Shown here: piece after piece, positions 1 to 64,000 of the stretch
Layout of the letters: each line of letters opens with the position of its first letter
How positions within the stretch are numbered: the first letter of the stretch is position 1
Assembly (NCBI GenBank): GCA_963816185.1
Contig: CAWFJJ010000028.1
Span: forward strand, 32,001 to 96,000
DNA length: 64,000 nt
Reading direction: 5' to 3'
From: Thermoanaerobaculia bacterium
Lineage (GTDB): Bacteria > Acidobacteriota > Thermoanaerobaculia > UBA5066
The notes under the pieces: model-generated
Told to the model about the DNA's origin: nothing
The model's database searches: none
The model's input: only the letters and a program-made list of their open reading frames with translations
Made by a program: the position numbers and the translations under genes

Positions 1-583
1 GCTTTCGGCGTGGAGCGCGTTCTCGTCACGACGATGCAGGCGCTGTCGGGCGCGGGCTATCCCGGCGTGCCGTCTCTGGATGCGCAGGGCAACGTCATCC
101 CCTTCATCGACGGCGAGGAGGAAAAGATCGAACGCGAGCCACGAAAGATCCTGGGTCGCCTCGTGAACGGCCGCGTCCTGGACGCGGAGTTCCCGATCTC
201 GGTTTCCGTCAATCGCGTTCCGGTGCGCGACGGCCACATGGAGTCCGTCTTCGTCGATCTGAAGAAGAAGGCGTCCCTCGACGACGTGCATGCCGTGTTC
301 GAGGCCTTCACGGGCGAGCCGCAGCGGCTGAAGCTGCCCTCGGCTCCGGCGCGGCCGATTGCGGTCCGCGACGAGCGCGACCGGCCGCAGCCCGTCGCGC
401 GACGTCGAGGCGGGAAACGGCATGACGGTGACGGTCGGCCGCCTGCGGCCCGATCCCGTCTTCGATCTGAAGTTCACGGTTCTCGTCCACAACACGGTGC
501 GCGGGGCGGCGGGAGCGGCGCTCCTGAACGCCGAGCTGCTTCTCGCGCAGGGGCGCGTCGCGACGCGAGCTCCCGTGCGATGA
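1..583 (+). CDS. asd: aspartate-semialdehyde dehydrogenase, 3' part (5' end outside window; apparent frameshift near 391)
   Basis: [22 protein letters not shown] in the frame of ORF 10; C-terminus VGRLRPD...[19 protein letters not shown] in the frame of 359..583; TGA overlaps the lysC ATG. Confidence 0.9.
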
Positions 584-1945
584 CGGACGTTCTCAAGTTC
601 GGCGGCACCTCGGTCGGATCGGCCGAGCGGATCCGCGACGTCGCGCGCCTCGTGAAGACGCGCGGGGGAGACTCGAGCCTCGTCGTCGTCTCGGCGATGG
701 CCGGTGTGACGGATCTTCTGGTCGGATTGAAGAATTCTTCGAAGGGTAAAGAGCGGGGCGCCGCCGAGGCCACACTCGACGAGTTGGAAGGTCGCCACCG
801 CGCCGCGCTCGATGGGCTTGCCCTCCCGGAAAGCGAAAGGCGGACCTGCGCCCTCGCGATCGAAGAGGAGATGCGGCGATGCCGTGAGCTTTCTCTCGGA
901 ATCTCTCTACTCGAAGAAATCTCTCCTCGAACCTCGGACGCGCTCCTCGCGATCGGAGAATTGATCTGCTCGCGCTTCGTGGCCGCCGCGCTTCGCGCGG
1001 GCGGGGCGGAGGCCGTGTGGATCGACCCGCGCGAGATCCTCGCGACGAACGCCGCGCACGGCGCGGCCCTTGCGGACGAGAAGGAAACGGCCGCCCGCGT
1101 CTCCAGGCACGTGGCGCCTCACCTCGCGGCGGGGCGGGTCGTCGTGACGGGAGGCTTCGTCGGTGCCGCTCCGGACGGCTCGACGACGACGCTCGGCCGT
1201 GGCGGATCGGACTACTCGGCCGCGCTCTTCGGCGCCGCGCTCCATGACATGGGCCGCGCCGTGGGCCGCATCGAGATCTGGACCGACGTGGACGGAATCC
1301 TGACGGCCGACCCGCGCATCGTGCCCGCGGCGCGCCTCGTTCCCGAGGTGAGCTATCCCGAGGCGGCCGAGCTCGCGTTCTTCGGAGCGAAGGTGCTCCA
1401 TCCGGCGACGATCCGCCCTGCCGTGGCGCGAGGGATCCCGGTCGCCGTGAAGAACTCGTTCAGGCCCGATTGTCCCGGCACGATCGTGCGGCAGGACGTC
1501 GCCCGGAAACGGCGTGAGAGCCGTCGCGATGCGCACGGGGGTGACGGCGCTCTTCGTGGGCAGTCCGCGCATGCTGCTCGCCCATGGCTATGCCGCCAGG
1601 GTCTTCTCCGTCTTCGAAAAGCACGGCGTGCCGGTGGACGTCATCGCCACGAGCGAGGTGTCGATTTCGATCACCGTGGACGCGAAAGCCTTGCTCGAGG
1701 GCGTCGTGCGCGACCTTTCCGAGTTCGCCGAGGTCTCGGTTCTCCGGAACCTCGCGGTCGTGTCCGTCGTCGGAAAGGCTCTGCGCTCGACGGCGGGCGT
1801 CGCCGTGCGCATCTTCGGCGCCGTCGGCGACGTGAACGTCGTCCTCATCTCCCAGGGCGCCTCCGACACGAACGTGACGTTCGTGGTCGACGGGAACGAC
1901 GCGCCGGAGGCGCTGCGCAGGCTTCACCGGGAGTTCTTCGAATGA
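580..1945 (+). CDS. lysC: aspartate kinase (apparent frameshift near 1500)
   Basis: [37 protein letters not shown]; ACT domains continue in ORF 1514..1945. Confidence 0.92.
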
Positions 1946-2766
1946 AAGCGCTCCTCGTCGGATACGGGAAGATGGGGAAGACGATCGAGATCGCGCTCGT
2001 CCACAGGGGGCACGAAGTCGCTGGACGGTTGGGGCGCAAAGAGATTTGCTTAGAAGGGGAAGAGGGGAAGGGTGACCTATGGAGCGCGTCGAGCAATGCC
2101 GCGGATCCGGCTTCGCCGCAGCAGGCCAGCGAGAAGTCCTATTCACTTTCTGAGAAGTCTTTATCCTCGTCTCTCTCTTCGGACCTCCCGGTTTGCGACA
2201 TCGCGTTCGAGTTCACGACACCGGCGTCCGCGCCGATCGTCGTCCCCCTCCTTCTTTCGCGGAAGATCCCCGTCGTCTCCGGCACCACTGGCTGGGACGT
2301 GACTTCGGCCGTGCACATCGCACGGGAGCAGAAGGTTCCTTTTCTTCATTCCTCGAATTTCTCCCTCGGCGTCGCGGCGCTGCGGCGCGCCGTCGCCGCC
2401 GCGGCCGCCGCGCTCGCGCCGTTTCCCGAGTTCGAGCCGGGAGTCATGGAGCGGCATCACGCGGCGAAGAAAGACTCTCCTTCGGGGACGGCTCGCGTTC
2501 TCGCGCTCGACATCTCGCGCGAGCCCCTTTCGAAGAGATCCGTGCCGATCGTCTCTCTCAGGCAGGGCGGCCAGCCGGGAGAGCATTCGGTCTACTTCGA
2601 GGGCGCGGACGAGACGGTGGAGCTCGTGCACCGCGCCCGGTCGCGTTCGATCTTTGCCCAGGGCGCCGTGCGCGCCGCGGAATGGATGCTCGTATCGGGC
2701 CGAGCGGGCCCGGTGACCTTCGACGAATTCTTCGACGACCTGTCGCTCAAGGGGGGCGCCTCATGA
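1942..2766 (+). CDS. dapB: 4-hydroxy-tetrahydrodipicolinate reductase with an in-frame loop insertion
   Basis: GYGKMG, VSGTTGW, NFSLG, ERHHAAKKDSPSGTA, FAQGAVRAA; ATGA overlap with lysC. Confidence 0.93.
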   Translation: MKALLVGYGKMGKTIEIALVHRGHEVAGRLGRKEICLEGEEGKGDLWSASSNAADPASPQQASEKSYSLSEKSLSSSLSSDLPVCDIAFEFTTPASAPIVVPLLLSRKIPVVSGTTGWDVTSAVHIAREQKVPFLHSSNFSLGVAALRRAVAAAAAALAPFPEFEPGVMERHHAAKKDSPSGTARVLALDISREPLSKRSVPIVSLRQGGQPGEHSVYFEGADETVELVHRARSRSIFAQGAVRAAEWMLVSGRAGPVTFDEFFDDLSLKGGAS

Positions 2767-3731
2767 CGGCTTCCGCACACCCGCCGGACTCTTCGTCTTC
2801 AAGGAATCTCCGTCTTTCCGGGGTCTTCACCGCGCTCGTCACGCCGTTTCGCGACGACGGGGCCGTCGACGAGGCGGGCCTCCGCCGTCTCGCGAAGCGG
2901 CAGATCGCGGGCGGCGTCGCGGGTCTCGTCCCGTGCGGGACGACGGGCGAAGCCGTCACGCTGGACGCGGACGAGCACGAGCGTGTGGTCGCCGTCGTCG
3001 CCGAAGAGGCGCGCGCGTCCTCGCGGCGCGTGACCGTGATCGCCGGCTGCGGCTCGAACGACACCCGAAAATCCCAGGCCCTCGCCGAACGATGCCGCCG
3101 GGCCGGGGCCGACGCGCTCCTCGTCGTCACGCCTTACTACAACAAGCCGACGCCGAAAGGCCTCGTCGCGCATTTCCTCGCTGTCGCGGATGCGGGCCGG
3201 CTGCCGCTCGTCCTCTACAACGTGCCCGGCCGGACGGGCCTCAACATGCAGCCCGACACAGTGCTCGAGCTCGCGAAGGACCCCCGCATCGTGGCCGTCA
3301 AGGAGGCATCGGGCAGCCTCGATCAGGCATGCGAGATCCTCCGCGCCCGCCCGGCCGGATTCGCCGTCCTCTCGGGCGAGGACTCGCTCGCGATTCCGAT
3401 GATCGCCTGCGGCGCCGAGGGCGTCATCGCGGTGGTCTCGAACGAGGCTCCGGGCCTGTACGTGGACGCGATCGCCGCGGCCCTCGCCGGGAATCGCGCT
3501 CGTGCCTCGGAGCTCCAGGCGAGAATGTTCCCGCTCATGAAGGCGAATTTCCGCGAATCGAACCCGATTCCGGTGAAATGGGCGCTGGCGCGTCTCGGCC
3601 TCGTCGGCGGCGCTGTTCGCCTGCCGCTCGTGCCGCTTTCGCCGCAGCACCACGCCCCGCTCGAGGACGCGCTCCGGGCCGCGGGTCTCCTCGATGCCGC
3701 CGGGAAACCAGTCGAGAAGGCCGCGGCGTGA
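2763..3731 (+). CDS. dapA: 4-hydroxy-tetrahydrodipicolinate synthase
   Basis: TALVTPF, CGTTGE, VTPYYNKP, LYNVPGRTG, AVKEASG, ESNPIPVK. Confidence 0.95.
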   Translation: MTASAHPPDSSSSRNLRLSGVFTALVTPFRDDGAVDEAGLRRLAKRQIAGGVAGLVPCGTTGEAVTLDADEHERVVAVVAEEARASSRRVTVIAGCGSNDTRKSQALAERCRRAGADALLVVTPYYNKPTPKGLVAHFLAVADAGRLPLVLYNVPGRTGLNMQPDTVLELAKDPRIVAVKEASGSLDQACEILRARPAGFAVLSGEDSLAIPMIACGAEGVIAVVSNEAPGLYVDAIAAALAGNRARASELQARMFPLMKANFRESNPIPVKWALARLGLVGGAVRLPLVPLSPQHHAPLEDALRAAGLLDAAGKPVEKAAA

Positions 3732-4495
3732 CGCGCGAGGAAGTCGTCGCGCTTCTCGGCGCGCTCGAGCGCGGCGAGATGCGCGCGGCGGCCCCCGACG
3801 GGGACGGGAACTGGGTGGCGAACGCGGCCGTCAAGGAAGGCATCCTCGCGGCCTTCCGGCTCGGTGTCGAGGAGGCGAGCGAGGCCGGCCCGCTCCTTTT
3901 CCGCGACCGAGACACTCTCCCGCCGCGCCGTCCGCTTCCCGAAGGCGTGCGCGTCGTCCCGGGCGGGACGGCTCTCCGCCGCGGCGCCTTTCTCGCGAAG
4001 GGCGTCGTCGTGATGCCGCCCGCCTACGTGAACGTGGGCGCGTACGTCGACGAGGGCTCGATGATCGACAGCCATGCGCTCGTCGGCTCGTGCGCGCAGA
4101 TCGGGAAGAAAGTCCACCTTTCGGCCGCGGCGCAGGTGGGCGGCGTCCTCGAGCCCGTGGGCGCAGTTCCGGTCGTCATCGAGGACGAGGTCTTCGTGGG
4201 CGGGGGAGCCGGGATCTACGAGGGCGTCCGCGTGAGAAAGCGCGCCGTTCTCGCGGCGGGCGTCATCCTGACGGCTTCGAGCGTCGTCTTCGATCTCGTG
4301 AACGAGCGCGAGCTCCGCTCGGCGCCGGGGCGTCCGCTCGTCGTTCCCGAGGGCGCCGTCCTCGTCCCGGGCTCGCGGCGAGTCACCGGCGCCTGGGCCG
4401 AGGCCCGAGGGATCTCGCTTTCCGCTGCCGTGATCGTGAAGTATCGGGATGCGAAGACGGACGCGCGGACGGTTCTCGAAAGCGCGCTGCGGTGA
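3728..4495 (+). CDS. dapD: 2,3,4,5-tetrahydropyridine-2,6-dicarboxylate N-succinyltransferase
   Basis: RVVPGG, YVNVGAYVDEG, VGSCAQIG, GGVLEP hexapeptide repeats; GTGA overlap with dapA. Confidence 0.93.
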   Translation: MTREEVVALLGALERGEMRAAAPDGDGNWVANAAVKEGILAAFRLGVEEASEAGPLLFRDRDTLPPRRPLPEGVRVVPGGTALRRGAFLAKGVVVMPPAYVNVGAYVDEGSMIDSHALVGSCAQIGKKVHLSAAAQVGGVLEPVGAVPVVIEDEVFVGGGAGIYEGVRVRKRAVLAAGVILTASSVVFDLVNERELRSAPGRPLVVPEGAVLVPGSRRVTGAWAEARGISLSAAVIVKYRDAKTDARTVLESALR

Positions 4496-4553
4496 CGGGA
4501 AAAGAAGAAAGAGTTGCACGCGGCCTGCGGCCGCGTGATTCTTAGAAAGGTAA

Positions 4554-5843
4554 TTGGTCTTGGCGGACTCGCTGATCCGTCGCGCCGCGGCTCGGTTCGG
4601 GACTCCGCTGTATCTGTACGACTTCGAGGTCATCGCGGCGCGAGTCCGCGCGCTGCGCGCGGCGCTCGGCCCTCGATTCACGCTGGCCTACGCCGTAAAG
4701 GCAAACCCATCGCTAGCCGTGCTGTCGCTTTTCTTCGAAAGGGGGTTGGGGGCGGACGTCGCATCCCGAGGCGAGCTGCTCGCGGTGCGCCGCGCAGGAT
4801 GTCCTGCTTCGAAGATCCTCTCGACCGGTCCTGCGAAAACTGATGCGGACCTCGAAGCGCTCGTGCGAGCCGGCGTGTCGATCATCCATGCGGAAGGCGA
4901 ATGGGAGCTCGCCAGACTCGAAGAGATCGCGAAGCGCGCGCGACGCACCGTTCGCGTCGGCCTCCGGCTCAACCCGCCCTGGGGGATCGCCGAGAAGCGC
5001 GTCATAATCGGCGGCCCCGGCGCGAAGAAGTTCGGGTTCGACCTCCGGACCGCCGAGAGAGTTCTTAGAAAGTGGAAGAGCGGAGCGGGAGGGCCGGACG
5101 CCTACCCCCATCTGGATCTCTGCGGCTTTCAGGTGTTCAACGCCTCGAACGTCCTCGACGCGCGGCTCCTCGTCGAGAACACGCGCCACGTGCTCTCCCT
5201 CGCCCTTTCCCTTTCGAGGAAATACGACGTTTCTCTTCTCTCCGTGGATTTCGGCGGGGGCTTCGGCGTGCCCTATGCGGCGTCCGAAGAGCACCTCGAT
5301 CTAAGAGTTCTTAGAAGGGGTCTGGAGGAGATCGCGAGGCGCGTCGAGTTGGAGCCTCGGCTTCGGCGGGCTCGGCTGGTGTTCGAACCAGGCCGGTTCC
5401 TCGTTGCGGAGGCGGGGATGTACGTGACCCGCGTCCTCGGCACCAAGAGAAGCCGCGGCGTCGACTACGTCCTCATAGACGGTGGCGTCCACCACTTCCT
5501 CCGGCCGGTCCTCCTCGGAACGCCTCACCGCGTGAGGCTCGTCAGGAGAAAGGCAGGCGCTCGCGGCGGTCGATCTTCACCTTCTAGGAAATCTCTAGTT
5601 CTTTCGGGCCCCCTCTGCACGTCCCTCGACGTCCTCCACCCGTCCGCTGACCTGCCACTCCCGGTGCGGGGAGACCTCCTTGCCTTCGAGAACGCCGGCG
5701 CATACGGGTTCACCGAGTCGATGCCTCTCTTTCTCTCGCACGGGTGGCCGGCCGAGGTCGGCGTGTCGAAGGGCCGGCTGGCGCTCCTGAGGCGGCCTCC
5801 GACGGTGGAATCGCTTCTTCGCGCGCAAAGGCGGCGGCTTTGA
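4554..5843 (+). CDS. lysA: diaminopimelate decarboxylase (PLP fold III)
   Basis: TPLYLYD, YAVKAN (PLP Lys), DFGGG, FEPGR, GPLCT, AGAYG; last gene of the dap operon. Confidence 0.82.
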   Translation: MVLADSLIRRAAARFGTPLYLYDFEVIAARVRALRAALGPRFTLAYAVKANPSLAVLSLFFERGLGADVASRGELLAVRRAGCPASKILSTGPAKTDADLEALVRAGVSIIHAEGEWELARLEEIAKRARRTVRVGLRLNPPWGIAEKRVIIGGPGAKKFGFDLRTAERVLRKWKSGAGGPDAYPHLDLCGFQVFNASNVLDARLLVENTRHVLSLALSLSRKYDVSLLSVDFGGGFGVPYAASEEHLDLRVLRRGLEEIARRVELEPRLRRARLVFEPGRFLVAEAGMYVTRVLGTKRSRGVDYVLIDGGVHHFLRPVLLGTPHRVRLVRRKAGARGGRSSPSRKSLVLSGPLCTSLDVLHPSADLPLPVRGDLLAFENAGAYGFTESMPLFLSHGWPAEVGVSKGRLALLRRPPTVESLLRAQRRRL

Positions 5844-7381
5844 AGATTCAGCGCGCTTCCGTTCGATATGGCGTGGCGCTCTGTGCGACGGCGGTAGCGT
5901 GCGGGCTCCGGCTCGCGCTCGCGCCGGTCCTGGGCTCGCAGCTCGCATTCGTAACGTTCATCGCGGCGAGCATCTTCGCCGCGTGGTACGGCGGCGGCGG
6001 CCCCGGCATCCTGGCGGCGGCTCTGGGCGGCGCGCTCGGCGTCGTGCTCTTCCAGCATCGGACCCACCCCAATCCGGCCCTCGCCTTGACTCTCGGCGGC
6101 TACGCGTTCGTCTGTCTCGTCTGCATCGGCTTCGTCGAGTGGAGTCGCCGCAACCACGAGAGGTTCGCGCGAAGCGAAGCGCTCGGCCGGCTGTCGCTGG
6201 AGGCATCCCTGGCGCAGCGCAAGGAGCTCGAGGAGGCGCTTCGCGCCCGTCTTGACGAGCTCGGGATCGTGAATCGCCGGAAGAGCGAGTTCCTCGCGGC
6301 GCTCGCGCACGAGCTTCGTAACCCGCTCGCTCCGGTGAGCAACGCGATCGAGGTTCTCGAGCGCGACCCGGACGAGCCGACGCGCGCACGGATGCTCGCG
6401 GTTCTCCGGCACCAGGCGGCGCGCCTCGCGCACGTCGTGGACGACCTCATCGACGTCTCGCGGATCGAGCAGGGAAGAGTCGATCTCAGGATGGAGATCG
6501 TGGATTTCGCCGAGCCCGTCCGCCATGCCATCGCGGCCTGCGAGAACGCGCTCGGCGTTTCGCGCCCCACGCTCTCGGCGAATCTCCCGGTCACTCCCAC
6601 GTGGGTCAGGGGAGATGCGGACCGGCTCGAGCAGATCGTGCTGAATCTGCTCCAGAACGCGCTGAAGTACACGCCGTCCGACGGTCACGTGTGGGTGAGC
6701 CTCGTCGAGGAGAGCGGGGACGCGGTTCTCCGCATGCGGGACGACGGTTACGGAATCCCGACGGACCTCCTCGAGAAGATCTTCGACCTGTTTGCGCAGG
6801 CGCCACAGCCCCTGGCCCGAACGCAGGGCGGGCTCGGCATCGGACTCAGCCTCGTCAAGACCCTCGTCGAGCGCCACGGGGGGAAGGTGAGCGCGGCGAG
6901 CCCGGGTCCCGGACTCGGAAGCGAGTTCGTCGTGCGGCTCCCGCGGTCGGAGCCGCCCGAGCGGAAAGAGGCTCCAGTCCCTCAGCCCGCGTGCCCGGCG
7001 GCTTGCAGCCTTCGCGTTCTCGTCATCGAAGACAACGCTGACATGCGCGAGTCGATGCGCGACCTCCTCCACCTTTGGGGTCACGCCTCCGAAGGCGCGG
7101 CGGATGGCCTCGAGGGTCTCGCTCAGGTTCTCCTTTTCAAGCCGGACGTCGCGCTCGTCGACCTCGGGCTTCCGCGGATGGACGGCTACGAGGTCGCGCG
7201 CCAGATCAGGGGTCAGGAAGGCGGCCGCGATGTGCTCCTCATCGCTCTGAGCGGCTACGGGCAACCGGCGGACCGCGAGGCCGCGCAGGCCGCGGGCTTC
7301 GACAAACACATCGTCAAGCCGCCCGACCTCGTCGAGCTCGAGAATCTGCTGGCTCGAGAAGCGAAGAGGCGCTCGACCTGA
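5840..7381 (+). CDS. membrane hybrid sensor histidine kinase with C-terminal receiver domain
   Basis: N-terminal TM segments, [13 protein letters not shown] (H-box), [21 protein letters not shown], receiver VIEDN...DLGLP; TTG overlaps the lysA stop. Confidence 0.92.
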
Positions 7382-7395
7382 AATACAATGTGCGA

Positions 7396-9120
7396 ATGAG
7401 CGATCAGTTCACCCGCGAAGCGACGGACGTTCCGGCGACGCTTCCCCTGACTGCCGAGCAGGAGCGCATCCGGAAGGCGAAGGAGGCGTGGCGCGCGAAA
7501 GCCGCGGCCGCGTTCGCGAAGACACCCCGCTGGAAGAAGGACTTCACGACGATCTCGTCCGCCGCCGTGAACGCGCTTGCGACGCCGGACGACCTTCCCG
7601 GCTTCGACTTCGACCGCGACCTCGGCTGGCCGGGCGAGTTCCCGTACACGCGCGGCGTGCAGGCCACGATGTACCGCGGGCGGCCGTGGACCATCCGGCA
7701 GTTCGCAGGCTTCGGCAACGCGAAACAGACGAACGAGCGGTTCAAGGCCCTGCTCGCGCACGGGCAGACGGGCCTCTCCACGGCCTTTCACCTGCCGACT
7801 CTCTACGGCTACGACTCCGACCATCCCATGTCGGCCGGCGAAGTGGGGAAGTGCGGCGTCGCGATCGACACGCTGCGCGACTTCGAGGCGCTTTTCGACG
7901 GCATCGATCTCGGCGCGGTGACGACGTCCATGACGATCAACTCGACCGCCCCCATCGCGCTCGCGATGTATCTCGCGGTCGCCGAGCAGCACGGCACGCC
8001 GTGGTCGAGGGTCGGCGGCACGCTCCAGAACGACATCCTCAAGGAATACATCGCCCAGAAGGAGTACATCTTTCCGCCCCGTCCCTCGATGCGGCTCGTG
8101 ACGGACCAGTTCGCGTTCTGCGCGAAGCACGTTCCGAAGTGGAATACCGTGTCGATCTCCGGGTACCACATTCGCGAGGCCGGGGCGACCGCGCTCCAGG
8201 AGCTCGCGTTCACCCTCCGCGACGGGATGGAGTACGTTCGGTACGGCATCGACGCGGGCCTCGACGTCGACGCCTTTGCGCCCCGCCTCTCATTCTTCTT
8301 CAACGCCCACAACGACTTTTTCGAGGAGATTGCGAAATACCGCGCGGCGCGACGCGTCTGGGCGAAGGTCATGCGGGATCGCTACGGCGCGAAGAAGACC
8401 GAGAGCTGGAAGATGCGCTTCCATTCGCAGACTGCGGGGGTTTCGCTCACGGCACAGCAGCCGTACAACAACGTGGCGCGCGTCGCAATCCAGTCCCTCG
8501 CGGCCGTGCTCGGAGGTACGAACTCGCTTCACGCGAACGCGCTCGACGAGACGCTCGCCCTGCCGACGGAGTTCGCCGCGAAGATCGCCGTCAGGACGCA
8601 GCAGATCATCCTGCACGAGACGGGAGTCGTCAACACGGTCGACCCGCTCGGCGGCTCGTACTTCGTTGAAGAGCTGACGAACCGGATGGAGGCAGGCACG
8701 TTCGACTACTTCCGACGGATCGACGCTTTCGGCGGGATGGTGGAAGCCATCGAGGCGGGTTTCCCGCAGAGGGAGATCATGGACGCCGCGTACCGCTACC
8801 AGCGAGCCGTCGACGCGAAAGAGAAGATCATGGTCGGCGTCAACGCATTCACGGACTCGGTTCCGGAGGACGAGGTTTCGATCCTGACGATCTCCGAGCA
8901 GATGGCCGCCGAGCAGGTGAAGTCGCTCGCGGAAGTCCGAAGGACGCGCGACTCGCGCGCGGCGATGCAGAAGCTCACGGACCTCAAGGCCGCTTGCGCT
9001 GGCGGGGCGAACGTGATGCCGCCTCTCGTCGAGGCCGTGAAGGCTTACGCCACGGTCGGCGAGATCTCCGACGTCATGCGCGAGGTCTTCGCGACGTACG
9101 AGGAACCGGCAATTTTTTGA
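7396..9120 (+). CDS. B12-dependent acyl-CoA mutase large (substrate-binding) subunit, isobutyryl-CoA mutase type
   Basis: [48 protein letters not shown]; no B12-binding domain. Confidence 0.9.
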
Positions 9121-9250
9121 GAAGAGAGACCGAAGAAAAGACTTCTTAGAAAGGTGGAGCGGACGGCCCGGCGGTCCGAACTGGCGCTGCAGCATCCGAC
9201 GGCCGCGCTCTCGAGGTCCATTCACTTCTAAGAAGATCCTCTTCGAACCT
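9121..9250. repeat. intergenic convergent motif pair
   Basis: purine tract 9121-9140, TTCTTAGAAAGGTGG at 9143, CATTCACTTCTAAGAA ending 9234. Confidence 0.7.
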
Positions 9251-9310
9251 TCCGCTGAGCGTCGCCATTCCGAAGGGGTGTCCCGGCCCGGATCTTGCGA
9301 GGTAGACTGC

Positions 9311-11296
9311 ATGTCGATGCCCAAGAGACGCTTTTTCTTCGCGTTGGCCGCCTCGATCGCAGTTCTTGCCGCGCCTTTGGCCGGCCAGACCGGCAGCGGA
9401 GACGTCGGGAAGACCTCGGCGAAGGACGCCCTGACCCCGCAAGAGAGCCGCCGGCGCGAGGCGATCGAGCACTATTTGCGCGCAAAGATGTACGCGCAGG
9501 ACAGCGAGTTCGAGGCGTCTGTTCGGGAGTTCAATAAGGCCGTCGAGCTGGATCCGACGGACGGCGCGCTCCATCGAGAGTACGGGGAGCTGCTGCGGGA
9601 TCTGCCCGTCTATCCGGAGGCCGAGAAGGAGGCCCGCAAGGCCGTCCAGCTCGAGCCCAAGAGCGCCGGCTCACATCGGCTCCTCGGGCAAGTGCTTCTC
9701 GCGACCGCAAAGGACACGCCACGCCTGGAAGAGGCCGCCGCCGAGCTCAAGATGGCCAACGATCTCGCCCCCGGCGACCCGCAGGGAGCGGTCGCATACG
9801 CGCAGGTTCTCCTGCGGCTCGACAAACCGAAGGAGGCGTCGAGCGTTCTCGAAGGAGTCCTGGATCGGGCGAACGGACCCGCCGTCCTGCTCCTTTACGG
9901 CGAAACGCTCGAGCGCAGCGGCCAGCTGCAGCAGGCCGAGGACGTCTACAAAGGGCTCGCGAAGCTCGATCCGGACAACCGGGCGGCCGTCCTCGGGCTG
10001 TTGCGCGTGTATGACCGAGGCCGTCAGTTCGACAAAGCGGCGCCCATTCTTCAGGAGTTCCTCAAGCAGCAGCCGGGTAACCTTGGGCTCAAGACGCAGT
10101 ATGGCGGGCTCCTGCTGCGGGGTCGCCGCTTTGCCGAAGCGCGCAAAGTCTTCGAGGAAGTGCTTGCCGGCGATCCCGGGAACCGCGATGCGCTGCGGCT
10201 CTATGCGGCCCTGCTTTCCGAAACGCGCGAGCCGGACAAGGCCGATGAGGTGCTGCGCAAGCTCCAGTCTCTCGACCCGGATGATCTGGAGATTCCTTAT
10301 CGACGCGCCGTGAACTTTCTCGAAGCACGAAGGCTCCCCGAGGCCGAAGCCGTGCTCCGCGACTTGCGCGCAGCAATTGTCGCGAAGAAGCCGGACGCCC
10401 CGGAGGTCGCGCAAGTCGACGGCCAGCTGGCCTACGCCGCGTATCTGCGCAAGGACTACGCGGCGGCCACGGCCCGGCTCGAGCCGCACCTGATCGGCGA
10501 AGACGGCCTCAACCTGCAGGCCTACAACCTCCTGCTGCAGATCGCGCGTGACCGCGAGGACTGGGCGGGCGGCCTCAAGCTCGCGAAGGACGCGTACGAC
10601 AAGGCGCCCAAGAAGACGGCTCTGCTGAGGGCAAACTATGCCGAATTCCTGTTCCGTTCGGGGTCGGGGACCGGCGAGGCGGAGGGCACGAAGATGCTCG
10701 ACGCGCTCGCGACCGAGGACAGGACGGGAACGCTCGCGGCCGCCGACGCCTGGCAGCGCCTCGAGAAGTACGGCCGCGCGGCGGCAGCGGCTCGGGCAGG
10801 TCTCGAGCGCGACAAGGAGGACCCGGACCTGCTTTTCCGGCTGGCCGCCTCGCTGGAGCGGGAGAAGAAGCTCACCGAATCCGTCGACGCGTTCGAAAAG
10901 CTCCTGAAAGTGAGAGGCGACCACGCACCGGGCCTCAACTACCTCGGCTACATGTGGGCGGACCGCGGCGAGAACCTGCCGCGCGCGCTCGAGCTCATCC
11001 GTAAGGCCGTCGAGCTGGAACCCGGCAACGGCGCCTACCTCGATTCGCTCGGCTGGGTTTATTACCGGCTCAACAAACTCGACAAGGCCGAGGAGAATCT
11101 CCGCGCCGCGGCGGTCCTGAACCCCGACGACGCCACCGTCGAAGAGCACCTCGGCGACCTCTTCGAGAAGAAGGGCGATCTCGCGCTCGCGCGGACGACC
11201 TGGAAGCGCGCGCTCACGCTCAAGCCCGACGAGGACGTGAAGCGCCGCCTCGACGAGAAGCTCCAGAAGACCGAAGGCCGCGCCGCGCAGAAGTGA
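9311..11296 (+). CDS. exported tetratricopeptide-repeat protein (start may be 9317)
   Basis: signal peptide, many TPRs, LNYLGYMWAD...YLDSLGWVYY typical of the TPR gene upstream of lolB-ispE. Confidence 0.88.
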   Translation: MSMPKRRFFFALAASIAVLAAPLAGQTGSGDVGKTSAKDALTPQESRRREAIEHYLRAKMYAQDSEFEASVREFNKAVELDPTDGALHREYGELLRDLPVYPEAEKEARKAVQLEPKSAGSHRLLGQVLLATAKDTPRLEEAAAELKMANDLAPGDPQGAVAYAQVLLRLDKPKEASSVLEGVLDRANGPAVLLLYGETLERSGQLQQAEDVYKGLAKLDPDNRAAVLGLLRVYDRGRQFDKAAPILQEFLKQQPGNLGLKTQYGGLLLRGRRFAEARKVFEEVLAGDPGNRDALRLYAALLSETREPDKADEVLRKLQSLDPDDLEIPYRRAVNFLEARRLPEAEAVLRDLRAAIVAKKPDAPEVAQVDGQLAYAAYLRKDYAAATARLEPHLIGEDGLNLQAYNLLLQIARDREDWAGGLKLAKDAYDKAPKKTALLRANYAEFLFRSGSGTGEAEGTKMLDALATEDRTGTLAAADAWQRLEKYGRAAAAARAGLERDKEDPDLLFRLAASLEREKKLTESVDAFEKLLKVRGDHAPGLNYLGYMWADRGENLPRALELIRKAVELEPGNGAYLDSLGWVYYRLNKLDKAEENLRAAAVLNPDDATVEEHLGDLFEKKGDLALARTTWKRALTLKPDEDVKRRLDEKLQKTEGRAAQK

Positions 11297-11997
11297 GGAG
11301 AACCCGTCCAATTCGGGTTGGCGGGTCGGCCCTCGTCTCAGTTTTTTTTTGCTTAGGAGGTGGATGCGGCAGCGGGCGGCCCGCGAAATCCGAAGCGCCA
11401 TCTCCCGGTGCGTCGGTGGTGGAGGCATATGAGAGGGCGCGTGCAACGGCGTGGGATCCCGCGCGCCGCTTCAAAGCGCTCTTCAAGGCTGAGGTCTCGC
11501 GGAACGTCGGCGCGATTTTGCGAGGCTACCTCTCCGTCTGGTGGAACGGCGCAGCCAGCACGCTCACCTGGCGGTCTTCGGCACCTCTTGCCGGGAGAGG
11601 GAGAGGGGGACTTCTTAGAAAAGGGACGAGGGGCGAGGAGGAAAGCGATGGCGGAGCGCCTGGATCGCGCCAGTCGTTGCTCCCCGGTCGGTTTGTTTCG
11701 GACGACATCCTCATGTGCATTCTCGGCGTTCCCGAGGCCGCGCTCTCTTCCTCTTCACCATTCGAAGAAACTCCGAGAGGCTTTCGGCTGCGCATCGGGG
11801 GCTCGAAGCGCTTCGTCCTCGTGAACCGTGAGGGAAAGCCGATCGAGTTCTCTTTCCCGAACGGCGAGACGGTGAAGGTTCAGCCGGGGGAAGGCGTGCC
11901 GCGCCGAATCGAGGCGAACGGCCCGGAAGGCCGTGCCGTCCTCACGCTCGAAACCTATTCGTCCTGGCCCGAGGGCGAGCGGGTTCCCCCGGCATGA
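11293..11997 (+). CDS. putative lipoprotein in the lolB position
   Basis: basic N-terminus, hydrophobic stretch and LGGGC lipobox-like site; overlaps both neighbours by 4 nt. Confidence 0.6.
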   Translation: MRRTRPIRVGGSALVSVFFCLGGGCGSGRPAKSEAPSPGASVVEAYERARATAWDPARRFKALFKAEVSRNVGAILRGYLSVWWNGAASTLTWRSSAPLAGRGRGGLLRKGTRGEEESDGGAPGSRQSLLPGRFVSDDILMCILGVPEAALSSSSPFEETPRGFRLRIGGSKRFVLVNREGKPIEFSFPNGETVKVQPGEGVPRRIEANGPEGRAVLTLETYSSWPEGERVPPA

Positions 11998-12924
11998 GCG
12001 AGACCGGAAGGGCGCTGACCGTCGAGGCGTTCGCGAAGGTGAACCGCTCGCTGCGCAGTGCTGGGTAAGCGTCCAGACGGCTTTCACGAGCTCGACACGA
12101 TCTTTCAGACGGTGGATCTCACCGACAGGTTGTATTTCTTAGAAGGTGAAGAGAGCGGAAGAGCGACGGGCCACGTCTCGCTGACGGTGGAGGGCGTCGA
12201 TCTTCCCGCAGACTCCAGCAATCTCATTCTCCGCGCCGCTGACGCGCTGCGCGTGCGCTTCTCGGTGCGCCTCGGCGCCCGTATTCACCTTTCTAAGAAG
12301 ATCCCCTTGGGCGGTGGCCTTGGCGGAGGCAGTTCGAACGCGGCTGCGGCGCTGAGGGGCCTGGTCGCGCTCTGGAAGCTGCCCGCGACCGAAGCCGATC
12401 TGCACGCCGTGGCAGCCTCCCTCGGGTCCGACGTGCCTTTCTTTCTGATCGGCGGCCGAGCGCGAGGCACGGGGCGCGGCGAAATTCTGGAGCCTCTTCC
12501 GGACGGCCCCGAGGAGTGGCTCATCCTCGCCTTTCCATCGTTTTCTCTTTCCACGGCAGCGGTTTACGGGGCAGTTTCCGTCCCTGCGTTGACAGATTCC
12601 GTCGCCCAAACTAACCTTGGCGGTTCCGGATCCGGTGGCGGGCCGGATCGGAACGACCTGGAGCCGGCGGCGGAATCCCTCCGTGGAGAGCTGCGCAGGC
12701 TTCGTCTGGCCCTGTCGGACTTCGGCGCGACGAGCGCACGCCTGTCCGGGAGCGGCTCGACGGTGTTCGGGGTATTCGGCGACGAAAGAAACGCCCGGCG
12801 CGCCTTCGAAGGGCTCGCTGGGGTTCGGAAAGAAGTGATGGCGACGATGACGATCGTGAAGACCGTGTCGAAGGCGGCGTTCGTGCGCCGGGCGATGCCC
12901 TCGGACAGGGTGCAACGCGGATGA
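11994..12924 (+). CDS. ispE: 4-diphosphocytidyl-2-C-methyl-D-erythritol kinase (apparent frameshift near 12057)
   Basis: AFAKVN from ATG 11994, then GKRPDGFHEL, KIPLGGGLGGGSSNAA, LGSDVPFF, LSGSGST. Confidence 0.93.
12589..12617 (+). promoter_or_regulatory. sigma70-type promoter inside ispE, probably driving tRNA-Gln/prs
   Basis: TTGACA 12589-12594, 17-bp spacer, TAACCT 12612-12617. Confidence 0.6.
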
Positions 12925-12961
12925 TCTCCGCCTGCGCGAGAATCCACGCGGGACTTCCGGA

Positions 12962-13036
12962 TGGGGAGTCGACAAGTGGTAAGTCAGCGGTCTTTGGAAC
13001 CGCCATTCGGAGGTTCGAATCCTCCCTCCCCAGCCA
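12962..13036 (+). tRNA. tRNA-Gln(TTG)
   Basis: TGGGGAG/CTCCCCA acceptor stem, anticodon arm GCGGT-CTTTGGA-ACCGC, GGTTCGAATCC, encoded CCA. Confidence 0.96.
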
Positions 13037-13057
13037 GTTTCCTCATGTCAGGGCGTC

Positions 13058-14011
13058 ATGGAACGATTTCCGTACGGCGATCTGAAGGTCTTCGGGGGGC
13101 GATCCCATCCACCCCTCACGGGCGAGATCTGCCGGAACCTCGGCCGCGAGGCCGGTCGCGTCACGCTCTACAATTTCTCTGACGGCGAGAACTACTGCCA
13201 GATCGAGGAGAACGTCCGCGGCGCGGATGTGTTCATCGTGCAGCCAACGGGCCCGCCGGCGAACCACAACATCATGGAGCTCCTCATCATGCTCGACGCG
13301 TTCAAGCGCTCCTCGGCGTCGCGCGTGACCGCCGTGCTTCCGTACTACGGCTATGGGCGGCAGGACCGGAAGGACAAGCCCCGCGTTCCGATCACCGCGA
13401 AGCTCATCGCGGATCTCATCACGGCGGCGGGCGCCGACCGGGTGCTCTGCGTGGACTTGCACGCGGCGCAGATTCAGGGCTTCTTCAACATCCCCGTGGA
13501 CCACCTCTTCGCGGCGCCCGTTCTTCTCGACGCGATCCGCGACGCGAACCTCGACCCGCTCACGGTCGTGTCGCCGGACGCGGGCGGCGTCGAGCGCGCA
13601 CGCGCGTTCGCGAAGCGTCTCGCCGCAGGCCTCGCGATCATGGACAAGCGTCGGAAGGGGAAGAACGAGGTCGAGGTCCTGCACGTCATCGGCGACGTGA
13701 GGGACCGCAACGTCGTCGTCGTCGACGACATCATCGACACGGCCGGCACGCTGATCAATACGGTCATCGCGCTCCGCGACGCGGGTGCGCGGCGAATCTT
13801 CGCAGGGTGCGTGCATCCCGTGCTGTCCGGACCCGCCATCGACCGTGTCAACGCGAGCCCCATCGAGCGCGTGTTCTGCACGAACACGCTCCCGCTCGAC
13901 GAGAAGCTCGCACGCTGCCCGCTCGTCGTACCGCTCTCCATCGCCCCGCTCCTTGCGGAGGCGATCCAGAGGATCCATCAGGGGGCGTCCGTTTCATCGC
14001 TGTTCGTGTAG
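13058..14011 (+). CDS. prs: ribose-phosphate pyrophosphokinase
   Basis: FSDGE, PYYGYGRQD, DLHAAQIQGFF, SPDAGGVERA, VVDDIIDTAGT. Confidence 0.97.
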   Translation: MERFPYGDLKVFGGRSHPPLTGEICRNLGREAGRVTLYNFSDGENYCQIEENVRGADVFIVQPTGPPANHNIMELLIMLDAFKRSSASRVTAVLPYYGYGRQDRKDKPRVPITAKLIADLITAAGADRVLCVDLHAAQIQGFFNIPVDHLFAAPVLLDAIRDANLDPLTVVSPDAGGVERARAFAKRLAAGLAIMDKRRKGKNEVEVLHVIGDVRDRNVVVVDDIIDTAGTLINTVIALRDAGARRIFAGCVHPVLSGPAIDRVNASPIERVFCTNTLPLDEKLARCPLVVPLSIAPLLAEAIQRIHQGASVSSLFV

Positions 14012-14141
14012 ACAAGCGCCAAAACGCAGGCAGCCTCGGCGCGATCATTCGTCCGAGGAAGTCTGATATTCTTCCCCGTTCTCTAACCGGACCGTCCGCC
14101 CCGAGAATCCTCTCGGGACCGGGCGCCCTCGAAAGGAACCC

Positions 14142-14906
14142 ATGCTCCAGGAACACATCGTCGTCGAAGTCGAGAAGCGGCTCACGACCGGGAAGAACGC
14201 CGCGAACCGCCTGCGCGCGCAGGATCAGATCCCGGCCGTCCTCTACGGAGGCGGCAAAGAGATGGAAACCTGGTCGCTGCAGGTGCCGCGTAAGACCCTC
14301 GCGACCCTTCTCAACAAAGGCCTGCACTCCAACGCCATCTTCAAGCTCAATCTGAAGGGCACGACCCAGACGCGCCACGTGATGATCCGCGACCTCACGC
14401 TGGACCCCGTCTCTCGGAAGATGCTGCACGTCGACTTCGTGCGGGTGCTTCTCGACCGAAAGCTCCGCGTCAAGAGCGAGGTCGCGATCGAGGGCGTGCC
14501 GAACGGCGTCAAGAACGCGGGCGGCATTCTGAACATCGTCACCCACGAGATCCTCATCGAGTGCCTTCCGGCGGACATTCCGGAGTCCGTGAAAGTGGAC
14601 GTCTCCGCGATGGAGATGCACGACTCGATTCGCGTGGCGGACCTCAAGCTCGGCGACAAGATCAAGGTTCTCGAGAACGGGGACCGCGTCATCGCGCACG
14701 TGGGCGTGCCGAAGGCCGAGGAAGTCGCCGCTCCGGCCGCCGCCGAAGCCGTCGTCGGCATCGAGGGCGCCGCGGTGCCGCCCGCCGAGCCCGAGGTGAT
14801 CAAGAAGGGCAAGAAGGAAGAGGAAGGCGCCGAGCCTGCCCCCGCCGGGAAAGCCGCGGTGCCGCCGAAAACCGAGGGCAAGGCGGAGAAGAAGGAAAAG
14901 AAATAG
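14142..14906 (+). CDS. rplY: 50S ribosomal protein L25 / Ctc
   Basis: GKNAANRLR, IPAVLYG, HVDF, C-terminal EPEVIKKGK tail; SD AAGGA. Confidence 0.95.
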   Translation: MLQEHIVVEVEKRLTTGKNAANRLRAQDQIPAVLYGGGKEMETWSLQVPRKTLATLLNKGLHSNAIFKLNLKGTTQTRHVMIRDLTLDPVSRKMLHVDFVRVLLDRKLRVKSEVAIEGVPNGVKNAGGILNIVTHEILIECLPADIPESVKVDVSAMEMHDSIRVADLKLGDKIKVLENGDRVIAHVGVPKAEEVAAPAAAEAVVGIEGAAVPPAEPEVIKKGKKEEEGAEPAPAGKAAVPPKTEGKAEKKEKK

Positions 14907-15517
14907 GCACGGACGGCCTCTTCCTCGTGGTAGGACTCGGCAACCCCGGCGACCGGTATACCGGAACGCGCCACAACGTCGGCTTCGACGTCGTGCAGAC
15001 GTTCGCCTGGAGAGCCGCCGGCCGTCCGCCGCGTCTCGACCGGCTCGACTGCCGCGCGCTCACGGGACGCGTCAAAGTCGGGGATCGCGCGGTCATCGTG
15101 GCCCGGCCCCAGACCTACATGAACGCGTCGGGCGAGTCCGTGAAGGGCCTCGCGCTCAAGTACGACGTCCCCCTCGAGCGAATCATCGTCGTCTCCGACG
15201 ACACGGCACTGCCCGTCGGCGCGCTCCGAATTCGCCGATCCGGCTCTTCCGGCGGCCAGAAGGGGCTTCAATCCGTGATCGACTGCTTCGGCACGAACGC
15301 GGTCCCGCGCCTGCGCCTGGGCGTGCGCGGAGAGAACTTCCAGGCGGGAGAGGCGCTCGATACGTACGTTCTCTCGCGGTTTTCGAAGAAGGAGCGCCCC
15401 GTCGTGGACGAGACCATCGCTTCGGCGTGCGAGGCCCTTGCCGTGTTCGTCACCGACGGAATCGACGCCGCCATGAACCGTTTCAACCGTTCGCCCGAGG
15501 AAGATCCGGCGAGCTGA
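14903..15517 (+). CDS. pth: peptidyl-tRNA hydrolase (start uncertain: ATA 14903 or GTG 14927)
   Basis: VGLGNPG, TRHNVGF, PQTYMNASG, GSSGGQKG, RLRLGV. Confidence 0.92.
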   Translation: MGTDGLFLVVGLGNPGDRYTGTRHNVGFDVVQTFAWRAAGRPPRLDRLDCRALTGRVKVGDRAVIVARPQTYMNASGESVKGLALKYDVPLERIIVVSDDTALPVGALRIRRSGSSGGQKGLQSVIDCFGTNAVPRLRLGVRGENFQAGEALDTYVLSRFSKKERPVVDETIASACEALAVFVTDGIDAAMNRFNRSPEEDPAS

Positions 15518-15519
15518 AC

Positions 15520-15607
15520 ATCAACCTTGGCTCGGCACCGGACCAGAGGTCCAAAGCCGCGCCTCGCGACCGGCGAATACCGGCGCGATCCAGAAGGAGG
15601 AGACCGC
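15520..15607 (+). promoter_or_regulatory. possible S6:S18 autoregulatory leader
   Basis: structured 5' region of rpsF; CCTTGG could pair with the CCAGAAGG/SD region; CCG motifs present; not modelled. Confidence 0.3.
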
Positions 15608-16057
15608 GTGACCACCCAGAGCCCTCAACGCCAGTACGACATGGTCTTTCTCGTCGTCCCCGAGAAGGACGAGGCGGCAGCCCTCGCCGTCGTCGAAGAG
15701 TTCCGAAAGCTCCTCGTCGACAACGGCGCCACGATCGAGAAGGACGAGTCGATGGGACGGCGCCGCCTCGCCTACACCATCAAGAAAAGGACCGAGGCGA
15801 CGTACCACAACTTCCTGTTTCGGGCGCCCACGGCGTGCGTCACCGAGGTGCAGCGCAAGATGCGACTCTCGGAAGACGTCCTGCGGTTCCTCTCCGTTCG
15901 GATCGACGAGGAGGTCAAGCACGGCCTGAAGGTGGCGCGAAATACGAAGCCGCGCCGCCCGCGCCCCGAAGCGTCCGAAGCGCCGCATGCCGGTCCGTCC
16001 GCTGCTCCCTCCACCACGCCTCCGGCCGAGCCGGCCGGCGACTCCCGTCCCGAGTGA
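15608..16057 (+). CDS. rpsF: 30S ribosomal protein S6
   Basis: YDMVFLV, MGRRRLAYTIKK, EDVLRFL; SD AAGGAGG before GTG. Confidence 0.95.
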   Translation: MTTQSPQRQYDMVFLVVPEKDEAAALAVVEEFRKLLVDNGATIEKDESMGRRRLAYTIKKRTEATYHNFLFRAPTACVTEVQRKMRLSEDVLRFLSVRIDEEVKHGLKVARNTKPRRPRPEASEAPHAGPSAAPSTTPPAEPAGDSRPE

Positions 16058-16081
16058 CCCGAAAAGGTTCAGGAGAACACA

Positions 16082-16333
16082 ATGGCCGCTCCCGTTCGCA
16101 AGCCCGTCAAGAAGAAGTTCTTCGTGCGCCGCAAGCGCGTCTGCAAGTTCACCGTCGAGAAGATCGGCTACATCGACTTCAAGGACGTGAAGCTGCTCGC
16201 GGGATTCGTTCCCGAGCGCGCGAAAATCCTCCCACGCCGCATCAGCGGGACATCCGCTTTCTATCAGCGCAAGCTGGCGACCGCCATCAAGCGCGCGCGC
16301 TACCTCGCGCTGCTGCCCTACGTCTCCGATTAA
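16082..16333 (+). CDS. rpsR: 30S ribosomal protein S18
   Basis: [31 protein letters not shown]. Confidence 0.97.
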
Positions 16334-16373
16334 ACGAGCCCTCGCCGTTCTCGGGGCGGCGCTCGCGGCGGCT

Positions 16374-17306
16374 TTGACCGCAGCGGCGCCGCCCTTCGGC
16401 TTCGTTCTGATGCCGCATGCGGCCGCACGTCTGGGCCGCGCGGCGCTCGGGTCGCGGCGCCTCGCCGCCGGTTTTGCGCTGCCGCCTCTCGCGGTCCCGG
16501 TCGCGCTCCTCCTGGGCGCGCTGATCGCGCCGGAAGGCGCGGTCGTCGCCGCGGTTCTTGCCATCGCCCTCGTCGCTCTTCCCGCCGTGGCGCTCTTTGC
16601 GGCGGCTCGAGACGGCCGCCGGCGGGACGACGTCCTTCTCGTCGTATTCGCCCTGACCGGGATCGGCGGTCTCGCGGCCCTCCTCGGGTTTTCGGTCGCG
16701 ACGGGTCGGGACCCCGGCGTCGTTCTTGCGAGCCGCTGGGCTGCGCTCATCCCCGAAATCCTCGCGGGCTACCGGTCGAGCGGCTGGAGCGAGTCCTCGC
16801 TCGCAACCGTCGCGCGCCTTTTCGAGTTCGGCCGCGTCCTCGTCGAAGAGCAGCTCGCGGGCCTCGTCCTCGCGGCCGCCGTGCTGCACGCGGCCCTGGT
16901 GGTCTACGGGTTCGCGCGCGGCGCGGGCCTTGCCGAAGCGGACTGGTCCGAGGCGTCCTTCAGCCGTTTCCGGACTCCTCTTGCCGCAGCCGCGGCGTTC
17001 GTACCCGCGGGTCTCCTGGCGGCCGTGGGGGGCGCGGAGCTTCGCCGGCCGGCCGTCGATCTTCTGCTGCCGCTCGGCGTCTTGTTTTTCCTGAGGGGTC
17101 TCGCCATAATCCGCGCTCTTCTCGACCGCGGAAGAGCCGGCCTCGTCGGCCGGGCGCTCGTCTACGTGCTGGTCTTTCAGATGCCGTTTCCCCTTCTTCT
17201 CGCGCTCTCCGGCCTTTTCGACGAGTTCGTCGACGTGAGGACGCGGCTCGAAAAGAGAGGATCCGGCGGCGGGTCCGCGAGTCCACCCGGCCCCGACGGG
17301 TTCTGA
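16374..17306 (+). CDS. DUF2232/YybS-like membrane protein (start uncertain)
   Basis: multi-TM; FFLRGLAI...GLFDEFVDVR C-terminus; position between rpsR and rplI. Confidence 0.7.
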   Translation: MTAAAPPFGFVLMPHAAARLGRAALGSRRLAAGFALPPLAVPVALLLGALIAPEGAVVAAVLAIALVALPAVALFAAARDGRRRDDVLLVVFALTGIGGLAALLGFSVATGRDPGVVLASRWAALIPEILAGYRSSGWSESSLATVARLFEFGRVLVEEQLAGLVLAAAVLHAALVVYGFARGAGLAEADWSEASFSRFRTPLAAAAAFVPAGLLAAVGGAELRRPAVDLLLPLGVLFFLRGLAIIRALLDRGRAGLVGRALVYVLVFQMPFPLLLALSGLFDEFVDVRTRLEKRGSGGGSASPPGPDGF

Positions 17307-17341
17307 TCGGTGACATACCCTGTAAACCTGAGGAGCTCGAA

Positions 17342-17791
17342 ATGAAATTGGTCCTGACCGACGACGTGAAAGGGCTGGGGCACCGGGGCGATGTGGTGAA
17401 CGTCGCCGAGGGCTACGGTCGGAACTTCCTGCTCCCGAAAGCGCTCGCGTACCCCGCCACGGACGGCAACGTGAAGCGGCTCGAGCAGGAAAAGAAGCGC
17501 TACGACGCGCGCATCGAGCACGAGAAGGACCAGGCCGCAGGTGTGGCGAAGTCCATCGAGGGCACGAAGATCGTCCTCCACAAGAAGGCGGGCGAAAACG
17601 ACGCGCTCTACGGCTCCGTGACCCCGTCGGAGGTGGCCGACGCGCTCGAGGCCAAAGGGATCACCGTCGACAAACGGAAGATCGATCTCGAGGAGCCCAT
17701 CAAGCGCCTCGGCACGCACACGGTCCACGTGAAGCTGCATCGCGACGTGATCGTGGGCCTGACCGTCGAGGTCCTGCCGGTCGTCGCCTGA
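17342..17791 (+). CDS. rplI: 50S ribosomal protein L9
   Basis: MKLVL, LGHRGDVVNVAEGYGRNFLLP, LYGSVT, PIKRLG. Confidence 0.97.
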   Translation: MKLVLTDDVKGLGHRGDVVNVAEGYGRNFLLPKALAYPATDGNVKRLEQEKKRYDARIEHEKDQAAGVAKSIEGTKIVLHKKAGENDALYGSVTPSEVADALEAKGITVDKRKIDLEEPIKRLGTHTVHVKLHRDVIVGLTVEVLPVVA

Positions 17792-17816
17792 GCCGGGCGC
17801 CAACGGCGTTTCGTCT

Positions 17817-19541
17817 GTGAGGCCACGCCGCGCCGGGGTCTTCAGGTGGGTATTCGGGGTCGCCGCTTTCCTCGGCGCTTCGGCGGCGTGGACTGTGCCG
17901 GTTTCGGCGGACGGCCTCGAGGTTCTGCGGACGTCCTTCTCGCTCCTTTTCACGGGTTCGTTCCGGCTCCCTCCTCCGCCGCCCGGCGTGCGGGTCGACC
18001 CGTATCAGCACCGAAAGCTGCCTGGAGGAGAGCCGGGTTACGACGTTTCGTATCAGCCGCTTGGCTCCTTCGCGCGAACAGCGCTCCTCGCTCCCGTCGG
18101 CTTTGTGCCGGCGGGGGCCGTCCGCGGGCGCGTCGCCGACGCCGTTCTTCAGCTTCTGCCCATTTTGCTCACCGCGTTCGCGGTCGTGCCGCTCACACGT
18201 CTCGCCCGCTTAGCAGGGTGCTCTCGTCGCGCGGCGCCGGCGCTCGCGTCGATGCTTCTCGTCGCGACGTTTCTCGGCCCGCTCGGGCGGCTCGACTTTC
18301 CGGAGCCATCCCTCGTCCTCCTTTCCGTCTGGTCTCTCGAGCGGATCCTCGTGGCGCGCAGGCGGGAGGGTGCGCCCCGGCTGAAGGCCCTGGCGGCGGG
18401 CGGGGGCCTGGCCGGGCTCGCGCTGCTCGCGAAGCCCACGGCCTTCGTCCTCGTCCCGGCTCTCCTTCTTGCCGTCGCTCGGCCGCTTCGGAGGCCTGTC
18501 AGGGGTAGGGACTTAGCGACTTTCGCGGCCGGAATGTTCCCCGGTCTCGTCGCCTTCTTCACTTTGAACTGCGTGCGCTTCGGGAGCGCGCTGGACTTCG
18601 GGTATCGGTGGGGCGATTTGCCTTCCGGGGGCGAGCGCCTTCCGCTGCTGTGGACCGCTCTGCGCCTCACCCTGCTTCCGAACCGCGGCGTCTTCTGGTT
18701 CGCGCCGCTTCTCCTGCTCGCCCTGTTCATCCCGATGAGAAGTCGGCTCGCCGAGCCCCTGCGGACGGATTGCGGAGCCGCACTCATGGCTTCGGGCGGC
18801 TTCTTTGCAGCGAATCTCTGGTGGTGGGTTTGGGAAGGCGGATTCGGCTGGGGCCCGCGTCTCCTCGCTCCTGCCGTCGCGCTCTCGATCCCATGGCTCG
18901 CCGGGCGCGGGCGGGCTTGGCGTCGGGCCGCCTTCGGCCTGGCGCTTTTCGGATTCGTTCTCAATTTGCCGGCCTATTTGTTCGCCGAGCGCCGGCTCTA
19001 TTCGTTCGTCGAGCTGGGGCCGTCCCCCGGTGCTCCCGTGGGCCCCGTGATGCCGCGCCACCGGGCCCCCGACCATCCCGGAGACGTTCATCCGGCTCAG
19101 CGCCTTCATTACATTCCAGCGGCCGCGTCGTGGATCGAGGGCCCCCGGCTTCTTTTCGCGCTCGTCACGCAGGGCAACGGAAGAGAAACCGGGGACGTCG
19201 CGGGCGATGCGAGATCGGATTCCCTCGTGATCCGCCTCCTCCTCGGGAAGCCGGCCCTGCCCGCGATCTCCGGTGTGGGGCGGCTCCTCTTCGACGACGC
19301 CGAAATGGCGGCCGACGTTGAGCCGCAGCGCGCGCTGACGTTCGCGAGGGCGGCGATCGATTTCGGCGGTCCGCCGGTGGACACCAGAGCCTTTATTTCG
19401 ATGCTGCTTCTCCGACGTGGACGAGCCCTGGAGGCCGCGCGCGTCTGCCGTGAAGCTCTCGCGCTGGATCCCGGCCGTGCCGACCTCCGCTCGAACCTCG
19501 CGCTCGCGCAGAGAATGCTGGATAGTTCTCCCAAGAGGTGA
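17817..19541 (+). CDS. multi-TM membrane protein, GT-C glycosyltransferase-like, with C-terminal TPR
   Basis: LALLAKP, NCVRFG, RGVFWFAP, WEGGFGWGPRLL; terminal EALALDP..RSNLALA. Confidence 0.6.
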   Translation: MRPRRAGVFRWVFGVAAFLGASAAWTVPVSADGLEVLRTSFSLLFTGSFRLPPPPPGVRVDPYQHRKLPGGEPGYDVSYQPLGSFARTALLAPVGFVPAGAVRGRVADAVLQLLPILLTAFAVVPLTRLARLAGCSRRAAPALASMLLVATFLGPLGRLDFPEPSLVLLSVWSLERILVARRREGAPRLKALAAGGGLAGLALLAKPTAFVLVPALLLAVARPLRRPVRGRDLATFAAGMFPGLVAFFTLNCVRFGSALDFGYRWGDLPSGGERLPLLWTALRLTLLPNRGVFWFAPLLLLALFIPMRSRLAEPLRTDCGAALMASGGFFAANLWWWVWEGGFGWGPRLLAPAVALSIPWLAGRGRAWRRAAFGLALFGFVLNLPAYLFAERRLYSFVELGPSPGAPVGPVMPRHRAPDHPGDVHPAQRLHYIPAAASWIEGPRLLFALVTQGNGRETGDVAGDARSDSLVIRLLLGKPALPAISGVGRLLFDDAEMAADVEPQRALTFARAAIDFGGPPVDTRAFISMLLLRRGRALEAARVCREALALDPGRADLRSNLALAQRMLDSSPKR

Positions 19542-19562
19542 CACCTGAGCCTGGCGAGTGGA

Positions 19563-22124
19563 ATGAAGTTGGGCCCCTACGAGATTCTCGCGCCTCTCGG
19601 GTCTGGCGGGATGGGAGAGGTCTACCGGGCGAAAGACCCGAGGCTCGCGAGAGATGTCGCGGTAAAGGTACTGCCGAGAGATTTCTTAGAAGGTGAAGAG
19701 AGGAAAGAACGCTTCGAGAGGGAAGCGAGGCTGCTTGCGGCGCTGAATCACCCGGGCATCGCTGCCATCTATTCATTCGAAGAAATCCCCGGTTCTCCCG
19801 GCTCCTCGGCAGTTCACGTTCTTACGATGGAGCTTCTCGAGGGGGAAACGCTCCGTGCGCGCCTCGCGTCCGGGCCGCTCCCCTTACGCAAGGCAGTGGA
19901 CTTCGCTGTCCAGATCGCCCGGGCTCTAGCTGCCGCGCACGAGAAGGGCGTTGTCCACCGGGACCTCAAGCCCGAGAACCTCTTCGTGACGAGGGACGGC
20001 CGGATCAAGATCCTCGACTTCGGCCTCGCGAAGTCCGTCGAAAAAGGTGCCGGATCCGGCGGCACGAACCTGCCGACTATGTCGAAAGGCACAGAGCCGG
20101 GCGCGGTCCTCGGGACGCTCGGCTACATGTCGCCCGAGCAGCTCCGCGGTCTGCCGACGGACCACCGGACCGACCTCTTCAGTTTCGGCGCCGTCCTGTA
20201 CGAGATGCTCTCCGGGCGCAAGGCGTTCCGGGGCGACACGGCGGCCGACACGGTCTCGGCGATCCTGCGCGAGGAGCCGCAGGACCTCTCAGCGACGAAT
20301 CGGACGATCCCGCCGGCCCTCGAGCGCATCGTGCGTCACTGCCTCGAGAAGAGCCCGGACGAGAGGGCACATTCCGCGCACGATCTCGCGTTCGACCTCG
20401 AGTCCCTTTCGACGGCGTCCTCGGGCGCCGTGCCGGCCTCCGTTCCCCGGATTGCGGTCCGCCGGCCGCGGGCGGGCCAGATCCTCGCGGCCGCGGCGTG
20501 CGTCGCCGCGGGCGTCGTCGCCGGCCGGCTTCTCTGGAAAACAGCCGCGCCGGCCCCACCGACGTTTCACCGGCTCACGTTCCGGCGCGGGAACGTCCTC
20601 TCGGCGCGCTTCGCTCCGGACGGGCGGACGATCGTTTACGGTGCGGCCTGGGGAGGCAATCCGTCCGAGATCTACACGGTTCGGACGGAGGGACCCGAGT
20701 CGCGGCCGCTCGGCCTTCCGAACGCGACGGTCGCTTCAGTGTCGTCGACGGGCGAGCTCGCAATGTTCTCGCGCGAGGGGATGACGACGATGGGGGCTTG
20801 GGCCACGCTCTCTCGCGTGCCACTCGCGGGCGGCGCTCCGAGGCCGCTCCTCGAGGAGGTCGGCGCGGCCGACTGGACGCCCGACGGCAAGGAGCTCGCC
20901 GTCATGCGGGTCCGCGAGGGGGGAGGGCGCCGCCTCGAGCTCCCAGCGGGCAAGACGCTCTTCGAGACGAAAAAGAGAACGGAGGGGCTGCGCGTCTCGC
21001 CGGACGGCAAGCACGTCGCAATCGCGGAAGTGGACGGCGAGAAGACTTCGCTCGTCGTCGTGGACCTCGCCGGCAAGGCCCGCACGGTCGTCGGACCCTT
21101 GCAGGTCCTCGTGGGGACGTTCGCGTGGCTTCCGTCGGGGCGCGAGATCCTGTTCTACGGCGGCGCCTCCCGCGACGACACCGCCCTGCGCGCCGTCGAC
21201 CTTTCCGGACGCGTGCGCACGCTCTATCGGTCCACCGGGGTCCTCTTCGTGCACGACGTGTTCCCGGACGGGCGGGTGCTCGTCGAGCACGCGATGAGCC
21301 TCCGGGGCCTCATGTTCGCGCGCGCCTCGGACGGGCAGGAGACGGACCTCTCGTGGTTCGACTCCTCGAATGTCGCGGACGTCTCCATCGGGGGGAAGGC
21401 CCTCCTTTTCAACGAAGAGGGCGAGGCGACGGGCGGGACGCCGCGCGCGTTCTTCCGGAGGACGGACGGCTCGCCGGCCGTGCGGATCGGCGACGGCGCC
21501 GGGCTCGCTCTCTCACCGGACGCGAGCCGCGCGCTCGTGCGGGAAGGCGACGGCGTCGCGGTCGTCCCCGTGGGAGCCGGCACGCCGCAGCGTCTCGCGC
21601 TCGGGCCCGTCGCGGACGTGACGGGCGCGACGTTCTTCGCCGACGGAAAGAGGATCCTTCTCTACGGTTCCGAGAAGGGGAAGGGCCCTCGGTTCTGGAT
21701 CGTCGAGCCGCCTGCCGAACCGCGCGCGGTCACGCCCGAGAACACGCTGGGCGCCGCGGGTCTCCTGTCACCCGACGGCCTGAGGGTCGTCGTGTGGTCC
21801 GCGGACACGTCCATCCTCTCGATCCTTCCGCTCGGCGGCGGGCCAGCGGTCGCGCTCGCGGGCACCGAGCACGACGACCCGATCGCTTGGACGCCGGACG
21901 GACGGGGGCTGTACGTGAGGCCAGGAGGCGGAGAGTCCGGCCGGATCGAGATCCTCGACGTGACCACGCGGACCCGCAAGCCCTGGAAAATTCTCGCCCC
22001 GCCGGACCCGGCGAGCGTCTCGGAGATCTCATCGGGCGCGTTCGCCCGCGACGGCTCGGCGTACGCATACACGTATCGGCGCGTCCTGACGTCGGACCTC
22101 TACGTCGTCGAGGGCCTGAAGTGA
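19563..22124 (+). CDS. Ser/Thr protein kinase with TM and WD40/PD40-like beta-propeller
   Basis: LGSGGMGEVY, VAVK, HRDLKPEN, DFGLAK, YMSPEQ; repeated xPDG motifs. Confidence 0.95.
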   Translation: MKLGPYEILAPLGSGGMGEVYRAKDPRLARDVAVKVLPRDFLEGEERKERFEREARLLAALNHPGIAAIYSFEEIPGSPGSSAVHVLTMELLEGETLRARLASGPLPLRKAVDFAVQIARALAAAHEKGVVHRDLKPENLFVTRDGRIKILDFGLAKSVEKGAGSGGTNLPTMSKGTEPGAVLGTLGYMSPEQLRGLPTDHRTDLFSFGAVLYEMLSGRKAFRGDTAADTVSAILREEPQDLSATNRTIPPALERIVRHCLEKSPDERAHSAHDLAFDLESLSTASSGAVPASVPRIAVRRPRAGQILAAAACVAAGVVAGRLLWKTAAPAPPTFHRLTFRRGNVLSARFAPDGRTIVYGAAWGGNPSEIYTVRTEGPESRPLGLPNATVASVSSTGELAMFSREGMTTMGAWATLSRVPLAGGAPRPLLEEVGAADWTPDGKELAVMRVREGGGRRLELPAGKTLFETKKRTEGLRVSPDGKHVAIAEVDGEKTSLVVVDLAGKARTVVGPLQVLVGTFAWLPSGREILFYGGASRDDTALRAVDLSGRVRTLYRSTGVLFVHDVFPDGRVLVEHAMSLRGLMFARASDGQETDLSWFDSSNVADVSIGGKALLFNEEGEATGGTPRAFFRRTDGSPAVRIGDGAGLALSPDASRALVREGDGVAVVPVGAGTPQRLALGPVADVTGATFFADGKRILLYGSEKGKGPRFWIVEPPAEPRAVTPENTLGAAGLLSPDGLRVVVWSADTSILSILPLGGGPAVALAGTEHDDPIAWTPDGRGLYVRPGGGESGRIEILDVTTRTRKPWKILAPPDPASVSEISSGAFARDGSAYAYTYRRVLTSDLYVVEGLK

Positions 22125-22127
22125 CGG

Positions 22128-24527
22128 TCAGCCCGGTGGCCCGGGGCCGGGCTTCGGCGGCGGCGCTGCGAGCTTCGGGGCGTCCGTCACGGTGACCTCG
22201 TCGCCTTTCGTCTCGCCGCGCTTCGGCGAGTACATCGCGCGCTGGAGGTACTGAGGGAGGTTCGCCACCGCGTGCGGCTGGTCGCCGCAGAGCTCCGTGG
22301 GCTGCGTGCCGTTGATGAACGCCATGAGCACGACCTTCGCGCAGGAAGGCGTCGCCCGGTATCCGGTCGATTCGTCCACCGGGACGAGGACCACGCCTTG
22401 CGGCATCTCGAAATCCTCGCCTTGGGTCACGAGGCCGGCGTCCCTCATCTTCTCGACGATCCGGATGAAGACCGGCAGGGCCACGTCGGCGCCCGCGGAC
22501 CTGGGTCCGAGAGTCTTCTTCGTGTCATGCCCGATCCACACGGCGATCGTGTGGCGCGGCGTCATCCCGATGAACCAGGCGTCCGTGAAGTCGTTCGTCG
22601 TGCCCGTCTTGCCGGCGAGCGGAAGCTTGAGCCGTGCCGCGGACGCCGCGGTTCCGCGCGCCACGACTCCCCTCATCATGTTCAGGAGGACGTAGGCCGC
22701 GGCGGGCGACGTGGCCTCCTTCGGCTCGGGCGTGTTCTGCTCGAGGACGATCCCGTCCGCATTTCGGATTCGCTCGACGAGGTAGGGCTTGTACGACACG
22801 CCGCCGCTCGCGATCGCGGAGTAGGCCGCGGCCATCTCCAGCGGCGTCACCTCGAAAGAGCCGAGGGCGAGCGAGGGATAGGCGAGGAGGGTCTGCCGGA
22901 CTCCGAGCCGGCGCGCCGCCTCGATGACTTTTCTCGTGTTGACGAGGAGGTCCACGCGCACGGTCGCGACGTTCAAAGAATGCTCGAGCGCGTACTGGTA
23001 CGTCACGATACCGTTGTACCTGCGCTCGTAATTCTGCGGCTGCCAGGGCGGCTGCTTCGGGTCGATGACGATCGAGAGCGGTGCGTCGAGCACCGTGTCC
23101 GCGGGCGTGAAGCCCTGCTCGATGGCCGCCAGGTACACCGCCGGCTTGAATGCGGAGCCGACCTGCCGGAGCGCCTGCACGGCCCGGTCGAACTTCGAGC
23201 GGTTGAAGTCGTATCCCCCGGTGAGCGCACGCACCGCGCCGGTGCCGTTCTCGAGGATGACGACCGCTCCTTCGACACGCGGGTCCTGCGCGACGAGCGT
23301 CTCTTCCTTGCCCGCTTCGTTGACGGACTTCTCGATCTGGATCACGTCTCCCCGCTTGACGGCCTTCGCGGGGCTCTCGGCGCGCGTCCACCGGAAAGCG
23401 GCCGCGGGGACGGTGAACCTCTTCGTGTCGACGCGCACCTCGGCTCCGGCCTTCGTGGCCGAGAGGACGACGGCGGTGAGCGTGTCGGAGGGGGGGACGC
23501 CCTCGGCCCAGGACGGATCGCGGTACTTCTCGGGGTCGATCCCTTCGGCCACGAGGTTGCGTGGCTTGCGGAAGCCCGACCGCCGGTCGACGCGCCGCAG
23601 ACCCTGGCGCAGGGCCTCCTCCGCCCAGGTCTCGAGCCGCGGGTCGAGCGTCGTGTCGACGCGCAGACCCTCGCGGTAAAGGTCTCCTTCCCCGTACTCC
23701 TTCTCGAGGTACTGGCGGACCTCCTCGCAGAAGTAGAGGCCGAGCGTCGTCTCGCGCGACGAGCGGATGACCTCCACGGGAGCTCCCTGAGCGGCGGCGC
23801 GCTGCGCGTCCGAGATAAAGCTCTCCTCGGCCATGCGGCGGAGGACGAAGTCGCGCCGGTTCTTCGCGGCGGTCGCGTTGTTGAACGGCGAATAGTACGC
23901 GGGGCGCTGAATGAGGCCTGCGAGCAGCGCCGCCTCGGGCAGCGAGAGGGTCTTCGCGCCGTGTCCGAAGTACCAACGCGAGGCCGCTTCGACTCCGTAG
24001 GTTCCATGTCCGAACGGAATCTGGTTCAGGTACATCGTCAGGATCTGGTCCTTCGAGAACTCTTTCTCGATCTCGACGGTGAGAAAGACCTCGTTGATCT
24101 TCCGGGCCCACGTCTTCTCGGGCGTCAGAAACACGGCACGCGCGAGCTGCTGCGTCAGGGTGGACGCGCCCTGCGACATCCTGCGCGTCGCGAGGTCCCG
24201 GATCGCCGCGCCGCCGATGCGGATGAGGTCGATGCCGCTGTGATCGTAAAAGCGCGCGTCCTCGGCGGCGAGGAGCGCCTTGACCATCACGTCCGGGATC
24301 TCGGGCCGTTCGATGAGCATGCGGCGCTCGATTGCGAAGCGCGCGATGACGGAGCCGTCCGAGCCGCGCAGCTCGGTGATGATGTCGGGACGGTACGTCG
24401 CGAGCTCGGACACCTTCGGGACGCGGATCACGCGCGACAGGGCGTATCCGGCGCCCGCGCCGAGGCCGGCCGTCAGAAGGACCGGCAGGAAAAGGACGGC
24501 CAATGCCGCCGCGCGGCGCGCGCTCAC
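22128..24527 (-). CDS. mrcA: class A penicillin-binding protein (PBP1A family)
   Basis: AEDARF, GASTLTQQ, YLNQI transglycosylase; SAFK, SLN, KTG transpeptidase motifs. Confidence 0.92.
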   Translation of the reverse strand: MSARRAAALAVLFLPVLLTAGLGAGAGYALSRVIRVPKVSELATYRPDIITELRGSDGSVIARFAIERRMLIERPEIPDVMVKALLAAEDARFYDHSGIDLIRIGGAAIRDLATRRMSQGASTLTQQLARAVFLTPEKTWARKINEVFLTVEIEKEFSKDQILTMYLNQIPFGHGTYGVEAASRWYFGHGAKTLSLPEAALLAGLIQRPAYYSPFNNATAAKNRRDFVLRRMAEESFISDAQRAAAQGAPVEVIRSSRETTLGLYFCEEVRQYLEKEYGEGDLYREGLRVDTTLDPRLETWAEEALRQGLRRVDRRSGFRKPRNLVAEGIDPEKYRDPSWAEGVPPSDTLTAVVLSATKAGAEVRVDTKRFTVPAAAFRWTRAESPAKAVKRGDVIQIEKSVNEAGKEETLVAQDPRVEGAVVILENGTGAVRALTGGYDFNRSKFDRAVQALRQVGSAFKPAVYLAAIEQGFTPADTVLDAPLSIVIDPKQPPWQPQNYERRYNGIVTYQYALEHSLNVATVRVDLLVNTRKVIEAARRLGVRQTLLAYPSLALGSFEVTPLEMAAAYSAIASGGVSYKPYLVERIRNADGIVLEQNTPEPKEATSPAAAYVLLNMMRGVVARGTAASAARLKLPLAGKTGTTNDFTDAWFIGMTPRHTIAVWIGHDTKKTLGPRSAGADVALPVFIRIVEKMRDAGLVTQGEDFEMPQGVVLVPVDESTGYRATPSCAKVVLMAFINGTQPTELCGDQPHAVANLPQYLQRAMYSPKRGETKGDEVTVTDAPKLAAPPPKPGPGPPG

Positions 24528-24559
24528 GTCTCATTCTCGCACGTGGTAATTTCGCGCCG

Positions 24560-25003
24560 ATGGCCGAGACGCCTCCTCCGATTTCCCCCGCGGCCGGGCC
24601 GCCCCCGCAGGCTCCCGTGGTGCTGCCCCCTCTCGAGGACGCAGCGATTCGGGCGCGCCGGCAGGGCTGCCTGAAGTGGGGCCTCGTCGGGTGCGCCGGC
24701 GCCTCGGTGGCCGTGATCATCGGCCTCCTTTTCCTCATGAACAACGCGAAGAAGCTGATGGACTTCGCGTTCGACCAGATGGGCGACCAGATCGTCGCCG
24801 CCTGCGCTCCGGACGTGACGCCCGCCGAGAAGGAAGAGTTCCGGGCGGCGATGAAGTCTTTCGCGGCGAAGGCGAAGGACCGCAAGGTGACGGCGCAGCA
24901 GGTCGCCGCGTTCCAGGGCCGTGTGAAGGCGGCCGTCGCCGACAACCGGGTCACGGCGGAGGAGCTGCGCGCCCTCACGGCCTTCTTGAAGGACCCGACC
25001 TGA
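24560..25003 (+). CDS. hypothetical single-TM protein
   Basis: Pro-rich N-terminus, [12 protein letters not shown] segment, strong codon bias. Confidence 0.7.
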
Positions 25004-25025
25004 GGAAATCGCCGCGCCAGAGTCC

Positions 25026-27008
<1,983 letters not shown>

Positions 27009-27040
27009 CGTGTTTGACCGCTGACCGTCTCGGCGACAGA

Positions 27041-30000
27041 ATGACAAGAGCGCGCGAGACTCAATTGAGACGCAATTTGGCTTTTGTCCTATTGCTGGTC
27101 GCTCTGCCGGTGCGCGCGGGGGAGCTAACAGGGCGGCTGACGTTGAACGACCGGCCCGCAGCCGGGATCACCGTTTTCGCCGTGCCGCACGAAACGTCCC
27201 TCGAAGAGGACCGCCGCGAGGCGCGGCGCGAGCTGCGGCCGAAGGCGATCGCAAAGACCGTCACGAATGCGAAAGGCGAGTGGCGGTTCGTTTTCGAAGT
27301 CCCACTTGGCCAGCCCGGGAAGATCGTGGAGCTCCGTTACTCTGGTCCGGGCGTCGCGCGCGGCGCGATCTCCGGGATCTGGGACACGGCCGATTCCGAC
27401 GACGGCGGGGAGACGGTGCTCCGGAAGGGTGCGACTCTCTCCGGCCGCGTCGTGGACGCCGGCGGGCACCCGGTCGCCGAGGCGGAAGTCCTTCATCCGG
27501 GCGGCGGAGATTCCGTTCATACGGACGCCGAAGGAAGATTCGTGCTCGAAGGAGTCGCCGAGTCCGGGAGCGACGTCACGGTGCGAAAACTGGGGTATGC
27601 GACCGCGAAGGCGGCGGGCCTCCGGAGCGGCGTCCGCGGCGGCCGTCGTTCTGCGTCCTGGTCTGCCGCTCGCGGGCGTCGTTCTCGCAATGGACGGAAA
27701 GACTCCGGTGAAAGGCGCCATCGTGCGCGTCGAGCTCAAGGACGCTGCAACATTCGCCGAATCGGACGCGGAGGGCCGGTTCGCGGTCCACGAGCTTTCG
27801 CCCGGTCGCGTTCTCGTGGCGGTCGACGGCGGCGAGCGCGGAATCCGGGAGGTCACGGGCATCGCGATCCCGCGGCCTCCGGACACGCTCGTCAAAGTTG
27901 TCCTTGCGCCAGCGCCCAGCCTGCGCGGGCGGGCGCTCGATGCCACGACGCGCAAGGCCATCGCGGGCGCGTACGTCGACGCGGCCTCGGGCCGGCGGCA
28001 CCTCTGGACGCGCTCCGGAGCCGACGGGTCGTTCGTCGTCCGCCCGGCTCCGGCTGGCGACTGGGTCCTCGGAGCGGTCGCCCCGGGCTACGTCCAGACG
28101 ACGCGGCGGTTCGCGCGCGCGCAGCTCACGGACAAACCCGTGGAGATATTTCTCCGGCAGGGCGTGACCCTCTCCGGGCGCGTCACGGACGAGCAGCGCC
28201 GGCCCGTTGCCGCGGCGAAGGTCAGGACCGTGGAGTCCTCGGTCCGGGGCTTCGCCCCGACCCCGGCTCGTGTCATGGCGATCACTGCGACGGACGGGAC
28301 CTTCACGCTGCGGCGTGTCTCGGCCGTCGAAACCATGCGTCTCGTCGCCACGCATCCCGACTTCGAGCCGGCGTCGATCGGCAATCTCGGGCTCAAACCG
28401 GGCGAGACGCGGGCCGGCGTTGCCATTGCGCTGCGCCGCGGGGTGGTCCTGACGGGGGTTGCGAAATCCGGGGACGCGCCGCTCCCGGGTGTGCGGGTGA
28501 TCGTGACGCCCGGCCGCGGAGGGTCGGGCGCTCCGCCACGCTCTCTCGCCGGGCCGCAGTGGAGCTGGCCGCGCGCGATCACCGGCGCCGACGGACACTT
28601 TCGAATCGGGGGCCTCGCGCCCGGGGATTACACGGTGACGGCCTCGAAGACCGGATACGCCAGTGACAGCCGTCCCGGCATCGTCATCGCCGAAGGCCGT
28701 GGCGCCGCAGCCCCTGTCATTCCTCCTCGGGCCGGAGGCGATCATCGCAGGGAGCGTTCGGGGCAAGCGCGGCACGGGCGTCGCGGAGCAGTACGTCAGG
28801 GCGCAGGCCGCTGATGCAGCCATCGCCAGCAGTGGCTCCGCGCGGACGCTCGCCGATGGAAGCTTCCGGATCGAGGGCCTCAAGCCGGGCGTGACGTACA
28901 CACTCGCCCTTTCTTCAGGGTCGCCCGGCGGACAGCAGAAATCCATCGTGGCGCCCGGCAGAGGGCGTCGAAATAACAGCGGCAGGAACGGGACGCATCG
29001 AGGGCCGGGTCGTGGACGCGGAGGGAAGGCCGGTGCCGGAGTTCCAGGCCACCGCACAGAACGACTAGAGCAGCAGCGGCTACAGCTATGTGAGCCCCGT
29101 GAAGCAGGACGTGTCCTCCGAGGCCGGGGAGTTCGTCTTCGAGAACGCCCCTGCGGCCGTCCTCGAGATGCGCATCATCGCGAAGGGATATCAGCCTGCG
29201 CGCGTGGGTGGAATCGCCGTGGAGGAGGGCGAGACGCGCTCCGGCGTCGAAGTCAGGCTGTCGCGAGGCGCGACACTTCGCGGGCGCGTCCTCGAGGCGA
29301 AAAGCGGAGGCCCGTGCCCGACGTCGAAGTCGTCGCGGAGTCCGCGCCGTCAGGCGCCGCGACGGATGCGGACGGCGCGTTCTCGATCGAGGGCCTCCCG
29401 CCAGGGAAGGTCCGCGTCACGGCGAACAGCCCGGAATACGCGTCGGCGAGCGAGGTCGCCGAGGTGGGAGAAAACGGAGGCACGGTGGAGCTGAAGCTCT
29501 CGACGGGCGCATCCGTCTCAGCCGCCGTCGTGTCGTCCGGAGGCGAGCCGCAGGCGGGCGCGGAGGCGACTCTGGCGCAGGCGGGCCAGAATTCCTACGG
29601 CGGAACGAGGGCCATCGCGGGGCCGGACGGCCGCGTGCTCTTCTCGCACCTCGCGCCGGGGCGCTACACGCTGACGGCAGGAACCGGCGGCCGGCGCGCG
29701 AAGCCGGTGGACGTCACGCTCGTGGCTGACCAGGTTCGCGACGACATCCGCGCCGTCATCGGCGGCGGCGCGACGGTTCTCGTGACGGTCACCGGGCTTT
29801 CGCCGGACGAGCAGAGGCAGGTCTCGGTTGATCTATCAGCCTCCAGCAGCTACCTCAGCGCGAACGACCTGTCCGACGGCCGCTTCGAGGTGCGGGACGT
29901 CCCGGCCGGCCCGGCGATGGCGATCGCACGGGTCGGCGCGCCCACGGATGCGGGAGGCCGCTACGTGACTCGGCCGGTGACGGTACCGGAGGACGGCACC

Positions 30001-31040
30001 GCCGAGGTGGAGGTGCCGTTCGAGGCCGGCTACACGCTGACCGTCCGGGTCCTGCGCGACGAGCAGCCCGTCGAGGGCGCGCAGGTCTACGCGAATCCGA
30101 CGGTACGGGAGTCCGCGACGCCGGGGAGCGGCACGACCGACGCGTCGGGCTCCTGCCTTCTGACGGGCCTCAAGGCCGGGACGTACAGTGTCGTGGCGTT
30201 CTCGATGGCGGCATCGAGCGCGGCGCCGGAGCAGAAGATCGACGTGAGCGGCGATCAGTCGCTGGACTTCTTTCTCCCGGCGGGGCGCCTGGCCGGGACA
30301 GTCGTCGGTTCTGGGTCGGGCCAGCCGCTCGCGGACGTCGAGATCGAGACCCGCACGACCGACACGAGCGGGGCGTTCAGCATGACGCACGATGCGAAGA
30401 GCGACAGCGCGGGTCGGTTTCAGCTGACCGGGCTCGAAGCGGGGCCGCTCTCACTCACGGCCCAGAAGAAGGGCTATCTCGTCGAGACGAGGACGGTCTC
30501 GGCGGACACCGGGCAGGATCTCGTGATCGAAATGGTCCGCGGCGACGGACTTGACGTGACCGGGCGCGACGGGCTGCTCGGGACGCCGCTCGGTCCTTCT
30601 ATGCGCGGATCTTCGACGGCGCGGGGTCCGAGCTGTTGGACTCTTACGTGCCGACTCGACAGCGCGGGCGTCGGAGAGATCCCATCACTCAATCCGGGCG
30701 CGTATTCGATCATCGCGAGCTCGAACAGATTCGCGCCCGCGACGTATGACGGCGTGACCGTTCCGGGGCCCGCCCTCGCCGTGACGCTCACGCCCGGTGG
30801 GACGCTGGACATCGATGTCCCGGCCGAACGCCTGAAGGGCGGCCCCATCGCGTGCCGCGTGACGAGTGCGAGCGGTCTGCCGCTCGCGTTCCGCCAGTGG
30901 GGCAGGCGCGGCGACCTGTCGCTCGCCAGCGCGTCGACGCACCTCACGAACTTTCCTTCGGTCTCCGGCACGTCGCGTGTCCTGGCTTCGCGCCGACAGT
31001 GTTTGCGGTCTCGGAAGGCGGCACGGCCCACGTCTTTTGA
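27041..31040 (+). CDS. large secreted protein with tandem carboxypeptidase-regulatory-like beta-sandwich repeats; multiply frameshifted (error or pseudogene)
   Basis: signal peptide; recurring LSGRVxD..PVAGA.V and TDADGRF...L.PG.Y units spread over frames of ORFs 25451, 27267, 28663, 29090, 30852. Confidence 0.7.
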
Positions 31041-31165
31041 GATAGAGATTCTTTCCGCCGCGCGATACGATTCCCGGCAGGGGACCTCCTCGTTCCTATC
31101 GGGGGGATCGTGGGTGGTCGCCATAATTTTCGGACGCGCGTCGTCCAGCGACCGCGGAGGGACTA

Positions 31166-31798
31166 ATCGGGACTCGAATCCTCCTTGCCGACGACCATGA
31201 AGTCGTTCGTCAGGGTGTCCGGGCGCTCCTCGAGAAGGAGGGATACGACGTCGTCGCCGAGGCCGGCGATGGGCGTGACGCGATCCGCCTGGCGCAGGAG
31301 CATCGGCCCGACGTCGCGCTGCTCGACCTGACGATGCCGGTTCTGAACGGGATCGAAGCCGGCCGGGCAATCCACGATGCGTGCCCGGACGTGAGGCTCG
31401 TCGCCCTCACCGAGCACACGGAGGACAGCTTCGTGCTCGACGCGCTCGAGGCCGGGTTTCGCGGCTACGTCTCCAAGCTGCAGGCGGTTACGGAGCTCGT
31501 CCGGGCGCTCGAGGAGGTGAATCGGGGCTCCGTCTTCCTGAGCCCCGGCCTCTCCGACGTCATCGTCGAGAGCTATCTCGGAAAGGTCCAGCCCCCGAAG
31601 GATTCCCTCACGCCGCGCGAAAGGGAAGTGCTGCAGCTCGTCGCGGAAAGCAAGACGACGAAGGACATCGCTCGCGTCCTCGGAATCGGGGTCAAAACGG
31701 TCGAATCGCACCGGACGAGGATCATGGCGAAGCTCGGGATCCACGAGACCGCCGGCCTCGTGAGATACGCGATTCGGCGCGGATTGATCAAAGCCTGA
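31166..31798 (+). CDS. NarL/FixJ-family response regulator (no canonical start; ATC at 31166 after GGAGG)
   Basis: ILLADDHEVVRQG, LLDLTMP, LTPREREVLQL, KTVESHR; in-frame TAA at 31124. Confidence 0.9.
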   Translation: MGTRILLADDHEVVRQGVRALLEKEGYDVVAEAGDGRDAIRLAQEHRPDVALLDLTMPVLNGIEAGRAIHDACPDVRLVALTEHTEDSFVLDALEAGFRGYVSKLQAVTELVRALEEVNRGSVFLSPGLSDVIVESYLGKVQPPKDSLTPREREVLQLVAESKTTKDIARVLGIGVKTVESHRTRIMAKLGIHETAGLVRYAIRRGLIKA

Positions 31799-31929
31799 GC
31801 GGACCCTAAGGGATTCTTCGTCTCTAAAGACGGGATTCGCCCCATGTTCGCGCGGCGTTCGAAGGCCTAGGTTTCCTTCGGCACCGGGTGACCCGGATCC
31901 AGCCACTGCCGAACGAAAAGGAGAACCTC

Positions 31930-32359
31930 ATGGAAACTGCGAAAGTCGACATCAGGAAACTTCAGCTTCTCAACGACCGCATCAATCAGTGCATCGATGC
32001 GTTGAATCAGGTTCGCGTCTCGGTACACGGGCTCTCCCATGCGTCCGTCGGCAACCCGGCAGGCGTGGGGGCTCCCCTCACGCAATCGCCCTTCGCCCAG
32101 ACGCCCTACGGCGCGGCCGCGTTCGGGGCCGGCTACTCGCCGGGCTTCATCCAGCAGCAGCCTCCAGCCGGGGTTCGCGCCCCAATACCCGGTCGGGATC
32201 GGCCAGGGCTTCAATCCCGTGCTCGGCCTGAGCCACACGACCCAGGAGGGCCTCGAGAACCGTCCCGTCTGGACGGACCCGCTGATGGCGGCGCGAATCG
32301 CCCAGACCTTCCCGTACCTTTACCTCTCGGTGTCGCCGGCTGTCGGAACGATCTACTAG
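31930..32359 (+). CDS. small protein: N-terminal amphipathic helix, Q/P/G/F/Y-rich middle, two GLSH motifs (apparent frameshift near 32162)
   Basis: SD AAGGAGA, ATG 31930; ORF 31888 frame joins ORF 32039 frame to give a coherent protein of about 143 aa. Confidence 0.7.
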
Positions 32360-32519
32360 TCCGTTTGAATCCAATCGGGTCAATCCGGCGCCGGGAGGAA
32401 GCGAATCAGTGCCAGGGGCGGGGCCGCCAGAGTGGCCCCGCCGCTTTCTCATGAAGACGCGAGACCGGACCACCGCGAGACAGAGCCGTTCGGTCCTCGC
32501 GAGCCGAAAAGGAGCGGGT

Positions 32520-33065
32520 ATGAACAAGAACGTGGAGACCCTTCCGAACACGGGAATCGACGAGACGATCGGACGCATCGAAGATCTCTACCAGAAGGTG
32601 ACGGGGACGGCCGTCCCGGCGGGCGATGCCCTCTACGCACCGATCCCGGCCGAGAGAGATCCCGCCGAGCACGTCGAGGAGCAGCTCAACCGCCTGCTCG
32701 GAATGCTGGGCGGCTGGGCGTCGCCGTCGAGCCCCGCGTGGGCTCCGCCGATCTCGATCTCGGAGAGCGAATCCGAGATCGTCGTCGACGCCGATCTTCC
32801 CGGAGTCGGCCGGGATCAGGTGTCCGTGACGGTGCATGGGAACGCGCTCGTCATCGCCGGTTCGCGCCTGGTCTCGCACAACAACGGGATGCTGTTCAGG
32901 CAGAACGAGCGGCCGCTCGGGCCGTTCCGCCGCGTCGTGATGATGCCGGGGATGCGCTCGGGCGAGCCGGTCGCGCAGATGAAGGACGGTGTCCTCGAGA
33001 TCCGCATCCAGAAGGACACCCAGGCGGTGAAGCCCCGTCAGATCGTCGTCAATCACGTTAATTGA
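32520..33065 (+). CDS. Hsp20/alpha-crystallin small heat-shock protein with N-terminal extension
   Basis: DLPGV, V.V.GN.L.I.G, ER..G.F.R, A.MKDGVLEIRI; SD AAGGAG. Confidence 0.88.
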   Translation: MNKNVETLPNTGIDETIGRIEDLYQKVTGTAVPAGDALYAPIPAERDPAEHVEEQLNRLLGMLGGWASPSSPAWAPPISISESESEIVVDADLPGVGRDQVSVTVHGNALVIAGSRLVSHNNGMLFRQNERPLGPFRRVVMMPGMRSGEPVAQMKDGVLEIRIQKDTQAVKPRQIVVNHVN

Positions 33066-33092
33066 TCGCACGGGTCCCGGGGCGGGGCGCCA

Positions 33093-35045
33093 GTAGCCGA
33101 GCCAGACGTCCTTTCCGAAGGCGTGCACGACGGCCTCGTCGAGATCGGAGACGAACGAGACGATCTCGCGGCTGACGTCGGCCGGAACGAGAGCGCTTCC
33201 TTCGAGCTCGCGGCGGTTCCCCGCGGGGAGGAGGATCTTCGCGAGGTTGCGGTTGTAGGCCCCCCTCACCTTGTACTCGGGCTCGCCGACGGGTTTCACG
33301 ACGAGGACGTCGTGCGCGTCGGCCACGAGGGCGCCCGTCGACGCGATCGTCTGCGGCACGGGCTTGTCGAGGAAAACGGAGAGGAAAGCCAGCGCCGACG
33401 GGAGGCCGGCGGAGAGGCCCCCGGAGGGCTCGTCCTCCTTCGTGACCTTGTACGTGTAGCCGTAGTCGAGAATGTCGCGCGTCGGCTCCGGCCATTTCGC
33501 GCGCGCGTATTCCCGCACCGAGAAAAACGTGTTGCGCACGGCCTGCGTCATCTCGGGCGTGAGATTCCCGAGGATCTCCTCGAGGAATCCCCCGCGGCCG
33601 CGCTCGGCGGGCCGCCGGGCGGCCCAGACCTCGTGCACGAGACCGCGCGGTTTGCCGGAAAGGTGATACACGGCAGCGGCGAGCACGCGTCCCACGGGAT
33701 GCCGCGCCCGTTCCGCGGCGTCCTCGAGGGCCGCGGCACGTTTCGCGCAGCGCTCCGAGTCCGCCGTTCGGCCGAAGATTCCGTGGAACGCCGCGAGCTG
33801 CCGCCAGAGGGACGACCGGAGCGGAGAAGCGTGGAGCGCTGCGTCGAGGCGCTCGAGCGTCGCGCGCGCCGTTTCGGGGCGGCTGAAATAATCCACGACC
33901 GCGCGCGAAGGCTTTTGACCGTGATGCTCCAGAAGCGCGCCGATGATACGGAGATCGCCCGGCGACTTCTGCAGGCTCGCCAGATAGAGCGGAATCGCTT
34001 TCTCGAAAGATCCCTCGAGAGCGGTGAGATCGCCGCGGTACATGAGGCCGAGCGCGTCCTCGTCGTTCCGCAGCAGCTCGGCGGCCCCTCGCCGGTCGTG
34101 GCGGAGGGCGAGTGAGATCGCCCGCTCCCGGGGGAGATCAGGCGCGGCCCGGTCCGCGTCCGGGAAGGTGACCGCGCCGAGCTTGTCGAGGGGGAGATAG
34201 TGTTGCGCGGCGGTCCGGACGACGTCGCCGAACGAGGGACGGTGCATCCGGCGCCGGAAGAGCTCGAGGAAGCGCCGCTCGTAGCCGGCGGCTACTTGCG
34301 TCCGCCCGAGGAGCCGGCAAAGGGACGTCAGGTGCCCCAGCACGGAGACCTTCTCGTAGCTCCTCTCGAAATGCTGGTAGACGTTGACGGCCTTTTCCAG
34401 GAGCTCCTTCGTTCCGATCCGCTCGTAGAGCCGCGCGAGAGCCAGCACGCGGTCGCTGTCGGTCTCGAATCCGCGGTCCTTGCCGAGGGATTCCAGGATG
34501 GAGCGGGCGGAATCGAGGTCGCCCGAGAGCTCGGCGATCCAGGCGTTCGCGAGGACGGCGAGCTTGTAGACGTCGACGTCCGTCGCGCGGTACTTGCGCG
34601 CGATCTCCTCGCAGCGCTTACGCGCCTCGTCCGGACGCTCCTCGAGGAAGAGCCGGAACGCCCTCTCGAGCTCCAGGAGCGCCGCGGGCTTTTTCCAGAA
34701 CTGGAACGGTCCGAGGGCCACGTAGTTTCCGGGGCCGCGCCCGCTTTCCCTCGCGAATTGGAGAAGGGAGCTCAAGTGGATCAGGGCTCCCTGCTCTCGC
34801 GGAGCCTTCTCGTGCACCTGCGTCCAGCAGGCGATCGCCTCGGAGAGCTCTCCGCGCATGTGCTTGATCTTTCCGAGGAGGTCGAGCGCCGTCAGATCCT
34901 CCGGGCGCTCCTCGAGAGCTCCCTCGACCTCAGCTTCCGCGTCGTAGAGCTCGCCGAGCTCGACGAGAATGCTGGCATGTCGAAGGCGGTCGTCCAGGGT
35001 GGTCGAGGTCGCGGGTTGCCCGGAAGCGGCGGCGTCGTTCGTCAC
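33093..35045 (-). CDS. TPR-repeat protein fused to a Lon-type (S16) Ser-Lys protease domain, no AAA+ module (3' end uncertain)
   Basis: N-terminal TPR-like helices; C-terminal PSGGLSAG...IASTG...KPVG..EYK..A....ILLP..N; GTG 35045 lies 7 nt after TACAAT. Confidence 0.75.
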
Positions 35046-35133
35046 GCGCCGCATTGTAGTGAGCGGAGAGCAAAATTCGAGGGACCACCGCCGGCCAGTC
35101 GGAGGCAAGCCTAGACCACGGCGACGACCTCGA

Positions 35134-36381
35134 TCATCTTGCCGGATCGGAGGGACGTGTGTGCCCCGGCAACAACGGTTCGAGCGCATCCGCCGCTGCC
35201 GCAGAGCCGCCTGCCGCACGAAACGCGTCGGCGATCCGCTCGGCGCCAGCCCGGCATGCGCGGGCGCCCGCCACCGCGGCGCGGAGCCGCGCCGGAGTGA
35301 GCTTCTTCGCCGGCAGGCGCGTCCCCGCGCTCGCGACCTCCACGTGACGGGCGACCTCGAGCTGGTCGCGGCCGAACGGAACCACGCAGACCGGAACCCC
35401 TGCGGCCAGCGCTTTCTGCGTAACGCCCATCCCGCCATGGCACACGACCGCGACAGCTCGCCGGAGGATCGGGCCGTGTGGCACGAACCGTTCGACGCGC
35501 GCGTCAGCGGGCGGCCGGAAACGAGAGGGATCCACGGCGGCGGTCGTCACGACGACGAAGACGTCTTCCCCGGCGAGCGCCTCGAGCGCCACCTCGACCA
35601 GGCGGCCGTCGTCCTGGAACTCGGTCGAGCAGGTCACGAGCACGAGTGGTTTCGTCACGCGCGAGAGCCATGCCGGCGGATCGCCGGGCGGGTCCCAGAA
35701 GCACGGCCCGACGGGCACGACGCTGGGCGGGCGCGCGGGGCACGCGTACTCGAACGGCTCGGCCGTGTAGTACAGGATCCGCGGCGCGGTGCGGCCCAGG
35801 TCCGTCATGTGCGAGAGCGGCGGCAGCCCCACCCGGGCACGGATCGAGTTCAGCGCGGGAAGGTTGCGGTTGACGACGCCGTGGACCAGCTTCGCCATCA
35901 CGGTGTCGCGCAGCCGGCCGAAGAGATCACGGCGCGGCGCCAGACCGGGACCGAACGGCGGCAGCCCCGGCAACCTCCGCGGAAGGAAATACGGCATGAA
36001 GAGCGCCCAGGGCAGGCCCGACCGCTCAGCCACCGCCGCGGCGCCCCAGCAATTGAAATCGACGAGAAGCAGGTCCGGGTGCTCCGTCGCGATCGCGCCC
36101 TCGAGATCCGGGATCTCGTGCCCGGCGCGGGCGACGAACACGCGCACGGCGCGGTCGAGGGCGGCCGCCGGCGATGAAGCGCTCCAGTCGTCGTGCGTCA
36201 CCGCCTCGATCGCCGCGTCGATGGGGCGTGTCCGCAGCCCGGTCGCGGTCATCCGCTCCACCTCGCCCGACAGCGTCATCAACGTGACGTCGTGACCCCG
36301 GTGCACCATCTCGAGGAGCACGGGCACGGTCGGATACAGGTGACCCCGCCCCGGCGACGTGTAGCAGAGTACCTTCGCCAT
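35134..36381 (-). CDS. GT1 (MGT/UDP-glycosyltransferase) family glycosyltransferase
   Basis: GRGHLYP, FVPHG, CHGGMG, PFGRDQ. Confidence 0.9.
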   Translation of the reverse strand: MAKVLCYTSPGRGHLYPTVPVLLEMVHRGHDVTLMTLSGEVERMTATGLRTRPIDAAIEAVTHDDWSASSPAAALDRAVRVFVARAGHEIPDLEGAIATEHPDLLLVDFNCWGAAAVAERSGLPWALFMPYFLPRRLPGLPPFGPGLAPRRDLFGRLRDTVMAKLVHGVVNRNLPALNSIRARVGLPPLSHMTDLGRTAPRILYYTAEPFEYACPARPPSVVPVGPCFWDPPGDPPAWLSRVTKPLVLVTCSTEFQDDGRLVEVALEALAGEDVFVVVTTAAVDPSRFRPPADARVERFVPHGPILRRAVAVVCHGGMGVTQKALAAGVPVCVVPFGRDQLEVARHVEVASAGTRLPAKKLTPARLRAAVAGARACRAGAERIADAFRAAGGSAAAADALEPLLPGHTRPSDPAR

Positions 36382-36980
36382 CACTTGCCTCCATACGCGC
36401 AGAGCGCGTCGATCATTCCGAGCACGACTTCCTCGGCGTCCGCGCGCGGCACGGCGAGATCGCGGCGCAGGAGCTTCCAGACGTACACGTCCGTGAGCGC
36501 GATCAGCTGCGTGCGCCGCCGGGAGCGCGCGCGCCCCCGGAAACGAACCAGCTCGGGTTCGAAGACCCGATCGACCCACTCGGCGTGCGTCCGGCGTCCT
36601 TCCCGCGCGATCGCGGCGATCTGGGGGATTCGCTCCTCCTGCTCGAGCAGGCGCATCACGGTCCGTCCCCAACGCTCGTAGTGGTCGAAGAGGTTCTTCA
36701 TCGCGGAGGCGGGATTCCGGACCGGCGAGGCGCCGCGTTGCGCCAGGATCTGCGCCCGTCCCTCTCGTACGGCGGCGACGAAGAGGCCTTCCTTCGAGCC
36801 GAACCGGCGTAGCACCGTCTGGACCGTGACTCCCGCGCGCGTCGCGGCCGCATGGACCGTGATCCGGTCGTATGGCCGCTCGGCGAAGAGCTCCTGCATC
36901 GCGTTCACGATCCGCCGGGCCGTCTCGGCCGCTGCGTCGGCGCGCGCGCGCATCCGGTAGGGTCGCCGCTTAGATTTCAT
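36381..36980 (-). CDS. TetR-family transcriptional regulator
   Basis: HTH AGVTVQTVLRRFGSKEGL. Confidence 0.9.
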   Translation of the reverse strand: MKSKRRPYRMRARADAAAETARRIVNAMQELFAERPYDRITVHAAATRAGVTVQTVLRRFGSKEGLFVAAVREGRAQILAQRGASPVRNPASAMKNLFDHYERWGRTVMRLLEQEERIPQIAAIAREGRRTHAEWVDRVFEPELVRFRGRARSRRRTQLIALTDVYVWKLLRRDLAVPRADAEEVVLGMIDALCAYGGK

Positions 36981-36996
36981 ATTAGTTATACTAATA
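36980..36996. promoter_or_regulatory. palindromic operator at the TetR start
   Basis: TATTAGT-TAT-ACTAATA perfect 7-3-7 inverted repeat overlapping the putative -10 and start. Confidence 0.7.
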
Positions 36997-37068
36997 CGAA
37001 TAGAAGCGAAGGTCGTGAACAACACGAGGGATAAGGCGACCGCACGCGGGCTGGCCTGGAGCTGAGGT

Positions 37069-37773
37069 TCAGTTCGCGACGCCGTCCTCTTGCAGGCGGT
37101 CCGCGAGAGCCGTGACCGTGCTCCGCGCGAGGTGACGGCTCATTGGAAACTCGGCGTCGCGGTTCGTGACGACGCCCTTCCAGATCTCGAGGTCGCCGTC
37201 GAGGGCCGTCAGGCTCGCGACGAAACGGGTTTGGATTTGCGTGGAGCCGGGGATTCCGAACCCGCCCTCGCCTGCGAGATCGGGGTAATGCTTCACGGCC
37301 ACCCCGTTCAGCCGGACGACGAGAAGGCCGTCGAAGCCCTCCTTCCGCGCCCGTTTGCGCAAGTCCACTTCGTCCAGGAGCGCCTTCACCTCCACGAGGC
37401 GCGGCCCCGACGGCCTACGGTTCCTCGCGTTCCAGAGGGCCTCGGCGGTTCCGCGCGACGCCGAGCGTCCGAGCCGGCGTTCGAGCGCTGCGATCTGAAT
37501 GGAAACGGAGTAGCCTGCCCCTTCGGCGAAGCTGTCGAGCGTGCCCTGCAGCGCCACCGTCTCGTACGACGCGGCCGGGTGCAGCGATGCGAGGCGAGCC
37601 ACGAGCGTGTCCTCTGCGACGCGGCGCGACGCGCCGGACAACTCGACGACGACGAGCGTGCGCGTGAAGGCGGGCGCGGGCTGCGGGAGGCGGGACCGGC
37701 TCTCTACGGAGATCGAGGAGCAGGCGGCCATGGTCAGCGTGGAGAGAGCCAAAAGGGCCGCAAAGAGCCTCAT
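37069..37773 (-). CDS. putative lipoprotein
   Basis: MRLFAALLALSTLTMAAC signal II; SD AAGGAGG. Confidence 0.7.
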   Translation of the reverse strand: MRLFAALLALSTLTMAACSSISVESRSRLPQPAPAFTRTLVVVELSGASRRVAEDTLVARLASLHPAASYETVALQGTLDSFAEGAGYSVSIQIAALERRLGRSASRGTAEALWNARNRRPSGPRLVEVKALLDEVDLRKRARKEGFDGLLVVRLNGVAVKHYPDLAGEGGFGIPGSTQIQTRFVASLTALDGDLEIWKGVVTNRDAEFPMSRHLARSTVTALADRLQEDGVAN

Positions 37774-37989
37774 GGCGACCTCCTTCTCCAAGAGAGTCTC
37801 CGAATTGAGACTACTCCCTCGGATAGTGCATTTCCCGCGCCAGGAAGAGGTGAGAGCCCCAGTCGGGTCCACGCGTCCGCGCGCTGGATGTCGCCACGAA
37901 CTCGTCCGCGAACTGCGGCGGGTCTTGCGCCCGCTTCCGTCGTCGGAGGCGTAGTGGCGAAAGCGGACTCGAAGAAGGCGAGTTAGAAA

Positions 37990-38066
37990 TGGTGGGCCCG
38001 ACAGGAATCGAACCTGCGACACGCGGTTTAGGAAACCGCTGCTCTATCCAACTGAGCTACGGGCCC
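37990..38066 (-). tRNA. tRNA-Arg(CCT)
   Basis: minus strand GGGCCCG...GCGGT-TTCCTAA-ACCGC...GGTTCGATTCC...CGGGCCC-A-CCA. Confidence 0.96.
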
Positions 38067-38092
38067 GGCCCTGGCGGGGAGTTGATTCTCGC

Positions 38093-38479
38093 ATGCCGTA
38101 TTCGACAGAATGGCTCCCGGTGAAGAGGAAGAAGCACGAGGTCCCGGACCCCGGAACGAAGGAACACCGCAGGGGAAGCCGGGCCAAGGCCGTGATCCCC
38201 ATCGGCGTTCGCGTGGGCGGGCGTCCTCTGACCGCGGGCTGCACGCTCAACGTGGGAGAGAGCGGGGCGCTGCTCATCTGTTCAGAGGACCTCGACGTCG
38301 GCACCGAGATGCAGGTCACGAACCTCAAGTCCGACGAGTTCTTCACCTGCCGCGTGGTGCGGCGCGCCGGCTTCCACGAATCGGGCCGGTTCGGGCTCGG
38401 AGTGGAGATCCTGAACCCGGACCGTGAAACGGCCGACGCCCTCTCGGCGGCCGAGCGGGACAAGAAGAAGAGACGCTAG
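38093..38479 (+). CDS. PilZ-domain protein (start uncertain)
   Basis: RRGSR (RxxxR) and NVGESG (D/NxSxxG-like) motifs. Confidence 0.7.
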   Translation: MPYSTEWLPVKRKKHEVPDPGTKEHRRGSRAKAVIPIGVRVGGRPLTAGCTLNVGESGALLICSEDLDVGTEMQVTNLKSDEFFTCRVVRRAGFHESGRFGLGVEILNPDRETADALSAAERDKKKRR

Positions 38480-38481
38480 CC

Positions 38482-38730
38482 TCACGCGGAGATCTGCCGC
38501 GGTGAGTCCGACTTCTCGGACTTGAGGTGAACGAGGTGGATCACCTTGCTCGCGCGCACCGCGGCCGTGGCGCCAAGCGGCAGGAAGTCGTCCTCCTGGC
38601 GTGCGACGTACTTCGCGAAGCCGTCCGTTACCTCCGTGACGTCGTCGAGCTCGTGGAACATCTCGAATTCGACCGGTTCCGGCAGACCTTCCACAATGAG
38701 CCGAAAGGTGTGCAGGTAGTTGTGTTCCAT
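38482..38730 (-). CDS. hypothetical protein
   Basis: SD GGAGG, ATG, typical codon usage. Confidence 0.6.
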   Translation of the reverse strand: MEHNYLHTFRLIVEGLPEPVEFEMFHELDDVTEVTDGFAKYVARQEDDFLPLGATAAVRASKVIHLVHLKSEKSDSPRQISA

Positions 38731-38795
38731 GTGGGGCCTCCGGCGTTGATTGTCGCGCAGGCCGCGATTCGGAGAGGCGTCGTATCGTTAGGCGC

Positions 38796-40418
38796 TTGAA
38801 AGAGGCTTCCGGTTCCCTTCGGATCCCCGTCCTTCTCGCCGCGGCGGCGGCTCTGATCTACATGGTCGCCGCGGTGGGGCGCGACTTCTGGGCGCCCGAC
38901 GAGCCTGATTTCGCCGAGCAGGTGCGCGAGATGCTCGAGCGAAAGAGCGTTCTCCTGCCGTATCAGAACGGAAAGCCGTACTCGGAGAAGCCGATCTTCT
39001 TCTACTGGGCGGTGGCGGCGACGACGCCGCTCTCCGGGGGCGACGTGAGGCCCTTCGCGACGCGCCTGCCGTCGGTTCTCGCCGGCGCGGCCCTCGTTTT
39101 TTGCGCCGCGGCTTTCGCGGGCAGGCGCGGGGGAGACCGCGAGGCCCTCGTCGCGGGCGCGGCGACCGCCGTCGCGCCGATCGTCTTCTGGCAGGGACAG
39201 TTCCTTCAGGTCGACGCTCTCTTTTCCTGTTTGCTGATGCTCAGTCTGGTTTCGGTGTTTTTCTTAGAAGGTGAAGAGAGGCACGGCACGCGCTGGCTCT
39301 GGGCGCTGCGTTTTTCGATCGCGCTCGCCGTGCTGACCAAGGGCCCGCTGGCGATCGTCTTGGTGGGATTGGTCGTCCTCTCCCGCTGCGCGATGGCCAG
39401 GTCCTTGCGGCTCCTTGGCCGTCTGCAACCCATTCGAAGCATCCTCGTCTTTCTTCTCCTCGTGGTCCCCTGGTACTACCTTGCGGCGCGCGCCGGCGGC
39501 CCGACGTACGCCTACGACCTCGTCGTGAATCAGAACTGGAACCGCTTTTTCCGGGCCTTCGACCACATCCAGCCGTGGTGGTTCTATCTCGAGAGCATCT
39601 GGAGCGACTTCTTCCCGTGGACGGCGCTCGCGCTCGGAGCGCCCTTCGTGCTCGCCCGCGCGGGCCTCCTTCGCGAGCGGCCGGAGCTGCGGTTCGCCGT
39701 GACCGCCGCCGCGGTGATCTTCGTGTTCCTCTCCGTTTCGCAGTCCAAGCAGGGCAAGTACCTGCTCCCCGCTTATCCGTTCGCGGCGGTTCTCGTGGCG
39801 GCGCTCGCGGCGGAAGCGGAACGCAAAGCCGCGACGGGCGGAGGCGGCCTGCTCCGGGCCGTGCGCGCCTGGATCGCGCTCGCCGCGATCGTCCTCTTCG
39901 TCGGGGCGATCGCGCTCGCACCGGCCGTGCACCGGTTCGCGGCCGAACAGGCAGGCCTCGTGCCGTTCGCCGCGATTCCGATCGGCCTCGGGGCCGCCGC
40001 GACGCTCGTCATCCTGGCCGGGCGGCGGCTTGAAATAGTCCCCGCGATGCTCGCTCTCGCCGCGACTCTCGCGGCGGGGGAGGTCGCGGCGGGCGCCGTG
40101 GTATTCCCGGCGATCGATACCCTGAAGACGGGAAGGCCCTTTTACGAGCGCCTGCGTCCGCTTGTTTCACACGGCGAGCCCCTCGCCTACTTCGGAGACA
40201 CGTACCGCTGCTATCCGATCCTCGTTCTCCGGCGGAAGACCGAGCACTTCAGGAGCGACGCCGCGCTCGCGGAATGGATCGAGAGAACCCCCGGAGCCCT
40301 CGTGCTCGTGGACGAGAGCGAGCGGAGGCACTGGAGGGACGGCCGTCTCTCGCGACTCGTCGTCCTGGACCGGCAGCGGGTGGGCGGCGACGAGGCGCTG
40401 CTCCTGGGACGGCCATGA
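38796..40418 (+). CDS. ArnT/PMT-like (GT-C) glycosyltransferase
   Basis: DEPDF, EKPIFFYW, RLPS, LTKGP, K.GKYLLP. Confidence 0.88.
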   Translation: MKEASGSLRIPVLLAAAAALIYMVAAVGRDFWAPDEPDFAEQVREMLERKSVLLPYQNGKPYSEKPIFFYWAVAATTPLSGGDVRPFATRLPSVLAGAALVFCAAAFAGRRGGDREALVAGAATAVAPIVFWQGQFLQVDALFSCLLMLSLVSVFFLEGEERHGTRWLWALRFSIALAVLTKGPLAIVLVGLVVLSRCAMARSLRLLGRLQPIRSILVFLLLVVPWYYLAARAGGPTYAYDLVVNQNWNRFFRAFDHIQPWWFYLESIWSDFFPWTALALGAPFVLARAGLLRERPELRFAVTAAAVIFVFLSVSQSKQGKYLLPAYPFAAVLVAALAAEAERKAATGGGGLLRAVRAWIALAAIVLFVGAIALAPAVHRFAAEQAGLVPFAAIPIGLGAAATLVILAGRRLEIVPAMLALAATLAAGEVAAGAVVFPAIDTLKTGRPFYERLRPLVSHGEPLAYFGDTYRCYPILVLRRKTEHFRSDAALAEWIERTPGALVLVDESERRHWRDGRLSRLVVLDRQRVGGDEALLLGRP

Positions 40419-41128
40419 CGGAGCTCCGCGACGCGCTCGTGTTCGGGGAGGCCTCCGAGCGCTACCCCGGACGGCACGAGGTCGTGAACGCGACGTTCGA
40501 GCGCGGCGGCGAGCGGATTCCGGTCGTCGTCAAGAAGGTGCCGCTCGACTTCCGGCAGCGCCTGACGGCGCCCAAGGCCTTACGCTCTTTCGCCACGGCT
40601 CGGGCCCTTCTCGCCCGTTCTCTTCCCACACCCGAGCCACTGGCAGCCGAGGTCGTCGGCCAGGAGAGCTGGTACGTGGCGCGCCGGGTCGAAGGGGCGT
40701 CGCAGATCCGCGCCTGGTTTCTCCACCGGGACGACCCCCGGCGGCCCCCTCCACCGCTGCCGTTCTCGTTCGAGGAGGTCGTCGAGGCCCTCGGAAAGCT
40801 GGGGCGGCGGATGCACGACGCGGGGGTCTTCTTCCGCGATTTCACCGACGGGAACGTTCTCGTGACGGACCAGGAGGGGACGCTCCGACTCTGGCTCGTG
40901 GATCTCAACCGGGCCCGAGTGGGCGAGGTCCCGGTTCCCAGGTTGCTTCGTTACCGGGATCTCGCTCGCCCAGGGTTGAATCGCCCCGAGGACGTCAACC
41001 TCCTTCTTTCCAGCTATTTCCTGCCGGATCCACCTCCGGTTCGGGCGATCCGCGCGGTGCGCTGGCTCCGCCGAAGGATCGTTCTGTGGGACGGTTTCAA
41101 GGCCTTTGCGAGACCCTGGAGAAAGTGA
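40415..41128 (+). CDS. lipopolysaccharide kinase (Kdo/WaaP-like) family protein
   Basis: VVVKK, LPTPEPL, MHDAGVFFRDFTDGNVL, LVDLNR. Confidence 0.8.
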   Translation: MTELRDALVFGEASERYPGRHEVVNATFERGGERIPVVVKKVPLDFRQRLTAPKALRSFATARALLARSLPTPEPLAAEVVGQESWYVARRVEGASQIRAWFLHRDDPRRPPPPLPFSFEEVVEALGKLGRRMHDAGVFFRDFTDGNVLVTDQEGTLRLWLVDLNRARVGEVPVPRLLRYRDLARPGLNRPEDVNLLLSSYFLPDPPPVRAIRAVRWLRRRIVLWDGFKAFARPWRK

Positions 41129-41144
41129 GGGTGGCGGAGAGGCC

Positions 41145-41171
41145 GTAAACCATGGGAGCGAAAATTGCGTC
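41145..41171 (+). promoter_or_regulatory. candidate ECF-type promoter
   Basis: GTAAAC-N17-CGTC upstream of the ECF sigma gene. Confidence 0.35.
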
Positions 41172-41281
41172 CAATCGGAGTGAGCGGAACCGCGTTGGCC
41201 TCTGTCCTGACCTTTCCCGCAAGAGATGGCACCGAGAAAGTCGCTCGTCATGAAAGATCCGCGAGAGAGGCGGTGCGACCC

Positions 41282-41881
41282 GTGAGCGCCGACGAGCGTG
41301 CTGCAAAGCGGGCGCGCGAGTCCGAGATCCTCGCCCGCGTCGTCGCGGGCGACGTGGACGCTTTCGAGTATTTCGTCGTCACGTACCAGAAACGCATCAC
41401 GCGTTTCGTCTACACGCTCCTGCGCGATTCGGCCGACGCCGACGGCATCGCTCAGGACGTCTTCGTGAAAGCCTTTCGAGCGCTGCCCGAGTTCCAGGGG
41501 CAGTCGGCTTTCGAGACGTGGCTCACGCGCATCGCGATCAACTCCGTTCGCGACCACATCCGCCGCCGCAGGGCCGTCGTGTCGTTCTCGGAGCTGCACT
41601 CCGACCCGGACGACGACGGCCCCGAGCTTCCGGCCGCGTTCGATCCGGCGGACGGCACGTCGCCCGAGCGCGACCTCCTCTCGCGGGACATCAGGCGCCG
41701 GATCGCCGAGGCGCTCGTGGCCCTTTCGCCGCGTCAGCGCGCGGTTTTCGTCATGAAACATTACGAGGAGAAGTCCATCGCCGAGATCGGGGAAGCGACG
41801 GGCCTCGACGAGGGGACGATCAAGTCACACCTCTTTCGCGCGGCCCGCAAGCTGCGCGAGCGTCTGGAGGATCTCCGATGA
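41282..41881 (+). CDS. ECF RNA polymerase sigma-70 factor (start may be 41273)
   Basis: AQDVFVKAF, FETWLTRIAIN, LSPRQRAVF, GTIKSHLFRA. Confidence 0.93.
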   Translation: MSADERAAKRARESEILARVVAGDVDAFEYFVVTYQKRITRFVYTLLRDSADADGIAQDVFVKAFRALPEFQGQSAFETWLTRIAINSVRDHIRRRRAVVSFSELHSDPDDDGPELPAAFDPADGTSPERDLLSRDIRRRIAEALVALSPRQRAVFVMKHYEEKSIAEIGEATGLDEGTIKSHLFRAARKLRERLEDLR

Positions 41882-42423
41882 GCCCGAGCCGCCACCTCAC
41901 TCCCGACGAGATCGTCGAGCGTGTCTTCCCCGTCGACGACCGCGCCGGCGCTTCACCCGAGCACCTCGCGACGTGCGCCGCCTGCCAGGAGCGAGTCGCC
42001 GCCCTGCACGACGCGTGGCTCCTCGACCGCGGCGCCGTGAGCGGAGCCGTGGACGATCTGCCGTCCGGTTTCTGGGAGGCGCAGGCCGCGGCCACGATGG
42101 CCCTCGTGCGCGCCGCCGTCCCGTCGGACGCGCCCGTGCCCGACGTGCGCGTCTTTCCGTCGCGGATGCGCGGCATCCTCCGGCATCCGGCCCTCGCCCT
42201 CTCGAGTCTCGCGGCCGCCCTGCTCCTCGTGGGCGGGCTCTCGGCTCTGCGGTCCGGTTCGACGGCGCCCCCCGTGCAGACGGCGGCCGTGAAGACGATC
42301 GAAGTCCGGGAGAAGACTCCTTCCGCCGTGAACGACGCCTCCGACGACGAACTGCTGGTTTCGGTCGACCGCACCCTCGAGGACTCCTCGCTCGCCGGCC
42401 TCGTCGTGGAAGAGACGTTGTGA
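41878..42423 (+). CDS. zinc-finger anti-sigma factor (ZAS), single TM
   Basis: HLATCAAC (Hx3Cx2C), TM segment, follows the ECF sigma. Confidence 0.8.
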   Translation: MSPSRHLTPDEIVERVFPVDDRAGASPEHLATCAACQERVAALHDAWLLDRGAVSGAVDDLPSGFWEAQAAATMALVRAAVPSDAPVPDVRVFPSRMRGILRHPALALSSLAAALLLVGGLSALRSGSTAPPVQTAAVKTIEVREKTPSAVNDASDDELLVSVDRTLEDSSLAGLVVEETL

Positions 42424-42448
42424 GCCACGTTGTGAGCCACGTTGTGAG
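42415..42448 (+). repeat. 12-bp tandem repeat ACGTTGTGAGCC (about 2.8 copies)
   Basis: acgttgtgagcc acgttgtgagcc acgttgtgag at a gene junction. Confidence 0.85.
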
Positions 42449-43016
42449 AGAGGTCCTGAGCCGCGCGACGAGAGCCGCCGGGAGAGGTCTCGCGGCGGCC
42501 TCGTTCGCATTTTTCACTCTCGTCCCTGCGCACCCCGCGGTCGCCCAGATGCCGGAGGCGCCCCCGGGCAAATGGTGGAAGCGGCCGCTCATCGTGCGGA
42601 TGCTCAATATCACCCCCGAGCAGCAGGCGAAGCTGGAGGACATCTTCTCCCGCCGCCGGCGCGAGTTCGTGGATCTCAAGGCCGACGTCGAGCACCACCA
42701 GATCGACGTCGAGGAGCTCGTCGCCAAGAAGGACTCCGATCCCCGGAAAGTCTCGGCGGCCGTCGACGCGCTGGAACAATCGAGGCTCAAGCTGCGCAAG
42801 GCGTTCACGATGATGTTCCTCGAGCAGAAGGACGTCTTGACGGCCGCGCAGTGGCAGCAGATCCTCGACCGGCGCGAGGAATGGCGCCGACAGCGCCTGA
42901 TGGAGCGACGCGGCGCCGCGAGGGGCGAATTTTCGCCTGGCGCCGAAACGGGACCGGGCGCGGGCCGCGATCGGCCCCCACAGCGGCCAACGGACCAGAG
43001 ACCTCCGGACAAGTAG
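42420..43016 (+). CDS. periplasmic Spy/CpxP/ZraP-like helical protein (start uncertain)
   Basis: signal peptide, GKWWK, LNITPEQ and VLTAAQW (LTxxQ) motifs. Confidence 0.78.
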   Translation: MSHVVSHVVREVLSRATRAAGRGLAAASFAFFTLVPAHPAVAQMPEAPPGKWWKRPLIVRMLNITPEQQAKLEDIFSRRRREFVDLKADVEHHQIDVEELVAKKDSDPRKVSAAVDALEQSRLKLRKAFTMMFLEQKDVLTAAQWQQILDRREEWRRQRLMERRGAARGEFSPGAETGPGAGRDRPPQRPTDQRPPDK

Positions 43017-43018
43017 CC

Positions 43019-43879
43019 TCAGGGAGCCGGAGAGCCGAGGGCCCTCGGTGCCCCTCCGCGTCCGCGTGCGGCCGCGAGCGCGAAGAGCGCGAGGAGCCCG
43101 GGCAGGGCGAGAAAGACCGCGTAGGGGATGCGCGAGCCGCCCGCCTGAAGGCGGTACTGAAGAGCAGTGGCGCCCGCGACGAGGAGCGCGCCCGGCACGA
43201 GGCGCAGCGGCTTCCAACGCGCGAAGACGACGAGCGCGAGCGCGAGGAACCCGCGTCCCGCGGTCACACCCTCGACGAAGGTGGGTGACACCGTGAGGAC
43301 GAGGAGAGCGCCGCCCAAAGCGCCGAGCCCGCCCGCCGCGATCGCAGCGGCCGTGCGCACGGCGACGACCGAGCCTCCCGTCGCCGCGAGCGCGAGCGGG
43401 TTCTCGCCGGCGGCCACGAGAGAGAGGCCGGGCCGTGTTCGCGTGAGAAAGATCTCCAGGGCGACCGGAACGAGAAAAGCGGCGAAGGCCGCCGCCGGCA
43501 GACCGAGAGCGAGAGGCGGGAGCGTCCTGATCTCGAGCACCGAGCCCGTCGCCCCGGCGAGCAGCTGGTAGAAGAACGCGGTTCCGCCCGCCGCGACGAG
43601 ATTCCACGCGGTGCCGACGAGAATGGGATCTGCCCGGCCTGCCACCGAAAAGAGGGCGAATGCCGCTCCCGCGAGAAAGCCCGCGAAGGCGGCGGCGAGA
43701 AACGCGGCCTCAGGGCCGGCCCCGGAGCGCGCCGCGGCGAACGCCGTAAAGGCCCCGACGAGCATCGTGCCCTCGAGTCCGATCTGGATCGACCCCGCTC
43801 GCTCGAGGAGCAGCTCGCCCGCCGCCGCGAGAAGGAGCGGCGCGGCGAGGAGAAGGGCTACGGTGAGGAAGCCGCTCAT
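43019..43879 (-). CDS. ABC transporter permease (nucleoside/BMP type)
   Basis: ERAG..IGLEG, AGENP, AGRGFLALALV. Confidence 0.9.
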   Translation of the reverse strand: MSGFLTVALLLAAPLLLAAAGELLLERAGSIQIGLEGTMLVGAFTAFAAARSGAGPEAAFLAAAFAGFLAGAAFALFSVAGRADPILVGTAWNLVAAGGTAFFYQLLAGATGSVLEIRTLPPLALGLPAAAFAAFLVPVALEIFLTRTRPGLSLVAAGENPLALAATGGSVVAVRTAAAIAAGGLGALGGALLVLTVSPTFVEGVTAGRGFLALALVVFARWKPLRLVPGALLVAGATALQYRLQAGGSRIPYAVFLALPGLLALFALAAARGRGGAPRALGSPAP

Positions 43880-44898
43880 GCAGCCTTCCGCGCCACACGT
43901 GCACGCGCCGCGAGAACCGCGAGGACGAGGACGCCGGGTACGATCGTGGCGAGCGCGCTCGGGACGCCCGTGTCGCGCTGCATCGCGGACGAGCCGGCGC
44001 CGAGGGCGGCGAACAGGATCGCCGAAGCCGCGGCCGCAAGAGGCTGCGACCCGCCGAGGAGCGCTGCGGCGATCCCCGTGTAGCCGGCGCCTGCCGCGAA
44101 GGGATCGTAGAGACGGCCCGTTACGGCGAGCACCTCGAGGCCCCCCGCGAGGCCTGCGAGCGCACCAGATGCTGCGAACGCGAGGAGCCGAAGTCGAGCG
44201 TGGGGAAGGCCGATCGCCCGTGCGGCTGCCGGCGCGAGCCCGGTGGCGCGCAGCTTCAGGCCGAACGGCGTCCATTCGAGGAGGAGCGCCGCGAAGAGCG
44301 CGACCGCCGCTGCGATGAGGATCGCCGCCGTGACGCTGCTGCCCGCCGCGAGAGGCGCGAGGCGCACGGCGTCCGGCAGGACGCGGCTCTGCGGATAGTC
44401 GCCCCCCGGATCCTGCAGAGCCCCGCGCACGAGGCCGCTCACGGCGGCGGCGGCGACGAGGTTCAGGAGAATCGTCGAGAGAACTTCCGGGACCCCGCGC
44501 CGCGCTTCGAGGTACGCGGCCGGCAAGACCCAGAGCGCTCCCGCAAGCGCCGCCGCGGCGAGAAGAACGGCGCGCACGACGAGAGGGCTTCCGGCCAGCA
44601 GGGGGCCTACCGCCGCCGCGGCCACGGCGCCTGCGAGAAACTGTCCCTCGAGACCGATGTTCAGAACGCCGGCGCGGAACGCGAGGCTCGCGCCGACTGC
44701 CGTGAGGACGAGGGCGGTCGCGCGGGCCAGCGTTTCGCCGAGCGCCGCCTTGGAGCCCGCCGCGCCTTCGGCGAGGGCGCGAACGGCGTCGAGAGGTGAC
44801 GCTCCCGCGAGAAGGGCGAGGCCGACGAGCGCTGCCGCGGCGGCCGAGAGGACGGCAGCCGCGACCGCGAACCGCCGAGCGGCCGATTCCCTCCTCAT
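43876..44898 (-). CDS. ABC transporter permease (nucleoside/BMP type)
   Basis: FRAGVLNIGLEGQ, EVLSTILLN, SGALAGLAG, GYTGIAAALLG. Confidence 0.9.
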   Translation of the reverse strand: MRRESAARRFAVAAAVLSAAAAALVGLALLAGASPLDAVRALAEGAAGSKAALGETLARATALVLTAVGASLAFRAGVLNIGLEGQFLAGAVAAAAVGPLLAGSPLVVRAVLLAAAALAGALWVLPAAYLEARRGVPEVLSTILLNLVAAAAVSGLVRGALQDPGGDYPQSRVLPDAVRLAPLAAGSSVTAAILIAAAVALFAALLLEWTPFGLKLRATGLAPAAARAIGLPHARLRLLAFAASGALAGLAGGLEVLAVTGRLYDPFAAGAGYTGIAAALLGGSQPLAAAASAILFAALGAGSSAMQRDTGVPSALATIVPGVLVLAVLAARARVARKAA

Positions 44899-46496
44899 CC
44901 TTCGAGCCCGGCCATCAGGCGTCCGAGCGTGGCAAGGGGCGTCGCGGGCTCGAGAGAACCCGACAGTCCGCCGCGGTAGACGACGCGAATCGGCGCGCCG
45001 AAGAGCTGCGCTTCGTCCGGATCCGCCGTGACGACGAGGGCGGCGGTCCCGGAGCGGCAGGCGTCGAGGATCCGGCTTCTGACGGCGGCAGCGGAAGCGA
45101 GATCGAGGCCCCGCGTCGGATGGACGGCGACGAGAAGCCCGGGACGGAGCGCGAGCTCGCGCGCGAGAACGGCCTTCTGCTGGTTCCCGCCCGAGAGGGA
45201 GCCCGCCGGGGCGTCGGAAGAGGAGTAGCGAACGCCGAACGCGCTCAGCCGCGCCTCGGCAAGCGCACGCATCGCCGTGCGGTCGAGGAAGATCCTGCCG
45301 GGAGGATTCGGGAGCGCGAGATTCTCCTCGAGGGACAGCGCCGCGACGAGGCCTTCCTCACGCCGGTCCGCAGGCACGAAGGCCCCGCCCGCGGCGCGAA
45401 ACGCGAGCGGGTCGCCCGAGGACGGCAGCGGGACGCCGCCGACCTCGACGCGTCCCGAGAAGGGCTCGAGTCCCGCGATCGCACGGGCGATCGTGTCTGC
45501 GCCGTTCCCGTCGATCGCGAGGAGGACGAGAAGCTCGCCGGAGGAGAGGGAAAGAGAAACTCTTTCTGCTCGGACTCTTCGCGCCTGCTCTGGTGCGAAG
45601 CCGGTGAGCGCGAGGCCCGGGAAATACGGCCCTTGGCCGGAGCGGTCCTCGAGCGGCACGCTGCCCTCTTCACCTTCTAAAGGATCTTTCTCTTTCTCTT
45701 CTTCTTTCCCTGTTATGAAGCCCTCCGCGTTCGCAAGCAGAAGTCCCCCGATCTCCTGCGGCGTCGTCTCGCTCGTTCGGCAGGTCTTGACCGACCGCCC
45801 CCGGGCGAGGAGCGTGAGCCGGTCGGCGCCCGCGAAGACCTCGGCGAGGCGGTGCGTGATGAGGACGACGGCGGCGCCGGCGCCGACGCGTTTTCTGAGG
45901 GACGCGAAGAGCGCCGCCGTTTCGTCGGGAGAAAGGACAGCCGTCGGCTCGTCGAGGATGAGGATGGCCGGGTCGCCGGCGAGCGCACCCGCGATCTCGA
46001 TGCGCTGGCGCGTTCCGACGGGCAACGCGTCGGCGCGGGCGTCCGCATCGCCGAGCTCGAGCCCGAACGCCTGCCCGAGGCGTGCGACACGGGCGCGCCG
46101 CGACGCGGCGGATTCGAAGAGAGGCGCCGCGGGATCGAGGAACGCGAGATTGTCGGCGACGCTCGCCGCACCGATCAGGAGATCGTGCTGCGGCACGAGA
46201 ACGAGCCCGGCGTGGCGGGCGTCGCGAGCGCCGCGAAACGACACGGGTGATCCGGCTCGCAAGATCTCGCCCGAATCGGCCACGAGCCTCCCCGCGGCGA
46301 TCGACACGAGGGTGGATTTCCCCGCGCCGTTCTCGCCGAGGAGGGCGTGGATTTCGCCGGGGAAGACGACGAGATCTGCTTCGGAAAGAGCCTGGGTGTC
46401 GCCGAAGCGCTTCGAGATGCGGCGGAGCTCGAGAGACGGGAGAGAAGACGAAGACGGAGACGAAGAGGAAGATTTCTTAGAAGGGTGTGCGGGCAT
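44895..46496 (-). CDS. double-domain sugar/nucleoside ABC ATP-binding protein (start may be 46541)
   Basis: LLGENGAGKST, ILDEPT, LSGGNQQK, PTRGLD. Confidence 0.92.
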   Translation of the reverse strand: MPAHPSKKSSSSSPSSSSLPSLELRRISKRFGDTQALSEADLVVFPGEIHALLGENGAGKSTLVSIAAGRLVADSGEILRAGSPVSFRGARDARHAGLVLVPQHDLLIGAASVADNLAFLDPAAPLFESAASRRARVARLGQAFGLELGDADARADALPVGTRQRIEIAGALAGDPAILILDEPTAVLSPDETAALFASLRKRVGAGAAVVLITHRLAEVFAGADRLTLLARGRSVKTCRTSETTPQEIGGLLLANAEGFITGKEEEKEKDPLEGEEGSVPLEDRSGQGPYFPGLALTGFAPEQARRVRAERVSLSLSSGELLVLLAIDGNGADTIARAIAGLEPFSGRVEVGGVPLPSSGDPLAFRAAGGAFVPADRREEGLVAALSLEENLALPNPPGRIFLDRTAMRALAEARLSAFGVRYSSSDAPAGSLSGGNQQKAVLARELALRPGLLVAVHPTRGLDLASAAAVRSRILDACRSGTAALVVTADPDEAQLFGAPIRVVYRGGLSGSLEPATPLATLGRLMAGLEG

Positions 46497-46600
46497 CTGC
46501 GCAAGGGAACCGCCCCAGCCGCGCCTGTGGGCAGAGCCCATTCACCCTTCTAAGAATCTTCGCGCCGAAGGCGCGCGGTCTTCTCTTCGGATGTTCTTTC
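46441..46600. repeat. convergent motif pair with perfect 14-bp inverted repeat and adjacent hairpin
   Basis: TTCTTAGAAGGGTG 46474-46487 / CACCCTTCTAAGAA 46543-46556; CGCGCCGAAGGCGCG 46561-46575. Confidence 0.75.
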
Positions 46601-46606
46601 GCTGTC

Positions 46607-47587
46607 TCAGAAGTTTCCCCTCGGCACGATGAGCGTCCCTGCCTTGATCTTCTCTTCTGTTGTTTTCGCCTCCTCGACGACTGGAGGCGGGATCTTCGCG
46701 AGCGCAGCCGGATTCCACACGAAAGAGATCACGCCGCTCGAGAGGCCGTAGCGGAGCGGCTGGCCGTCGAACTTCCCGTCCTTCACGCGGCGCGCGGTCT
46801 CGACGAACGCGCGGGGCATGTCGATGACGGCCGAGGCGAGGACTGCCGGCGAGAGCGCGTTCTGGTCCTTGTTCGTACCGAAGGCCCAGATCGCACGCTC
46901 TTCGGCGCCCTTGAAGACGCCGAGGGCCGCGGCATCGGCGTTCTGGAAGAGGAAATCGCAGCCCCGGTCCGCCAGCGCGAGCGCCGCCGTTTTCGCCCCC
47001 GCGACGTCTTCGAACGAGCCCGTGAAGACGGGCTGTGCCGTTCCGCCGGGATGTCCGGCCGCGAAGCCCGCCTCGTACGCGAGGAACGTGGACTTGATCG
47101 ACGGAAGCTCGACACCGCCGACCATGCCCGCCTTGCCGGTCTTCGTCATTCGGCCCGAGACGAGACCGCACAGATACGCCGCCTGCTCGAGCTCGAAGAC
47201 GATGGGCGCGAGGTTCGGCCCCGTGCGCGAGCCGGACGTCGTCACGAAGATCGTCTTCGGATATTCCTTCGCGACGCGCTCCGCCGCGTCCTGGAACTCG
47301 AAGCCGTGGCCGAACACGAGGCGCGTGCCCTTCGCCGCGTAGGCTCGAAACTGCTCCTCGAATTCCGAGGGCGACTTCACCTGCACGTGCGAGACGGACG
47401 CGCCAAGCTCCTTCTCGATCGCCTTGAGACCGTCGTACGCTCCCGCGTTCCAGCCGGCGTCCGAGATGGGTCCCGGCGTCAGGAGGGCGACGCTGAAGCG
47501 GGCGGACCGGGCGGGCGTTTCGCCCCGGCCGCAGGCGGCGAGGACGAGAGAAGCGACGGTGAGGAGGACCGGAGGTGTTGGCTTCAT
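46607..47587 (-). CDS. BMP-family ABC substrate-binding lipoprotein
   Basis: LAAC lipobox, DAGWNAGAYDG, YLCG, GSFEDVA. Confidence 0.92.
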   Translation of the reverse strand: MKPTPPVLLTVASLVLAACGRGETPARSARFSVALLTPGPISDAGWNAGAYDGLKAIEKELGASVSHVQVKSPSEFEEQFRAYAAKGTRLVFGHGFEFQDAAERVAKEYPKTIFVTTSGSRTGPNLAPIVFELEQAAYLCGLVSGRMTKTGKAGMVGGVELPSIKSTFLAYEAGFAAGHPGGTAQPVFTGSFEDVAGAKTAALALADRGCDFLFQNADAAALGVFKGAEERAIWAFGTNKDQNALSPAVLASAVIDMPRAFVETARRVKDGKFDGQPLRYGLSSGVISFVWNPAALAKIPPPVVEEAKTTEEKIKAGTLIVPRGNF

Positions 47588-47622
47588 GTCTCGATTATGC
47601 CGTCGAGACCTATGATCGAAAG

Positions 47623-48225
47623 GTGTCGCTCCATCTCGACGCGGCGGCCCGTAAGAGCATCCTCGACTTCGTCCGGCCTCTCTCCGTCGGGATCGACGGC
47701 GTCACGAACTTCGGCTTCGTGGAGAGGAGGCTGAGGATTTCGGACTTCTTAGAAGGTGAAGAGGGAAGGGGCGATGTGGCGGGAGAGGCTGGAGCGGATC
47801 CGGCGCGCCTCTTTCTCCTGGGCGCTTTCGCCGGCCTCCCATCGGCTCGGCGCATCACACCCGACGGCCGCGAGGCTCTGCTCCTGCGCTCTCTGCATAT
47901 TCCATTCGAAGAAATCTCTTCTCTTTCTCTTTCTCTCTCCCGCCTCGAGTCTTCGCCTGAATCGCCCGAAGAGAGAATCGTCCACGACGCGATGCTCCTC
48001 GAATCCGTCGGCGCGTACGGAGTCACGCAGCTTCTCGTCGCCGGGGCGCGCGAGCGGATGACGCTCGCCGAGATGGCGCAGGAGATCGAGGAGAAGATGG
48101 AATCGGCGCGGTTCGCGACGGAGGCCGGCCGGCGCCTCGCGGCCGATCGCGTCGCCTTCGCGACCCAGTTCGCGCGGAAGCTCGCCGAGGAGGCGCGGGA
48201 GTTCGAGCCCGTCGCACCGGGTTGA
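47623..48225 (+). CDS. degenerate HD-domain-like protein
   Basis: IVHDAMLLESVGAYG and FATEAGRRLAADR resemble the C-terminal half of HD hydrolases; HD motif absent. Confidence 0.5.
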   Translation: MSLHLDAAARKSILDFVRPLSVGIDGVTNFGFVERRLRISDFLEGEEGRGDVAGEAGADPARLFLLGAFAGLPSARRITPDGREALLLRSLHIPFEEISSLSLSLSRLESSPESPEERIVHDAMLLESVGAYGVTQLLVAGARERMTLAEMAQEIEEKMESARFATEAGRRLAADRVAFATQFARKLAEEAREFEPVAPG

Positions 48226-48236
48226 CCTCCAGGGGC

Positions 48237-49033
48237 TCACTCCCCGCCCGGCGTCGATCTCCCTGCATCCACGGTGACGACCTGGCCGGTCATCGACCGG
48301 TTCTCGAGCACGACGATCGCCATGGCGGTGAGGTCTTCGACGTTCACTTTGCGTGCGAGAGGCGTCCTGGCGACGAGGGCCGCGACCGCCTCGGCGCTCA
48401 TCTCCGCGGGCGGCAGGACGACTCCCGGGGCGAGCGCGTTCACCCGCACCTCGGGGCCGAGGGCGACGGCGAGGTTGCGCACGAGAGCGTTGATCGCCGC
48501 CTTGGCGGCCGAGTGCGGGATGTGCGACGGCCACGCCTGCGTCGCCGCGACGTCGGAGATGAAGAGGATCGATCCCTGCGCGGCGCGGAGCGCCGGCAGA
48601 GCAGCCTGCGCGAGGAAGAATGCGGCGCGGGGGCCGGCGCGAAAAACCGCCTCCCAGTCGGCGAGGCGACACGGAAGAGAAGGGCTTCGGGATCCACGGA
48701 GACGCGGCGTGAACGAGGGCATCGAGGCGGGGGGAAGAGCGCGAGAGATGCGGCGAAGAGGAAGAGAGAAGAGAGACGAAGAGAAGATTTCTTCGAATAG
48801 TTTGTGCGGCGCGTCGTCAGTGGCGAGATCGACGTGGAAGGCTTCGGCGCGGATGCCCTCTTTCCTTCTAAGAAGAATTTCCACCGCCGGCCTGCCGCTT
48901 CGGCACGGCTCGTGTAGGAAGTCAGAGCGATCGAATAGCCCTCGTCTGCCAACGCCTTCGCGAACTCGAAGCCGAGCCGCTTCGCCCCGCCCGTGACGAG
49001 GGCGACCTTCGCGGCGTTCCTCGCGTCCGTCAC
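48237..49033 (-). CDS. SDR oxidoreductase, pteridine-reductase-like (about three apparent frameshifts)
   Basis: VALVTGGAKRLG, RLDALVHAAS (third frame), SAAKAA, VRVNALAPG, TGQVVTVDAG. Confidence 0.78.
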
Positions 49034-49545
49034 GGCGCCGCAGCCTCGGGCCCGGGCGGGACGGCGGTGGCGGCTTCGTCCATGAGCTGGTTCGTTTCCG
49101 CCATCGCCACGACCTCGCGGCCGAGGGCCACGACGTGAATGAGCACGCAGAGGACCGCGGCGACGAGGTGCAGAGAGGCGGGTGTCTTTCCCGTGTGCGC
49201 GGTGACGCCGAGAAGGCCCGCGGCCAGCGCGGAGAGCGGAGCGAAAGTACAGAGGGCCGACGTCCTCATCTTGAAATGACGCACGCGGGCCAGGATGAAG
49301 TCCCGTCCGGCCGCGTCCGGGCGCTTCGACGCGGCCTCCTTGAGGAGCTTTCCCGTGCCGATGAAGAAGAAAAGGATCATCGACTGCGTGAAGAGGGAGA
49401 AGAGCACCGTCGGAATCGCGACCGCGATGTGACGTGCGGCCGTGACCGATCCGCCGAGCGCGTGCGAAAGGGCCCAGCCGGACGCCGCGGACAGGAAGAG
49501 CCCCACGAGCGTGAAAATCGAAAGAAGCGTGAGCGCCAACGCCAC
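49030..49545 (-). CDS. hypothetical four-TM membrane protein
   Basis: hydrophobic segments; stop overlaps the SDR start (GTGA). Confidence 0.7.
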
Positions 49546-49599
49546 GGGCTCCCACTATAATCCGTGCGGTTTACGCACAGAGTGCCGGGAGGCCGCGCC

Positions 49600-51402
49600 A
49601 TGACGCCAAGGACGCTCGTCGACATCTTCCGCAACCTGGCGGACACGCCGAAGCCGGATCTGCTTCTCTACAAGCAGGGCGGGAAGTGGATTCCCATCAG
49701 CACGGCCGAGTTCATGGACCGCGTCAAGGCCCTCTCGTCGGCGCTCGAAGGCCTCGGCGTGAAGCCGGGCGGCCGGGTGGCTCTTCTCTCGGAGAACCGG
49801 CCCGAGTGGGCGATCGTCGACTTCGCTTGCCAGTGCTACGGCGCCGTGCTCGTGCCGATCTTCCCCACGATGGTCGCCGAGCAGGCCGCGTACCTCCTCA
49901 AGGACTCCGGAGCGACCGTGGCGTTCGCGTCGACGCCCGGCCAGGCGGCGAAGATCCTCGGCGCGCAACAGGCGTCTCCCGAAGTGAAGCAGACGTTGAA
50001 GCACGTGATCGTCTTCGAGACCTCCCCACAGCCCGGCACGACCCCGTACGCCGACGTCGTCGAGAAAGGCCGGGGCGCGTACGCGGCCGACCCGTCCGCG
50101 TTCGAGAAACGCGCCGACGCGCGCCAGCCCTCCGACCTCGCGACGCTCATCTACACCTCGGGCACCACGGGCGAGCCGAAAGGCGCGATGCTCACGCAGA
50201 GCAACTTCGTCTCGAACGTCATCGCGGGCTGCTCGGTCCTGCCGTTCGACTCCTCGGCGGTCGCGCTGTCGTTCCTCCCGCTCGCGCACGTCTTCGAGCG
50301 AATGCTCGAGTACTGCTATTACAACCGCGCCGCGACCATCGCGTTCGCGGAGTCCATCGACAAGCTGCGCGACAACCTCTCGGAGGTGAACCCGCACCTT
50401 TTCGGCGCCGTCCCCCGCGTCTACGAGAAGGTCTACGGACGCGTGCAGGAGAACCTCTCGAAGTCCTCGCCCGCCAAGCGGAAGATCTTCGAGAAGGCAG
50501 TCGAGGTCGGCAAGAAGGCTACGGAGCTGCGTGCACGGAAGAAGACGCCGGACTTCGCGCTCGCACTCCAGCTCTTCATCTACGAGCGCCTCGTCTACCG
50601 CAAGGTGCGCGCGGCCCTCGGAACGCGCTTCCGGTTCGCCGTGTCAGGCGGTGCGCCGCTGGCCCGCGAGCTGGCCGAGTTCTTCTGGGCGGTCGGCGTC
50701 GAGGTCTACGAGGGATACGGCCTCACGGAGACGAGCCCGGTCATCGCCGTGAATTGTCCGTCGGCGTGGCGGCTCGGGGCCGTCGGCAAGATCCTGCCCG
50801 GCGTCGAGTGCCGCATCGCGCCGGACGGGGAGATCCTGACGCGCGGCCCGCACATCATGAAGGGCTATTTCGGGAAGCCGAAGGAGACCGCCGACGCGAT
50901 CGACGCGGACGGCTGGTTCCACACGGGCGACATCGGCCGGATCGACGAGGACGGCTTCCTCATGATCACGGACCGGAAGAAGGAGATCCTCGTCAACTCG
51001 AACGGCAAGAACGTCGCCCCCGCGCCGATCGAGGGATTCCTCAAGGGCCATCCCTTCGTCTCGCTCCCGGTCCTCATCGGCGACCGCCGGAAATACCTGT
51101 CGTGTCTCTTCGTGCCGAACTTCGACAAGCTCGCGAGCTGGGCGAAGGAAAACGGCCTCGGGAGCCTCCCCATGGAGGACCTCGTGGCAGAGCCGCGGGT
51201 CGTCGCCATCTTCCAGAGCGCGATCGACGAGTGGAACGCGGGCAAGCCGCACGAAATGCTCATCAACCGGTTCGTGATCCTGCCCCGCGACCTCACGATC
51301 GAGAGCGGCGAGCTGACGCCGACGCTCAAGGTGAAGCGCCGCATCGTGGACCAGCACTTCAAGCACCTGATCGACGGGATGTACGAGGGAACGGCGGCCT
51401 GA
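49600..51402 (+). CDS. long-chain fatty-acid--CoA ligase (AMP-binding)
   Basis: [40 protein letters not shown]. Confidence 0.93.
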
Positions 51403-51431
51403 GCTCTCTCGGACGGGTGGATCACGAGCGC

Positions 51432-52388
51432 ATGCGCGTCGTCGTCGCTCTCGGGGGAAACGCCTTGCTCCGCAGGGGCGAGGCGATGACGGTCGAGCGG
51501 CAGCGCGCGAACGTGCGCCGGGCCGCCGAGGCGCTCGCCCCGGTCGCGCGGGATCATGAGCTCGTCATCTCGCACGGGAACGGCCCGCAGGTGGGTCTTC
51601 TCGCTCTCCAGGCCGAGTCGGGGCTCGACGCCGCGCACTTCCCGCTCGACGTTCTCGGAGCCCAGACGGAGGGAATGATCGGCTACATGATCGAGCAGGA
51701 GCTCGGAAACCTCCTGCCGTTCGAGAAGCCCTTCGCGACGCTCTTGACGATGGTGGAGGTCGATCCCGCCGATCCCGCTTTCGCGAAGCCCGATAAGCCG
51801 ATCGGTCCCGTCTACGCGGAAGAGGACGCGCGACGCCTCGGGAAGGAGCGCGGCTGGTCGGTCGCGCGAGACGGCAACGGGTGGCGTCGCGTCGTCGCAT
51901 CGCCCCTGCCGAAGCGAATCTTCGAGATCCGTCCCGTGAAATGGCTTCTCGAAAAAGGCACGATCGTGATTTGCGGGGGAGGAGGCGGGATCCCGACCAT
52001 CTACGGCGAGCACGGAAAGCTGCAGGGCGTCGAGGCCGTGATCGACAAGGACCGTGCGGCGGCGCTCCTCGCGCAGCAGCTCGAGGCCGACTTCTTCATC
52101 ATGGCGACGGACGTTCCGGCCGTCCTCGTCGGCTGGGGGACGCCGGACGCACGCGCCATACGCCGCGCCTCGCCCGCCGCGCTCTCACGCTTCGACTTCG
52201 CCTCCGGCTCGATGGGGCCGAAGGTGGAGGCGGCCAAGGACTTCGCCGAGCGGACCGGGAGGACCGCCGCCATCGGCGCCCTTGAGGACATCCCGCACAT
52301 CCTCGGCGGCGAGGCAGGCACGCTCGTCTCCAACGACGTCGCCACGATCGAGTGGGCTCCGTCGCAGGAGACGCTCTTCCAGGAATGA
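51432..52388 (+). CDS. arcC: carbamate kinase
   Basis: [43 protein letters not shown]. Confidence 0.95.
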
Positions 52389-52411
52389 CTTCCGAGGTCA
52401 ACGGGCCTCGT

Positions 52412-54760
52412 TCACGCCTGCCAGCGCCAGTCCCTCACCTCGGGCATGTCCTCGCCGGTCCGGCGCACCCATTTGCCGTGATCCTCGCGCTTCGCGACGA
52501 GGCGCTCGCGCACCGCGGCCGCTCTCCCGCGAAGGCCCGGGACACGGTCGATGACGTCCATCGCGAGCCGGAACCGGTCGAGGTCGTTCAGGACGCACAT
52601 GTCGAAGGGCGTCGTCGTCGTACCCTCCTCCTTGTAGCCCCGTACGTGCAGGTTGTCGTGGTTCCGGCGCCGGTACGTGAGTTCGTGGATCAGCGACGGA
52701 TAGCCGTGAAACGCGAAGAGGATCGGGCGGTCCGTCGTGAAGAGGCGGTCGAAGTCAGCGTCGGAGAGACCGTGCGGGTGCTCGGAGGGGGGCTGGAGGC
52801 GCATGAGGTCCACGACGTTCACGAACCGGATGCGCAGGTCGGGCACCTCACGCCTGAGAATCGACACGGCCGCGAGCGCTTCGAGCGTAGGGACGTCGCC
52901 CGCCGCCGCGACGACGACGTCCGGCAGGCCGTCGTGGCTCGCCCATTCCCAGACGCCGATGCCCGCCGCCGCGTGCCGGGCCGCGGCCTCCATGTCCAGC
53001 CACTGGGGCGCGGGCTGCTTGCCGGCGACGACGACGTTGACGTATTGGCGGCTCCGAAGGCAGTGGTCGGTCACGGAGAGGAGCGTGTTCGCGTCGGGCG
53101 GGAGGTAGATGCGGATGACCTCGGCCTTCTTGTTCGCGACGTGGTCGAGGAACCCCGGGTCCTGGTGCGAGAAGCCGTTGTGGTCCTGGCGCCAGACGTG
53201 CGACGACAGCAGGATGTTGAGCGAGGCGATCGGCTTCCGCCACGGAATGCGGTTCGTCGTCTTCAGCCACTTCGCGTGCTGATTGAACATCGAATCCACG
53301 ATGTGGATGAACGCCTCGTAGCAGGAGAAGAAGCCATGGCGGCCGGTGAGGAGGTAGCCCTCGAGCCAGCCCTCGCATTGGTGCTCGGAGAGCATCTCGA
53401 GGACTCGCCCGTCGGGCCCGACGTGGTCGTCGGTCGGCAGGAGCTCTGCGAGCGACAGGCGATCGGTCACGTCGAAGACGGAGTCCCACCGGTTCGACGT
53501 CGTCTCGTCGGGCGAGAAGACCCGGAAGTTGCGCGCGCTCGCGTTTCGCGCGAAGACCTCCTCGAGGAATCGGCCCTGCACGCGCGTCGCCTCCGCGTCG
53601 GACGCGCCCGGCTTCGGGACGTCCACCGCGAACGCGCGGAAGTCGGGGAGCGCGAGATCGACGAGGAGAGCTCCGCCGTTCGCATGCGGATTTGCCCCCA
53701 TCCGCTTTTCTCCCTTCGGCGCGAGCGCGAAGAGCTCCTGCCGGAGGCGGCCTCCCTCGTCGAAGAGGTCTCGGGGCCGATAGCTCCGCATCCAGTCCTC
53801 GAGGAGCCGCAGGTGCTCGGGGTTCTCGCGGACCCTGTCGAGAGGCACCTGGTGCGCCCGCCACGTCCCCTCGACGGGCTTGCCGTCCACGATCTTCGGG
53901 CCCGTCCATCCCTTCGGCGAGGCAAGTACGATCATCGGCCAGCGCGGCCGGCCGGCTTTCCCCGACGCGCGCGCACGCGTCTGGACATCCCGGACGGAGT
54001 CGAGCGCCCGGTCGAGTGTGTCCGCCATGAGCCGGTGCATCGTCCGCGGGTCTGCGCCTTCGACGAAGAGGGGGTCCCAGCCATAGCCGCGCATCAGGTC
54101 CGCGAGCTCGCCGCGGGGGATCCGCGCGAGGACGGTCGGGCCCGCGATCTTGTAGCCGTTCAGGTGGAGGATGGGAAGAACCGCGCCGTCGCGCACGGGG
54201 TTCAGGAACTTGTTCGAGTGCCAGCTCGTCGCGAGAGGGCCCGTCTCCGCCTCGCCGTCGCCGACGACGCAGGCGACGAGGAGCCCGGGGTTGTCGAACG
54301 CGGCGCCGAATGCGTGCGAAAGGGAATATCCCAGCTCGCCGCCTTCGTGGATGGAGCCGGGCGTCTCGGGTGCCACGTGGCTCGGCACGCCACCGGGGAA
54401 CGAGAATTGCCTGAAGAGGCGGCGCATTCCCTCCTCGTCTTGAGAAACGCGCGGGTAGACCTCGCTGTACGTCCCCTCGAGGTACGTATTCGCGACGAGC
54501 CCGGGCCCGCCGTGGCCGGGGCCCGTCACGTAGAGCACCGAGAGGTCGCGCTCGACGATCGCGCGGTTGAGGTGGACGTAGACGAAGTTCAGGCCCGGCG
54601 TCGTGCCCCAGTGTCCGAGGAGCCGCCGCTTGACGTGGTCGAGGGCGAGGGGCGACTTCAGGAGCGGGTTGTCCATGAGATAGATCTGGCCGACGGACAG
54701 GTAGTTCGCGGCGCGCCAGTACGCGTCCATCTTCGAGAGGAGATCTTCAGGCGGGCTCAT
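52412..54760 (-). CDS. xfp: xylulose-5-P/fructose-6-P phosphoketolase
   Basis: [56 protein letters not shown]. Confidence 0.96.
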
Positions 54761-55860
54761 GAGGCGGGATTCTCCTTGTGAAGCACGGCGAGCGTGTGGC
54801 GTGCGATGACGTCTTCCTCGTCCGTGGGGATGACGAACGTCTTGACGCGCGCCCCCGGCGCGGTGATTCGAATGTCGTTCCGGCGGTTCGCTCCCTCCTC
54901 GAGGGCCACGCCGAGGAAGGAGAGGCCGTCCGCGATTCTCCGTCGCATCTCCGGCTGGTTTTCCCCGATCCCCGCCGTGAAGACGAGGCCGTCCAGACCT
55001 CCGAGGGCGGCTGCCATCGCGGCGGCCTGCTTGACGGCCGTGTAGACGAAAAGGTCGACGGCGAGCCGGGCGGACGGCGTTCCGGCGGCGAGAATCTCGC
55101 GCAGGTCGGCGCTCGTCTCCGAGAGCGCGAGCAGGCCCGACTCCTTCCAGAGAAGGCGTGCGATCCGCTCCCTGTCCCAGCCGCGGTCGAGGAGCCAGAG
55201 GACGACGCCGGCGTCGAGGGAGCCGGGGCGCGTCGACATGACGAGACCGTCGAGCGCCGTGAACGTCATCGTGGAGTCCACGCTTCTCCCGTTCCGGAGG
55301 GCGCAGAGACTCGCGCCGAAGCCGAGGTGGGCGGCGACGACGCGCCCCTTCGCGACTTCGGGATCGATTTCTGAGAGGCGGCTCGCGATGTACTCGTACG
55401 ACAGGCCGTGAAATCCGTAGCGGCGGACGCCGGCCTCGCGGAGCGCCCGCGGCAGGGCCACGATGTCGGCGACGTCCGGGTGGCCGCGGTGGAACGACGT
55501 GTCGAAGCAGGCCACGTGAAGCGCCGACGGATACCGGGTGCGGGCGGTGCGGAAGGCGCCGAGGCTCAGGGGCTGGTGAAGCGGGTCGAGGGCGACGAGT
55601 CCTTCGAGCGCCTCGAGGACGCTCTCGTCGACCGTTGTGGGCCCGACGAAATCCGCGCCGCCGTGGACGATCCGGTGGCCGACGGCGGACGGACTTCCGC
55701 CCTCGAGATGTCGCTCGAGGAGCCTTGCGACGGGGTCGAGGTCATTGCCGTCGACTTTGCCTCTCACGAGAGCGATCAACGTGTCGTCGTCATCGGCCCG
55801 GTACGCGGCGTACTTCAGCGTCGAGGAGCCGGCGTTCAGGACGAGCAGGGAGGCGTCCAC
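54757..55860 (-). CDS. ackA: acetate kinase
   Basis: [46 protein letters not shown]. Confidence 0.95.
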
Positions 55861-55887
55861 GGCACCGTCACAGTGCGGGACGCGCGG

Positions 55888-57570
55888 TCAGCGCTCCCGC
55901 CCGGCGGGAACGGGCTCGGCGGCCCCGAGAAGCGCCCGGGCCTCTTCGAGCGGCGCGTCGTCCCGGATCGAATCGAGGGGGAAGCGGGCGAAGCGCACGG
56001 CGGCGTGCCGGAAAGGGTGCCCGTCGGGCAGGCGCGAGGCCTCCGCGACGAGGAGCGCGGCCTCGAGGGCGTGGCCCACCGTCAGGGCGAACCGCCGCGC
56101 GCCGGCCTCGAGCACCGTCGTGTCCGGGACGCGGGAGAGCCAGGCCGCGGCATGCCGAACGGCCTCCGAGGCGCTCCGGGCCGCCGAACCGAGCAGTCCC
56201 GCGGCTCCCGCGACGCACCGCGAGACCTCGTGCTCGACGGGAGCGAGGCCTCCGACCTTCGTGAGCGCCCGGAGGAGGTCGAGGGCGAGGACGTTCGTCG
56301 TCCCCTCCCAGAGCGGCAGGACCTGAGCGTCTCTGAGGAGCCGCGGAAGGCCCGTGTCCTCGACGTATCCGGCCCCGCCGAAGGCCTCGAGGGCCTCGCT
56401 CGCGACGACGATGGCCTGCTTTCCCGTCGTCAGCTTTGCGATCGGCGTCAGGATCCGAAGGAGCGCGGCCTCTCCCTCGGAGAGGGCATCGTTCTCCTCC
56501 CGCCCGAGGAGCTCGACGACCCGGAATGTGAGGAGGAACGCCCCGGCGTAGAGCGCCTCGAGATCCGCGAGGGTCTCTCGGTGGAGCGGCTTTTCGGAGA
56601 GCGGCGCTCCGAAGGCGACCCGCTTCGCCGCATAGTCGCGGGCGAGGTCGAGGGCCCTTCTCATCCCGGAAACCGCGGCAACCGCGTTCCACGTCCGCGT
56701 CATGTTCAGCATCGTCGTGATGTTCTTGACGCCGTTCGAGAGACCTTTCACGGGGACCGCCCGGGCCCCGACGACGTCGAGCTCCGCGGTCGGCAGCATC
56801 CGCGTCCCGAGCTTGTCCTTCAGCCGGTGGATGACGAGGCCGTTCGGGTCGCCCGCCTCGTCGCGAGTCTCGAGATAGAAGAGAGCGAGGCCTTTCCCGC
56901 CCGGCGGATTCCCCTCGGGACGGGCCAGCGTCATGGCCATCTCCGCCGTCGTCGCCGACGTGAACCACTTGGTTCCGTAAAGCCGCCAGGTGTCGCCTTC
57001 GAGCCGGGCCACGGTTTCGCTCGCGGCCACGTCGGAGCCCCCGATCCGCTCGGTCATCCACTGGCCCGAGGTCCAGGCGCGGGCGGGATCGCGCGCGGTC
57101 AGGCGCGGCAGCACCCGGGCGGCGAGGTCGGCGTTGCCGGAGACGAAGAGGGTCCTCGCCGCGCCGTCGGTCATCGCGAGCGGGCAGGAGGTGACGCCGG
57201 AAGAGGGTTCGAAGATGTGGACGAGCGCAAACTGGTGGAGGCGTGAGAAGCGGCCGTGCCGCCGTTCGTAGGGAAGGGCGACGAGGCCCTTCTCGGCCGA
57301 GATCCGGAGGGTCTCCTTCCAGAGGCGCGTCAGCTCGATCCGGTCGACTCGGCGTCCCCACGGGTCCCACGAGGTCAGGACGGGGACCGACGCCTCATCC
57401 TCCCGGAGAAGCTGGTGGAGCGGCCCGCCCGAGAGAGCCCCCATCTCCCGGAGAGACGGCTCGATGTCCCGAAAGACCTCGGCCGGGAGGTGGTTCTCGA
57501 GGAAGGTGCGGAGGACGACGTCGCTCTCGTACGTGTTGCCGAGCGCCGGGGGAGCCTGGATGAAGGACAT
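55888..57570 (-). CDS. acyl-CoA dehydrogenase, AidB-like
   Basis: [46 protein letters not shown]. Confidence 0.9.
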
Positions 57571-57711
57571 GGTGCCTCTACGTTATCCCACTTGCCTCGG
57601 CATTCGTGATCCCGGGAGACGCGCTCCCTGTCATTTGCATCAGGGAGTTGCCCTACGGAACGTGGCACGATCAATCTGGCGGGAACCGAGTTCCCGGCAG
57701 CGGGGGCAATT

Positions 57712-58839
57712 GTGTCGAGAGGCTGGCGAGCGCTGTTCCTTGCCTTTCTGACGGCGGGGCTTCTGACGGCCTGCAAAGAGAGAGGCACGCCCGGGGGCGC
57801 CAACAAGAAGGCCGCGCGAAGCCTGGCGGTCCGCACCGCGCCCGTCGTGGCGCGTGACGTCGTCTACAAGGTCCAGGCCCTGGGTTCCCTCGAGCCCGAG
57901 GAGTCGGTGCAGATCACGGCCCAGGTGAATGGCGCCGTCAACGAAGTGCTCTTTCACGCCGGGGACACGGTCACGGCGGACACCGTTCTGGCGAGGATCG
58001 ATCCCGACCGATATCGCCTCGAGGCCGAGCGCGCGGAGGCCACGCACCGCAAGTCCGTCGCGGACTGGAAGCGGGCCGAATCGGACCTCGCGCGGCGAGA
58101 GGCGCTTGCGCGCGAGAACCTTGTGGCCGAGGAGGAGCTGAACCGCGCGCGCAAGGAGACGGAACGCCTGGCAGCCGACGCGGCCTCGGCCAAGGCGTCG
58201 GCGGAGATCGCGGTCCAGAATGTCAAGCATTCCATCGTGCGCTCGCCGCGCGCCGGAGAGCTCAACACGCGCACGGTCGAGCCCGGGCAGTTCGTCCAGG
58301 TCGGGCACGTCCTGGCGACACTCGTCGACCTTCGGCGGTTGCGCCTTCGCTTTCGCGTCTCGGAGTCCGAGTCTCTGAAGACCCGTGAAGGCGGGGCGGT
58401 CGCCTTCACGGTCGCGTCCCTCGGCCCGACCGCGTTCAAGGCCCGGGTCTACCACGTCAGCGGAATCGCCGATCCCGCCACGCGCCAGGTCGAGGTCCTC
58501 GCCTGGGTGGACAACCCCGGCGTGCTCAAGCCGGGATTCTTCGCCGAGGTGGCCCTGTCCACCGCGACGAACAGGAACGCCGTCGTCGTCGCGGAGGGGG
58601 CCGTGCAGGCGACCGAGCGCGGCTTCGTCGTCTACGTCGTGGAGAACGGGATCGCGAAGGAGAGGACGGTGAAGATCGGCATGCGGACCGGGGACGGGTC
58701 CGTCGAAATCCTGTCCGGCCTGACGATCGGCGAGACCATCGTCGTCGAAGGCTCGGATCGTCTCGCTGACGGCATGCCGGTGGAGGCCGTGGCGGAAGCC
58801 GGAGAGCAGCCGTCTCCCTCGAAGGAGGCGGCACGGTGA
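57712..58839 (+). CDS. RND efflux membrane-fusion lipoprotein
   Basis: LTAC lipobox, helical hairpin, LKPGFF, GLTIGETIVVEG. Confidence 0.92.
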   Translation: MSRGWRALFLAFLTAGLLTACKERGTPGGANKKAARSLAVRTAPVVARDVVYKVQALGSLEPEESVQITAQVNGAVNEVLFHAGDTVTADTVLARIDPDRYRLEAERAEATHRKSVADWKRAESDLARREALARENLVAEEELNRARKETERLAADAASAKASAEIAVQNVKHSIVRSPRAGELNTRTVEPGQFVQVGHVLATLVDLRRLRLRFRVSESESLKTREGGAVAFTVASLGPTAFKARVYHVSGIADPATRQVEVLAWVDNPGVLKPGFFAEVALSTATNRNAVVVAEGAVQATERGFVVYVVENGIAKERTVKIGMRTGDGSVEILSGLTIGETIVVEGSDRLADGMPVEAVAEAGEQPSPSKEAAR

Positions 58840-61800
58840 AGGCCCCGGGGAACGGCTCGGAGGCTCGGGAGGACCCCGCCGCCATCGCGACCGGGATGAC
58901 CCTGGCCGACATTTCCATCCGCAACCACGTCTTCGCGTGGATCCTCATGGTGGCGCTGATCGGATTCGGCGTCCTCTGCTACACGGGCTTCGGAAGCGTC
59001 TTCCGCGGACTGGGCGTCAGCCAGAACCCTGACGTCGACTTTCCGATCGTGACGGTCTCGATCACCTGGGAGGGAGCGTCGCCCGAGATCATGGAGACGG
59101 ACGTCGTCGACGTGCTCGAGGACGCCTGCTCGACCGTCGAGGGGGTCCAGCAGATGTCGTCGACGGCCCGCCAGGGTGGGGCGAGCCTCACGCTCGAGTT
59201 CGACCTCGGGCGGAACATCGACGCCGCGCTCCAGGACGTCCAGACGAAGGTTTCGGAGGCCGCCCGCCACCTCCCCCGCGAGATCGATCCGCCGACAATC
59301 TCCAAGACGAATCCCGAGGACCAGCCGATCATCCGGCTCGCCCTGTTCGGCGACCGGCCGCCGACGTTTCTCGCCGACTACGTCAGGAACGTCGTCCGGC
59401 CGCAGCTCCAGATGATCCCGGGGATCGGCGAGATCCACGTCTTCGGATTCCGCGACCGGAACGTCCGCGTCTGGTACGACGCCTCGCGCCTCGAGGCGCA
59501 GGGCCTCACCGTGCTCGACGTCAACCGCGCGATCCTGCGCGAGCACCAGGAGGTCCCGGCCGGTCGCATCGAGGGCAAGGAGCGTGAGATGAACGTCCGC
59601 GCTCAGGGCGAGGCGATCGACCTCTCGTCGTTCGGCAACCTCGTCGTGACGTACGTGAACGGCGCCCCGGTGCGCCTGAAGGACGTCGCGGTGGTCGAGG
59701 ACGGCCTCGAGGACCGCCGGCGGCTCAACCGCGCGATGGGCGAGTCGTCGATCGGCTTCGGCATCACGAAGATGCGGGGCGCCAACGCCGTCCAGGTCGG
59801 CCGGGACGTCAAAGAGAAGATCGAGTCCATGCGGTCCCAGCTGCCGCAGGGCCTGCGGCTCGAGGTCAACTGGGACACCACCGTCTTCATCGAGCGCTCG
59901 ATCAACGAGATCCTCCTCACGCTCGTCCTGGCGGCGCTCCTGACGGGCCTCGTCTGCTGGCTCTTCCTCGGGTCGTGGTCGACGACCGTCAACGTCCTCC
60001 TCGCGATCCCGACCTCGATCCTGGGGACCTTCATCGTCATCTACGTCTTCGGCTTCACCCTGAACACCTACACCGTGCTCGGCCTGACTCTCGTCGTCGG
60101 CATCGTCGTGGACGACGCGATCATGGTGCTCGAGAACATCTACCGGCACCGCGAGATGGGAGAAGGGAAGGTCAGGGCCGCGTCGTCCGGCGCGCGCGAG
60201 ATCACGTTCGCGGCGGCGGCCACGACGCTCGCCATCGTCTCGATCTTCCTCCCAGTCGCCTTCATGAAGGGGATCATCGGGAAATTCTTCTTCCAGTTCG
60301 GCGTCACGATCTCGGTCGCCGTCGTCCTCTCCCTGCTCGAGGCGCTCACCCTCGCACCGATGCGCTGCTCGCGGTTCCTCCAGGTCGAGCATCGGGGCCG
60401 CCTCGGCCTGACGATGGACAGTCTCTTCCGGAGGCTCTCCGCGCTCTACCTGCGATCGCTCGGCCCGGCCCTGCGCCACCGGACCTGGCTGCTGCTGGGC
60501 AGCCTCGCCTTCTTTCTCCTGTCGCTCGTCTCGGTCGGCTTCCTGCGCCAGGAGTTCATCCCGAGCCAGGACATGAGCCGCTTCACGATCCGGTTCCAGA
60601 CGCCGGTCGGGACGAGTCTCGACGCGACCGACCGTTACTTCCGGCAGATCGAGTCGTTCCTGATGTCGCGCCCCGAGGTCACGCTCTTCGCCGGAAGCGT
60701 CGGCGGCACCGACGTCAATTTCGGGCAGGCCTACGTCAACATGAAGGCTCCGCGCGAGAGGCCCGTCGACGAAAAGCTCGGGCGGCGGCTGACCCAGCTC
60801 GAGTTCATGGACGTCGTCCGCCGGCATGTCGCCACGATCCCCGGCGGCCGGATCGTGCTCCAGGACATCTCGCAGACCGGATTCAGCGCCTCGCGCGGTG
60901 GAGGCTTTCCGGTCGAGTTCAACGTGCGGGGCCGCGACTGGAACGTGCTTGCGGCCTCCGCCCGAAAGATCGCCGAAGAGATGCGGCAATCGGGCCTTAT
61001 CACCGATGTCGATACCGACTATCAGGTGGGAATGCCCGAGGCCCAGGTCGTGCCCGACCGCGACCGCGCCGCCGATCTCGGTGTGAGCATGGCGTCCATC
61101 GGCGAGACCGTGAACGCCGCAATCGGCGGCGTCCGCGTCGCGAAGTTCAAGGACAAGGGGCGGCGCTTCGACATCCGCGGCCGGCTGCTGCAGGACCAGC
61201 GTCAGCGCCCCGAGGACATCGGACGCCTGCTCGTGAGGACGACGAGCGGCGAGGTCGTCCGGCTCGGCCAGCTGATCCGGATCGCGCAGGAGCCGACTTT
61301 GCAGGCCATCACGCGCCGCGACCGCGAGCGCGCGATCTCGATCTACGCGAACGTCGCGACCGGGGCGTCGCAGGCCGTGGCCGTCGAGCGTTCATTGGCC
61401 ATCGCGCGCTCGATACTCCCAGACGGTTACCGTGCCGTGCCGGCGGGGAGCACGAAGGCCTTTCGGGAGTCGTTCGATTCGCTGTGGTTCGCCTTCGCGC
61501 TCGGCATTCTGATCGCCTACATGGTCCTGGCTTCGCAGTTCAACTCCTTCTGGCACCCCCTCATCGTGCTGCTCGCGTTACCCTTCTCCATTAGCGGAGC
61601 GCTCTTCGCGCTGTGGCTCGGAGGCCAGAGCCTGAACGTCTACAGCCTGCTCGGGTTGATCCTGTTGGTCGGCATCGCGAAGAAGAACTCGATCATGCTG
61701 GTCGACTTCACGAACCAGGTTCGCCGCCGGGGCGTTCCGTGCCGGGACGCCCTGCTAGAGGCCTGCCCGATCCGGCTGCGCCCGATCCTCATGACGTCGA

Positions 61801-62003
61801 TCGCCATGATCGTCGGCGCTCTCCCGCCGGCGCTGGCCATCGGCGCCGGTGCAGAGCTTCAGCGGCCCATGGCTCTCGCGCTCGTCGGCGGCATGGCCCT
61901 TTCGACGCTGCTCACTCTTTATGTCGTGCCGGCCGCCTACAGCGCGGTGAACGACGCGTTGGAGTGGAAAGGGGTGCGGGGCTTCGCTGACAGCCGACCG
62001 TAA
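58836..62003 (+). CDS. RND efflux permease (AcrB/MdtC-like; start may be 58896)
   Basis: PDVDFP, GIVVDDAIMVLENI, GIAKKNSIML, RLRPILMT. Confidence 0.94.
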   Translation: MKAPGNGSEAREDPAAIATGMTLADISIRNHVFAWILMVALIGFGVLCYTGFGSVFRGLGVSQNPDVDFPIVTVSITWEGASPEIMETDVVDVLEDACSTVEGVQQMSSTARQGGASLTLEFDLGRNIDAALQDVQTKVSEAARHLPREIDPPTISKTNPEDQPIIRLALFGDRPPTFLADYVRNVVRPQLQMIPGIGEIHVFGFRDRNVRVWYDASRLEAQGLTVLDVNRAILREHQEVPAGRIEGKEREMNVRAQGEAIDLSSFGNLVVTYVNGAPVRLKDVAVVEDGLEDRRRLNRAMGESSIGFGITKMRGANAVQVGRDVKEKIESMRSQLPQGLRLEVNWDTTVFIERSINEILLTLVLAALLTGLVCWLFLGSWSTTVNVLLAIPTSILGTFIVIYVFGFTLNTYTVLGLTLVVGIVVDDAIMVLENIYRHREMGEGKVRAASSGAREITFAAAATTLAIVSIFLPVAFMKGIIGKFFFQFGVTISVAVVLSLLEALTLAPMRCSRFLQVEHRGRLGLTMDSLFRRLSALYLRSLGPALRHRTWLLLGSLAFFLLSLVSVGFLRQEFIPSQDMSRFTIRFQTPVGTSLDATDRYFRQIESFLMSRPEVTLFAGSVGGTDVNFGQAYVNMKAPRERPVDEKLGRRLTQLEFMDVVRRHVATIPGGRIVLQDISQTGFSASRGGGFPVEFNVRGRDWNVLAASARKIAEEMRQSGLITDVDTDYQVGMPEAQVVPDRDRAADLGVSMASIGETVNAAIGGVRVAKFKDKGRRFDIRGRLLQDQRQRPEDIGRLLVRTTSGEVVRLGQLIRIAQEPTLQAITRRDRERAISIYANVATGASQAVAVERSLAIARSILPDGYRAVPAGSTKAFRESFDSLWFAFALGILIAYMVLASQFNSFWHPLIVLLALPFSISGALFALWLGGQSLNVYSLLGLILLVGIAKKNSIMLVDFTNQVRRRGVPCRDALLEACPIRLRPILMTSIAMIVGALPPALAIGAGAELQRPMALALVGGMALSTLLTLYVVPAAYSAVNDALEWKGVRGFADSRP

Positions 62004-62055
62004 CCCCTTCCGAGCGAGGACCCCTGCGCCGTACGAGCCTGCCGTTTGAGCTCGC

Positions 62056-62104
62056 TTGACACGGGCGTGGGCGCGGCCTAGGCTACTGAGTGATGGCTCA
62101 TTCA
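62056..62104 (+). promoter_or_regulatory. sigma70 promoter plus FadR(YsiA)-type operator over the TetR start
   Basis: TTGACA 62056, 17 bp, TAGGCT 62079; TGAGTGATGGCTCATTCA 62087-62104. Confidence 0.72.
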
Positions 62105-62926
62105 GCGGGTCGCGACGGGCTTCCCGAGTCGGCTCTCGCGGCGTCGGACGAGGAACGCGCTCCCGTCGGTGCAGACCCCGAAAAGCGCCGGCGCATTCTC
62201 GAGGCCGCCGTGCGGACGTTCGGCCGGCGCGGGTTCCACGAGGCCCGTATCGCCGAGATCGCGGCCGCGGCAAAGGTGGCCGAGGGCACCGTCTACCTCT
62301 ATTTCCGCAACAAGGAAGATCTCCTGGGCGTCGTGTTCGACGAGTCGATGGACGGGGTTCTCGAGAAGGGCCGCGCGCTGGCTCGGTCGAAGGCGCCCGC
62401 CGGCGAGCGGCTCACGGCGCTCGTGGACCTCCATCTCCAGTTCATCGGCTCGGACCGCGACCTTGCGTCGGTCTTCCAGATCGAGCTCAGGCGTAGCGCC
62501 CGGCTCGTCGAGCGCTTTTCGCGGAGCAAGCTCGTCGAGTATTTCCGCCTCCTCGGCAGCGTCCTGCGTGACGGCATCGCGCGCGGGGAGTTCCGCCGCG
62601 GCCTCGACCCCCGTCTCGCCGTGCGCATTCTCTTCGGCGCCGCCGACGAGATCCTCTCGGAGTGGCTGCTGTCGGGAGACAAGAAGCCGATCGCGGACGC
62701 ACGTCAACTGGTCGGGACGCTTCTCGACGGGTTCGCTGGAGAGGGACAAAGGGAATCTGCTTCGAAAGGGAAGACGGCGGCGGGCGGGCCCCGTACGCGC
62801 CGAGGAACGCAGCAGTTTTCCGCCGCGCGCCTCCGGAATTCACCCTTCGAAGTACGCGCCGAAGGCGCGAACAACGGTACGAAGCACGGCAAGGTGGCCT
62901 CAATGCGCAGGAGTAAACCCCAGTGA
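62093..62926 (+). CDS. TetR-family regulator, FadR/YsiA-like, with low-complexity C-terminal tail
   Basis: IAAAAKVAEGTVYLYFRNKEDL; QIELR; upstream of a thiolase. Confidence 0.9.
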   Translation: MAHSAGRDGLPESALAASDEERAPVGADPEKRRRILEAAVRTFGRRGFHEARIAEIAAAAKVAEGTVYLYFRNKEDLLGVVFDESMDGVLEKGRALARSKAPAGERLTALVDLHLQFIGSDRDLASVFQIELRRSARLVERFSRSKLVEYFRLLGSVLRDGIARGEFRRGLDPRLAVRILFGAADEILSEWLLSGDKKPIADARQLVGTLLDGFAGEGQRESASKGKTAAGGPRTRRGTQQFSAARLRNSPFEVRAEGANNGTKHGKVASMRRSKPQ

Positions 62927-64000
62927 GCAAATCCGCATTCGTCGTTCATGGAGCCCGGACGCCTTTCGCGCGCGCCGGCACGGACTTCACCGGCGTCTCC
63001 GCCGTCGACCTCGGCCGCACGGCCGCCGTCGAGGCGATGGCCCGCGCGGGTATCGAGCCCGCCGCGATCGATCAGGCCATCTTCGGAAATATCGCGACGC
63101 CCAGCGACGCGGCGAACATCGCGCGGATCATCGCGCTCCGCGCCGGCGTCCCGAAGGAAAGGCCAGCGCACTCGGTCTCGCGCAACTGCGCCTCCGGGAT
63201 CGAATCGGTCGTGGAGGCCGCGCGCCTCATCGCGACGGGCGAAGCGGACGTCGTTCTCGCGGGCGGCGTCGAGAACATGACGCAGATCCCGTTTCTCTAC
63301 CGCGACGGCGTCAAGGAGGTCTTCGCGAAGGCCGGAATGTCCAAGACCGCCGGCCAGAGGGTGTCGGCGTTCTCGAAGATGCCGTGGAAGGACCTCTTCA
63401 ACCCGGTCATCGGCCTCAAGCAGGGGCTGAAGGACCCCGTGTGCGACCTCGGCATGGGGGACACCGCCGAGATCCTCGCGAAAGAAGGCCGCCTCACGCG
63501 CGAGGCGCAGGACGCCTTCGCGCTGCGCTCGCACCACCGCGCCACGGCGGGCCGCGCGAGGCTGGCCGAGGAGATCGTCCCCGTGCCCGTCCCGCCGGAC
63601 TACGACCGCGTTCTCACGCTCGACAACGGCGTCCGCGAGAACCAGACGATGGAAGCTCTCGCGAAGCTCCGTCCTTTCTTCGACCGGAAATTCGGGAGCG
63701 TCACGGCGGGGAACTCCTCCCAGATCACGGACGGCGGCGCGGCCGTCGTGGTCGCCTCCGAGGAGTACGTGACGAAGCATTCCTTGAAGCCCCTCGGCCG
63801 TATCTCCGGCTGGGGCTTCGCGGGCCTCGAGCCTGAGCGCATGGGCCTCGGGCCCTCGCGCTCGACACCGATCGCTCTGAAGAAGGCCGGCCTCTCGATG
63901 AAGGACGTGGGCCTCGTCGAGATCAACGAGGCGTTCGCGGCCCAGGTCCTCGCGAATCTCGACGCGTTCGCGAAGTCTCCCGAGCTCGGAGAGATCGCGG
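62923..64000 (+). CDS. acetyl-CoA C-acyltransferase (thiolase), runs off the window
   Basis: GTG 62923: GARTPF, SRNCASG (catalytic Cys), GGVENM, VTAGNSSQITDG, MGLGP, EINEAFAAQ. Confidence 0.93.
   Translation, partial: MSKSAFVVHGARTPFARAGTDFTGVSAVDLGRTAAVEAMARAGIEPAAIDQAIFGNIATPSDAANIARIIALRAGVPKERPAHSVSRNCASGIESVVEAARLIATGEADVVLAGGVENMTQIPFLYRDGVKEVFAKAGMSKTAGQRVSAFSKMPWKDLFNPVIGLKQGLKDPVCDLGMGDTAEILAKEGRLTREAQDAFALRSHHRATAGRARLAEEIVPVPVPPDYDRVLTLDNGVRENQTMEALAKLRPFFDRKFGSVTAGNSSQITDGGAAVVVASEEYVTKHSLKPLGRISGWGFAGLEPERMGLGPSRSTPIALKKAGLSMKDVGLVEINEAFAAQVLANLDAFAKSPELGEIA

Follow-up and report, generated by a model that had tools for sequence, protein, structure and literature searches.

BIMEs combine copies of a short motif in inverse orientation, separated by variable linkers; a genome has hundreds of them, and they are regarded as protein-binding sites. 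DUS/USS and the cyanobacterial HIP1 are clade-specific words that are over-represented in coding and noncoding DNA and kept at synonymous sites, and they act singly. Intragenic invertons have inverted repeats inside coding sequences. RPEs, as described in PMC10969869, are short palindromic elements of one clade that are located between genes as well as in frame in unrelated housekeeping genes, in which translation turns them into extra loops, and they are conserved at orthologous sites.

The elements described here, from a 5.09-Mb Thermoanaerobaculia MAG (G000; 94.9% complete) of a soil bacterium, have two inward-facing arms around an interior of 40–250 bp that differs from copy to copy. There are ~15 copies in the 64-kb window (the whole stretch of DNA that was analyzed) and roughly 260–350 pairs in the whole genome. 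They work like BIMEs in that motif copies are inversely oriented and linkers vary. Unlike REPs and REPINs, however, no RAYT accompanies the motif, the arm itself is not a GC-rich stem-loop, and ~40% of copies are genic. A domesticated REPIN/RPE-like element had been proposed from the sequence alone; the RPE half of that proposal is compatible with the data, whereas a REPIN is not supported, as RAYT/Y1 (PF01797) has no match in G000 and is present in only 4 of 29 genus genomes, all 29 of which have the motif, and 106 of 258 pairs are inside genes. An in-frame segment in dapB (+44 aa) behaves like an RPE, but copies in ispE, kinase, and aspartokinase genes do not. RPE families share a whole sequence and a conserved peptide, whereas here the arms alone are shared, interiors are unrelated, every frame is used to read the arms, and in several pairs both the codons under the arms and the interior are native; the host belongs to an acidobacterial class and not to Rickettsia. 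Inverted ends, a size of <300 bp, high copy number, an intergenic excess, nesting, and presence/absence among relatives are all reminiscent of MITEs and Correia elements, but the interior is not shared, near-identical copies at different loci are lacking, a clear target-site duplication is not seen (the one junction compared is ambiguous over 2 nt, TT), no autonomous IS with similar ends was found, and the arms within the 3.7 kb scanned contain no sigma-70-like promoter. In contrast to DUS/USS and HIP1, an inward-facing partner at 40–300 bp is the rule. Unlike in invertons, one repeat sequence is present at hundreds of loci, essential genes included, and interiors are collinear in the alignments seen.

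An Oriented Motif in Inward-Facing Pairs

The 18-mer TTCTTAGAAGGTGAAGAG has four exact copies in the window (12136, 19683, 39261, and 47746; chance expectation 0.01), at the positions given in an earlier, sequence-only reading, and its near-reverse copies are confirmed on the minus strand at 5573–5590 (2 mismatches) and 45666–45683 (3 mismatches). That reading's count of 14 exact cores (TTCTWAGAA), and its estimate that 0.03 are expected, were reproduced; 0 of 100 shuffles reached 14. Genome-wide there are 337 exact cores, compared to 0–2 for shuffled 9-mers, and site density is ~1 per 7 kb. A logo of the 337 sites extends to the genome the outer flanks reported for the window, which are purine-rich (GA) on the left and pyrimidine-rich (CT) on the right. 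The arm is a motif of ~25–30 bp in which a purine tract is followed by WT-TTCTT[A/C/T]GAA-RG-KGAA-RRGG. Because positions 4–5 (TT) and the one-sided GG-KGAA give it an orientation, the suggestion of a symmetric TTC-N3-GAA dimer site did not hold.

All 13 pairs that had been listed exist, several with degenerate partners as stated (those near 910, 39433, and 62846 score <14 bits with the 33-nt matrix used to score arms), and convergent pairing is a property of the genome. Among 381 strong F sites, 275 converge with a partner 50–250 bp away and only 5 have a divergent one; for exact cores, a convergent partner scoring at least 8 bits accompanies 277 of 336 sites. In all, ~80% of sites have an inward-facing partner at 40–300 bp and outward-facing pairs are almost absent. 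Spacing is free above a minimum of ~65 bp. No 10.5-bp phasing of spacing was found (Rayleigh power 0.39); phasing is what rigid looping would predict. Interiors are unrelated, with 193 components among 246 pairs in an all-against-all BLAST, the largest cluster (14) being kinase paralogues. No interior is common to copies at different loci, except for a separate "cargo" repeat and duplicated contigs. Interiors are also unstructured (mean fold z of −0.01 in genic copies, control −0.17; −0.49 in nongenic copies, control −0.15).

Locations and Inheritance of Copies

Copies in the window, in order, are:
735..918, aspartokinase pair; F core TTCTTCGAA at 735, R core at 910 degenerate (CTCGAAGAA)
2047..2156, dapB pair, within the gene; degenerate core TTCTGAGAA at 2148
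4539..4547, + strand, solo F arm with an exact core and no partner, just upstream of a lysA-like decarboxylase ORF
5062..5221, first decarboxylase pair, inside the Orn/DAP decarboxylase (lysA-like) gene; core TTCGAGGAA at 5213
5308..5590, second decarboxylase pair, within the same lysA-like gene; the R arm at 5582 is the near-reverse copy first reported at 5574
9143..9234, intergenic pair; both cores exact
11350..11358, + strand, relic in which the F arm stands alone; TGCTTAGGA
11612..11769, pair upstream of ispE, where no gene has Pfam support; core TTCGAAGAA at 11761
12136..12299, ispE pair, on native codons; F arm reads D-FLEGEE, R arm IHLSKKI
19683..19784, Ser/Thr kinase pair, codons native, located between VAVK and the beta4-5 region; core TTCGAAGAA at 19776
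39261..39441, PMT/ArnT-like glycosyltransferase pair; exact 18-mer F arm, weak R-like partner CCCATTCGAAGCATC
45666..45683, − strand, R arm in the linker of a two-domain ABC ATPase; F arm (~45560) degenerate
46474..46556, intergenic pair, between the genes for Bmp and the ABC ATPase; extended GA-rich and CT-rich tracts outside it
47746..47913, pair upstream of the Bmp gene; core TTCGAAGAA at 47905; covering ORF 47575–48225 without a Pfam match
48789..48874, pair where no gene is called (gene model approximate); F core TTCTTCGAA, R core exact
62758..62854, TetR pair, at the 3′ end of the gene and extending into the spacer

Pfam supports the gene names ispE (GHMP kinase), Ser/Thr kinase, and PMT/ArnT-like that had been given from sequence but not "HD-like"; since ORF 47575–48225 matched no Pfam family, the 47746 site may be intergenic. 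Rfam found only two tRNAs in the window. A small GC hairpin is located at 46560–46578, right after the 46474..46556 pair.

The claim that the motif is written into unrelated genes is half right. It applies to ispE, the kinases, and aspartokinase, where arms are on native codons. The interior of the aspartokinase pair is native aspartokinase sequence and its F arm is retained in four of four aligned relatives; the place and 93-bp core-to-core spacing of the kinase pair are repeated in ~14–15 paralogues; and the glycosyltransferase F arm (39261) is identical in four of four relatives. It does not apply to dapB, in which the pair belongs to a 132-bp in-frame extra segment (~2048–2179, 44 aa) that relatives G003 and G011 are without. 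Extra residues number 44 in G000, 41 and 34 in two relatives, and 0 to 4 in three others; G000, G007, and a relative at 69% identity carry the segment, another retains a remnant of 4 aa, and two lack it. Its junction offers the sole clean comparison of filled and empty sites and has the 2-nt TT ambiguity, and other empty sites resemble deletions with differing ends.

Other copies also vary among relatives. The 9143..9234 pair is in G011 and not in G003, and G007 has a different palindrome in its place. The 46474..46556 pair is in G007, G017, and G014; in G003 and G011 it is missing and the two genes adjoin directly. The ABC ATPase linker element has lost its R arm in G003 and has a nested extra palindrome in G007; likewise, only the F arm of the TetR pair is retained in G003 and an extra F copy is nested in it in G007. 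At 11350, the relic is explained by a 66-bp deletion in G000 because G007, G011, and G014 keep the interior and R arm.

The motif is present in 29 of 29 genomes searched of genus g1 (G000 and 28 of 28 relatives) and, at low copy, in six of eight of a second genus, g11, but in 0 of 26 genomes of eight other genera and 0 of 12 of two other families. Where position 5 is C in G000, relatives have C in 20 of 28 cases, compared to 29% genome-wide, and where it is A, relatives have A in 39 of 53. The elements are older than the genus radiation and have been inherited vertically, locus by locus, without homogenization between loci. Losses are deletions that leave solo arms or small remnants.

Selection on Arms in Genes

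Approximately 40% of elements (106 of 258 pairs) are inside called genes and translated, some as in-frame extra loops and others superimposed on native codons, and there is a 4- to 8-fold excess outside genes. The 3,063 coding sequences that were called contain 128 exact cores, a strong enrichment over the codon-preserving control named in the sequence-only reading (mean of 2.8 and maximum of 6 in 20 shuffles that preserved protein and per-gene codon usage). GC3 is 0.383 in genic arms and 0.844 for genes. A/T third positions are conserved at 0.84, 0.71, 0.80, and 0.68 in arms (G007, G003, G011, and G014, respectively) versus 0.52, 0.52, 0.49, and 0.32 in the same genes outside arms (p of 7e-10 to 6.5e-4). 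In the ispE arms of 14 genus orthologues, GGT is kept in 12 and GAA and CTT are kept in all 14; neither arm is present in seven aligned outgroup orthologues. Genic arms force rare A/T-ending codons that are held by purifying selection and, as had been claimed, selection acts on the nucleic acid and not the peptide, given the several frames, the low GC3, and the conserved third positions. Nongenic arms are no better conserved than other nongenic DNA (0.80/0.87, 0.81/0.86, 0.84/0.84, and 0.74/0.75), a comparison that includes uncalled genes, covers alignable DNA only, and shows no selection.

Explanations for the Paired Arms

Our preferred reading, which we hold tentatively, is that these are ancient elements with transposon-like ends and that the arms are paired recognition sites for a putative DNA-binding protein. 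Partners match the consensus independently, face inward only, are freely spaced above ~65 bp, and show no selection for pairing, which argues that an arm is a site in duplex DNA and not a hairpin. Each arm would be recognized by a clade-specific, sequence-specific protein that engages two inward-facing sites, as a transposase does on its ends or a bridging nucleoid protein does on two sites. The likeliest history would be that of an old element family resembling MITEs or RPEs, whose ends may be kept, or re-created in place, because they are of use to the host or to an end-binding protein that was domesticated. The options of protein-bound paired sites and of a domesticated RPE-like element had been offered separately; both are compatible with the data and are combined here. 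A gene with a profile matching the motif had been named as a thing to look for; no RAYT, matching IS, or histone (histone fold in 0 of 63 genomes) tracks it, which counts against this reading, as do the unphased spacing and the ordinary conservation of nongenic arms. A bolder version, possible but doubtful, is that the arms are a host-maintained "bracket" signal in which a putative clade protein reads inward-facing pairs approximately every 14 kb, valuable enough to be written over native codons of essential genes, at a cost in rare codons, and to have been retained from a time that precedes the diversification of the genus. Such a sequence-specific system for marking or organizing chromosomes, made from transposon ends, would be of a new kind.

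It is conceivable, though we think it unlikely, that the elements are decaying, selfish, and MITE/RPE-like, with no host function. One old burst would have been followed by drift of interiors to saturation, and arms would only seem conserved. The in-frame dapB segment that is present, reduced, or absent among relatives fits such decay, as do other presence/absence differences and solo arms, nested insertions, the excess outside genes, and the ordinary conservation of nongenic arms; RPEs are also in frame in many genes (PMC10969869). However, A/T third positions of genic arms are kept far above background, and ispE, kinases, aspartokinase, and the glycosyltransferase carry arms on codons of their own, with no inserted interior. 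Nor do different loci have a common interior, the "cargo" repeat and duplicated contigs excepted. Random decay to solo arms would give divergent and convergent pairs in equal numbers and is disfavored because the counts are 5 and 275. No autonomous parent was found either: there is no transposase inside six long pairs, TnpB was not found, the IS630-like transposase is sporadic (2 of 28 genomes in the genus and 0 of 8 in g11), the arm core is absent from the IS630-like and IS4/5-like loci inspected, and arm-like inverted repeats are lacking there as well as at the third IS locus inspected, an rve-type copy.

Less can be said for arms that pair in RNA or single-stranded DNA as a long-range stem, marking transcripts for processing or stabilization, a role that we regard as improbable. 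Arms are complementary by consensus, and since any two arms that fit it are complementary by default, a stem keeps a small probability. The element at 46430–46600 folds at −86.7 kcal/mol (z = −6.8), whereas a second element that was folded has z = −1.0. There is a precedent in Correia elements, whose paired ends are substrates of RNase III (PMC10969869). Nevertheless, compensatory change is evident at no arm position. Identity between partner arms equals that between shuffled partners at every position (all |z| < 1.7; 0.851 vs. 0.846 in the core), and partners are not associated at polymorphic position 5 (A/C; Fisher p = 0.60). Of 187 A/C pairs, 74 have a mismatch at the center of the core, and the variable pair position in ispE is Watson–Crick in only 4 of 14 orthologues. 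In 91 genic pairs, G.U-type mismatches on the sense strand number 264 against 257 of A.C-type (p = 0.79). Divergent pairs would pair equally well, yet are nearly absent. Long-range RNA stems, another early suggestion, are therefore disfavored by the lack of covariation, the lack of a sense-strand G.U excess, and the unstructured interiors.

Two further explanations are very unlikely. Arms could be inverted recombination sites and interiors invertible segments, as in intergenic and intragenic invertons; only inverted pairs exist and a minimum spacing of ~65 bp would suit synapsis, but inversion would destroy the products of the essential genes that have many of the pairs (ispE, dapB, and aspartokinase), and interiors are collinear in every orthologous alignment seen. 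Nor is any invertase known to have several hundred sites. Alternatively, bias in uptake or repair could maintain the motif as an over-represented signal word, as with DUS/USS or HIP1. It is clade-specific, occurs in coding and noncoding DNA and in several frames, and is conserved at orthologous places. However, an inward-facing partner is present for most sites (277 of 336 with exact cores), locus-specific variants are inherited rather than driven to consensus, and uptake sequences are denser than the sites found here. An assembly or adapter artefact has a negligible probability, and certainly not one assembly is responsible, because the motif is in 28 of 28 other genus genomes, it is found at orthologous positions, and Logan contigs of other, public soil runs cover pairs 735/910, 2047/2148, 5308/5582, and 12136/12291.

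Implications

With only ends shared, no co-variation, and some interiors that are native gene segments, this type of element fits no definition of a MITE, REP, or RPE. Its genic copies are a natural case of a DNA-level signal that overrides codon choice inside conserved enzymes and is sustained across a genus. The arms account for odd clusters of rare codons and for low-complexity loops of 30–45 residues in proteins of these MAGs, and they can be used as clade markers in soil metagenomes. If a protein that reads the arms exists, the elements would be a case study in the conversion of transposon ends to host sites and would show how the chromosome is marked or folded in an acidobacterial lineage that is uncultured.

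Motif Shape and Pairing

The sequence-only reading drew attention to an AT-rich core, TTCTWAGAA, recurring in unrelated genes, and its counts hold. The window (G000:C28:32001-96000) contains 14 cores against 0.03 expected, and the 18-mer, an extended arm word, occurs exactly at 12136, 19683, 39261, and 47746 (expected 0.01); two imperfect matches, at 5573 and 45666, are on the minus strand. Across the entire G000 assembly (5.09 Mb, 30 contigs, 67% GC) there are 165 + 172 exact cores, and shuffled 9-mers matched in composition occur 0–2 times (n = 8). Core density in the window is approximately threefold the genome average. A logo of 337 exact-core sites confirms a purine-rich tract on the outer side of the core (positions −20 to −3) and gives the arm, 5' to 3', as the purine tract, W, T, core, G/A, G (92%), G/T, G, A, A, and further purines. 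In arms found as partners of exact cores, and hence not selected on their own core, the consensus is TTCTT, then A (58%), C (29%), or T (10%), then GAARG. Invariant positions of the arm are C3, G7, A8, and A9 of the core and the G at +10. The proposed symmetric TTC-N3-GAA site is replaced by a directional motif because positions 4–5 and a one-sided GG-KGAA give it direction.

Inward-facing pairing is a genome-wide property. With F (left-arm) sites defined by a 33-nt matrix at >18 bits over all of G000, 275 of 381 have an inward-facing partner at 50–250 bp and five have an outward-facing partner in the same range. With exact cores as the starting point (n = 336), an inward-facing partner scoring ≥8 bits lies 40–300 bp away in 277 cases. 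Arm spacing has its onset at ∼65 bp, a maximum at 74–78 bp, and a tail to ∼250 bp; kinase paralogues account for a sharp peak at 93 bp, and no 10.5-bp helical phasing is seen in spacing among G000 pairs. Sequences enclosed by the arms are unrelated, with 246 pairs falling into 193 similarity components. A likeness to the R (right) arm spanning the tail of the 16S rRNA gene and the start of the spacer (TCACC...TTTCTAAGGGATCTC, 11.4 bits; G000 C1:445546) is probably a coincidence; no F-like partner is present upstream of that 16S gene.

Distribution and Candidate Partner Genes

The motif, searched as a 15-mer, is present in all 28 other genomes of the genus (9–96 copies each) and in six of eight genomes of a second genus (1–12 copies). 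Searches elsewhere in the family (26 genomes, eight genera) and in two more families of the order (12 genomes) gave no copies; the latter tally includes unpublished genomes G019 and G024 and holds without both. Full-text searches of the literature (main text of papers), by core and extensions and by Thermoanaerobaculia combined with repeat terms, gave no description of the element among the matches listed; those to the core concern eukaryotic STAT sites, primers, and similar subjects.

The elements resemble RPEs and MITEs in being clade specific, palindromic, partly in frame within genes, and lost by deletion, but differ from both in having no shared full-length sequence and no parent IS among the candidates examined. 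In the single clean comparison of a filled with an empty site (dapB), the junction is ambiguous over TT and gives no clear target-site duplication. RPE and Correia properties used for comparison are those in text excerpted from PMC10969869. Unlike REPINs, the elements have no accompanying RAYT, and the REPIN reading is not upheld: a Y1/RAYT gene is absent from G000 and present in four of 29 genomes of the genus. The suggested histone-fold partner protein is found in none of 63 genomes, and a search for TnpB did not find one. Long-range pairs were considered as containers of a parent IS, but six such pairs contain ordinary genes. IS630-like (one gene), IS4/5-like (one gene), and rve (several; one inspected for its ends) genes were rejected as parents, their ends being unrelated to the arms; the IS630-like gene, present in two of 28 genomes of the genus, also does not track the motif as a partner would.

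Genic Copies and Selection on DNA

Pairs lie inside genes in 106 of 258 cases and the remainder are intergenic, both before gene starts and after gene stops, these fractions being approximate because gene calls are from a home-made codon-score model covering 75% of the genome. Numbers of pairs in intergenic classes are proportional to class size. Genic copies are of two kinds. In one, arms lie over native codons: those of a Ser/Thr kinase read DFLEGEE and YSFEEI and flank the canonical RFxREA...LNHP block, those of aspartokinase bracket a native helical segment, and those of ispE bracket a segment matching outgroup IspE residue for residue. The 18-mer in a glycosyltransferase translates as FFLEGEE amid membrane-protein sequence. 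In the other kind, arms belong to extra in-frame segments. That of dapB is 132 bp (44 aa), with CLEGEE at its start and a Ser-rich tail at its end, and is exactly absent from the relatives G003 and G011; it is 41 aa in G007, 34 aa in a relative at 69% identity, and a 4-aa remnant in another. Similar variable segments are in an ABC ATPase linker and a TetR C-terminus.

The lysine-pathway cluster (aspartokinase, dapB, and a lysA-like gene; window 735–5590) has four pairs and one solo arm in <6 kb. A single open frame (10–2766) joins aspartokinase and dapB to the last part of asd. At window 1501, one base is missing in contigs of all four public runs compared, and a one-base assembly error probably masks the aspartokinase stop.

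The claim that selection acts on the nucleic acid is borne out within genes. In a codon-preserving shuffle of 3,063 called genes, 128 cores were observed versus 2.8 in shuffled sequences (maximum of 6), and a looser core word gave 215 versus 15.2 after synonymous shuffling. GC content at third positions is 0.383 in genic arms and 0.844 in genes. Identity of A/T third positions in arms between G000 and relatives G007, G003, G011, and G014 is 84%, 71%, 80%, and 68%, respectively, versus 52%, 52%, 49%, and 32% for A/T third positions elsewhere in the same genes (p = 6.5e-4 to 1e-11). In ispE, rare arm codons GGT, GAA, ATT, and CTT are retained in 12–14 of 14 genus orthologues at a protein identity of 68–85%. 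Seven aligned outgroup orthologues have different codons and residues at these places, a result that holds without the one from unpublished G024 (locus L026). This alignment excludes partial matches (L014 and L016), loci with stops (L023 and L036, in G006), and short outgroup matches (L030 and L032–L035). At the place of the R arm, with the G039 locus left out, native sequence is already R-arm-like in a neighbouring genus and in an outgroup of the same family. Judging from these alignments, the ispE R arm is refined from similar native sequence and not written from nothing.

Outside of genes, arms are no more conserved than other alignable non-genic DNA, a weak control that is approximate because of the same gene model and its 75% coverage, and selection there is unsupported. 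This is in line with pure decay of selfish elements, an explanation that we regard as possible but doubtful; A/T third positions in genic arms are, as described, held well beyond control levels.

History of Copies

Synteny with G007, G003, G011, and G014 is good and nearly all arms of the window are at matching places in relatives. Where position 5 is C in G000, it is C in relatives in 20 of 28 cases (C is 29% genome-wide). Locus-specific variants are thus inherited, and copies are not homogenised by gene conversion. As read from aligned genomes, differences between relatives are mostly losses. Element 46474 is missing in G003 and G011, in which the flanking genes abut, and present in G007, G017, and the distant G014. 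Element 9143 is missing in G003, and 62758 is reduced there to its F arm. At 11350, G000 has an F arm alone and three relatives have a complete element. Interiors have diverged beyond alignment between flanking genes that are 77–88% identical.

Other small palindromes are inserted within elements of G007. They are ∼140–155 bp, have GGA/TCC-rich ends, and occupy, or are nested in, element sites corresponding to window 9143 and 45617; similar words are in G000 (C14:41799 and C24:143315). A cargo repeat of ∼85 nt is common to four pairs that are otherwise unrelated in arms and spacers (L070–L073; G000 C8:138260, C28:224900, C24:466790, and C25:196180). It holds internal inverted words CGCGCGTG/CACGCGCG, has sub-threshold chance matches alone in Rfam, and may represent another small mobile element with a preference for sites between arms.

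Immediately after the R arm, two elements of the window have a small GC hairpin closed by a GAAG loop (GCGCC-GAAG-GCGC; 46560–46578 and 62856–62872). Relatives have different sequence at these places, with self-complementarity retained; G000 has 16 exact copies, few adjoining arms. An insertion of 2.4 kb is present in G007 and G011 at the place between window 7381 and 7396. It carries a Ser/Thr kinase gene with a kinase-type arm pair, and an R arm shortly precedes the start of the next gene; of this R arm, G000 retains the last bases alone. Two apparent recent transpositions of elements were instead duplicated contigs. Stretches of ∼500 bp in contigs C13 versus C30 and C14 versus C24 are 96–97% identical, including a 34-bp indel in an element interior, and redundant contigs from strain variants are apparently present in the G000 MAG.

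Mode of Recognition

Arms could pair as RNA stems, as had been suggested, and the fold of element 46430–46600 is very stable (z = −6.8); that of element 9110–9265 is unremarkable (z = −1.0). Across pairs, however, interiors show no extra folding (mean z of −0.01 genic and −0.49 non-genic; −0.17 and −0.15 in matched random segments). Core identity is 0.851 between true partners versus 0.846 ± 0.004 between arms from different pairs, flanks are equal, and every per-position |z| is <1.7. Similarity of partner arms does not exceed that of arms from different pairs, and therefore each arm matches the consensus independently. Combinations at position 5 (A/A 95, C/C 18, mixed 74; Fisher p = 0.60) and sense-RNA mismatches in 91 genic pairs (G.U 264 vs. 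A.C 257; p = 0.79) likewise show no sign of selection for a stem. In ispE, the sole variable position expected to pair is Watson–Crick in four of 14 orthologues. We consider RNA stems improbable. An Rfam search of the window returned two tRNAs and nothing else, no RNA run was among the public runs listed as covering window 4500–13000, and no sigma-70-like promoters are in arms within 45500–49200.

Invertons are very improbable; none of 10 joints listed in Logan contigs is at an arm, in contigs where rare inversion or excision variants are invisible. Equally slim is the chance that the arms are uptake-like words, against which the inward-facing pairs speak.

We tentatively prefer that arms are candidate sites for a sequence-specific factor that requires two facing sites. 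They may be read in duplex DNA by such a factor because they are mutually independent, exclusively inward facing, and held at A/T third positions in essential genes. The factor would bind two inward-facing arms as duplex DNA.
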